DNA of 61,324 nucleotides from Halocafeteria seosinensis (lineage: Eukaryota). Of this stretch, positions 1 through 61,324 are shown in pieces. Where the stretch lies: NCBI GenBank assembly GCA_001687465.1, contig LVLI01000685.1, positions 1-61,324 on the forward strand, written 5' to 3'. How positions within the stretch are numbered: position 1 is the first letter of the stretch; every line of letters begins with the position of its first letter. The position numbers were made by a program, and so were the translations under genes. The notes below the pieces were generated by a model. It saw nothing but the letters and a program-made list of their open reading frames with translations, made no database searches and was not told the origin of the DNA.

Positions 1-103
1 CCCCTTAACAGTCCCCCTTTCTCTCNGNCGANTCATCAACCAACCAATTAATATAATTGGTTGGTTGGTGATTCGTCAGAGAGAAAGGGGGACTGTTAAG
101 GGG
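1..103. repeat. Near-perfect 50-bp-arm inverted repeat (hairpin) at the window start, loop ATA
   Basis: Bases 1-50 are the reverse complement of 54-103, apart from three Ns and one mismatch. The core ccaaccaaccaatta-NNN-taattggttggttgg recurs at about 129-161 with loop TAT, and partially at about 186-212. Confidence 0.9.
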
Positions 104-671
104 AGACTCTGACAGCCAAGGAGGATTGCCAACCAACCAATTATATTAATTGGTTGGTTGGTGATTCGTCAGAGAGAGTCGCTCTCAACCAACCAATTAA
201 TATATATGGTTGTGTGTGTGTATTTGTTTTGTTGTTCTTGGTTACTTGTGGTAATAATAACAATTCACTATGGCTTCCAGAGAAGATTCTGCCATTTCAC
301 GAGCTAACGCTCTAGCACATGAAATGGCTCGTCGTTTCCAAGGGGCTGTGGATGAGCAGGAAGACCGAGCCTCAAATCCAGAGACTGGGGACACTAATAC
401 AATGTAAGGCTGTTAACCCTACAAGTTTGGCACAATTCCTAAATGCCGTTCGTATGGATGTAAATGAGAAGGAAGACACTAAGTCGGGACGTCCTTTATT
501 GCTTGAAAAAGTGACCAGAGATTCTAACTCCCTGTATGCTAAAGAGGACTTTCTGTTCAGCAATCACAAGGCAAGAATTTTTCTTTTTTCCCTGTTCCAA
601 CGTTGTCCAAGGAATTGAATTATTTTCAAAGGACTAGGAGACAAAGTGAAAAAGAAAGCAGGAGAGAAATA

Positions 672-1031
672 ATGGAGTGTCCAATATGCTGTACAGTGTA
701 TCCGACGACAACGGGAATAATATGTAGCGTATGTACCAACCGAATTTGTAGAGGATGTTACGTGAATATGGGAAGAGATTATAAATGTCCTCACTGTCGG
801 ACAACAAGCCCACCATTTGTCGTAGGAGAAACGCCTGTCCAACAAAACCCAGCTCCAATAATCCAGAACAACGGTAATTGTAGTGGAACATACGCAAGGG
901 GGACAATGAACTGTACATACACCCCCAGATATTGGATACAGGGAAGACAATATTGTGGGAGATGTGCTAGAATAAACTTAGGAATTTCCCGAAACGCACA
1001 AATACCTGAACAATACGAGTTTGAGGAGTGA
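672..1031 (+). CDS. Small intronless RING-like zinc-finger protein (119 aa) with a second C-terminal Cys cluster
   Basis: ATG at 672 lies within ORF 603..1031. MECPICC...CSVCTNRICRGC...KCPHCR gives a CxxC..CxxC.CxxC..CxxC (C4C4 RING-like) pattern. C-terminal motif CSGTYARGTMNC...YCGRC. Confidence 0.7.
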   Translation: MECPICCTVYPTTTGIICSVCTNRICRGCYVNMGRDYKCPHCRTTSPPFVVGETPVQQNPAPIIQNNGNCSGTYARGTMNCTYTPRYWIQGRQYCGRCARINLGISRNAQIPEQYEFEE

Positions 1032-1077
1032 GCTTTTCAAAGAGGGAGATTGACGAACAATGAACTTTGAAGAAACT

Positions 1078-1309
1078 AGGGCAGAAAAAAAATATTTTCT
1101 GCCCTTTCCTACATAGTAGGGATTTTTACCCTTCTTATATAGGGAGGGGCAAGGGCAGAAAAAATCAATATTTATATATATATAAACATAATAAGCATAT
1201 ACTCTCTTTTAGTTTGTATATATATAATGTAAATTTTTTTATCCCTTTTATCCCTAAATAGGGTTTATACCGCAATTACATAGGAGGGCAGAAAATAAAT
1301 TTCTGCCCT
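1078..1309. repeat. Two AGGGCAGAAA...TTTCTGCCCT hairpins plus one half-site in AT-rich DNA
   Basis: Stem-loops at 1078-1105 and 1285-1309; half-site agggcagaaaa at 1152-1162. Confidence 0.8.
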
Positions 1310-1408
1310 TTAAATTGTTTTTAGCCCCGAAAGCCATTATACACCAACGAGAGAGCGACAACTGAGGGGAGGGGGTTAACCTTTTGATGGTCACCGAAGA
1401 AGAGCACG

Positions 1409-1602
1409 ACAATTTAGCGATGAATTACATTGAAAATTACACCTACAATTTAGCGATGAATTTAATAAAAATTACACCGACAATTTAGCGATGAATTTAA
1501 TAAAAATTACACTGAAAATTACACCTATAATTTAACTTATAGCCGGCATTTTTTATTATTTTTTATTAAATAAATCCGGCATTTTATATTAAAATCCGGC
1601 AT
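1409..1602. repeat. Three ~35-bp tandem repeats (acaatttagcgatgaatt...aaaattacac) followed by three ccggcat motifs in A/T tracts
   Basis: Units start at 1409, 1445 and 1480. ccggcat occurs at 1543, 1576 and 1596. Confidence 0.85.
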
Positions 1603-1629
1603 AAATTATTATATGCTGGTTAAAATGCC

Positions 1630-1679
1630 CTATCACCCGCCAACGTGAAATCAATTGATTTCACGTTGGCGGGTGATAG
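1630..1679. repeat. Perfect 50-bp palindrome with no loop
   Basis: ctatcacccgccaacgtgaaatcaa|ttgatttcacgttggcgggtgatag is its own reverse complement. Confidence 0.97.
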
Positions 1680-1850
1680 ACGACAGGTGACACAGGTGTC
1701 TCATGAGCAAACATGTACTTCGTCAGATGATTTTAGTGTTCTGAGACATACTGGGTAAAGTCCAATTTCCAGATGCGAAGGAGAGCTTGCGTTCATCGTT
1801 GGTATGTGCTATTATGAAAAAGTAGTACTACATTGGTAAATGGCTGCCTC

Positions 1851-4800
1851 TTACGGACGGTTTCTTACCCTTCTTCCCTGGGCACGTATTCTTAGTATAT
1901 GAGACCAGTACTCCCAATACATGAGCTGCTGCTCCTTCAAGGCGTCGTTATCTATAGAGTTGGTGGATTCACCAACGTTGATGGCGACTACAGCTTCTGG
2001 CCGGACCGACGACACAGTCTTCACTTCATTTGGCGTGTCGGTGAAGGACACTAGAGACAATTTGAACTCTATCTTCATCTTGGACAACGACGAGGTTTTA
2101 ATGCACACAGAGAAGTGCTTTTCTGTTTCTTGTTTATCCCATTTCAACAGTAGGTCTATGGGGTTATAGTCCACGCCACTCGTCGCAGAGATATCCGTTG
2201 TCCATACACGGGTGAGAATTACATGTTGAGGTTCTAGAGATTCATTTAGACTACGCCGCCTGATTGTGATATCCACATTTTGTAACGTAGAGTCAGCCGC
2301 ATATTTCTCATCCGAAAAGAATATCTCCTGTTCTTCTATATCGGCACGGATGCCGGAGAGGTAAACTGCACACGACACAGGCTGAGGCTCAGGAGTCGCC
2401 TTTAGGTTTGCAATTCTCCGCTCTATGTCTTCAATGCTTGAGCTTAATTCTTCGCTCCGAGATTCTGCGTCATTCAGCCTTTGTTCTATGTTCTCCAATT
2501 CTGTCTTGTTCTGAAACTTAATTCTTAGCGTGCGATTCTTTATAGCCTCAAATCCTTCAAAATCTTTCGTCAAATTTCGTCTATTCCCCGATAGACGAGA
2601 GAAGACTCCCTCTTTTCTTTGTACAACATTCTGTGCATGGTCTAAAGTAAGAGTCAGATTTGCATGCACTTGTTCACTGGTTAGTATCCGTTCCAAGAAC
2701 CTTCCATCAAAGCCGAATTCGCAACCATCATCATCGATATGAGCTTGAGGATCAAAATTGATTGCCGCTTCGTAAGTGCATCCGCGAATCGGAAAGATAC
2801 ATGAACCATCGTTAATAGTCGCATCAGGGTCAAAGTTAAAAGCTTCTCTACAAGTACACCCTTCTCTTAGTCCCGCTTCAAGCAAACATTCTCCATTGTC
2901 TATTTCAGCATCTGGGTCGTGGTTCTGCGGAGAAATGAAAACAGGTACGCAGATTGAGGCATACTATGTCACGACTACGTGCATGTAATGCGGTCACATA
3001 CCTTAGCCAAAGAATAACTACAGCCAATAGTCTTTTTGTTTGAGCATGAGCCATCATCAGTCGTTGCCTGTGGATTGTAATTCCCATAGCTAGGCTTTGT
3101 GCAACCAAATATGTCGAAAGAACCCAAAATGCGCTGGTTCTTGTCCGTAGGACAAAAACTGAGCTGGTCTAAGTCAAAGATGATTCCTCTACTTCTAATA
3201 AAGCTGTGGCAAACAAATACGTTAGGAGGAAATACGGCGATACTCCCATCCTCGAACACCAGGCTAAGTTTCGTTAGGATGAGTGCTTGCGTAAACGCTG
3301 TCTGCTTTGAAGCCCATTGTCTTAGTCCATTTGCTGAAGTCTCAACCTCCATCGCCGTGTCCTCAAGAGTATACGTCCTCAGCGACTCGCGGAAATGTGA
3401 CTCTACGCAGCGTGTAACTTGCACGATTCCAGTCCCGTCCCCATCAACGACACCTAAATTTGCCAAGCTACCATCAGAATCTCCACTCTGTAGACGCGAA
3501 TCGAGTCCCTCGCATCCTGTATCAGGGTGACGCACTTGAAAACCCCCGCCGCGTACAGCTTGAATAGAGTCGACACTAAACAACCCTTCCTTGCTGAACC
3601 CCACCGCAAAGGATATATGACGTTTAGAGGACATTCCCCCATCAGTTATTAGTTCTTTGGACGCGTTTCCCCCACATGCACGTAGTATTGTGCCAGGTCC
3701 AGAACGATCATCTCCTTTATCGGGGATTTTTCCCCCTCGAGCATCCAAGTGGAGACTATGAGATGCATTGGCTGTTTCCAAATGATGTTGATCGAACGCA
3801 GTAGCGCATTGTACAGCAATACGCCCTCCAGAACCACCCTGATGTGCTGAGGTGCATTTTCCGTCCCCCCCTGTCGTTGTAATCAAGCCACTGCTATGAT
3901 GCAGTATATCTGTCTGAAGATTGAAACTTCCGCCAGCAGCTGAGCCACTGCATTGAAAAGTTAGACAAAGAGAGTGGTAAATGTAAGAAGAAACATAATT
4001 AAATTGCAGTGCATTGCCACTCACGTTGAACAGCTCTCCGATGCCGTTCCTCTTAAATCGACTAAACCCTCAATTCGACATTCGCTGGCGTTTAATGATA
4101 AGTGGGCTCCGCCGAAAGACTCGGTTGTAAAACCTTTTGTAAAACCTTGACAAGTGCCACTCCCTGGCTCGTTGGGACTGAATACATCACCGTATGGGAA
4201 GCCTTCCTCTTCCTTCACCCATATAGAGCCCTTCCACCAAATCCATCCTTCATGTTGTCCCCCGCCTTCACCCCAGGTCAACCTGAATATCCAGCTCGGG
4301 CGTGTTTTCACTGCGTATACTTGCCCATTTCCATCAAAGGGATGTATGTCATCCCTAGACGTTATAAAACCATTAACGTTCAGATAACTTGTAGTTGGTT
4401 CTCCATCATCCACTGATCCGAATGTGAAGTCGCCACATTGACGGCTGGAACATATTTCCGAAGTGTCGCCGTTTTCAAGATAGCTAGCAGCTCTGATTGC
4501 AAAGTCCTCCACGAAAAAGTGGGTAAATCCGAACGGAATCGGAATGTCATAACGGGTGGTATGGCCTCCATCACGATCCACACTGTAAGGACGAACACCG
4601 CCTTCAAAGAACCCCTTTTGGGCACAATTCCCGCTGCAATCAACAGTAGCATCGAGGATGTCCTTTGCGATCTCTTGCGTGATACGAGTAAATCCATCCT
4701 TGCATTTTACTTCAAACGACCGACTACCGCCGGAGTCGAAGGGATCTATGGTGTAGGTTCCGTCCTCCGGAACATGCAGACAGCTCTTGAAGAGTCCGTC

Positions 4801-7800
4801 ATCTGTGTATATCTGCGCAGTCTCAATGGCTCCGATGCCTCCATGGGAAGCTCCGCGGGTGGCTGACTTGCCCGGTCCAGCACATCCATATCCTCGACCA
4901 GTTCCATTCACTATGGCATTTTCCTCGAGAACAACATCACTGGCATTTATCTGAGCCATACCGTTCACAAAGAGAGTAGAAGAATTTTTCACCCATAGTT
5001 TCCTTCCAACATGAATCAAAGGGCTGCTGCCGCTAGAAAACAGTGCCATGCCTTCAACATCGAGCCGATCAAGGGAAAATTCGCTGCTGACAGAATCGTC
5101 TATCATTAATTTACTCCGCCCCGACAATTGCAAGACATCGCCCTGAAAGTTAACTCTCGAACCATCGAACGATGAAATATTACCGACTGCTTCCTCAGCA
5201 AGTGAAAACGTATCGACAGCAATTGTCAGGCTCCCAAAGGACTCCATTTGCAAACTCGCCTCGCTTCGAATGTCCATCATCGTACCAACTAAGTTTACTA
5301 CGTCCCCACTCAAACACATTCGCGATTTGTCCAGCATTGTGAGCGCTCTAGTTTCCAAGCTGGAGACTGCAGAAGACAGAACGTGCAGTGTTCCATTAGA
5401 TGTCATGGTGATTCCTTCCACAGCCAGCGAGCTTTTTGAATTTACACCATCTATTACAAGCTGCGCATCGCCTGTAAGACTGAGAGTGTTCACTCCCTCC
5501 AAATTCCCCTCAATTTTCACTGAGGTCGACAGAGTAAGATGCTCTGGCGTATGAAGTGTACTGTTCTCTTGAACATGTACATTGACCTGACATAGGGCTA
5601 AGCCTATGTCATCTAGATGGTGAAGGGTAGTGTTGAATTCACCCCATTGCTCGTCAACGTAGACACTTCGGTAAACTCTACCGTGACTCATGCTCAAACG
5701 CTGTACTGGGTAGAAGGTTACATTTTGTCCCGGGGTAATCGTCCATGTAGCAGTGCCGTCGCCCACTAACGTCAGAACTGACATGTTTCTTCGAGTGGGA
5801 GTATCGGACTCCTCAACGCCGATGGGCACCCAGCGCAGTCCTCCGCCACCCCGCAGTACCAGGCGCGATATGTTGATGCCCAATACATTATCCGTTATCA
5901 CAGCTTGTGACGCTACCGTCGACTGTGGCATGCTGTTATCAACTTTAAGATCTCGTATTCCGGTAGCAAGTTCCAAATATACAGTCCCCGGTGCGGAACG
6001 TTCCGATCGGCCCACTGTATCTGCCGTTTCCACACCACCTCCACCTACTGCTTGTGTGGTATGTTCCAATAGGTCGCGTGCCCAAGATGACTCGGAAATG
6101 ACAGCTATACGTCCTCCACTACCACCGCTACCTCGAATATTACCAGGGGCGCCATCACCTCCATTAGCCTGCAAGAGAGCCGCATGTTCCAGAAGAACGC
6201 TGCAGTTAAGAAGAATGCTTCCTCCAGCGCCGCCTCCAGCTCTGTAAACAGTTATAGCAAACAAAAACAACACCAAGTCGGGGTAAAGAGCGACCCCACA
6301 AAGGGTATATCACTGAAAAAAACTTACTCGTCACTGCTGCAATCGCGAGTAACAGCATGGCCACCATTGGCTTCAATTATTCCTGCAATACTGGCGTTCT
6401 TCAGAACTTCCAAGTGTATAGCGGCGCCTCCATGCCCTGCAACGTGTTGACCTTCCCACAAAGACGCGCACGCTCCACTTCCGATGGTAGTGGGGTAAAA
6501 CGCATCACCATTGGCAAACGCCCCAAAGGTATCATTGAAATCCTCAATACTTACCGCAGCTGCCCCTATACCACCATGGGATCCTCCCTGAGAGGACATT
6601 GTAGGAGTCCCCGGACCATCACACGGACTAAATCCTCGTCCAGTACCACTAATAGCGGTGCGTGGACCCATGGAAAGGGTTAGAGTCCTGATCTTAGACT
6701 GCCCTCCAATGAAGACTGTCGATTCGTTGCAGAGGTGGATGTGTTTAGACACGTTCAACGTCGCATCCCGGCCGGAGTCAAGTTTAGCGGTATCAAGCAG
6801 AACCATGGTGTCGAAAGAAAACGAACCCTCTTGACCGTGGGAAAAATTAAATCCCGCGTTTTCTTCCATTCGAAAGTCACTAAAGGCACTTGACGACACG
6901 TTGGAAGCGTTCATGGCAATCTGACAATTATCATTTATGCTTACGAGGCCTACACTGACGCTTAGATTTCCTGACACATTTGTCCTAAGGAGGGCATCAT
7001 GTTCCATAACCAACTCGTCAAGCATGATATTCAGGTCGTTTCCAGCTTCAAACAGCATGGAAGATTGTCCAAGCATCAATAATTCACGGGAGATAAAAAA
7101 CGCTCCGGAACTTCCATTGATCTTCATACGTCCATTTTCGTTGAGAAATACCGCAGAATAATTTAGCGCGGAATTGTTGGAATCTACGTTTACAGTACCG
7201 TCGGTGCTTACACTTAGCGATTGCACCCCATCCCAACTCCCATTCACTTCAACAGAGACGTTAGAAACCAAAATATGGTCGGGAGTCACTAATCGACCTC
7301 CCTTACGGACACCCACGTTAATTCGAGTCAGGGCCAAATTAGAATTATCAATGTAAACCGGCTCAGCGAGCACGTGTTCCCATTGTTCACGTGACACTTT
7401 CCGAATCACACTGGGATCGGTATCAAACGGCAGATAACTACCATCGGAGTCATTGCCAGCAGACACAAGATGACCTGTTTGGTTTTTGCTAATGACCCAT
7501 TGCCCTGTTGCATCCCCCAACGCGTTATCAATAACAAACTGACCCCAACCTTTCGTTTCTGGCCACCAACGGACGCCGCCGCTATGGTACAGGCCCACTG
7601 CATTAAAGTGAAGTTGTGAAACGTTATCCACAATGATGGACTGTAAAGATTCACTCATCGTGTTGTTGCCATTGTCTACCGTTAGAGTATTGAACCGAGA
7701 GTTACCGCATTTCCAATACACCGTCCCCGGTCCCGATCTCCTTACATCCTTGGCATCATCTGTATCGGGACCAAACAGCCCACCTTCAGCCTCTTCCTTG

Positions 7801-10800
7801 GATGAGCCAGCAATCAGTTCTTCACAGTACACTGCAATCCTTCCCCCACTACCACCAAATCCCTTATTCCCGGAACCACTACCTCCATTAGCGGTTAATT
7901 TACCGGTATGACGCAGCGCATGAGCTCGCAACAAGACACTTCCCCCCGCACCGCCACCAGCACTGCAAACAAAATTTAGCGTATTGTTACATGTACAACC
8001 TTAGTAGAAACAACAATTATACGTACTCGTTAACGTTATTCGTGTGTGCGGAAGCATGTCCACCATTTACCTCGACAATTCCTTCGATTTGTGCTTTAGA
8101 AACGTTGAGAACCGTTGCAGCACCTCCATCCCCTTCTCTACCGTTATTGTGAGGATCGCAACCCGCCAAACCAGCCAATTGAGGCCGGAAGACACTGTCA
8201 TATGCAAAACCAGAACGCGAGCTCAGCTTCATGAATTCCTCCACGGGGTCCAGAGTACCCAGGCCACCATGGGATCCTCCACCGCCCGATATCTCAGTCT
8301 TACAGTCTTTGCCACCTCTTTCTGTTCCGTTGATGGAACTTGTAGAGTCTATAATTAATTCACGTGCCTGAATGCCAAGGCGGCCACCAAACGACAGTGA
8401 CGAGCCATTACTTAGCTTTATCAGAAGAACGTCCTCAAGGCGAGTATCGTCTCCGATGTCAAACGATCCTCCGGTTAAGGTTACTTCTCGGAACTCGAGT
8501 GTTTTTTCAGAGGTTGTAAACGAAACCTTAGACGACCCTCCAATAGACAAAGACGGTCTAAAAAACCAAAAGTGTCCGCTCACGGATACATCGAACGTTG
8601 AACGCTCCAATAAATCCAGGTTTTGAGTCTGTAGCTTAAAGTCACCGTGGCTGAAAATGGAGACGTTTGAGTCTCCAAGCATTACCATCGATTGTAGTGT
8701 AAGATTACCACCTTCTTCGCCCTTCCTTATCGAAAGGTCAGACCCCCAGGTTAGACTCAAATGCTTGACACCAATCCACTGCCCCCAAAGATTGATAGGA
8801 ACCTGTGACACGCTGACTATGTGGGGTGATTTGAAAACGCCACCTTTGTGGACATCCAATCCTACTTCCCTAAGGGCAAACGTAATCTGATCACGGTAGA
8901 AAGTTTGAATGTCAACTTGAGTCCACAGACCGGACGACATTTGTACCAAGTCTGTAAAGGTATATCCTATGCCTCGGTTAGTGGTGGTGACACCGTCTTC
9001 ACTGCTACTGGCAATATTTAACGAAGCGTTAGTAGTCGTCGAATTTTCGGTCGTCTTGTCTTCAGACGAAGTCTCCTCTGGATTGGGTAGGAGAAAATCA
9101 AACGTACCCATCTGATTTTCCACTAGCGACCATCTCCCAGTTGTGTCCCCGCTAAGTCGCCTCACCGAAAACACCGTCTCGTGACGGGTATTAGGTATCC
9201 ACTGGATGCGACTTCGACCCGAAACATGCATTTTGTCAAAATGCAACCTTTCCTGGTTATTTACGATAACGGACTCTGTAAAGTTTTCCAACCTACCGGC
9301 ATCGAGACTAACGTTGCCGTTGTCTATACGAAGCTCCCTCAAGTATCTTGGACCGCATTCTTGGTAAACGGTTCCAGGGCCAGAGCGCCAACGACTCTCA
9401 CTGTCACCGAAGAACCCCCCAAATGCTACAGCATAATCTGCCACTACCATAGATGGGAAAGATAGCTCTCTACAAAGTACGGCTATCCGTCCACCCCCTC
9501 CACCATGGCCGCTATTGCTGCTTCCATTACCTCCATTCGCAAGGAGGGAATGTCTATCAGCGACCAGGGTATCTGTCTCAAGTAAAATAGAGCCACCAGA
9601 TCCACCTCCATCTCTGCAAAGTTCGCATTCATAGACAACCGGTAAACACAGTATACAAAAAGTCAATGTATGCCTTTACTTAACACTTACCCTCCGACAT
9701 CGAGGACGTTGCCACCACTGACGTCTATCTGTCCGAACACACGGGTTGAATTCATCGCCTGCAGATGAAGGGCTGCGCCACCCCCGCCGCCATGCTCACC
9801 AGATCCACCACTGCCTGGTATAGTTGGCTCAAAGACATCTCCATAAGCGTTGAGCTCGCTATTTTTCTCTCTAAATGTGAATACATCTTCAGTGGTCCCC
9901 ATCCCTCCGTAAGAGCCTCCAACATGACGGAGAGAAGACGAACCCGGTCCTGAGTTGCCAGGGTACCCATTGGAACTACCGTTCATCACGGCGTGAGTGT
10001 CGACCAACAAATCTTCTAGACTAATATTTACGATATTGGTCATGTTGACCACAGAAGAATCCAATACATAAAGGTAGTTTCTCACAAACATTGATGCACT
10101 TTCCCCACTGTCAAAAAAAGCATTGTCGTGCAACCCTACACTTCCAAAGGAAAAATTACCAGACTCTTTGGATAGTACAGTTAGAGCACACTGATTCCGA
10201 CAGCTCATCGACTCCATTACAAAGTTGACGCTGGTTTTAGTGTCTACTGTGGTCGAAGCATTATCCACTTGCTTCCATACGTCAACTGCTGCGTAAGTGA
10301 CGTCTTCGGAAAACGTCCTGATTCGCGAGGTCTCCATTAAAGAAACATTCCAAATGTTCAAAGTCAACTCTCCTTCACTTCGGACATCCAGCATTGAATT
10401 ACCTACCATCGACAAGGTTTCGAGGAAGAGTTGGTTACCTAGAACCGTCACGGTGGCTCCTGTACCAATACTCAAGTGATCCACAGAACGCCATCTACCT
10501 TCCAAATTTATAGGAATATTGCGAGTAGCAATATGAGAAGGTGTAACCAGTTCCGCATTCTCATGAACATCTACTCCCACCTGAGTGAAGGCTAGTCCGA
10601 TCTCATCCTTGTGGAGTACTTGCAAATCTATTTGTGCATATTCACGGGACTCGTTCCGGTACACGGATGAATAAGAATAATGATGAGGGAGCGTCAGGGG
10701 CAAGTGATTCATCGAAGACTGAGGATTCCGAACGTCAGACGCTCCAAGTAAAACGCATTGTCCATCCGGTATACTCAGTCTTCCACCAGTATCGCCTTCG

Positions 10801-13800
10801 AGAGCGAGGATAGTAAATATAGGCGTGGTATTTGCTGGCACCACTTGTGGAATCCATTGCAAACGTGACTGGCCATTAATCACAACGCGATCTAAGTGCA
10901 GCGAAGGACCGCTGTTGAGGATGAGGCTCTCTTTAACGTTTTGCGAATGATTATTACCATTTTCGACTAACAACTCTCCTGCGCTATTGGGACCACATTC
11001 TTGGTAGATTGTTCCAGGACCAGATCGAGAATCGGCCGAAAAACTGCCACTCAAACCTCCATGAGCTTCCTGGTGAATAACTCCAAGTGCCGGGGCCATG
11101 GATGAAAAGCGATTTTCTGGGACGGCATCTAAACAATAAACGGCAATACGCCCTCCAGCGCCACCAAAATCACCATTTGACCTCCCATCTCCACCATTCG
11201 TCTGCAAGCGTCCGCTCATTGACAATAACGTGGATGCATTCAGTAGAAGACCACCTCCCGATCCTCCACCAGCGCTGCAGATATGAAATGATGAGTCAAA
11301 GAACATTGCATACAAAACAGCAAGCGACTTACCCTTGGGCATTAGAATGTCCTCCATTCGCCTCGATAATTCCAAGGATATGGGCAGTTACTTCAACCTG
11401 CAGATTCAAGAATGCTCCGCCTTTTCCTGCGTTCGAAGAGCAGCACCCGTCACTTCCACCGTACGTGGGTTCGAACACGTTTCCATACGACAACATATTG
11501 TCCGCTTTTGAGAGAATCTCATCCAATGCCTCTGGACTCCCTAAGCCACCATGCGATCCTCCCATCCCATTCTCGGTAGAAATTCCCAGACCGAGCTCTC
11601 CATCCAACTGCCTCATTGTGCCATTAATCGAAGCGTCGTAGTCAACGAATAAACGAACAACTCTCATGGTCGTAGAGCCGCGTACAAGCACAGTTGACGA
11701 ATCCGTTATATCGAGGTTGCCGTGTATGATCGCTGAGCAGCTAGCTCCAAAGTCGAGAGTGGATTCGCCCGTAAGAGTCAGACTGTTCGTTACAAACTCA
11801 CTGAGTTGAAGAGCTCGAAGCCCGAAAACTGTAGTGTCTCCTACACTTGCCATATCGGAAAATATGTGATACTCTTCAGTTGTTGACACGTTCAGCATAC
11901 TTCGGTCAGACGTATTATATGTATTGACCTGATGAGTTACGTTTCCTCTGGATGAGAAATGTGCTTGAGAAGAATTATGGAGGTGGAAGTGATCAGCGGA
12001 AAACACGATTCCGTCGTCGCTGTCGACACCCAAAGCTGAATTTGTTAGAATAGCTGCACCTACAGTAAAATTGACAGCTTCCCTAGACTCCACTGTTAGC
12101 CAAGCGTTTCCACTCAAGAACAAGTTGTCCAAATCTATTTTGTTTGCACTTGAGAAAGACACTCGAGCGCCCCCATTTGCGCTTAAGTTTCGAACACCTT
12201 TCCATCGACCCCAAATATTCATTTGTACAGATGATACCACGATATCAGACGGAGTCATGAAAGTTCCATTTCCTAGAACATCAACCCCAGCAGAAGCCAG
12301 AGAGAGATCCACCCCATCTATATGCTGAAACGCAACGCTTGCATAGAGCCATTCACGTTCTTCCTCCGAAAGGTACCTAACGTATGACCAGTCCTCCGTG
12401 AACAGTTTGTAGCAATTTGAGAACCCTTCGGAGCTGTTTTGACCACCGAGAATACCGATTTGATTGTTGCCGACAACCCACTGAGCACTCTGACTGCCCC
12501 TTAGTCGTCCTACAGAAAAAATGGTGTCATCAAACTCCCGTGTCACATTATCATCTTGTTGAATCCATTCCCAGTCAGGAATCCAGTTCAACCGAGCTCC
12601 CTCCAGTAAAGTGACGGTATCAAAATGAATGAGGCTCTGGTTGTTTACCAATAGCGTCTCGGGTAATACCTGTTCCGAAGGAGCAGCAAGAACGTTGTCC
12701 TGCGGTGCGGTCTTCCTTGTAAAGGGGAAGACGGACTGCCCAAGTAACAAACCAATATCGGGGTTACTATCACTGTGCCGGTTAATGGAGGCGCCAACAT
12801 TTTTTGTAGCCGTGTTAGCCCCATTTCCATTATCGATTTTAGACCCGGTCTCAAAATATTCGATGAAAGGAAATCGCGTCTTAAGCTCCGAGGCGTCAAT
12901 ATTCCGAACGCAATAATGCTTGCCATGCCCAGTTGGATCTCCCTGCCCAATCCAATAATACTTCCCGGGATACAGTTCCACAGGATTATGAAACTGAACT
13001 TCTCCACCTCTCACCGTGGGAGCGCTCGCACTTCGCAAGAGTCTAGTTATTTTACCATTGGTTTCGCCATCAAAAGACGTTTCATACAATGCTAAAACAA
13101 ACTCAACGCTATCCGCGCCGCCTCCTTTCATACCGCTCACCAACACTCGCCTATTGACACTCATGAGATAACCCGTCCAATCGGAACTGGCAGCCTCAGA
13201 TGGCCGTGCGAAACCATCACTAAGCAAGACACTTGCTTTTCGACGAGCTAGTGGCTGTTGGTTGTCAACGGTAAGATTTTGGGTATGGTCAGCTCCACAA
13301 TATAGGTACACTGTTCCGGCTCCAGAGGGCCGAATAATTCCATCAGCATCTCCAATGCCGACTCCTCCAAATGCAGTGGTGCTTAACATAGCCGAAGTGT
13401 TGCCAGAGTTCCTACATCCTTCCTCGTCATCCGCGAAGTTATAATGAACGGCTATTCTGCCCCCGGCACCACCGGCAGCTCCCATATCCGCGTTACCTCC
13501 ATTCGCTCTAAGGGTCCCAGTATGTGATAACAGCTTATCCAGTACCAATAATATAGATCCACCAGAGCCAGCCGCATTCCTGCATGAGTTGAACATTTTT
13601 TGCTAATTGAATGATCAAATCTGTTGCAGAAGCATTTACTTACATTTCGCCCGTAGTCGACGCCCCACTTACATCAACGGTACCGAGTACGTTACCTTCT
13701 AAGATATTCAAGCTCACGTAGGAACCTCCACTGCCTGATGCCTCGCTACAACACCCTCCGCTTCCAGGTTGTCGTGGATAGAACACGTCGTTGTAGCCCA

Positions 13801-16800
13801 GGGTCCGTCCTTCCTCTTTGGTGAACTTCGATATATTTTCGTGACTTCCCAAACCCCCATGTGATCCGCCTCTGGGTCCTTGAGATGACGCACCGGGGCC
13901 TTGACCAGGTCCAAAACCTAGTCCCACGCCACTTACAGCGGCAAGTCTATCTAGGTAGAACAATCTACTTGACAATTCAAAATGTTTATAAACAACCATG
14001 GTGCTTTCATTTAAGAGTTCCAACGTGTTCGTGACAAGAGTAGTCCAGTATGAAGCCATTTCGACAGTTGCTGCATCCCCTACAGACCAGTCGTATCCCT
14101 CGGTATAGGCAGTCTGCTCAGATGAAACAAGAGCACTGCTCTCGTTAACCATATTCAAAGAAGATATTGTCGTATGAGACTTATCTGCTACAAGGCTTAG
14201 AACACTGGTGTCTTCTGTTCGAACGGAATCCCCATGGAAACCCAGTACGTTACCCGAAGTTATTAGTATACGGGAATCGTTATAAGTGTCCCACGTACTA
14301 GAGCGTGCGGAGACGTTGGCCATACTTGTCAGATTGAGGCATGAACGTCCCATTAGTATAACATTTTCAGCTTCCAAGTTGTAATCGTAGACCGTGTCGG
14401 CCGCGAAACATGAACCCTCAAGTACATTCAAAGACCTTAATTCGGTAAAGCTGTGGTTGATAACCTTCACGGTCGCGTCATCAGTTAAACTTAAACTCTT
14501 CAATCCCTTCCAGTCACCCCATAAGTTCACTGGCATCGAAGCGACTGTAATATTAGGTGCCGTTATAAGCTCAGCCATTTCATGAACATCGATACCTACA
14601 CCGGTCAGCGCGAAATCCACATTATCCAAAAGGTTCAACGCGATATTCGTTTGGGACCAGTACATATGCTCAAGTTCAAAGAAGCGAGTATATACGTAAT
14701 TCGTTGTATACACTGAGTCAATCCCAGCGTCACTAGCAAAGGATTGCCTTGAGCAGTTTTGTATTCTGGCAGTTTGGTGACTATGTATGATCCACCTGAC
14801 ACTCTTGTCACCGTACAAGCAGGAAACGGTAAACTGTCTCGATTTTTCGGGATCGGAAGCTCGGAAGGAAGCGTTCTCTGGAGCCCAGTGCATTCTGGCA
14901 CCGAAGCGTAAAGAAACGTAATCGAAATATAATTCCGAAACATCATTCACAATGATCGTTTCCGGAGTACGTCGCAGCATGTCTCTGTTTCCAGCATCCT
15001 CCGGTTCCCCACCTCCATTGTCCACAGTTAAATTCATGAACCCGTTCATCCCACACTTCTGGAATACCGTGCCTGCGCCAGACTGATCCCCGTTATCATT
15101 GAACCCACCCCTTGTCAACGAAAGTAAAGCATTAGTAGGGATCGAACGCGTTGTAGCATTCTGCTCCACAAGGATAGAACAATACAGAGCAATCCTGCCA
15201 CCACTGCCTCCGAACCCATCCTTGGTACCGTTGCCCCCATCGGCTACCAGTCTCCCCGTGTAAGAATTCAGCGACTCTGTGGATATCCAAATCGCCCCTC
15301 CCGCGCCACTGCACAAAGTAAACACAAGGATAAATTACACCCCATGGACCATCTACAATCCTTAACACTAGTGACAACAACTTACCCTCCACCTGATTCA
15401 GCCGTTTCGCCGCTCACATCAATTAATCCTCGAAGGTCGCTGCTCGTGGAGACGTTTAATCGTAAACTAGCACCTCCCCTGCCTGAGTAGCTATCACAGC
15501 AACCCCCGCTTCCTTCGACAAATGGTGAGAACAAGTTGTCGTTTGCAAGTATTGAACTTTCTGAATTTGCAAACGCGTGAAACTCCTCCGAGCTCCCCAG
15601 ACCGCCATGCGAACCTCCACGGTTCTCCGAAGCAGCTGCTCCAGGGCCTATTCCAGGGCTGAATCCAGCGGAGAAGCCGTCAATGGTCGCCTCAGCTCCC
15701 AAGAAAAACGAATTGGAATGCCACATACTGCGGGCGTTGATTGCAACAGTTGCTGAATCTTGAATACGGGTACAATCAAGAACTTCGATGTCAGGACTGT
15801 ACCCCAAAGACACAGTACTCTTATCACGCACTATCAAGTCTCCGATGAGCCACGATGACTTAATATTGGGGGAAATTGTCACGTCTGATTTATCGGCGAA
15901 AAAAGCGCGTGTGGTGTTTACAAATGCTGAATCTGTTTCAAGAATATGAAAACGAGACTCGTGAAGAGTAGTCAATGTGGAGGCGCTAACCGTAGTTGAG
16001 CGGGAGGATCTGATCTTAACGGCACTGGAATTGTGAATTGACACTGAACGACCAATCAAATGCAGATCCTCTCCACCGTCGATTGCAAAATGAGAGCTGT
16101 CCGTTGAAACGAAAGTGTCCAAATGTAAAAGCAGGGAGTCATTTTTTGAGCTTGATAGAAAAAACGATCCTTCTTCCAGGAGCACCATACTTTGGAGAGA
16201 CATCTCTGAGACTTCTCGCAACTCAACGCTCCCATTGCCACGGACAGCTAAATGGTTTAATCCACTCCAAGGACTATTCAGGGTAACAGATACTGAAGAG
16301 ATAGTGATACGTTCTGGAGTTTCCAGTTTAGCGTTCTCAAGAACAACAAGTGACACCTGGTCCAGAGCAAAATTGGTGTCATCTGCAGTGGATACATTGA
16401 CATTGTCATTTATCCAATAAGTATCGTTTTCTTGTTGTAGCAGGCTTGTCGAATGCTTCATATCCATGGGCAAATACTGAGTTCCGCTGGCACAAGACGG
16501 GTGGTTAACGGACGCCGTCCTTAGCTTTGCGACTTGGTTTCCTCTAACGCTCCATACAGAAGATCTGTCTCCTTTCAAACATGATACAACGAACTCCCCA
16601 GAACTAGTTGGTTTCACGGAGGGTGCCCATGTAATGCCTGTGCGATTCACCAACACAACACTACCGAAGGTCAAGGATTCTACGTGGTCCACAATCACAG
16701 CTTCTATAGGTTGAGGATTAGAATTGTGCCCATTGCTCACAGTGAGTTCGTCAACAAAAGCATTTTCAACATTCCAATATGTTGTTCCAGGACCGACACG

Positions 16801-19800
16801 TGGGTCTCCTTCCTCTTCCAAGGAGTTTCCACCAACATTTTCTACAGTAATAGCGGACATAACTTCTTTGAACATTTTCTCCGTGTCAACTGTATCCATA
16901 GCGATTCTTCCTCCAGCTCCGCCATATGGACCGCTACCACCATTTGCGGTTAGCCTTCCATTACTCTCCAGGAGTCTACGAGTAACAAGTCGGATAGAAC
17001 CTCCAGACCCACCGCCCGATCTGCAACAAACACCAACACAAACTATCCGTTAAGGGATGCATTCAACGCGGAAAGCGCCATGATACGTACTCGGAACCAC
17101 TTGACTGCCCACCGCTGACATCTATTAGACCATGGAGTTTCAGAGACTTAGATGCATTCAGGAAGAGAGAAGAACCGCCAGTCCCACCTCTCTGTCCGCA
17201 CCCACCACTGCCTGCACTCATGGGCGCCCTCACGGAGTCATAGACAGGTAACGTCTCAAGCGTACGCAGCGTTTCGGTCGCGTTAGCAAAGCTTCCTAGA
17301 CCCCCATGTGAAGCTCCAATTAGTCTAGACGAGGCTCCAGGTCCTTGACATGTCGGAAAGCCGCTGCCAACACCGTCAACAGTCGATCGTTCGCTTTGCA
17401 AGTACACCTCAGTTCTTAACGTCACGGTTCCACTAATCAATAATTTCGCGTTTTCCAGCAAGTTCACCAACTTGTCCGAGGAAATGAACGTAGGTGCAAG
17501 TTCATTTCCTCTAGTGGAAAATACTGAAGAATGACGTTGAGTGAGCTCACGGAAAGTGAAAGTCGATGCATTACTCACGCTTGTGCTCACATTAGCGTGA
17601 TCTGTCAAAGTAAAATAGTCAATATCCATTGCGAAGTGTGCCCTTGATCGAATGTAGGTTCTAGTGTGGTTATGGAAAGACCACTTGTTTCCAAATACGC
17701 TAATGTCTTCACCGCTGGTAAGTTCCATGGTTGAGTTCCCAAGCATATGAAGCTCATCCACTGATAACCTTAGAGACATAGCATTCATTTGCAGAAAAGC
17801 TTCATCCATAAATATCAGAGAATTGAGGTGCCACCTTTGCTCATTGGTCACAGCTATGCAAGCGCCAGAAGTCACCGATAAGTGTTCAACTCCTTCCCAT
17901 AACCCATGTAGGTAAACACCCACGGCATCGACAACCACCTGAGGGGGGCTTATGAGAGTGGCTTCGTAATTCACGACAATATTGGCCTGTGTCAACGCGA
18001 GACCGATATCGTCACCGTGTGTCACATCTACTTCCTCGAATTTCCAAGTTGATTCATCTTCTTGTATCCACGATTGCGATGTGATTCCCAACTCGTGCTT
18101 CGATTCTCTATTCGCCGAACCGACCGCTGGATTCATGGTATCATTCGTCCCCAACAGCCCCGTTTGATTAGTCTCGAGTAATAATCGGCCAGATTGATCT
18201 CCTTCCAAACGAAGTACCACAATCTGTTGCCGAGGTGCCGAAGGGACCCAACGGATCCCACTCTGACGGTAGAGTTCTACCTTGTCAAAAGCAAGTACTT
18301 GATTATCGTGCAAGATAACCGCATCGACCACGTGATCAAGTTCATTGACTCCATTGTCGACTAACAAATGGTTCCAACCCATGGCCCCACATTGCGCAAA
18401 TGCGGTACCAGGTGAAGACCTACGTTCCTTCCTTAAGTCTCCAGTAAGTCCTCCCCATGCCTGGGCACTAAGGCCATCCAACACAGAAGATACCGATGCT
18501 TCCAATAATGTGTCGCAGTAAACAGCAATGCGTCCTCCAGATCCTCCAGACAGCTTTCCTCTTCCACCATTTCCCCCGTTGGCAAAGATTTTAGCACCGC
18601 TCTGAATCAACTGCTTCGCCTCCAAATAAACGCTCCCGCCGGCGCCACCACCGACACTGCATCAGGTGAACACATATATATTTCAACCCAAAAAACGTTG
18701 CTGCAATAGGTAACACTTACTCGTCTTCCACTGAATGTTCTCCGTCTACGTCGACGGCTCCTCGTAGCTCCAAACGTTGAGTTACTAGTCGCAAACTAGC
18801 TCCTCCAAAACCACCTAAAGAACCCTTCCTGGAACAACCACCTCCACTCCCAGGGATGAAAGGGTCAAAAAGATCATCATTTGCCAGCAGTGAACCTTCT
18901 GAATCCAAGAACGATTCGAAACTTTCGGAGCTACCCAAGCCACCGTGAGATCCACCATGCATTCCAAACAGAGGAGCACCCGGGCCTTCGCAGCCTGGAA
19001 ATCCTCCACCACTACCGTTCATGACGGTTTCGGCCCCTAACAGTATATCCTCTCCAATTATGGATAAATTACCATTAAAATTCACCTTAGAAAACTCCAT
19101 CATAGTGAAATCCTCTAGATTTATTCTAGCACTGGAGGACAGAGAAGCACTGGAGTTGCTCCTCATTTCAAGTCGAGTCAGATTCAATACCCCTGACACA
19201 CGATAATCTAATAACAACGAAGCATTGTCTTTAATCCTCATCCAACCAACACCTAGTATAACGTTTGACGAGATATCCGTGCGAAACCACGAGCGATCCG
19301 ACAAATTCACCTCTTGAGAATCGAGCATCAGATTTGTGCATTTCTCCACACGAAGGATGGAATCATCGTACAAGTGCACCAACCCAAACTGCAAATTAAC
19401 GTCTTCAAAGTTCCGCCATTCAACTGATGATTTGTCCATCATGGTCAAGTTCCGAATATCCATCCAAAGGTCGGACTTCCCAAGAACCTTTAATGTCGAG
19501 TTACCCAACATGGTTAACGATGAAAAGCTTAGATTGTTGTATTTATCCGCATCAATTTCAATTGACCCATTCACTCCAATGAAAAGATGACTTACCCCAG
19601 TCCATGCGCCATCAATATGCACATGTTCATTGATTACACTCACGGTTGAGGGAGTGCTAACAGTTGCTTGAGGACCAACACTGACCCCCACGTGAATTAG
19701 CGAGAATTTGGTAGAGTCAGCTACCAGTCCACGTACAGCTGTTAATGTCCATCCATCATCTCGTTCCTCGTTAATTTCGGAATGTAGGGATCCTAGTGAC

Positions 19801-22800
19801 GTATTAGATAGAGAAGGAGCCCCCATTGGTTGGTCTATTCCGAGTTCCGCATTCTGCTTACCAACGACGTTCCATTGACCAGTTGAGTCACCCTCCAATT
19901 GATGAATAGATATTTCTTGAGGACTGGTACCGCTAAGCCATTGTAATCCACCGTTCCTTTGTAACCGAACACGGTCGAAGTTTAATAAGTCTTTATCGCT
20001 GACAATAAAAGCGTATGCGGTATCACCTAGCTGGTCTACACCATTGTCCACAAGAAGATTCCGCTCAGACTCAGATCCACAAACAGAGTACATAGTTCCA
20101 GGAGAAGACCTTTTTGCTCCTTTTGATTCCCCTGTAAAACCACCGTACGCTTGAGCGTAGATTATGTCCATAATAGAGAAACTGCTTGAAGCAGAAGCTT
20201 CAGATTGTAACGAAGAGCAGTATAGTGCGATTCTCCCACCACTTCCACCGTATCCATTTTCCTTATAGCCATCCCCTCCATTCACAACTATTCGACTCTG
20301 CTGATAATAATTTAACCGTTCCGTGGAAATGAAGACGGAGCCACCGGAACCTCCGCCAGCCCTGAACAGAGTCATACAGAAGTAGCTGATGGTCCTACAC
20401 AAAGGAACATAATTAGTCACTTACGTTTTCCCATTAGCATTCTCTCCGCTGAAGTTTATCGTACCTGATAGGTTCAAAGATCTGGAGCAATTCAGCATTA
20501 AAGCAGCTCCACCAGCTCCCGCGTTAGCAGGATAATTTATCGAGCAACCAGAGCTCCCTGGGGAAGTCGGCTCGAAAGTGTTTCCATTGGCTAAGGTGCT
20601 ATCCAAGGTTTCGTCACTTGTAAGTTTGGTACTTCCTATCCCGCCGTGAGACCCGCCATTATTGCTGCTCAGCGATGTCCCAGGACCAGAGCAGGGCGGG
20701 TACCCACCACCAGCACCGTCAATTGTAGCATCACTACTGAGCGAAAAATCAGGAACCGAGATAGTGGATGCTCCTCCTAAACGAAGCAGCGATTGAGCAC
20801 CTACGACGCACGACTTCCCGATGCTAAAATTGGCGCCCTTGCTGAAGTTGAGCACAGAATGCCCATCAAGTCTCAAACTTTCGTCAATTTCAATAGCTGC
20901 CATTGAAGCGAATCCAATTAAGGTAGACTCATCGTCCATCGTAAGGAGTTGAACGGCTATCGACACAGACGCTTCACCAGTCAGTTCTATTTTTGAACGA
21001 TGAGCCAATGATACTTCCCGTTTGACTTGCAAAGCGGTCGATGCGATATTATTCATCGAAATGAAAGAGGAATCTGTCATGCCAATGTCCACTCCGCGGT
21101 ACACAACGCTACTGTAGCCAACAAACTCGAGCAGTGAACCTCCAGTTAGCGATAGCGAATCGCATATAAGTACGCCATCGCCCAGACCATTGAACGTCAA
21201 CGAACCTCCATTAGCAATATTCAGCGATGAGAATGAAAGTTCAGAAAGCTCCTGGTTCTCAAACCTCACATTGGCGTTCGAAGAGACCGTTAGATGGTGC
21301 ACTCCTTCCCATTTGCCTGAAATATGGAGATCGACATCCCCAACAACAACGTATTCGGGAGTTTCTATTAAAGCCTCTGGTCGTACTACGACCCCTACTT
21401 TGCTAAAAGCCAAGTTCATGGAATCCTTAACAAGTGCCTCTCCGTTATAGTATCCCCATTTCGAAGAGTTCTGGAACAAAGACGAAAATATGGTACCCAA
21501 CGAAACTGTAGTACTTACCGGCTGATGGCCATTCAAACCAATAAATGCTCGTTGATTATTACCGATTACCCATTGTCCTCTTCCATCTCCCTGTAATCTC
21601 GTCACGGATATATTACGCATATTGAAGCCAGCAGTTATCCACTCCAGGGCACCGCGTCTCCAAATCTCTACCCTATCAAAACTTAAAGCCGATACATCAT
21701 TTGAAAGAATAGCAGGAAGAGGTTCACTCAATTTATTGGGCCCACTATCCACAAACAAGTGTCTAGAAGGTCCGCTGGCACAATTGGCAAAGGAGGTGCC
21801 TGGTCCAGAACGTTTGCCGCCTTCGCCAGCTGCTAATAACCCTCCGAAAGTTTGGGAACGCAGTGCATCTAACGCCCAGGAAACTGATTCGTGCCGAAAC
21901 TCGTTGCAGTAAACAGCAACACGACCACCACCCCCTCCATATCCATCGGTGTTTCCATTACCTCCATTTGCAATGATGTTCCCGTTACTATTGTGCAAGG
22001 AATGTGTCACCAGCAGAATTGTACCACCAGCTCCACCACCCGCTCCATTGTCGCTGTACAGCAAATACTCGGAATTGATTCTTATTTCAACAACAAACTA
22101 TAAGTGTTGACTCAGCATGAAACTTACCTATTCTGCGACGGAGGACCACCGCTCATGTCAATAGTTCCTTCGACAACGGTGGACCCACTGATAGTCAAGT
22201 TGAAAGAAGACCCTCCGAAACCGCCACTGCCTTCAGCAGAGCAGGCTCCACTTCCGGATAAATACGGGTGTAGTCCATCTCCATTAGCCAGCATTCCGCC
22301 TTCTTCCTTTATAAATTCGTCAACCGTTTCCGTGCTCCCAAGGCCTCCATGGGAACCTCCTCTCGGAGACGACGACGGAGAACCAGGTCCATAGCAAGGT
22401 TGGAATCCACGCTCACTACCATTTATTACAGCACCGCGACCCAGGAAAAAAGAGGGAGACACTATAAAGCTATATCCACCGAGGAGGATCACAGAATAGT
22501 CTTCGACAGACATCGAATTTTGACAAGCTATTCGAGGATCCTTTCCGAAATCGACGAGTGTTTCATCCAAGGCAATGAACGATCCAAACTCGTACGACCC
22601 GCTCGGAAACTCCATAAAGCTAAGACTTGAAACGGTGCGTAATTCTACGGTGCTAATAGAAGAATCTATGATTCCATGCCCAACGAATGTGACATTCGAA
22701 ACGACGTCTAAAGAAAGGCTGTTCACAAGCAAGTTAACCTCGTCTTCGGCTGCAAATAGCAAACTACTGTTGCCTGTGACGTGGATGTCCCCGGCAAATA

Positions 22801-25800
22801 AGGATAACTTCTCGTAGTCTGTTATTTCCATTTCCGTCTTACTCGCCATCCGGAGTTCACGAACATCTATAATACATTGCTCGCCGCCGTCCATTATTAG
22901 ACTTGCAGTTCCACCAAATTCGACAGATTTAGCTTGTAGTTTGCTTTGTTTCACGTCAGAGATTCCTCGTGTCAATTTCGATTCATCTTCATCGAAGTCA
23001 TTGCGCGCCAGCCAGTGGCCATTCAAATTTAAGGAAACGTTGAGCAGACTAAGATGCGACGGACTCATAACGGTAGATCCTTCGTTGACAACAAAACTTA
23101 TCTTCAAGCCTAGAGCTTGACTATTGAAATCATTCAGTCCGTCGAACTGCTTGGTTCCCAGAATAACTGTTTGACTCTTCATAACCTCCCATAGACCCGT
23201 TGTATCACCCTTTATGGTACCCGTCAGCAGCGTCACATTCCAACCTAAGGTTGACAAGAATCGAAACCCCGCTCCACCAGTGACAAAGACTTGATTAAAA
23301 TGAAGAGACGATGATTCGGTCAAGAGCACAGCCTGCGCCTGAGGCCGATGGGAAGTTTCAGCGTTGTCAACTAACAGCGAGGAGCGGTCATCCCTCCTAC
23401 AATGCAAATGTACCGTCCCAGGGGCTGACCGACCACCTGTACTTCCTCCATACGTGCCGCCGTGAGCGCTCAAATTAACATCCCTCTCAATAGCTGCACC
23501 GCCAGGGGTACTAAAAGTTCCGTAATGCAGTGCAATGCGTCCACCACTACCACCGTGATAACCGGAACCACCATTTCCACCGTTTGCCGTTATCATTCCA
23601 CTTGAATAGTCCATCGAGACTGTCTCTAACCATAGGGCACCTCCGGCTCCTCCACCAAAACTGCAAATAGCCACAAAAATCGTTCAGGGTGGGAAGAAAC
23701 TCCAATTAGGAAATAAATACTTACGTAGAAGTTGCACCGTCAAGCTGGATATCTCCTGACATAGAGAACACTCGAGACACGCTCAAATGAAGATAGGAAC
23801 CACCGGGGCTACCCTGGAAGTTACCTGCACACGAACCACTGCCCGGAAGCTTCGGCCTGAACGTATCGTCGTTTGTTAATTCATAGCTAGCATTCGTAGT
23901 ATCGCTTCCCACTCCTCCATGAGATCCTCCGTAAGTAGGAATATCGGGAGAACCAGGGCCTTCGCAGGGTAGAAATCCGTTGCCTGTACCATTTAGAGAC
24001 GACGACGACAGCTCGAAATAAATTGCATAAATGTCGGAAAATCTGGAAACTAAGATTACCGAGTTCTCCTTTACTCGTACTTCACCATTAACAAGGAAAT
24101 AAGGGTCCTTCTTGCAATCTAAAGTAGAACCTGAGATAACTTCGAGGCTCCTACATTGCAAGTGGAAACTGCTGCTATCAGCCATCAAAAGAGAGGAACT
24201 TTGAACACTTATATTGGAGAAACTAAAGGACATATAGTAATTCGATAACGTCCGAAGAAGCGAGCCATAAACTACATTCAGCACATCCCCCTTCATCACC
24301 AGATTCGATTCCGTAGCTTCCAAAAGTGCTACAGAGTTATGCTGAATTTCGAGTTCTGACACTGAAACTGTCGTGTCTTCGGCAGCCATGGAGTCAATTT
24401 CACTCTGAAAATCAACCAACCAAAGCTTGCCAGATAAGGTCGAATTGTCGGCGGAATCAATTCTAATCACGGAAGATGAGTTGATAATACAACTTAGCGC
24501 GTCAATATAGGCATCGTCGCCCGCTTGGGCAATAACAGCACTCCCGGAGTCAATATTAGCACTAGATGTTTTCCAAATCAAACTGGTGGCGGCATCTGCG
24601 TACCACTCAGATATATCAGTGATGCTTACGTTGCCACTCACAACATCCAAGCGCCCTAAGGAATGCGCTTGCACATTGCTACCAGATTCCAAAGTTGCCA
24701 GGTCAAAACGGAACATGATTTCGTTGTCACTAGACAGTAGCAATTGAGAATCATGTAGGAGATGGAGCGCTCCCTTTGGAGACACAAGACGAAGATGGTC
24801 TGCGGCACTGTCAGTGGAGGAATTCGAAAAGGTACCGTTTGCCATACTACTACTAGTGTTAGCTCCCTTCGTCGCCAACACTGCCGAAATCGTGCTGTTG
24901 TTGACGGTTTCATTGATTGCGGTTGAATCGTCGACGATCTCATAATGTTCCAAAAGCGACGAATTCGTGCCAAACGAAACTCCCTGATCAGAGATGACAT
25001 GGAATGCGCTGCTATTCGTCACGCGTAGGACACCAAGTTCGACATCCGCAGTGGAGCTCAGGTTAATCTCCAACGCCGATGACTCAGTAATAACTCCTCG
25101 TGAGAGCGTGAGCAGCAGTGAAGAGCTACTAACCAATATTGAGGACCCCGAGCAAAAAAGCGAAGCAATTTCAAAATCCGATTTCCCCGCAGAGGACGAC
25201 AGCACCCTCGAATCTTTATCAATCGTCCACTGCTCAGCGGTGAGAAGGAAATCAGAGCTGTAGACTTGCCACACTGAAGACTCTACAGTCAAAGTTTGTG
25301 CATCCACAACTACTTCTCGTGGGGTATCTATCTTTAACTCGCTTTCCCCGTGTAGACCGACTGTGATGTAGGACGCATTTACAGAAGCGTTAGTATTTAT
25401 CGAAAAGACACTCCCATCACTAAGTCCCACTGTTTGGTTATCTTTAGATGCCAGGCTTTCAGCAGCAAACAAATCAACACCGGAGCTGCTGCCTTGCGAG
25501 AGGGAATCAATAAACCACTGGAGTTCCGCAGCGGAATGAACAGCTACATTACTCTCAGTATCTAGGGCGATGAAAACAACATCGCACGTCATACTCATGT
25601 CGCTTTCGAGCTTCGCCGTACTGGAATTTGTGACGTGCAGAGAACTCCCGGAGTAAAGTAGATTACTTTGAGAGTTCATCGACCATATCGAGCTACCCCC
25701 AATATAGGCACTATTAACGCTCGCCTTTATCTTACTTCCAGCTATACCGGTCCATTGAGCACTCCTGGATACTTCTACTACCTCACTAGTCACCATAAGT

Positions 25801-28800
25801 GAGATGGTGCCAGCAGTCATAAGGTTTGAGAAGTGGGTGATGTCGATGTGCTTTATGTTCAAACTCGCGCTCTCTCCTCGTAAACTGCACTCGGTTCCGT
25901 TGTATAGGAAGAGACTCGAAATATCCATATTAAGCTCCTTCCATCCGTTAATGGACACACTGCTATCTTGTCCACTAGTCAGCGAGGTAACCTTCCCCGT
26001 AACCGTACTCCCCGACAAAGCAAGTGTCGATGGCGCTTCCAACTGAAGACTTTCAACATACAAGTCGCAAATATCGTCATTTAATAACGTCATACTTGCA
26101 GAGTTTAATACCTCCACGGCTTTCACATCGATTTGTGAGGAAGAACTTCTGGTAGTAAGTATGGAACCGTCGTACATCTTAGCTTGATCCATGATAACGC
26201 TCAATTTATCATTGGAGTGACAAGCCATAGTTGAGTTTCCCATCATCGAAATATTGGCCCCAAAGGTGCCCAAATATGTACTCCCCGCGAATTCTATCGT
26301 AGAATCAGAATCGGCCGTAGTCCAGTCCAACTCAACCAAACTTTCATTGCCCCAAACCATGAAGACAGACTCCTCAGCAATCGATAGGTGAGGCATGCTG
26401 ATTTTCAAACCAGTATCCGCCTTCGTGAAGACTCTAGAATGATCTAAAGCACGGAATAACCGTCCTACGTTCATATCGAATCGGTTGCAAACCACCTCAA
26501 TATTTGAATAATCGTGCAGAGCCACAGTTGAACTGTGGAAACGTACCCAGTCCTCACTCGAAGACCTCACAGTCGCATTCTTATTGAGTACCAGGCTATC
26601 CAACACCAGGGATACTGTGTTGTTGAATAACCCTTGCAACATTGGGTCACCAATACGCAAACGCTTCGAACTTAGAGCTTTGAAATATGAACTGGTAACG
26701 TTTAGCAGATGCGTCACCTCATCAAGTTCAGGGGATACATTCTTTTCTTCCCCTGTTACAAACTTATTTAGGTAAGCGTCCGAAATATTGGCTAAAGTTT
26801 GTAATTGTTCAAAGTGCGCTTCCGATATATTCAAAGCCTCGTAAAGTCCTTCAAAATCTGGAACTGTTATATTAAGCTCGTCGAAGATGAATTCTTCCAG
26901 TTGCAGTCTAGTGAGACTGAGATTATCAATTCCGTACCATTGACCGTTTACCCTGATTTCTGAGGACGACACAATCAAATCGCTTGGAGAAATTACGACC
27001 CCTCCGCGATGAACCGTGATACCGCCTTCGAGAAACATACTTTCGTAAGAGGTGCTTTTCACCAAGCGATCCGTGCCGTTTACTACTTGGATAAGCCCAA
27101 TTTGACCTTGGAGTATGCTCAAAGTACTGGTATAGTCTCCTAAGACCCTAGTAATAGAAAAAACTGAAGAATCTGAGATATTGGTTCCTTCGGGATGCTG
27201 CATCCACCGTAAACCTCCAAAGTTCAATAGCTGAACTTCGTCAAAGTGCAAAGACTTGGCATCGTTCACTATTATTGCATCAGCAAGGGCATTAGCGTCG
27301 CCGTTATCGACGCGTAAAACACTCTTCATATCAGATCCACACCAAGTATACGTAGTTCCGGGACTGGAAAAATCCCCGGTAGCTCCATGAGCTCCACCAT
27401 GAGCTTCCATAAGTGCAAACCCAGTAGTCGGAGCTCTCGCTGAGATGGCTACAGGGGCTTTGTGCTTAACATAGTTGACAGAAATCCTGCCTCCACTTCC
27501 TCCATAAGAATTTTCCGATCCATTCCCACCGTTGGCCTTTATATTACCGATACTATAACCAAACGTTTCTACCGAAAACAGTATGGTACCGCCAGCTCCA
27601 CCACCGACACTGCATAGAACACGTAAGAAATTCAAAAAATAACGATTCTCATCAATGCCTAGCAATGAGACACTTACAACGATTTGTTACTGGTTTGACC
27701 TGTGACTTCTATGGTTCCATTTATCACAAACTCATCGTCGACCGTTGCTCGTAGGTACGCTCCTCCAAGCACAGGCGCTACATCATCGCCGCAGCCCGTT
27801 GCGCTTCCTACTGACTGCGGTGTGAATACATTTCCGTAAACAAGCGCGTTAATCTCTTCATCCGTAAATCCTGCTACGTAAGAACTTCCTAAACCACCGT
27901 GAGAGCCGCCGTGTTTCGACTGCGATGGGACTCCTTGTACATTGCAGGAATCGGCGGCATCCGCAAAACCATGGATCAGCGCGAATTGTTCAACTACAAA
28001 CACTGAAGAATGAATAAATACAGCGCTGTGAATCACCGCTTCAGTGTTTTCGGAGAAGTGGATCCGATCCGACATTCGAAGCACAGTGTCGTTCTCCAAC
28101 CTCATTGCGGCGCCATCTCTCAACATAAGGGATTCACCAGTAACGTTAGCTCCAGAGTAAAGGATAACCGATGCATTTCCTTCTGCCACTACCTTAAAGT
28201 CTCCACTTACTGTGCCAGAGATTCCCATCAATGCACCACGAGACGGCTTGACCAGTGCAACTTGGTCAGTTCCATTTTCATTGCTCGATGATGTATTTCC
28301 CAAGAGAAAGTCTGATACAGTGAACCCACTGACTGCATGAGCCGACAAACTCCCTTCTTGTTGAAACCAGTCATTGATGACTATCGAGATATTTCCGACA
28401 GTCAACGTGCTATACCCAGAACCTGAAAGGTAACATTTGCACACCAGTTGATTGAGAAGCAATTTCAGAGCATTTATTCACCATAGGACATACCTTGATC
28501 ATGGATGCGGCCTGTTATCAGAAGTGACTCCACAGTAACATTCGCTACTAAGTTTAGAGTTCCACGGACGTCAAGCATTCGTAGGTTCGTCTGATTGGCG
28601 TCCAACTTGCAGGACTCATCATAGCCTACCAGCACCGTTTGATTTACAACTGTACAATGATCGTGCGAAGAGCTTGAACTGGTAGGCTCCAGGGAGGGAG
28701 AAGAAGCTGACACAGAAACTTCTGGAGGAGTTCTGCTTTCTGAAGAGATGAGATCTGCGTTCGAAGACGATGGGCTCGGAGTCAAGGTCATTTCAGATGA

Positions 28801-28983
28801 AGCCGACCGAGACTGAGAAAAGGCATTCGTTTCCGGTGATACAGTGCCAGAGGGGGTTGCAGTGGAGGACCCTTCAAAGATTCGATGGAATTCACTCGGA
28901 GTTGCGGTGAGTGACTCACTTCTTGCAGAACACATGAAGAGGATGCATATCCAAAGGAGCACTACGCTGACTCTGAACTCCAT
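1851..28983 (-). CDS. Gene A: giant secreted repeat protein (~8692 aa) with 13 Gly-rich/beta-solenoid modules, C-terminal Cys repeats, coiled coil and Calx-beta-like domain
   Basis: Exons (minus): 28494-28983, 27678-28422, 23725-27609, 22128-23660, 20425-22053, 18721-20361, 17091-18656, 15386-17020, 13644-15308, 11333-13579, 9691-11274, 8027-9613, 6328-7962, 4025-6241, 3002-3947, 1851-2924. All 15 introns are GT..CAG, 58-86 bp. Spliced CDS is 26079 nt and keeps frame. The N-terminus MEFRVSVVLLWICILFMCSARS looks like a signal peptide. Recurrent motifs: GGGxGGSI, ANGGxG, GGSGGRIAxYC, SGPGT, GGSHGGLG, YGDxFxP, GSGG. Confidence 0.9.
1975..2325 (-). other. Calx-beta-like domain at the C-terminus of gene A
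   Basis: IFFSDEKYAAD...VDITIRR...WTTDISATSGVDYNP..LLLKWDKQETEKHFSVCI matches, by eye, the Calx-beta pattern F..y.v.E..v.v.R..T.dgtA..g.Dy..l.f..get.k.i.v.I. Confidence 0.7.
2715..3105 (-). repeat. Four GCxxxxxxN(Y/F/H)(D/N)PxAxxD(D/N)GxC protein repeats in gene A
   Basis: GCTKPSYGNYNPQATTDDGSC, GCSYSLAK|NHDPDAEIDNGEC (across intron 2925-3001), GCTCREAFNFDPDATINDGSC, GCTYEAAINFDPQAHIDDDGC. Confidence 0.9.
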
Positions 28984-29894
28984 TTTCAGAAAGGTAGGGC
29001 TTATGTAAAGAATTTCCAACGAATGGATGCTGTACACCAGGAATTTTTTATATAGCGAGCGTAGCGCTGGTAGCTCTAGCTCGTCCTCGTCAGAGAAGGA
29101 CGAACCACGATTCTAAAAGGAGTCTTAGTTTGTGAGTGATCCAACGCAAGCAGGCCAAGTGGAAGAGATGCAAAATAAAGCACCCGAGCTGTAAATGCAT
29201 GAATGGAGGAGAAACTTTTGCACCTAGAGACTTTAAAACCAAGGCTTTTTTGTTCCCCTAAAAGTCCCCTTTTTTTTGTTTCGCAGCGACTTCAAACGGT
29301 GTCTTGCTTTGATGTTCTTGTTCTGGAAATCGTACCGGTAGTGTGTACACATTTGCTTATTTATCACCGTAAAGGGCATGGTGCGTCCAAGGAAAATCAA
29401 ACATATACACGCTCAGGATGGTAGTACGATACGAGACTTGAAGCGACTTTCCCTCGGCTATGATGTATCGGCCCGAGGGTCGTCTTCCGGGTAAAGTTCC
29501 GGCAGAATGAGCAAGACTCTTATGGTTTGTCCCAATGAAAGACACTCGATGGTATACAAAGAAACAGTCGCATACATTTTCACACGGTGTCATTGACCAA
29601 TTTATTCATCTTTTCCACTGTGCATTGTCCGGCTGACGTGTACCTTTCGTGCGAACCAGGGCAGTCTCCTTGTGTATTTACGGAGTGTGTATAAAAGAAG
29701 ACCTGGGACAACTTGTGCTACAGAAAGCTTTTCCTTGTTGGATTCTCACCATTGCGAGTGCTGTGTCTCTGTGTGTGATGGTAATACATGTCCTTGACTC
29801 ACGCTCCCACAAACAAGGTACAATCCTGGAAAGAGCCGGTGAGCGCCTGAAGAGAGCGAGGCCACCGTTGGGCTGCCCCGGCAGCAGACGAGGA
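28984..29894. promoter_or_regulatory. Putative bidirectional promoter between genes A and B
   Basis: 911 bp separate the two divergent ATGs. TATATAAA on the minus strand at 29047-29054 faces gene A; TATAAAAG on the plus strand at 29690-29697 faces gene B; TGACGT at about 29634-29639. Confidence 0.55.
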
Positions 29895-32800
29895 ATGTCC
29901 GTGAGAGTTCAAACCTCAAATGGTGCAGCAGCAGCACCGGTTACCCAAAAAGCAATAACGGGGGCATTGGTCTTGTCCATACTCACTTTGGTGGTCGATG
30001 CCTCTTCAGTGGCCATGCAGGAGAGCGTGAGTCCATCAGTAGGAACCACGGAAACCGCATCTCCATCGACCACAACTTCGGAGACACCTACGGGCACAAT
30101 GTCCCCAACCACGTCGACGACGCCAAGCTCCACAGGAACACCATCATCCTCAATGCCCAGAACACCTTCTCCCTCTCCTTTGGAGTTGTGCGAAGTTGTC
30201 GACGGCTCCGTAGTTATCACCAAGAGCGAATCCTGTCGACTACCTGAATCCGTTACTTCCTTGAAAGAATTGATTATTTTCGGACGACTGATCTTCTTTT
30301 CGGGGAGATCGGTGAATGTGGGTTCTCTCGAACTTCACCAAGGCTCGTCCTTGATCTTGGATGGTACGGCTTTCTTCACGACACAAACAGACCATTGTTT
30401 GGAAGTCACTCTCTCTATGTATTATTCACGTGCATCCATACAGGACATAAACAACAACAATCTTCCCTAAAGACGGCAGATATTGATATCAGCTTTACTC
30501 ATCTAACCCAACATCAGGGCACGAGTAGGCTCCACGATGACTGCCTTGTCTTTAGTGGAGACGCAGCCGGGTCGTGGAATTTGAGAGCCCGCAATAATGC
30601 GCAGATCAAGTTGGAAAAACAATCAATGATTCATAGCGCTAGTGTGGAATTGGGAGGACATGTTTCTCTTGAGATGGAAGCAGATAGTCAGCTCAACGTG
30701 ACAGGATCTTTTGATATTCTTGACCAAGCGACGGTTCAAGTCAATATGAAAGTTTCTATCTATGCGAATGATCTTCTTCTGAATGAAGGCTCGAGTATTA
30801 CTGGTGTCGGTCGAGGACACCAATCCTGCGAAGGGCCTGGCTCTCCCGAGAATCCTTCAAGAGGAGGCTCCCATGGGGGCATAGGAAGTCCTGAATCGGT
30901 TAGTAAGTTCATGGAAGAGGAAGCAAACGCTTTCCCTTACGGTAACAGCAGAAAACCAATGTCAGTTGGTAGTGGAGGAGGCAGTTGTTCCCTTGAAGGG
31001 GGAGCCGGGGGAGCTTCGTTGTTTTTGTCCACGAGCAAATTGCATGTCAACGGTTTGATCGACGCTAGTGGATCCGATTCCCCCACTCAAGAGTAAGTAG
31101 TAGTACGTACACATTGGCTAGATATCGTACTAACTCTCCCGCTCGTCGAACGCAGCTCTGGAGGTGGTTCTGGTGGCAGCATCTGGGTTCAGACTAAAGA
31201 ACTGGCAGGCTACAGTGGCCGACTAGATGCTGCAGGAGGAAATGGAGGACAACATGCATACGGAGGCAGTGGCGGTAGGATTGCTATTTACTACGAACAG
31301 ATACTCAATTCGCCTCTTAATAGTTTAACAGAAGGCGACTCGGTCCTCCGGGTTACCGCTCACGGCGGCGCTCCCGCTGAACAATCTGACCCAGAGCATT
31401 CAGCGGCAGGAACTGTTTTCTACCAAAACGAATCCAAGAATTGGCTTAAAGTGGAAAATGCAGCTACATCCACGCAGAATTTGACTGAGACAATTCTTGT
31501 AGATGCTGATTCGCACCTTCATTTTGACGAGCTCATATTACGGACACATGTTGCTTTGAAATGGATGCCAAGAAGCCTTCCTTCAGTTTCCTCTATACTT
31601 TCGCTTACTCGTCTCGACAGTGACAAGTTTAGCACTATAGTCGTAGCGAATGGCCAAATTGGGGTCTTTGGACTTCCATCTCTCGACAAGGAGGAATTAA
31701 GTGAATCTATACCTGTAGAGAAACCATTTTCGGGAGTTTTTGAGGGAAATGATGGTCTTGAAATGAACATCCTTTCAGGGCGCTTTAACTTTCCAAAGTC
31801 ACATCTAAATTTAGAAGCCGGCCGCGTGCACGTCGAGCAGAACGCCCACATTGTCACCGCCCCTACGGTAACCCTTTCTGGAGCCACCGTACTGCTCCAC
31901 GGAAATTGGCTTGGAATGCAAGATTTGACTGTTGAAAAGGACTCGGTGTTTAGAGTAAATTCTTCGGGACGAGAGAGTCTTTCTTTTGAGCTTGAATCGA
32001 TACACCTCGCGGACACGTCTGAATTTTCCATTGGCCATACCAGGGATATTATAGTTACTGCAAGCGAAATTCTGATGAGCGGATCAAGCAATATGAGTGT
32101 CATGAGTGAGGGTGAAGTCTCAATAACGAGCCACAGACTTTCGCTCAACCGCTCATCCACATTGTCAGTGGATTCAGGTACCAGAGTTGGGAACTCTCTA
32201 GGAACTGCTGAAATTCGTGGTCGTGCTAGCGTAAATTTCCAGTCATTTTCACACAACCATATTCACATGGACTCTCTGGATATGTTCGACACCGGAAGTT
32301 TACACTTGGGTTCAAGTTCTTCTCTGATGGTTGACCATTCTATTTCCACGAAAGGTGCCTCCACTGTCAATGCTGTAGGAAAAACCAACATGACGTGCTC
32401 CAATTTGTATATTGGTGGGAATAGTAGAATTACGGGAGTAGGAGGTGGACACAGACCATGCGAAGGGCGCGGCTCTGGGACATCCCATGATGTCGGAGGC
32501 AGCCACGGGAGCGTTGGCACCGTTCAGCCACCTAGCTCTTCACTAAGTGTATCAGCTTACGGAGACGTTTTCCGACCCATGGATCTTGGGAGTGGTGGCG
32601 GTTCTGGAATACACTGTTCAGGCTCCGCCGGTGGGTTTGGTGGAGCTGCAATATATGTGAAAGTTGAAAGACTTGCTACAGTCCTAGGGACAATTGATAC
32701 CAGCGGAAGGGGATCGGATCAAGCAACTGGGTAAGTAAAATATCAAGAATACGTTTCCTTACTTGGATTCACAGTATGTTTGGTTTCTTTTTGTACAGAC

Positions 32801-35800
32801 AAGGAGGCGGTGCGGGTGGAAGCATATACTTACGAACCGCTCAACTTGCGGAGGACAGTGTAGGCTCGCTAAGGGCTAATGGAGGTGCGGGGGGCTTTAA
32901 TGCTAGCGGTGGTAGCGGTGGGCGAATAGCTATTTACTGTGATTCCTTACAAAGTGTAGACCAGGACAAAAACAGTACGAAGTTCCGAGATACTGACCTG
33001 GGGCTGCTCGCCAGGGGAGGGCATTTTTCGGGCGGTGCACAAGATGAACTGCGTTCAAATCCTGGGACAATATTTCAGCAGTGTGGCCCGAGTACTCCCC
33101 GAGTGCTGGTGGTAGACAACGGCGCTACCGATGTTCAGAGTTCCCAGCATGCTCTGATAACAGACACCCGAGAACGGTTGCATTTTGACCAAATCCGGCT
33201 TTGCGTCCATACGGGAATCCGTTGGGCGCCTGATTCTGAACCTACTCTATTGAGAGTTTTCTCTGTGGGAACGTTACTTGGTCCAAAGTCCAGCGAATTG
33301 ATGCTCTCAGAGAGCCAAGTCGGAGTTTTGGGTACTACCGATAATCCGTTAATGAAACAATCTAAAGCGATAAATCACGTCCCTGCACGTTATGAACAGA
33401 GTGCTGAACGGAGTGACTCTTTTATCGCTAGCTTTGAGGAGGGAGTTTACTCTGTTCCTAACTCTGTGTACGAGCTCAACCACGTTGGGATAACAGTATT
33501 CGGTGGTGCTAGGCTGCTTACGCCTCCTGTGCTCCGTCTAAGTGGCGCTTCTCTTAAGTTAGAAGGACCGTTACAAGGGGCGAATCACCTTTTCTTGGAA
33601 GATCGGAGCAAAGTATCAATTCCAGGGTATTCCAATTACAGAGAGCTGAATCTTTCTACTTTGAATCTGCAAAATTCGGAACTGACAACAAGTGGAGGGG
33701 AGAGGTATTCACTGAGTGCAACTAAAATATCCCTATATGGAAGCACTATCGATCTCGACGCGAAGGAGATCTGTCTTAGTCGTTCTGACGTTTTCTCCGT
33801 TGACAGTCATAGCTCACTCCACTTGACAGGGAGGAGGCAATTGAGTACTCAAATGGGAGATATGAACTCGACGCGGGACAGTAGTATCAAGTTTAGGTCC
33901 GAAAATGAAAGTGTACATACTTTCAATTCCATATATGTCGACAACAGGGCGACTATGGCCTTCGGTAACGAAGCCAAAGTTACGGTACATTCTTCCGTTT
34001 CGTTGTCGGACGAGGGAAGAATATATACTCACGGCGTGTTGAATATGAGTGTACAAGACTTGTCTGTTGGAGAAGATGCTTCAATCGATGCCGTCGCAGC
34101 AGGATACGCTCCATGTAGAGGCAAGGGATCGCCTTCGCAGCCTCAACATGGAGGAAGTCACGGTGGATTTGGAAGCATCGAGGACTTTGAAACCTTCTTG
34201 AGCAACGAAGAGCAGGTATTTCCTTATGGCGATACTTTCGAACCAAGCGAACTCGGAAGTGGAGGCGGTGGATGCGGAACGTCGGATGGACATGGTGGTG
34301 GAGCTCTGTATCTGAGCGTACGGGCAAGTTTTGATATGCTGGGGGTGATAGACGTAAGCGGAGAGAACTCTAGGACTACCGAGTAAGTACGCCGTATACT
34401 CCTCATACTTCTCCAATACTCTGGAAACTTACCTATTGTAAGTTTTGTTGCAGGTTTGGTGGTGGTGCAGGAGGTAGCGTATTTGTCGAAACCAGGTTTC
34501 TTAACGCAAGTTCCGGATCTCTTCGAGCTAATGGGGGCAATGGCGCCCGCAATGCGCATGGTGGTAGTGGTGGACGCATAGCTTTATACTGTGAAGAAAA
34601 GGCAAGCGATATTAACTCTCTTAGAGATATAGAGTCACTGAACCTAGCAGCTCACGGGGGGTTGTACGAGGGGAACTCGTCCCAAAACTTTTTGTCTGCG
34701 CCGGGAACCGTGTACCGAGAGTGTGGAGTTGATAACAATCAAGGGCGCACGCTCATCGTCGACAATAGTTTGCAGAACTTGGAGCAAGAACTGGAATCCG
34801 TAATTACAAATATAGACGAAGACATAGTCTTCGACCACCTCCGTCTACTTGGACAAAGTGGAATTCGATGGGTTCCAAGAGCTTCGAAGAGTACCCACTC
34901 ATTAACGATATCTGCCTTAGAGAGCGACGGTCGAGGTAAACTGACAGTTGGAGACAATCAAACCGTAATAATTAACGCTGTTTCGAGTGCCTTACCGCTA
35001 TTGAATGAACGTTCTACTCTTCAAAGCCGCTGCCAGTGGTGTTGCCATTGTTTCGGTAACAGCAGCGCCGTGTTTATAACCATGAATAGGAAGAAATTTT
35101 CGTTGGTTGAAAACACACTGAACTTGGAGTTCTCCGACTTTATTTTGGATGTTTCTCGATTTGGAAGGTTGATTACGCCAGAATCGGTAAGCCTACAAGG
35201 TATACGTATGGACATTGAAGGCGAATGGCTCGGACCAAAAGACCTAGTGTTAGATACTTTGACTAAGATAGTATACACTACGCGGAAGGACAACTTTGCA
35301 TTGCATTCTCTCGTCATGCGCGAAGACGCAAATTTGGTTGTTCAAAGCTATGGCCTCGATGTCTCTCTACCACCATTCCAAGCAAGAGAAACTCTTAAAC
35401 AAGGCGGTCCATTCTCCTTTAATGTTGAGTCAGTGGACGTCCATGAGTCTGCGTCTTTGAGCGTGGAGAGTGATACCGCTTTAACTACCAGATTTTCAAG
35501 CCAAGCCTTCACCGGAGCTGCATCTGCGAGTTTTAAAGCTGCGCCCGACGAAGCTCTTATCCTCGAGTTACCAGATACTCTCCGACTTCCGAACATGACC
35601 AGCATAACACTTTCAGGATATCAAATTGAGCTACAGATAAAGGAAGTGGAACTTATGGACGAAGGCGTTCTCATATCGCTCCCAGTATCGTCCAGTGTAT
35701 ACCGGGGGGAATCTCTCAGACTTTCGGCTCACACCGTGTTTAATGCTGGTAACAGTCCTCAGGTGTATTTCGATCGCGTCATTGTAGAAGACGAAGCAAC

Positions 35801-38800
35801 GCTGGTGATTCAGGGGGAAACTAGGATCTGGACACAAACCTTTTGCTTGGGCGAGCACTCCTTCGTTAACGGGATTGCTGCTGGTTTATCTCGATGCGAA
35901 GGTCCTGGAGCGCCTCCTTGTGATACCAAGCGCGGTGCTTCTCATGGAGGCTTAGGGACTTCTGATACTATCGACAATTTTCTGTCTAATGGTTACCCGG
36001 AATTTTCCTATGGAGATACTTTTTTTCCTTCCCATCCTGGTAGTGGGGGAACTGGAGCAAAAGGTGGTGGTGCTCTCGCTTTGCATTCGTCCTATTGGAT
36101 GTCTCTTGAAGGCACAATAGACGTTAGTGGCAGTAATGCAGGTGCGGATAGTGGTGGTGGTGCTGGTGGGAGTATTCTAGTGAACTCCACTGAATTTCGA
36201 ACTGCCTCCGGTCACCTTCGTGCTAATGGGGGTGACGGTTTCGTGGGCGGTGGAGGAGGAAGGATTGCTGTGTACTGTGACAAAGCGGTTGAACCTATTG
36301 GCCCTAGCGGGCTATTGGCCGAAACTGAGCATACAATGGAGGCGATGGGTGGTGGTGATGCTACATCGAAGTCGGGTCCGGGAACAATATTTCGTCAGTG
36401 CGGACGCAATAATGTGAGAGAATTTTTTTCTAACAACGGAGATAGTGCTACGAAAAGCCAGCTGGAATCCGTAGTATTAGGTAAGGAACCAACACTACAC
36501 TTTGACCGGGTTCGACTTGAGAAAAACGGTGGACTTCGATGGATTCCTTCTTACTGGTCGAACAATCGGACGATTATGACTATCGGGGAATTAGGTGGCG
36601 ATCGTTATGGTCATTTTACTATTCTCGATAATCAGGTGGCAATAGTCTCATCAACTGATCGGCAGAGTCTATTTTCCGACGCAAATACCGAGGTGTATCC
36701 CCAGCATTTCAACCAAGTTGGCGCTGCTATCATTACACGAAACACTGGCGCATACGTGCTTAATACGGAGCACATAGAATGGAACACCGCGACACGCGTT
36801 TTTCAAGGTGGGGAACTAGTCACCCCACCGAGAGTTTTTGTGCATTCTTTTATCCAACTACATGGAACTTGGTCCGGAGTGACGAGACTAGAAATTGGTA
36901 GCACCGGACAAGTCAAAGTGGTGAAGGAGCTGGATGACTCGTTCAACCTAACTTCAGTAACGCTTAGAGAACAGGCGTTGCTGGACATTTACACCAATTC
37001 TGTCTATATGTTCGCTACTGAATCGCTAGAAATGGAACCTCGCTCTTCCTATTCCATTCGTGGAAACTCTTTTATTGGGACCTTCGGCAATGTCGCGGCC
37101 GCTGACGAGGCAACTCTTAAAATGTCATTGAATAGCGAGCTCAATAACTCGTTCGACAACGTTACCCTTAAGGGTGAGTCCCAAATTTGTTTGGCTAGTG
37201 CGAATGAAGCAATGAGAGTAAGAATCGGAGGGATGGACGCTAGTCAAAACTCTGAATTGAGACTAGATTCTCCGTCAAGTATTTTCTTGCGAGGGAGCGT
37301 GCTTTTCCTGACGGACGAGTCGCACATTGAGGCTGATGCGGCTCGGTTAGACGTACAACTAAGAGAATTTGGAGCGTTCGACAGTGCTTCACTAGCACTC
37401 AACAAGCGACAACAAGGGAAAGCCGATTCAGAGCTTAGCAATTGGACCTCATCGGACAGTTTTACTTTGGCGGACGAAACGTCGCTGAGAGTGCATAGCC
37501 CGCTTCAATTCCACGCAACAAATTTCTTTCTGGGAGACAAAGCTAAGATCGACGGAGCACGTAAGGGACCTGAAAACTGTAAAGGTCGCGGTGCTTCCCT
37601 TGAACGACGTGGAGCTTCCCACGGAAGCATCGGCGACTGGAAGAACTTTGACAACGTGAGGCGAGAAGACCTTCCAGCATATGGAGACCTGTTTCACCCG
37701 GTAGAAGCTGGTAGCGCTGGGTGTGACCCGGACAATAAAGACAAAGGCGGCAGTGGTGGCACAGCAATAAAGATACAAGTTGCAGGTAGTCTCTTTTTGA
37801 ACGGTGTCGTAAATGTTAATGGAGGTACGGCTGAAAAAGCTCAGTCTTTCACCCGTCGTTGGCATGGTCATTCGGTAACCCGTTGGAAGCCTGCGTAAGT
37901 AGACAGACGCTCTTGACTATTTCACAAAACTAGTTTGATTATGATAACGTTGTATCTGCAGAGCTGGCGGGGGTTCCGGTGGCAGCATCTTTATCCAGAC
38001 AAACGTGTTGGAAGAAGCCCGCGGCTCTCTCGAAAGTAGCGGAGGTGACGGTGGAAGTACCGGAGGATCGGGTGCAGCAGGTGGAGCCGGTGGCAGGATT
38101 TCACTGACATGCATCCATAGCGAGGAAACAGCAACAGTGTCGGAGCTGTCTCTGAAAGCTCATGGAGGTAGACGAGAACCTAACTCAGGGGCTCGCTCTC
38201 ATCCTGGCTCCATCTTTCGTGATTGTAGTCACGAGAATGAACGATCGGAAGCATTGATCGTTGAAAATGGTGACGATACGTCGTCCCGCCGACAAGCAAT
38301 TGTTTTGAATACGGGTAACTCATTTCACTTCGAGAGAATCCGGCTGCTCAGAAGTGGTGGACTGCAATGGTTTACTGATGATGGTCCCTTCAACAAAACA
38401 ATTATCTCTGTGGGATCTCTTGAAGGTGATCAGACGACTGGCCACTGGACTATACGTGATAATCAAGTCGCCATTGTGGGATCTAAACGAATTCTAAGTG
38501 AATCTCCAACAGATCCGTTTAAGGACATCATAGACAGAGGTCCTACACTTGGCACTCATCTACAGTCGTCTGTTTATGAACTTCTCTCTGTTGAGTTCTC
38601 GCTATCGCATGTTCACTTGGATGTGCAAAAGAATGCCACCATTGTTACTGTCCCTCGTATGTCGGTGGAACGGTCCACAGTGAACATTTTCGGTGTTTGG
38701 CAGGGAATTCAAGAGTTGCTGCTAGGCCGTGGTACCACCATGAAAATTGATAGAGAGACCCATGAAGCCTTTAACTTCAGTGACTTAACGATGGTAAACG

Positions 38801-41800
38801 ATGCTACGCTCCACATTAACACCGGTGGAAACCTGAACATTAGGGCACAAAGGTTTTTGGTCAGTAACAACGCAAATGCTACATTCGAGAGTAATATGCA
38901 CTTAAACTTAAATATCGACGATATGCGGATAAATGATTTCGGTAAGTTGCACTCTGTCGGCGATCACAAGATGAACTGGTTCGGAGATACTTTAGAACTG
39001 TGGAATAATGGGAGGATCGAAGGTGGCAACGAACCCACTATCAAGCTGAATGAAGGCTTGTACTTACGTAATAGGAGCTCACTATTCTTCAGGAAAGTCG
39101 CCCTTGTTAATAGTCCCATATTAGACGTGGCAGTAGCGGCAACCATTTCTGGTAGCAGGAGAGGCGAACTATCTTGTTCCGGTCTCGGTTCACCGACTCC
39201 ACTTTCAAAGCGTGGTGGGTCTCATGGTGGTCTAGGAACGCACGAGAGTATTGATGAAGCAATTCAAGGAAGCGTTGCTACTACTGTTCTCCCTGCATAC
39301 GGTGATGTTTTCCGACCTCTCTCATTAGGAAGTGCCGGTTGTAGCGGTGATCAAAGAGGTGGACGCGGAGGAGGAGCCATCCAATTGAATATATCGAGAT
39401 CAACAAGAATCGATGGCACAGTAGAAGTGAATGGGGAGGATAATCTGTAAGTTGCTATTCACTACTTATGCATTTAATTTCGTGGTCATGTTTTTGTATC
39501 CATGCCAATGCAGGTCAGGAGGTTCCGGAGGAAGCTTACTCATCGAAACAAAAATCTTGGCGAAGAGTACGGGGAGGCTAAAGGCAAATGGTGGTGATGG
39601 ACAGAACAACTACAACGGAGGAAGTGGTGGTAGAATTGCACTATACTGTGACCAAGCATTAGACGATGGAGGACTCGGTTCTTCCGACTTGAAGACTCCA
39701 TCTGTTGAAATACACGGAGGATCAAATAACCTTCGTTCTGGACCTGGGACATTTTACCGGCAATGTGATGCGCGCCAGTCGCGGGAATTATTCTCTGAAA
39801 ATAACGATGTAGAAGCCTCTGTTGCACGGGAAGCCATTATTGTGAATAGCAGAGCACGATTACACTTTGATCGTATGCGTTTTGACCGTCATGGGGGTGT
39901 ACGATGGATTCCAGATAATTTTGCAACCACTTCTGCAACTTTTTTTGTTATGCATCTAGAGGGTGATACTACTGGTGTTTGGAGTATTTCTCACCATCAG
40001 GTGGCTATGGTATCAGTTATAGCGTCTCCAGAAATGCTGCACTCATCGTCCTCGATTTCAGACAGTATCTCAGCAGTACCGTTTGGGCTGGAATTCTCGC
40101 ACCGCACGGGGAACCTCTCTCCTAGCGGATCCATCTCACGTTTTGGATATCACAACTTAACGCAGAAAGTGAATATGGACACAGTAAATATGAATGTACA
40201 AAAGCGGGCTGGTTTGATTACTCCACCAGAGGTCAACGTCTCCTTTACCGAGATGCTCATTGAAGGGTCATGGAATGGAGTGAAAGACTTGCACGTAGGA
40301 AGCTACGGCAGTGTCAAAGTGCGTGAAAGACGATCGCTAGCAGGATGGTACTATGCGTCCTTTACCATGGATGGAGAATCAAAGTTTGAGATAGAGACCA
40401 ATCATTCCCGTTCCGTAAGAGCATCGCATTTTGAAATGCGCGGGAACTCAATGCTGACTGCGCGAATCAGTTCGAAGTTCAATTTTTCTGTTCCTACACT
40501 ATCTTTGCTTGACAATTCCATGGTTCAGCTGAAACGGGCGGAGAGTAGCTACTTTGATGTACCAACGGTGGAACTGTGGAATGGAGCGTCTATTGATTTT
40601 GGGCGCAACGCAAAGATCGAAGCAACCACCATCGAGCTTCATAACTCTTCAGCATTTACATTCTCGAATTCCTCGTACATTTCGGTGGGATCTTTTTTCG
40701 TGGACTCAGATGCTGTTGTAACAGGAAGCGGCCGCGGTAAGCCTCCCTGTCGTGGGCTCGGTGCTCCTCAATCATCACGACTCGGGGCATCTCACGGAGG
40801 CCTGGGATCTAGTAAAGATACCGAAGAAGCCATTGCAGAAGCAGTAGGCCGTAACATCCTATCGTACGGAGATGTGCTGGAACCCACTTTGCCGGGAAGC
40901 GGAGGATGCTACATACAAAATGATATTGAATACGGTGGCCACGGGGGAGCAGGTATCGAGATTCATGCTTCCGATACTGTCAACCTGCTGGGAACTGTTG
41001 AGGTAGACGGACAAGATGCATCGGAGAATTCGTAAGTATATTACTCCTGTACCACATTGAAGCTAGAGTTGATGAATTGGAAGTTTGATTCCAATGCAGC
41101 GCCGGAGGCGGCTCAGGAGGGAGTGTACTAATTGAAACCACGAACTTGGCACACAGTCCAGGTGTGCTTTCAGCAAACGGAGGCTCTGGCCATTCAGAAG
41201 GTGAAGGTGGCGGTGGAGGAAGAATAGCTCTTTACTGTGCCCTGGTGGGTGACGCTCGCGGTATCGGCTCCTCGAATATGTCAAATAGCTTCCATTTCAA
41301 AGTGCATGGAGGCGAAAATGGGCAAAGCTCAGGTCGGTCGGGTCCTGGTACCCTTTATCGTCGTTGCGGAAGCCTGCAGGAAAGCGCACTCTTTTCCGAG
41401 AATGCTGGCTCATCAAAAACCGTCGAATCAATTATCGTCAATCCTGGATCTCGATTTCATATTGACAGGGTACGCCTAGAACGCGGAGCAGGTATTCGCT
41501 GGATGCCGAGCGTTTCGTATGCGAACCGTACAGTCTTTTCAATTTCAGAACTCGAAGGTGATGCGACGGGACGTTGGTCGGCTACGGACGAACAAATCGC
41601 GATATTGGGGACAACAGCTTTTCCGGATACTCTATCAGAGTTAGATCTGGACGACGCTGCAAAGTTCTCCGAGGATCTCCTTATTCAGCGCACTTCAGGA
41701 CTTCCATTGGATTACGATGTATCTGGAGGACGGTACCGCTTGCGGGAGTCGTATGCCTTAAACGGTGTGGATATCCGAGTTCTACGCCATAGCCAATTGA

Positions 41801-44800
41801 TCGCACCTCCTCTATTCGAGGTATGGTGTGTCCATTTGCATGTGTACGGAGAATGGGCTTCAACAGAGAATTTGACATTGAAAAGTGGGTCTGACTTGAC
41901 GATTTCCGGCACTGGCTCACACTCTTGGTCGATACCATCGCTCCAATGCCTTGACAACTCAAGTTTCAAGTTTAGTACCTCTAGCGAATTGACGATGAAG
42001 TCACAATCTATGGCGTTGTCAGGCAGTTGCCGAATGGAACTCAAAGCCTCAGACGTCAAATTTTGGGTAGCAAACTTTGATATGCAACGTAACTCCACTG
42101 CGAGTGTATTCAGTAACACCGATATTGGAGTACGTGGTGATACGCTAACAGTGGAGGGCAACTCTAGCCTCATGCTTAATTCGAGTTCGCACACGCGTTA
42201 TGAAGTCAGCTCCTTACGTATGTCCGAGAATGGAAAACTACGTACGGGAACGAACTCCTCATTTGACGTAGGGAATACTATAGAATTGAGAGACAAAGCT
42301 AGCCTTACTGTGCAAAGTTCGCTTACAGTTAACTCCTCTATAATGAAGCTCAGTCGAAACGCCAGCATCAATGGTACCGGAAATGGTTTTGGGCCATGCC
42401 GCAGGCCGAATTCAGTCAGCCATGTTGGAGGAAATCATGGAGGATTAACTCCCTCCAGTAGCGACACCGATTTTGCTGATCTGCAACCCGGTGGCGATGA
42501 ATTAGCGTTCCGTGATGATTTTGTAGACTTGAGCAACTGGAGAATACTAGACAATAGACTTGGTATATCGTCAAAATCATGTGATGGCCGGAGTGGAAGT
42601 ATGTTCGTCAGCAATAATAACGCAAATAGGCGTGTGGCTGCACATACCCTTTTTCGAGTTTCTAAAATTCGGCACTTGCGCTATCACTACTTTGAGACCA
42701 AGACCAGTAACGGTGGAGTTATCAGACTCATTAACGAAGCTGGGCAGAAGGAACTGGGTGTCGCCACGGACAATCCTCAACTGGAAGTTGAGCACAGAGG
42801 AGGTAGGACATTTGTAAACAGACCTAGCTTTAATTACAACGTTTGGGTTCGTGTGGATATCAATATTAATTGGCAAGATCTTAGCTTCCAAGTAACGTGG
42901 TCGCGCTCTGATTCAGGCCAGAAAATAGACTCTTTTAATGGAGGAATGAAAAGGGGATTGCCGATTAGGGAAATCTTTTTCGATAACTATGGTGGTAACG
43001 ATCTCAATATGTGGATTTGTGCTCTGCAATATACGGCCAGTGGGGCGCTCACTCTACCAGTCTATGGCGATGCATTTCATCCAAAGAGTGTGGGAACTGG
43101 AGGATGCGGTGGCAAGTTCGAAAAATCCGGATCTGGAGGAGCAGCTCTTCATATCATGGCAACCACTCGGATGACGATAGATGGAAACATAGAAATGGAT
43201 GGAGGGAACTCGTACAACAAGCAGTAAGTCGTAAATTCTTTGTTACAAGTACCAAACCACTAACTCGACGGTTAATCTTCTTCGTCCTATGGCGCTGCAG
43301 GTCTGGAGGGGGTGCTGGTGGCTCCATCCTCCTTGAAACTGATGAATTGACTTCCGCAGAAGGGTCTTTAAGTGCTGCTGGTGGGAATGTCACCGCACCA
43401 GGTGGCAGGGGAGAAGGTGGTAGTGGCGGGAGAATTGCTGTACGTTGCCAGCGTGTGATTGGCGAAAACAAAGGATTTGCCTCTGGTGTCGCTTTAATTG
43501 AGAATCATATACGCATCCGTGGAGGCCGCGATAGTAGTGGAGAGCACTTATCTGGTGCAGGAACTGTGTTTCGGCTGTGTGGGAGAGGTCGAGGAAAACT
43601 TTTCGCAGACAATACCAACAACAGGAAGTCGTCTGCTGCTACTGTAATTAATAATGAAGGCAGTCAGTTACTTTTAGAAGCATTGATCCTACAAGGCGGT
43701 GCAAGAATACTGTGGTGGCCTACTACCGCGAGAGCGAATAAGACCATCTTCCGAGTAGATTCGCTGGAAGGTGATTCCACTGGCGAATGGATCATTCCAC
43801 CAAACCAGTACGGCTTAATCGGAGTGAAGGAGAAAATTACAACGGAGAACCACACGGATAGTATCATCAACTCAACCGCTGGTGCCAACTTCGTCCAGCC
43901 TTTAGAGTCTACCGAGTCCATGGTCACCACATCTGATGCAACGTCCACGTACGTTTTCTTCACCGAATATCTACTTTCCAATGTCAATATAAACGTAGTG
44001 AGTGGAGGCACTTTAATAACCCCAGAGGATTTTACATTGACTGGAACTAATGTGTCAATGTATGGACAGTGGCCTAACCTCGAACATCTCTATCTATTCA
44101 ATCATTCAAAATTTATAGTTTCGGAAGCTGCTTTTTCTCTCAAAACATTGGTAATGAATGATTGGTCGAACTTTGTTATGAGAAATTCGCAGAGTATTGA
44201 CCTATCAATCAACTCCATGGCTATCAATGATAACGCCATTGTGAATATCAATAGCGAAACGGACATTCACGTGACGGGAGATAACCATGCATTTCGAGGG
44301 AACGCGGAAGTAATCTTTAACGCTACCAGTTACATTTGTTGGTTGGCAGGTACAGTATCCATTGAAGGCAGTAGTCGTGTAAACGTAAACTCTGATGAGC
44401 AAGTTTTGCGATCGAGGAGGTTTAGCCTCCGAAATCAATCTTTCCTTGACATAGGAAGGAACCCAAAATGGTCAGCGAGTGAGGAACTCATTTTAGCGGA
44501 TAGATCTACGGTGAACGTGTCAGGTGTTGCCACCATTTCCACGCACACTTTCCGCTTTTATGAAGGATCTTCAATCAACGGAAGTGCCAGAGGCCATGAC
44601 GGATGCAATGGACCAGGAGTACTGTCCAATGGAAGAGGAGGAAGCCATGGAGGCTTAGGGTCAAAAGAGCCAGTTGACGAGTATCTCGAGAAATCGAACA
44701 GCACGCCCGCCTATGGAAATTTCTTGTTTCCGCGAAGTCAAGGTAGTGGTGGCTCAAGTTGTACCTCCCATGAAGCGAGCCAGGGAGGTGCAGCAGTCGA

Positions 44801-47800
44801 AATCACTGCAAAGGGAGAAACCACTTTCTTGGGCACTGTTTCCGTTGATGGAGCCGATGCTTTCTCCGATGAGTACGTACTAATGGTACTTCATAGACTT
44901 GCCACATAATTGTATTATTCATATTTGTTGCGTGTATACAGGGCTGGCGGTGGCGCTGGCGGCAGTATTTTGGTAAACGTAAGTATCCTTGACCATGAAG
45001 AGTTTGGAACGCTCAGAGCAAACGGCGGTAACGGTGGCGCTAACGAAGCTCATGGAGGAAGCGGAGGTCGGATAGCTTTATACTGTCCCGAAGGCGGTCA
45101 CGATCTCGATACAAAACTCTTTGAAGCTCATGGGGGTATGTATGGAAATGACGACGGCACCGGCCAACGGTCTGGACCTGGAACGATACATCCAGCGTGT
45201 GGACAAGAATCGCGTAAATTGCTTATCGACAATCAACAGGCCACTCCGGGATTATCTTTGGATGCGATTATAACTAATAATGATTCACATATCCACTTTG
45301 ATAAATTGACCATACGAGGAGGGGGAGGCCTGAGATGGCTTTCGACCCATCCCTCTGCGAACAAGACAGTTCTTTCAATTACCTCCTTGGAAGGAGATCA
45401 AAGCGGTACTTTAAGCATCTCCGGTAACCAAGTTGGAATGATAAACGTCGATAACAAACGACGCTCTACCTCCACCAACGCAAGCGACGTCTTCCGGCTG
45501 ACCCAGAGCAGCAGCATTGATGCGGACGACATTCAGGTGCGAGAATATGAATGGCCAGAGAGCTTCTCACTATCAGACGTTGCTTTACGAGTTCAAGAAG
45601 ATGCCGCTATAATAACACCCCCTGATGTAACTGTGTCGGTCCCTTTACAGCTAATCGGCGAATGGTTTGGTTTGGAGCATCTGCGCCTCACGAGAGGATC
45701 TAATGTGACTATCTTCAATGAACCCAGTGGACGCCTAAACGCGAAATCATTAAGTATGTACGAAGATGCGGATGTGGAGTTCTTACGGACCGGAAACCAT
45801 GGTTTTGGAATGGAATTATCTCTGACCAACGTTAATCTCTACGGCAACAGCAGTTTCAGGATTAATTCAGCAAGTAGTCTTGCCTTGCGAAGTAAACAAA
45901 CCACTTTGGAAGGTAACTGCTCTATGTCTTTATCGGCTGCTTGGGTGACAGATCTTAACATTGACCTTTTTGATCTTCATGACACTGCGAACATCGACGT
46001 CGGGCAAGCGATCGCATTTCATGATGATTTCACTAGTCTGAAAAATTGGAATATTCACGATAATGATGTGCGCCATTCTGATGCTTCGTGCAATGGAGTT
46101 AGCGAAAGCATGGAAATTCGGAGTGGAGGAACGAAACCCACGGATGTTGCTACCTTGGAAATGATCAGCGCCAGGAAGGTCCGGTCGTTTTCGTACTATT
46201 ACAAAGAACCGAGCAAGAGTCATGGTGGAGGTATCCGCCTTTTGAACGACCGAAACGAAGTTGAAATGGGTGTAGTTACGGATAACCCTCAATTGAACGT
46301 TCATGATAGTAGTGGATTCAAGCATGTTCATGGTGGTCCGGACAATCCTCAGTATAACATTTGGATCAGGGTAAATGTCGAAATAAACTGGCAGGATGGA
46401 TCGTTCACTGTGGTATGGACGAATGCAGAGAGCAATTCTCAGCTGGCGGTAACTGAAGGAAGACTTCGTCAGGGACGACCAATCCAGCGAATTGGATTCG
46501 CTAACCATAATGCCGAAAAATGGCGACGGAGTGGCAATTTCTTCATGAAAATTTGTTCCTTCTCATTGGATTTTGCGGAAGGTTTACCAACGTTTGCTAA
46601 AATACCGGGTACACAGCGGTTCTTACACAGTGGTACAGAGATAGCAAATGACAATCGTAGTCGTGTGAATTTATCCTCTAACAGACTTACTCTGGCTGAC
46701 GAAGCAAGGCTTCGTTTTCTCGATCAGATTGCATTGAGTGTGTTCTGCTCTGATTTGCAGACAGATGGAAAAGCGCGAATCAACGTTGATCCCAACTCCA
46801 AGGGTAATTTTTCGATTGATAATTTGGTCCTCGGGAATGAAAGCACACTCTTCTCCGGTAACAATTCTCGTTTTAGTGTTTCGCAGGCATTTGAAGTAAA
46901 GGACGATAGTTTGTTGGCGGTGGAACATTCAGTCTCCATTTCTTCCAAAGATTTTTTTCTTGGGCCGAATGCCACTCTAACCGGAGCCGGTAGGGGATTC
47001 GCCGGTTGTGTTGGTCCCCATGGGTCCCTTAAACAATATCATGGTGGCTGTCATGGCGGGATAGGGTCCGTTGAAAGCATCGACCGACATGAGAATGCGA
47101 GTGTTTGCGCCTATGGTGACTTGTTTCAGCCATGGAGTGAAGGCAGTGGTGGTGCGAACTGTGGCTCAGAAGGGCACAGCAGAGGTGGAGCGGCCATTCG
47201 AATCACGACTACGGGAGATGCTAAGCTTGAGGGACAAATTGATGTTTCCGGGGCTAATGCGGAGGTCAACGCGTACGTATTGTATTACAGTAGTGTTGTC
47301 GCTTATCTACGGTAACGATGATAGTGTTTGAATTCCACTTGTTCATCTTTGCAGAGCTGGTGGTGGTGCCGGAGGGAGTATTTGGATAGATACCGAAAGC
47401 CTGCTCGGGACTTTGGGGAAATTCCGTGCGAATGGTGGTAACGGCCGAAGCAGTAAAGGTCAAGGTGGAAGTGGCGGCCGCATATCCATGTCTTGCCGCA
47501 AGAGCTTCACGGACGGTCGAGATGACGAACTGCTTTCGAAAGCCCATTATGAGGCTTTCGGTGGTTTATATGAGGGAGACGTGGCGAAATCTTCTCGTTC
47601 TGGCGCTGGAACGACCTATCTTAACTGCGGTGTTTTGGAGGATGTACTGCTTGTAGATAACGGCCATGAAAGCGACACGAGTGGAGAAACGCTAATTGTT
47701 AACAATGAATCGGCGATTTATTTCAATAGAGTGATCGTGCGAAATCACGCTCGGCTTCAATGGATTCCACATTCAGCTAACGGAAACAGAACGACATTTT

Positions 47801-50800
47801 CAATGCTAGCTCTTCGAGGGGATGAGACAGGCAGCCTAACCATACGATCAACACAGCTTGGTATTATTGATGCGTCTCATGTGGAGAGAGTGTCATCTGG
47901 CCGAAAACAGCAAAATCGTTTCCAGTTTCACGGGATGCTTAACAATAATCCAGCCGTCCAAGCAGAGACCGACCGCTCCAAGTATTATTTTGACCAAGAT
48001 TCCTTGCTATATGTCAAAGAAGTAGGCATTAGTGTTATAAATGGTGGGAAGCTTCTTACTCCTCCTTCCGTCACCACTGCAAGTCCTATGCGGATTGATG
48101 GCGTTTGGTTGGGCCTACAACACCTACGTGTTGTCGGCAAGTCTAGTGTCTCCGTTGCCCTGGAAGAAGATGAGTGGTCTTTAACGTCTCTTTCCATTGA
48201 GGACGAAGCATCTCTTGACGTGCAGAAGTCGGAACACCTCGACTTCAGAGGAATATCACTAACGCTCGTTAATGCGTCAACCTTGAAGATCGTTGGTAAT
48301 GACGTTTTTACGAATTTCAAGACAATGGTTGTGAAAGATGAATCCAAAGTGAACATAACGGCGAATAAAAATACCGCATTAGAGATGGCATCCCTTCTTA
48401 TGAACATCCGAACTTCGATGCATGTATCTTCCAATTCACATACGGAAGTTACTGCTTCCCACATAGACATGATGGACGATTCCGTGTTATCTTTGAAAAA
48501 CTCTACCGTTAACACAATCCAGCTGGAATCGCTGATATTATCAGAGAATGCACAGTTCGATGCCGGAGCAGGTCGAATATTGCTTGATGGGCTTCTAAGT
48601 TTGCAGAACATGAGTGTCATGGCAACACATGGAAACTTTACCATTGACACTTCAAGACTCACTATAGCCACCGATGCTGTTCTGAACGGAACTGCTCGCG
48701 GGTATGGACCGTGTCAAGGACCAGGGACTCCCGGCAACCCAACACCCCTTCGCTATGGTGCATCTTATGGTGGATTGGGAACAACAGATGTTCCAACGAC
48801 CATAGATGAACCATTCGCATACGGTGATGCTTTTCAACCCGCCTTACCTGGAAGCGGGGGATGTTCTTCTTCCGGAGGTCCCATGTCCGGGGGAGCGTAT
48901 TTACGCTTGGCAGTCCGTCTCAGCACTCGACTAGACGGAACTGTTGACTATAGTGGAGGATTCTCTGATGTTGAATCGTAAGTAGTATGCATAATGAAAT
49001 TGACTGAACGTACGAACTTTATCCGTTTTGAAATTCTGCTTTCATTGCAGTGTTGGTGGTGGTTCCGGTGGAGGTATTTGGTTTACAACGAAGACCCTAA
49101 GCAGCGGTCGTGGAATCTTTAAGGCTAATGGAGGAGACGGCCAGGCAGATAGTAACGGAGGATCAGGAGGTAGAATTGCCATCTATTGTCAGCAGAACGA
49201 GGAGGACGTAATATTTGCCGAAGCTTACGGCGGAAGCAGTTCCGACGGGTCATTTTCGGGGCCGGGCACCGTGTACATGGAATGCGTGTCTGAAGGCGTT
49301 GCTGAGCTACTCATTGGGGGCAAAAGCGCTAATCATGGCATTCTTTCCTACGCCATTGTGTTTGCACCTTTAAGAGTAGTTGGGCTCGACCGTGTCAAAA
49401 TGAGGAATGCCGGGTTACGCATACGTAGGAAACCCTCTGACCCGCACGAGGGACTATTTATTTTCGGATCGATAACCGGTGAAGGACCCTCAACCATTCG
49501 ATTGGCTGATGGAGTCATTGGCATCTTTGGAACTGTCTCCGGTGTGTCTTCTCCCGACCATGCTGATACGAGGGTGCAACTCTTAGAGGGAGGAAAGCGG
49601 ATGTTCTGGTCCGATAGTGTGGTCACGACGCAGGCAATAGATCTGAAAACATTCCGTTTACACTTTGAGGAAGGATCCAATGCAATTATGCCTCCCGAAG
49701 TTCGTGTGTGTGGTGGAGCCATCGTAAACACAGGCTCGCTTCAAGGCGCTACAAACTTGACGTTCTGTCCTGAAGACACTAATGGTGAAATCCTTGAGTT
49801 TCCGGTTGTTTTCGGATGCAATGACTCGTCCTACGCAAACTATAACCCTTTGGCAACGTTCAATGATGGATCATGTCGAAACGACACTTTAAAGGGATGC
49901 ACATATACTGTGGCAAGTGTAAGTCTAACATTGTGGCGACTTGTCCATGAACCATTCAATATATATTTACCTATTCGTGTGGATCAATCGCAGAATTTCA
50001 ATCCTTTTGCACAGGAGAATAACGGATCTTGCCGACTTCCAGCAGGTCTAATGGAAGGGTGCATGTGCAAACATGCGGTCAACTTCGTGCCAAATGCTGA
50101 CATCAATAGTGACCCTGAAACATGCGAATACTTAGACCTTCGGGAAGGTTGCGCCTACATAGCTGCCCTAAATTTTGATCTAGATGCTGAGACTGACAAT
50201 AGCAGTTGTCGTATCGGCTCTAAGGATGACTTGTTGAACAAAACTGTGACCATCGAAAACAAGAATGATGTCTTGAGGGACAAGATACAAACTGGTCGCC
50301 GACGAACTGACTACTTGAGCAGCTCGATATCGCGAGCTAGAGACGATATCACAAAACTGAAGGAGGACATAAAGTCTACTAAAAAGGAAACTCAAACTCT
50401 CGAAGGACAATTACACCAAATCAGAGACTCCATGAGCACCAAGAGAAATAAGGCTGAACGCATAGAGAAAGAAAATGCTGAGAAGCAACGACGGTTAAAT
50501 GAATTGCAAGCATCACTGAGACAACATGAAACTATACTGGAAACACCACGTCCTCAACCTACTGGCTGCATCCCCGAAGGTGGTGAAACGCAACTCATAT
50601 CCTTCAAAACGTTGAACTATAGCGTTTCGGCGCTTAGCAAAAGCGTACAAGTTAAATTGGCAAGGAATAAACTGTCAGGTTCGGGACTTCCTTCGGGAAA
50701 GGTAGTGACCATTCTAAAGACAATTGACAGAACGGCCAAAAAGAACGTGAATTATATGCCAACCGAAATGACAATAGCGTGGGAAGGACAAGAGGTAGAA

Positions 50801-51070
50801 AAAACCACCTCAGTCTGCATCATAGACAACCCTCACCGTTCTAAGACTATACGGTTCCAGTTAGAGTTATCTTCCTTTGGAGATGCAACTGACTCTATCG
50901 TGGTGGAAGAACCCCCTTCGCAGTTTGCAAACGTCTATATCGAACCGCCCCCTCCAGAACAAATGGAAATAATTAGTAATGAAGAAAGTCGCCGCCGATT
51001 TTGGTGGGCGTATTGGACCAAACGACTCGCACATGGATATCGTCCTGAAGATGCCGCAGAGCCGTCATGA
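29895..51070 (+). CDS. Gene B: giant secreted repeat protein (~6771 aa), paralog of gene A, with 11 Gly-rich/beta-solenoid modules, Cys repeats, coiled coil and Calx-beta-like domain
   Basis: Exons: 29895-30363, 30444-31092, 31156-32730, 32799-34382, 34454-37894, 37962-39446, 39514-41031, 41100-43223, 43301-44872, 44942-47272, 47355-48977, 49051-49918, 49994-51070. The 12 introns are GT..CAG, 63-82 bp. Spliced CDS is 20316 nt. Hydrophobic AITGALVLSILTLVVDA near the N-terminus is followed by a S/T/P-rich stretch. The start ATG is less certain than in gene A. Confidence 0.88.
49813..50215 (+). repeat. Four GC...N(Y/F)xPxAxx(D/N)xGSC-type protein repeats in gene B
   Basis: GCNDSSYANYNPLATFNDGSC, GCTYTVAS|NFNPFAQENNGSC, GCMCKHAVNFVPNADINSDPETC, GCAYIAALNFDLDAETDNSSC. 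Confidence 0.88.
50594..50946 (+). other. Calx-beta-like domain at the C-terminus of gene B
   Basis: ISFKTLNYSVS...VQVKLAR...KTIDRTAKKNVNYMP..MTIAWEGQEVEKTTSVCIIDN...FQLELS aligns with the gene A domain and the Calx-beta pattern. Confidence 0.75.
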
Positions 51071-51138
51071 GTGGTGGCTTTCCGTTACACAATTATATGC
51101 GTCATGAGTGGTAGCTTTCCGTTACACAATTATATGCG
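51063..51138. repeat. 37-bp tandem duplication spanning the gene B stop codon
   Basis: cgtcatgagtggt(g/a)gctttccgttacacaattatatg at 51063-51099 and 51100-51136, with one mismatch. Confidence 0.95.
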
Positions 51139-51273
51139 CAGTGCCACAAATAAATAGACAGGAATGCAATGTGTACTTATATTAATTACTACTTGCACTG
51201 TGGTGCAGGCTAACTTTCATTCGTATCGCATCCCCTAACTCCGGCAAGGAAGACCGAAAAAATGGTTCCTTGT

Positions 51274-54200
51274 TCAAGTTCTCTTAGTCCGGCGACGGGG
51301 AGGCCTCCGCAGTTGCCGAAGCGAAGCATAGTCTACGTTATTCAGCGCGGAAGAGGAAGCGCTCATTTCCGAGGGAGAATCCTTGAACGACCTTAGCGGG
51401 TTTTCCATCAATGCTTCCGTTGAACCCCCTTTCGCCTCCGAAGGAGCGCCAACCTGCTGGAACTCCTTCTTTTGTCGAAGCCGACGGCTTCTCCCAAGAT
51501 GCCTCGATTCGTTCGCCAACGCTTTCCTCTCCTGCTCGACGTCCATCGTAGACAGAGAGTGAAGGTTCGATGTAAACTGACTAGGCTTCAGTCTGCGCCT
51601 TGAGCCGGCAACAGGAGCGCTACTCATGACCTCACTGACAGAAGACATAGGATGATGTTGCGCAAATTCCTTCTTTCGTCTGTGTGAATATTCTTGTTGA
51701 TGGGGGTGGGATTCATTGAATAGTTCATTGCGCTCTTGCTGTGCATCCCGGTTAGCCCCGCTAGTGAGAGACGAACTCGACCGACCGATACTGCTGGGCT
51801 CATGTTGTACTTTGAACGATTTGGGGGCATTCTTCTGCTTTACTGAGGACGAACTCAACTGACCGATGCTCCTGGGCTCATGTTGCCCTTTGGACGCTTT
51901 GGAGGCATTCTTCTGCTGTACTACCTTGTTACTCCTGTACACTTCGAATCCGCCAGCAAGCCCTTCAGGTTTCCTCTCTACTTGACCAGGAGTCTGTTTG
52001 TTTCCCGTCAATCCCGCATACTTGCTGGCCACACTGTTCTCGGGGCCACCTCCAGCATTGACACTCAGAGGATTGGAATAAAACATTCCGTGGCTGTAAG
52101 GGTACTTCCCACTAGTAGCTTTTGCCACTTTTGCTCTATGCTTTCGTTTCGTCCTGGCACGTAATTTTGCTGCAATAAAGACTAACGTAAGCGCGACCAT
52201 CAAGGCAGCGGCGGCGCTCATGGCCGGCACGAAGGCAGATGCAAAAGCAGTGCCCCCGTGGGAAGCGTTATCGTTTTCTTCCTCATCCTCATCTTCTCTG
52301 TCGTCGCCCTTGTCTTCTTCGTCCTCGCCTGCTCCGTCCTCTTCATCCTCTGGAGGATCGTCTGCTTCCTCCAGTTCTTCATCGTCCGCCGATTTCTCCT
52401 CATCGTTTTGTTTCTCATTTGGATCGCCAGGGCGAATTTTAGATGGTGGATCAGCAGTCTGAACGCACTGGAACGAGCTATCCTTAGAATCAGAAACTCT
52501 CCTGAAACCGCTATGACGAGCACACGTGGAACAGTCTTCCCCAGAATAACCTAAATTGCATTTGCATGTTCCCGACGAAGAAATGCATACACCCTTCCCG
52601 GAACACGGTTGACCATTGTAGCCCGGACACTCCTGTAGAGGTGCACCACAATCTGCCTTGCAACAGGATTTCCTGAACTGGGAGCATAGTTCTCCGATTT
52701 CGCAAACACCATTATCGCATTGCGGCTGAGTACTCACAGGAGGAAACACATCTTCAACGTAAAATGTGGCGAGTAAGGGATTCTCTGATAACGTATTCCA
52801 GAGCTTTCTGTTCAAGCTAGAGCAAGAGAGGGATTCTTGTCGTGGCCCAACCATAACCTCAAGAGCTATTTGATCCCTTGATATGACGGACAATTTCTTT
52901 ACATGAACTATACTAACACTAACTCCCATTGCTTCCGCTAATTCTTTCTGAGAACCTTCATTGAACATCTCATTATCAGGGCCCCTGCCGTCACCCAAGG
53001 CTAGTACTTCGGCGCCACTGATCTCACTCTCGTTCGCAAAGAGTTTAAGAGGATGCACACACGAACACGAAGATCCATCTCCTTCGCAGACACCACATGC
53101 ATCAACCTGCCCGGACTCGCAGCATATTCCATCTGCACCCAATTGCGTTGTGCATGGATCTCCGTTACGGTCCACAGCGGCCGCTGTGCCGTTGCATATT
53201 CCTATTGCATCCAAAGCCGAACTACCCTCGGGACAACATTCTCCTTCAGAATCAATAACAGGAGTAATACCTTCTCCTGCAGGATGGCAACAGTCACCAG
53301 CACTGTTGATTGCCCCAGATTGACAGCAACTCCCTGTAGGGAGCACAAGTCCACCTTGCTCGGTGCAATTGGTCTGTTTAATATCGCAGGCGTCCCCTAG
53401 CCATCCTGCCCAGCAAAGGCATTCGGGATTTCCATCTCGGTCTACAACACACTCTCCAAACATACAACTGAGTGTGTCACAAGGACCGCAAGTACTGGGA
53501 GTGCATTTCTTCGTGGAAACCGGCATGGTAATATGCGCGCACTCAGAAGCACTTAAAATCTCACTGGTCAAACTATCCAGGCACGTTACGTTTCGATTCT
53601 GAATGCCGGTGGAATTGGTACACGATCCTGAACCCATTTCACAATCAGACCAGGAGGAAACAGACCGTCGAGGTTTCAAGCAGCTCTGTGTATTGCACTC
53701 CGTCATCCTTGCTGGCTTTTTGTCGTCTAGTTCCACTATGCACTCTATATCGGGTAACTCCTCTGTTGAATCCGTTTTCAAGCACGTAACAGTACGGTTA
53801 CGGATGCCACCACCGCATGTAACATTGCAATTACTCCATGAGGAGACTTTCCACTTAACTCGTCCACATGGAGCGTTAGAGCAGCTCTTCGACCCCCCCG
53901 GTCTTTGATTAGCGTCACACAATGACGCACTCACAGGTCTTCCCGAAATCTTATCCTTGCACAGCACGGTGCGTTCCTTCTCCCCTGGGCCACAGGTGCT
54001 GTCGCAATCGCTCCACCCAGATGTAATCCACTCATACTCATGGCAGCGGCGAGCGATACAAGACTCGTTCGACGATGGAACCGTAGTATTCAAAGACAAA
54101 CAGAGGGAGTCATCCTCCAATATTTCTCCTTCTTTCGAAGCACATGCGACGGTTCGGTGGCGGATACCATATCCGCAGTCAGCGGAGCAGTCAGACCACG

Positions 54201-57200
54201 GACCCGCAACGAACGAGTTTGTTGGATTTGTTCCATTCTGACAATTGATATCGGTAGAGCAAACCGTCCATTCAGACGGTCGGAGAGTCGAACTACAGGA
54301 CGAATCGGGAAGGATGAAGGAGGAATTGATGCCACACCACACATCTCTGGTCTTTATGCCGGGGCCACAGAATGATTGGCAACTACTCCAACTTCCCGTT
54401 TGCCATCTTTCCACTGAAACTATAGAAAACAAATCCGACTTGGTTATGTACCTGGCAGATGTACTTATATGGCAATAAGGACGCGAAGAGATGAAGAATC
54501 CTGGGGAAGACACTACGGATTCAGGGGCCAAACACAGAGTGGTGTCGTTCACAGTGGGATTCACTACCTCGAATTCCTTTTCCTCATACAAGTTGTCTTC
54601 TTGTAATAATGATAGCGAGTACAAGGGTGACGCTGACATTGTTTCCGGGCCCTCAAGAGTCGTGTTCATCTCCGAAAACTGCAAGCGCTCCACTGGGTTG
54701 TCCTTATCGTTTTCGACGCGATCTGTGTCACCCTTGCCCCAAGCCCATGCAATAGGAATACAGGAATTTCCGAATGAAATATCGTACTTTGTTGCACTCG
54801 GTTCCAAGAATGACTCAATCATAACGGATAGACGAGATTGCAACTGGACCTCCAATTGAAGCGCAAAACATTTGCCTTTCACACAAAAGTTCAGTGTCAC
54901 AGAGTCCGTTTTCGACGCACCACTCGCACCCAAATTCGGCAAAATGTCCAAATTGTACTGAGCGACAGAGGCCGATGCAGAAACGAGACGTATCCGCGTC
55001 CATCGGGATTCAGCAATACCACCTGCTGGGCTTTCGGCAGTCACAACTGGAGCCTCATTTGCAAACGACCCCGAGCCGTCGTTCCTTGTTTTGCTCCTTG
55101 TATCACCGTTAGTCGTACCGCTATTGAGAGCATTGAAAGCATTGAAGGCATCCGTGAAATCCTGAGCTCCCCCAAACCGTCTACCTTCATTACCTAGCCA
55201 TTCTGGTGGCCGGTTAGAGCCCATATTTTTGATTCGATCTACGATATCAGGAGCGATTGAGACCGTAAACGGTATCCTTCCTAGTGCAGTGGGCGGAAGA
55301 CTAACTTTTCCCGGCATACGCATATTCGCTGAAGGTAGTACAACCTCATCCATGTTGTTGACAAACCGACGACGACATATCCCGTATAAGTCCAAGACTG
55401 TTTGCCGACTCGCGTCTGTTCCGACGATTACCCAGTCAACAGAACATGAACCAAAGTACCCCGAACATGCCCTCTGGCCATTCAAAAGCAGATCAACGGA
55501 GAAGCCGTTAGGATCAAACCTTCGCATCGTCTTTAATTGCTGAAGTGTAGGTATCTCGTAGGATGCCATGTTTGTAATACGCTGCCAGTCGACCGGTATA
55601 ATGTTGCTTGAACCGTAGAGATCTGAAAGACAATAGCTGGAATCATTACTGCATGCTCTAGACGAAATATCTATCCAAGGGATCCCAAAAACACGAGGTA
55701 ATCCTTGTTCCCATACTTTACGGGAGTCTGCAGAAAACGACCTTCGCCAATGCTCACCAAAGTGCAACGCGATATCGTCATGCGACATATCACTGAAATC
55801 AGGAATAGCACCTGTTGGAAGGAAGAGCGGATTAGAAAACGTAGATAGAGGGCTACTGCATAGACCCCCAGATATAGTTTCTGGGGATGGAAAAGAAAAT
55901 ACTAAACTTGCTTCCAACGTATACCTCGCAATATAACGACATGAGACAACAGACCCATCCACAAACGACACTCGAACCTCGTCATCGTCTATCTGAACCG
56001 TAAGGCTTCCAACAACAACCCTAAACTTGTTCCTCCGCCCGAGATTGAACTCTTGTCCATCAACTATTGCGAAGCCATCATCATTTACAAGAACTGACGG
56101 AAACAACTTCCCAGCAGATGCTCCCGTACCTCGTCGAAAGTGCCAAGATGATATACTCACGGCCTGTATATAGGAGGTGCTTCCATCCCACTGTTCAAGC
56201 AGAGCATCCACGGTGAGACCATAGCGACTGTCGGCATATACAACATGCGGCCCAAGCCCCATATACTTATAAGAATAACCGCTGAATGTGCGAAAGTTAC
56301 AAAAGCCCCATAAATTAGCGGACAAAAACCTAAACGGCTGGAAATCCACAAAAGAATCACTTATTGAGTCAGATACGTTTCTAGAAACAGCTAAGTCAAA
56401 AGACGATCTCTCTACCGATACATTCACCAATCTTAATTCTTCGCTCCACCGTCTCGACACAGCCGAACCTGGAAGCAAGTAATCATGAGGCACCACAACT
56501 TCCACAGTAGCTGAAAACACTACTACCACTTCTCCGTCCACTTGAAAGTGAGGATACACCACCAACCAGTGAGTTCCATCGCGTTCCTCGATTTTCAAGT
56601 TAGCCCTAGAAACAACATCTTCATGGGCTATTGACGGCTCCATGCTCACCCAACGAATAGAGTAAGGCGAGTTGTGGTTCAGTGTAATTGGGATCCTAGA
56701 CACCCCCGAAGACGATGTTTTCACACTCCCTAAACTCTCGAATGAGACATACAGCATTGGCGGTTGCTCCGACGGCGTAGGGCGGGGAGAAATTCCTGGA
56801 GAAGGTGTCGGAGTCGCCGTGAGAATCGTCAGATGGAAAGTGATTGTGTTGGATGAGAGATACTCAGAATGTTTTGCATAGGCGTCAACTGTATACTCCC
56901 CAGCTTCATCCAGGGTGACTGGCTCATCAAAGGGCCGGAATACCTTGTCTCTGGGAGTCGCTCGCATCATTATCGTAGCTGCTGGGTTGCTGTGAGCTAG
57001 CTCAACCACAACTGCAGAACCGCTAACGCTTTCCTCTGGTCTCAAGAAGACAGGCTCTTCTAACACAGGTGGAATATGTAGAAGCTCCTCAACAAATGTG
57101 TCATTGCATCCTTCGTCTTCAGGCATAATCCCATCAGGTCGACAGTATTCGCGAATAGCTTCAATACAATCTTCACTCGGAGGGCTTCCTACACAAGAGG

Positions 57201-58373
57201 CGCAGAAGCCTGGATAAGATGAGGATACCCTATCGTCAGTACCAGTGTTTACTTCCATGGGCCCACTACGCGCGGCACATTTTCCTGTCGAAAGAGAATT
57301 TTTCTTCGTGCATATGCGCTTCCCGCTGATTGGTTCAGGTGGACACTCAGAGTCGGACCGGCAAGGAACTGTGCACGCTCGCCTTTCCCAATCACAGACT
57401 CCACTGTCGCATTGGGTATCACCATCACAGCAAGCGCCAAACTCTTGACCTAAAAACACAGCAGTTTTTGGTACACACTCTTCAGTCATGTTAGGCATTG
57501 TAAGGTTACATTGGTCACAAGGATTATTCGGAATAGTCTTGTTGAAAGGACACACACTTCCACAGTCGAACGGACACACATCAGGAGATACTTGCTCGTC
57601 GCAAATTCCATCAAAATTACATACAACAGTAGGACACTCTTCACTCTCCAGTCTTTCTTCGCTGCCCCCTGAACTGACTTCGAAGTCACCGATAATTCCC
57701 TGTACCCAGTCATTATTGCATGTTATGTCGTTTCTATGTCTTCTGCAATAGTCCAGGATGGTTTCAAAACAAGTGTCCGATACAGGATTCCCTAGGCAGT
57801 ACACACAGAATCCGTATCCATCATCACCGATACGACTGCGCGCATCGCAAATTCCCCGTTGATCAAAAGGGGTTTCTTTAATGCATGTAGGCTTAATCCC
57901 ACTGCTGGAGGCTATTGGACATTCACGATCGTTGGTGCAAGTCACACTACAAGCTCGCTGTTGCTTATCGCAGAAAGCTGCAACAGAAGAGCAGAGAATG
58001 AGTTACTGACGGAAAAGGGAATTCAGGGCAAGAAAACAAGGTACGTACTGAACTGATCGCACTGAGAGTTGTCGCTGCAGCAGTCTCCAAATATACCACC
58101 AGAATCTGACCCCCTACAACGAAGAGTAATCTCGCGGAAATCAAAGCACGAACTGGCAGGAAGGCATGGCGAATTGCTTCCTGGTTCGAAAGGACATCCT
58201 GGGACGGCCGTGTCGGAATTGGGTGCATCACATGTCCCAGAGGATAACAAGACTCTCCTTTCCCGCGATACCACATCCTCCTCAGCATATGCATCTTGAT
58301 GACGCAACACCAGCGCCAGACCAGCAGCAATCCCGATGAGAGACACAACCGTGCGGCTCCGTTCCATTCTCAT
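51274..58373 (-). CDS. Gene C: type I single-pass membrane protein (~2342 aa) with Cys-rich repeats, a CHB_HEX_C/Fn3-associated-like domain, a VWD-like domain, about five ADAMTS-type TSP1 repeats, EGF-like domains, an acidic stretch, a TM helix and a ~290-aa tail
   Basis: Exons 58049-58373 and 51274-57977; intron 57978-58048 (GTACGT..TGCAG); spliced CDS 7029 nt. Signal-like VVSLIGIAAGLALVL. TSP1 WxxxxWSxCxxxCGxGxxxRxVxC repeats at about 53490-54405. EGF CSGKGVCISSSGTCKCNLGYSGEDC. TM FASAFVPAMSAAAALMVALTLVFIAA (about 52169-52246) followed by basic KLRARTKRKHRAK. Confidence 0.88.
51773..51917 (-). repeat. 78-bp (26-aa) imperfect tandem duplication in the gene C cytoplasmic tail
   Basis: QKNASKASKGQHEPRSIGQLSS and QKNAPKSFKVQHEPSSIGRSSS; DNA copies at about 51773-51839 and 51851-51917. 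Confidence 0.85.
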
Positions 58374-58895
58374 CCTGAATTTTGCTTTAGTACATGCTGC
58401 ACAACCAAACAAACCCAAACTAACACTTAATATTCCATTCGACTCTGCAGTCGATAAATTGTCTTGCTCTTTGCTCCTAGGGTAGTTTTTGTTCCCCTGC
58501 CTAGTCCCCTTATTCGAACCCCGCCCCCTCTCCTTGCGACAGAACGTCCTAGCGAACAGTTCTGTCGACTTGCACACTACACACACACACCACTTTCCCT
58601 TAAATGAACGAGAGACGAGAACCCAAGTGTAAATATCACGCTTGTACATACATGTAATGAACCGGTTTCTGCTGCTTTGCAAAAAGACAATACCGGTGGT
58701 AGTAGACGGTCTTCTCAGAGAGCAGAGCAGCACAACTGCCTACTGTACGGTACTCTCTGGCAAACAGTAAACTGGGACTTGAAAGAAAAGACAGTCCGGT
58801 TGACAACAACAACAACAAGACAGGACTTTTGGACTGCTCCGACAGTCTACTCGTCGGTCACGGCCAATTTAAGCTCGTCGGCCGATACAGTTCTT

Positions 58896-59611
58896 CCCCC
58901 AGGTTGAAGTCTTGCACAACACAGTAGATAGCGGTTGTACCCGTGGTGTACAACTCTATACAGTACCCGGTATACGTGATTATTTTTTATTTTTTAAAAG
59001 TTAAACATGTTTGACTTATAGTTTGTTCACACAAGGCAAGGTCGAGAAGACTTATTACAGCCGACGCAAAAAATTTGACTGGCGATCAGTTCAGGAGGTC
59101 TTCGGAGACTTCGAATACTGTATCTCACTTTAGCACATACCTGGTATGCAAAGCTAGCCAGGGTTCTTACAAGCCAGCCAGGTTTCTTACAAGCCAGCCA
59201 GGTTTGGCTTGGGCAAGCCACGGTCATATCGAAGGAATGTTTGTTCTATATTATACCCTTTTTGTGATTTTTATACAGGGGAATATAAGGAGAAGGCATG
59301 TTCCCGTCTCTGTTGCGTGTCAACTTCAACTAGCGTCCCCAGCTTCGGAAGTGCCTGTTAGCTTCGTCTGTGCCTATCTGGGTACGCTATATTGGGGCAT
59401 AGCTAAATGCACACACTTCCGCTACATTCTACCGTCCTTTGTATGATAATCAGCAGCGGGTTTGAACGAAGTTGTGCAGAGAACTAGGGTGTCAAGAGCT
59501 TGCGACCTGGCTTGGGTTTGGCTTGGGCTTCGCCGCCCAAGCCAGCCAGGCTACCCCCAGGTTGAAGTCTTGCACAACACAGTAGATAGCGGTTGTACCC
59601 GTGGTGTACAA
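58896..59611. repeat. Identical 58-bp direct repeats 658 bp apart, enclosing short agccagccagg/ggcttgggc repeats
   Basis: cccccaggttgaagtcttgcacaacacagtagatagcggttgtacccgtggtgtacaa at 58896-58953 and 59554-59611. Internal 20-bp tandem ttcttacaagccagccaggt at about 59157-59203. Hairpin ggcttgggc-ttcgcc-gcccaagcc at 59520-59543. Confidence 0.9.
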
Positions 59612-61324
59612 GTGCCCTGGCATATGTCTGGACCGATTTTCCGCAGGTTTTCGCGCCAATTTTCTCAAAGATTTTAGCGTATCTTCACAAAAGCATCATC
59701 ATCTGGAGGGCCGTATCTTTGACATGCTTGCCATATTTTTTGCACTAAAAATAGCGCCAGAATCAGCGTTTTCTGGCGATTCCCGTGGTGGGGTCTGCTT
59801 CCCGCACAACACAATCATTTCTGTGGGATACCCACCGAACATTCAAATTTCAAGTTGCACCTCGTCTGCCAAGGTTCGCGAACTTCGGTAGTGGAGGAAT
59901 TTTGATTGAGCTCTATTTTCCCGAAGAAAAATGCAGTAACTTGTTGTAAATTAAATAAATAAACTTTTCATATAACCGATTTTTCTAAGGATGAGTAAAA
60001 GGCTCAATAATACCAGTCGACGCGCTGAGAGTTCCCCAAGTGGGCGGCAGGCGAAACTTCAAGCAAGCCAGGCCATCGAGAATATCTCTCCAGCAACGAC
60101 GACAATAACCCCATCCCAAAAGCGTGCTCGTAGTGAAAACTTGAGAGAATATCGTGAATCACGAAAAGCTGATATTTCGCTTACCAACAGCACCAGAATA
60201 AGCCCGTTTGAGAAGACGTTGCGATGTTGTGAAGAAGCCGCACGCGAGATTGGCGACAGTGATAGGGCTTTACGAGAGCTGCGTAAGATACAGATACCCC
60301 TTGGCACTAATGAAGTGATATCACATACTGTAGCTACAAATGTCATAGTTCTATATGTCGTTTGCATCACTTGCATCAACAAAATAGGCGGTGACGCTAG
60401 CCCAGAAGTAATGAGGTCTCAACTTCACAAGAGTCTGCCACACGGATTAGACATTGGCTCGCAGCTGACAATTTGGACAATGAATGTCGCAAAGCTAATG
60501 CCTGCATCGAAGAAGCAATTAATTGAGTTGGTGGGGGCATTTAATGGGGTGTCTCGCAGCAGCGTAACTCGGATTCTGCAAGAATATTTCGCCAAAGCAG
60601 AAGTTCGTCAAGGGGAGCGGACCGGACGACCACTGAAAGATCTCCGTCTTTACCATGAGCCCGTGGCTCAATATGTAAAGCAGCAGAACGCTTTTAAAGC
60701 TCAAGTAACTATACTTGAAATACAAAACCACATGAAGGCTGTGCATGGATACTTCAGCATGGAAAGCATCCGAAGGATCCTGGAGGAGACGGACCACATA
60801 CATGTATTCGCCAAGCCTCGGGCCGATCCGCTCGGAAGGTGGACAGAAGAACGCAAACAGCGCACCATCTCCTATCTCTGTTTCCTTTTCAACGCAATAA
60901 AGGGGTGTCAGAAAGGCCACTGTGAGCTAATCTTTTCCGATGAATCGTGTGCACATGTCAACCGGCAGTTGGAAAAGACTTGGATTCCTCGCAATGAGCG
61001 GTTCGTCAAGCAGCACGCAGGCGGGCTGGGCTGCAGATTGGTGATGCTACATTGTTTCAGTTGGAACCACGGGCCACTATTTGTCTCTAACGACAATAAC
61101 CACACTCCTCCTGAAACAAGTCTAGATGACAGTCTCGAGGAGGGAGGTCCGGAAACCTGTGAGTTCATATTTCGGTCCGATTCACCAGGGCAGGACTACA
61201 AGCGAAACGTCACCGGCGACCTCTTTATGAGCTACTTCCAAAACCGAATAGTAAAAGTTCTTAGAAGAAAGTTTCCACAAAAGCAGTGCATATTGGTTCT
61301 CGATAACGCATCCTTCCACAACCC
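59607..61324 (+). mobile_element. DNA transposon (IS630/Tc1/mariner type), left part; left boundary uncertain
   Basis: Contains the transposase ORF. Candidate left ends after a TA are TA|CAAGTGCCC (59607-59617) or TA|CAGTACCCGG (58959-58970). The right TIR is outside the window, so neither can be confirmed. Confidence 0.6.
59991..61324 (+). CDS. IS630/Tc1/mariner-superfamily DDE transposase, 3'-truncated by the window edge
   Basis: Open frame of 444 codons from ATG 59991 (MSKRLNNTSR...), absent from the ORF track because it has no stop. HTH-like GVSRSSVTRIL...GRP; second HTH-like FSMESIRRIL; first catalytic D in LIFSDES (60939); GCRLVMLH; DYKRNVTGDLFMSYF; second D in ILVLDNASFH (61302). Confidence 0.88.
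   Translation, partial: MSKRLNNTSRRAESSPSGRQAKLQASQAIENISPATTTITPSQKRARSENLREYRESRKADISLTNSTRISPFEKTLRCCEEAAREIGDSDRALRELRKIQIPLGTNEVISHTVATNVIVLYVVCITCINKIGGDASPEVMRSQLHKSLPHGLDIGSQLTIWTMNVAKLMPASKKQLIELVGAFNGVSRSSVTRILQEYFAKAEVRQGERTGRPLKDLRLYHEPVAQYVKQQNAFKAQVTILEIQNHMKAVHGYFSMESIRRILEETDHIHVFAKPRADPLGRWTEERKQRTISYLCFLFNAIKGCQKGHCELIFSDESCAHVNRQLEKTWIPRNERFVKQHAGGLGCRLVMLHCFSWNHGPLFVSNDNNHTPPETSLDDSLEEGGPETCEFIFRSDSPGQDYKRNVTGDLFMSYFQNRIVKVLRRKFPQKQCILVLDNASFHN

What the first reader, a model, noticed from the sequence alone, without database searches (positions are those of the whole stretch)
1851..51070. Head-to-head pair of giant (~8700 and ~6800 aa) paralogous Gly-rich/beta-solenoid repeat proteins: a candidate undescribed extracellular filament system
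Seen: two divergently transcribed genes 911 bp apart share their whole architecture. Shared parts are the signal peptide, S/T/P stretch, N-cap (CTVVNQTVLVGYDESCKL vs CEVVDGSVVITKSESCRL), 13 vs 11 modules, four Cys repeats, coiled coil, PQPxxC, Calx-beta-like domain and aromatic tail. They also share the phase-1 first intron and the phase-0 last intron. The modules are strongly diverged, yet both frames stay intact over 26 and 20 kb, which implies an old duplication under purifying selection. Inference: the two products are co-expressed and assemble through their C-terminal coiled coils into a very long glycosylated fibre, hair or coat component. The head-to-head layout parallels partner-chain gene pairs such as COL4A1/COL4A2. 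I do not recognise this architecture as a characterised system.
Basis: partly seen in the sequence, partly recalled or inferred. Interest (0 to 1): 0.92.

Follow-up and report, generated by a model that had tools for sequence, protein, structure and literature searches.

The report
Paired giant secreted beta-helix rod genes
A single-celled eukaryote carries two spliced, back-to-back genes for huge (8,692- and 6,771-residue) proteins, likely secreted and predicted to fold into rods over 100 nm long from a widespread but unstudied glycine-rich repeat, which likely serve as surface bristles for sticking or shielding; that the two chains build one fibre together is untested.

Summary
Observation confirmed. 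Two intact divergent genes (A 8,692 aa, B 6,771 aa; 911 nt between ATGs) share signal peptide, 13 vs 11 Gly-rich modules, four Cys repeats, coiled coil, Calx-beta domain and aromatic tail. Transcript-like contigs splice 4 of 16 introns examined exactly as modelled, in both genes. One module folds at pLDDT 92 into a continuous right-handed beta-helix carrying Gly-rich segments; each chain would be a 110-150 nm rod. The module is not new to this locus: 7,450 sequence clusters, including animal proteins mislabelled Tenascin-X and bacterial giants, none in Pfam or PDB; this scan met what looks like the same module before on other DNA. New here: a protist subfamily with a conserved end cassette (short module, Cys repeats, coiled coil) shared with Cafeteria, and the Calx-beta/aromatic tail found only in A and B. 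The partner-chain (COL4A1/2-like) idea is unproven: pairs arose separately per lineage, the two Cafeteria paralogs found are on different contigs, and a third equally related protein exists. The 56-kb block sits at about half sequencing depth, a hint of hemizygosity.

The parts
1851..28983 (-). Gene A, 16 exons, 8,692 aa (about 923 kDa before glycans; 170 N-glycosylation sequons)
   Evidence: splice joint 22053/22128
29895..51070 (+). Gene B, 13 exons, 6,771 aa (about 722 kDa; 89 sequons)
   Evidence: splice joints
28984..29894 (.). 911-nt divergent intergenic region, candidate bidirectional promoter; much of it covered by transcript-like contigs
   Evidence: no shared motif of 10 nt or more between the two upstream directions
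28606..28983 (-). A: signal peptide, Ser/Thr/Pro-rich stretch, Cys-pair N-cap
   Evidence: sequence; only hydrophobic segment of A is at residue 1
29895..30233 (+). B: signal peptide or signal anchor (hydrophobic residues 21-39), Ser/Thr/Pro-rich stretch, Cys-pair N-cap
   Evidence: sequence
3107..28422 (-). A: 13 Gly-rich/beta-helix modules plus short terminal module; one module per exon, phase-2 intron inside each Gly domain
30444..49813 (+). B: 11 modules plus short terminal module; exon 5 (34454-37894) holds two modules with no intron at their junction
35118..36650 (+). Junction-spanning unit that was folded: continuous right-handed beta-helix with Gly-rich non-alpha, non-beta segments
   Evidence: (pLDDT 91.6, pTM 0.90)
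23725..27609 (-). A exon 3: module lengthened by about 750 residues of 23-residue coils
12670..13269 (-). A: inserted domain of about 190 aa, unclassified
4180..4800 (-). A: inserted domain of about 200 aa, unclassified (starts with an SC..G.Y.IDP motif recalled from fibrinogen-related domains)
42490..43071 (+). B: inserted domain 1, homologous to insert 2; unclassified
   Evidence: 37%, E 1e-41
45996..46640 (+). B: inserted domain 2, at a different position in its module
2721..3106 (-). A: four Cys repeats, split by the last (phase-0) intron 2925-3001
49814..50209 (+). B: four Cys repeats, split by the last (phase-0) intron 49919-49993
2397..2672 (-). A: coiled coil, about 90 residues
   Evidence: heptad count
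50237..50542 (+). B: coiled coil, about 100 residues
2025..2330 (-). A: Calx-beta domain
   Evidence: PF03160 E 1.5e-6
50594..50941 (+). B: Calx-beta domain
   Evidence: PF03160 E 2.8e-6
1854..1940 (-). A: aromatic and basic C-terminal tail; no transmembrane or GPI-type hydrophobic end
50985..51067 (+). B: aromatic and basic C-terminal tail
2787..58564 (.). Block held by one 55,778-nt contig of run X1 at depth 57, against 93 for the right flank and 106-112 for three other contigs; holds most of A, all of B and gene C
   Evidence: hint only, the tool warns that depth is no copy number

Best explanation
A and B are two intact, spliced, anciently duplicated genes whose products are likely secreted, predicted to fold into single-chain beta-helix rods of roughly 110-150 nm studded every 10 nm or so with a glycine-rich bundle, and likely gathered at their C-terminal coiled coils into small bouquets that serve as a surface bristle or coat for adhesion or shielding. 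Shown: gene structure, selection, splicing of both genes, family membership. Predicted: fold of one module (AlphaFold2) and 23-residue coil period. Inferred: length (23 residues and 0.48 nm per coil, about 19 coils per module; A about 140-150 nm, B about 105-115 nm, plus about 14 nm of coiled coil); polyglycine-II nature of the Gly segments; oligomerisation (dimer or trimer, homo or hetero undecided); docking to the cell or matrix through the Calx-beta domain and aromatic/basic tail, which stand where relatives P0092 and P0243 have a transmembrane helix; ligand binding by the Gly bundles and inserted domains. The head-to-head layout is most simply an old local inverted duplication in a compact genome, followed by partly independent gains of modules by phase-2 exon duplication.
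For: Gene models and phases; codon-position constraint with saturated silent sites; splice joints; AF2 model pLDDT 91.6 (44) aligning end to end with parallel beta-helices, Z 18.6 (3p4g, rmsd 3.6, 280 aligned), 17.2 (EtpA 8cpk, rmsd 4.2, 291), 17.0 (Vag8 7akv, rmsd 5.4, 320); period 23; only one hydrophobic segment per chain, at the N-terminus; 170 and 89 sequons; the cassette terminal module + Cys repeats + coiled coil is kept in P0196, Cafeteria P0244 and P0291/P0301, P0092 and, with a short helix, P0243, so the coiled-coil end is old and general; two of these relatives end in a predicted membrane anchor; symmetric phase-2 exons and within-gene module clusters (A3-5,7 SH-aLRT 96; B1-3 91; B5-7 86); paralog sets group by lineage.
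Against: No function is known for any member, so adhesion or shielding rests on analogy of fold, and a shared fold shows no function. Full-length mRNAs are not shown: contig cover of the gene bodies is patchy and only 1 of 4 A introns examined and 3 of 12 B introns were seen spliced, all from one study. The model is of one 511-residue unit; the variable 45-residue loop and the inserts were not folded, and hinges could break the rod. The Calx-beta plus aromatic tail was found only in A and B, which fits a special A-B relationship better than independent function.
Confidence: 0.6

Rival explanations
1. Obligate partner chains: A and B are co-transcribed from a bidirectional promoter and must co-assemble through coiled coil, Calx-beta and tail into one hetero-oligomeric fibre, as COL4A1 and COL4A2 do.
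Against: Pairs arose separately in each lineage; the two Cafeteria paralogs found are not neighbours; P0196 is as close to A and to B (39%) as they are to each other (35%); three other contigs of X1 carry short matches to the module motif, so the genome likely holds more members; chain lengths differ by about 1,900 residues and modules are not collinear; no shared promoter motif.
Confidence: 0.2
2. Variable defence or recognition locus: the rods are decoys, spacers or receptors against viruses or grazers, encoded on a presence/absence block.
For: Block 2787-58564 at depth 57 with no second contig at 85-90% identity over 21.5-58.5 kb, flank and other contigs at 93-112, a multi-copy DDE transposon at its right edge (12, 38, 7); all three genes in the block encode large extracellular proteins.
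Confidence: 0.12
3. Components of flagellar hairs or another specialised organelle (extrusome thread, stalk) of a stramenopile-like flagellate.
For: Closest named relatives with the same end cassette are from the bicosoecid Cafeteria; secreted, glycosylated, filament-like.
Against: The module is equally common in animals, amoebozoans and bacteria that have no such hairs; no EGF-like arrays of the kind recalled for tubular-hair proteins were found in the exons scanned.
Confidence: 0.06
4. The exons are separate short genes, or the array is an assembly artefact or decaying repeat.
For: Most introns were not seen spliced; transcript cover is patchy.
Against: One contig spans the region without a difference; canonical same-phase introns; internal exons lack signal peptides; one junction has no intron; four joints spliced; intronless multi-module relatives exist.
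Confidence: 0.02

Closest known systems
Unnamed Gly-rich (GGSHGG / GGSGGRI / GPGT) repeat family of giant extracellular proteins: Saccoglossus XP_077861759 (4,555 aa), Apostichopus PIK33355 (UniRef 'Tenascin-X'), Pecten XP_033745591, Cavostelium EP01114_P022167 (with kinase), Myxococcales NUN15704
   Same: Same module, period 360-560 aa, tandem arrays in proteins up to 7,809 aa among those fetched
   Different: Those lack the Cys-repeat/coiled-coil end; 17 of 309 fetched proteins have two or more such Cys repeats. A is longer than any protein fetched. None has a tested function.
Cafeteria roenbergensis/burkhardae FNF29_03274, FNF29_01941, FNF27_05365, and EukProt protein P0196 (TSA GECG01008838)
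   Same: N-cap, modules, short terminal module, 3-4 Cys repeats, coiled coil
   Different: Fewer modules as annotated, no Calx-beta or aromatic tail, the two FNF29 genes not adjacent; all are hypothetical proteins
Right-handed parallel beta-helix adhesins and passengers (EtpA 8cpk, HMW1 2odl, Vag8 7akv, pertactin 2iou, Candida Awp1 7o9q; Marinomonas ice-binding domain 3p4g)
   Same: Predicted fold, Z 13.6-18.6; long secreted rods used for adhesion
   Different: 8-13% identity, no Foldseek match at E 0.001 (51); no Gly-rich bundles in register, no TPS or barrel domain; eukaryotic signal peptide, introns, coiled coil
Glycine-rich polyproline-II bundle domains (ALK/LTK GRD, phage S16 gp38 6F45, snow flea antifreeze protein, PE_PGRS; as listed in PMC13243192, passages read)
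   Same: Short GGX runs separated by strands, confidently modelled without alpha or beta structure
   Different: No Pfam match to PF12810 or PF21722 (7); here the Gly segments are built into a beta-helix and repeated 11-13 times; PPII geometry not checked on coordinates
COL4A1/COL4A2 head-to-head partner-chain genes (recalled)
   Same: Divergent paralogs, C-terminal assembly region
   Different: No Gly-X-Y helix (longest run 5-6 triplets), no NC1 domain, pairing not conserved across lineages
Myxococcus gliding protein AgmC, N-terminal model NF047640
   Same: Weak match to the Gly domain of P0196 (E 5.5e-5)
   Different: 22 bits against a cut-off of 275; no match to the ten window exons scanned

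Membership tests
Tenascin | EGF-like repeats, fibronectin type III repeats and a C-terminal fibrinogen globe | tested here: not met
   Pfam on 17 of the 28 A/B reading frames, including all ends and all inserts; the 11 others are plain modules in alignment A1
Type IV collagen pair | Long Gly-X-Y triple helix | tested here: not met
   longest run 5 (A) and 6 (B) triplets
Type IV collagen pair | C-terminal NC1 domain | tested here: not met
   C-termini give Calx-beta and coiled-coil matches only
Type IV collagen pair | Head-to-head genes with one bidirectional promoter and obligate heterotrimer | tested here: inconclusive
   layout present; both spliced in one sample; co-regulation and binding not measured
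Parallel beta-helix adhesins (TPS, autotransporter passengers) | Right-handed parallel beta-helix rod | tested here: met
   predicted model
Parallel beta-helix adhesins (TPS, autotransporter passengers) | TPS secretion domain or autotransporter barrel | tested here: not met
   no Pfam or NCBIfam match
Gly-rich PPII bundle domains (ALK/LTK GRD, gp38) | Sequence match to PF12810 or PF21722 | tested here: not met
   including the exon with an intact Gly domain
Gly-rich PPII bundle domains (ALK/LTK GRD, gp38) | Hexagonally packed polyglycine-II helices | tested here: inconclusive
   Gly segments have pLDDT 88-98 and no DSSP helix or strand (44); coordinates not available; rows are filled by beta-helices
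Calx-beta domain | PF03160 above gathering score | tested here: met
   28.7 and 27.8 bits vs 27
Calx-beta domain | Calcium binding | not testable with these tools
   needs assay
G8 domain proteins | PF10162 above gathering score | tested here: not met
   one exon at E 0.014, 15.8 vs 22.9 bits; some relatives carry G8 (18)
Mastigoneme proteins | Structural match to solved mastigoneme subunits | tested here: inconclusive
   searches are dominated by beta-helices
Mastigoneme proteins | Localisation to flagellar hairs | not testable with these tools
   needs proteomics or labelling
Unnamed GGSHGG Gly-rich beta-helix repeat family | Profile match of the module across tandem repeats | tested here: met
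   profile of 21 window modules finds 7,450 clusters at E 0.001, 1,393 at 1e-30

The most novel reading that the evidence does not exclude
A eukaryotic two-chain fibre system with no collagen in it: partner beta-helix rods of 0.7-0.9 MDa, co-expressed from one bidirectional promoter, zip together at a coiled-coil/Calx-beta foot into a 150-nm bristle with a ligand-binding glycine bundle every 10 nm, and are inherited with a neighbouring thrombospondin-repeat membrane protein as a 56-kb presence/absence surface island.
Probability: 0.15. Interest if true: 0.85.

Novelty: new variant of a known kind. Interest (0 to 1): 0.55.

Why it matters
The module occurs in thousands of giant proteins of animals, protists and bacteria, is absent from Pfam, NCBIfam and the PDB, and is misannotated as Tenascin-X. 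This locus gives it clean exon-defined boundaries, a confident fold, transcript support, and a conserved assembly end shared with the culturable model flagellate Cafeteria, so the function of the family becomes testable in a protist. If A and B prove to be partner chains it would be a convergent, collagen-free version of a paired-gene extracellular fibre.

Tried and rejected
No whole genome is held, so paralogs and synteny in the same genome could not be listed. Synteny in relatives: two metagenome scans and one viral scan returned no confirmed locus; alignment A7 was too diverse to scan with. No run is on record as RNA; X2-X4 are taken as transcript-derived from their spliced joints. Uncovered gene parts in X2-X4 were not used as evidence. 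The last exon of B found no relative of similar length and no Atlas hit; these blanks do not show absence. Inserts: no Pfam or PDB sequence match (the B inserts were scanned in Pfam only). Module profile against PDB sequences: two rows, E 0.078 and 0.84. Neither ALK GRD, gp38 nor a mastigoneme chain is among the rows listed; a second wide structure search for the P0196 model was not run. The idea that neighbour gene C supplies the membrane stem fused to P0092/P0243 was tested and dropped (no similarity). A first junction alignment (A2) was misaligned and discarded; in A3 the C-half rows are shifted by one internal Gly repeat. Papers: ten searches (listings and abstract starts only) found no description of this repeat or architecture. 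Passages were read by term search in PMC4987115, PMC5447177, bioRxiv 10.64898/2026.06.25.734631 and PMC13243192; none of the passages describes it; supplements were not opened (the preprint's are closed) and could list such genes. The organism of P0196 was not given by the tool; I recalled the accession prefix as a bicosoecid transcriptome but could not confirm it.
Full report
Gene structure. The window holds a run of 16 long minus-strand frames (1851-29112) and 12 plus-strand frames (29637-51070) separated by short AT-rich gaps. Canonical junctions give gene A (ATG 28983, 16 exons, 8,692 aa) and gene B (ATG 29895, 13 exons, 6,771 aa), 911 nt apart, with 27 introns of 58-86 nt. First introns are phase 1, last introns phase 0, and all 23 internal introns are phase 2 at the same place inside the glycine-rich domain, so each internal exon is a symmetric module. 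One junction in B (near 36147) has no intron.

Reality. Twenty-one plain module exons are 23-33% identical; A-A, B-B and A-B means are 28, 28 and 27%. Identity by codon position is 42, 53 and 28%, and four-fold sites are at 28% against 26% expected, so silent sites are saturated while protein is conserved. One public run, X1, holds 21.5-58.5 kb in a single contig without a difference; it may be the window's own source and is not independent. Three further runs of the same study, not labelled as RNA, give contigs that skip 4 of the 16 introns examined exactly as modelled, one in A and three in B, plus the intron of neighbour C; none conflicts. A and B joints occur in the same run, X3. One contig is unspliced over B intron 1.

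Fold. The intron-free junction of B (35118-36650, 511 aa), folded with 39 aligned rows, gives pLDDT 91.6 and pTM 0.90. It aligns over most of its length, through the glycine region, with right-handed parallel beta-helices (Z 18.6 to 3p4g, 17.2 to EtpA, 17.0 to Vag8; 8-13% identity), while Foldseek finds nothing at E 0.001. The glycine segments are confidently placed but neither helix nor strand; by analogy with the GGX bundles reviewed in PMC13243192 (passages read) they are likely polyglycine-II helices, which I could not check on coordinates. The coil period is 23 residues. With the standard 0.48-nm rise this gives about 9-10 nm per module and rods of about 140-150 nm (A) and 105-115 nm (B); these lengths are inference. 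A model of relative P0196 (pLDDT 70) shows the solenoid capped after a short last module, then small Cys repeats and a 78-residue helix. The Cys repeats most likely account for the short (92-221 column, 28-37% identity) matches to secreted proteins of marine phages (9 BFVD rows at E 0.001; the matched ranges are not given).

Family. A profile of the modules finds 7,450 clusters at E 0.001 and 1,393 at 1e-30 among 1.84 billion representatives; of 144 top hits new to the session 60 exceed 3,000 aa and 10 exceed 5,000. Named members come from a hemichordate, a sea cucumber (labelled Tenascin-X), a scallop, an amoebozoan and several bacterial groups; the Atlas's nearest clusters are unnamed and mostly molluscan. 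Pfam, NCBIfam and PDB sequences do not cover the module, apart from a weak AgmC match to P0196. Earlier notes of this scan describe what reads as the same module in an invertebrate and in prokaryotes; I did not compare their sequences. So the repeat is old and common, though uncharacterised.

Subfamily. A narrower set shares the end cassette of short module, three or four Cys repeats and, where the sequence is complete, a coiled coil: P0196, Cafeteria P0244, P0291 and P0301, and metagenomic P0092, P0237, P0243, P0250, P0096, P0112; P0237, P0250, P0096 and P0112 show no coiled coil. P0092 and P0243 end in a predicted transmembrane segment; A and B have none and end in Calx-beta plus an aromatic, basic tail, found in no other protein fetched. 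Five short metagenomic or transcriptome proteins (P0103, P0118, P0192, P0195, P0196) are the closest to the window's modules, and several begin or end where the window's introns lie, so relatives with the same exon plan exist.

The pair. In a tree of the end cassette (11 rows) A, B and P0196 group (91/97), the two Cafeteria proteins group (99/97) and P0096 with P0112 (90/87, long branches meet). A-B identity is 35%, each to P0196 39%. In a quick tree of 55 module units (24 from the window, 31 from 12 of 16 relatives tried) all window modules and P0196 form one clade (SH-aLRT 99); A and B labels are no more clustered than shuffles (126 of 500), there are within-gene clusters, and no one-to-one order. 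The Cafeteria paralogs lie on contigs of 602 and 750 kb with distant locus tags; their neighbours were not seen. Three other X1 contigs carry short matches to the module motif, one with two matches 1,385 nt apart. Duplication of this gene type is thus recurrent, and the head-to-head pair is local as far as could be seen. Binding of A to B was not tested.

Mechanism. Most likely each chain enters the secretory path, is heavily N-glycosylated, folds coil by coil into a stiff rod with the Ser/Thr/Pro stretch and N-cap at the far tip, and is bundled at the C-terminal coiled coil; heptad positions are mixed Ile/Leu and do not decide dimer or trimer. The Calx-beta domain and tail would tether the bundle where relatives use a membrane helix. 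The periodic glycine bundles and inserted domains would give many weak binding sites along the rod. Adhesion to surfaces or prey, or a protective brush, is the best guess (0.6); an obligate A-B fibre is the main rival (0.2).

Side finding. The X1 contig that holds 2787-58564 has depth 57, against 93 for the right flank and 106-112 for three other contigs, with no second near-identical contig over 21.5-58.5 kb and a multi-copy DDE transposon next to it. This would fit a hemizygous block of three large surface-protein genes whose left edge falls inside A's last exon, where the window has no internal repeat to explain a break. It is a hint only.

Verdict. Real and well supported as genes; a new, extreme variant of an uncharacterised family that works like beta-helix adhesins but is not a member of those families; not shown to be a new two-chain system. 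Interest 0.55.

Noticed in passing
window 51274-58373 (-): Gene C: 2,342-aa predicted type I membrane protein with five or six thrombospondin-1 repeats, EGF domains and Cys-rich repeats; one intron (57978-58048) seen spliced; convergent with B, with transcript-like contigs running across both 3' ends.
   Followed up: partly
window 2787-58564: Single contig at about half the depth of flanking and paralog-bearing contigs; possible hemizygous block with its left edge inside A's last exon.
   Followed up: partly
window 58900-61324: Multi-copy, transcribed DDE_3 (Tc1/IS630-type) transposon region with diverged copies and a repeat between 58896 and 59554.
   Followed up: partly
window 42490-43071 and 45996-46640 (+): The same unclassified 190-aa domain is inserted at two different positions of two B modules (37% identical), suggesting a mobile domain; looks like a beta-sandwich lectin from its pattern (recalled, untested).
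   Followed up: partly
window 543-1031 (+): Small RING-like zinc-finger ORF convergent with A.
   Followed up: no
window 1-190 and 1400-1660: Short direct and inverted repeats, and three Ns at 26-32.
   Followed up: no
P0096 and P0112: Two AT-rich-looking, apparently intronless paralogs with near-identical internal repeats, listed with the same 100,379-nt contig length; not found in the viral collection.
   Followed up: partly
P0002-P0005, P0090: Large single-frame relatives begin with an F-R-G stretch a few codons before the GG[AS]GG motif, which may mark a phase-2 intron near the same module junction in other eukaryotes.
   Followed up: no
P0237 (RYE99254): Labelled as archaeal but groups with protist-type members, probably a eukaryotic contig in a metagenome bin.
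   Followed up: no
P0061: An amoebozoan member joins the modules to a transmembrane helix and protein kinase, a layout like ALK/LTK receptors with their glycine-rich domain.
   Followed up: no
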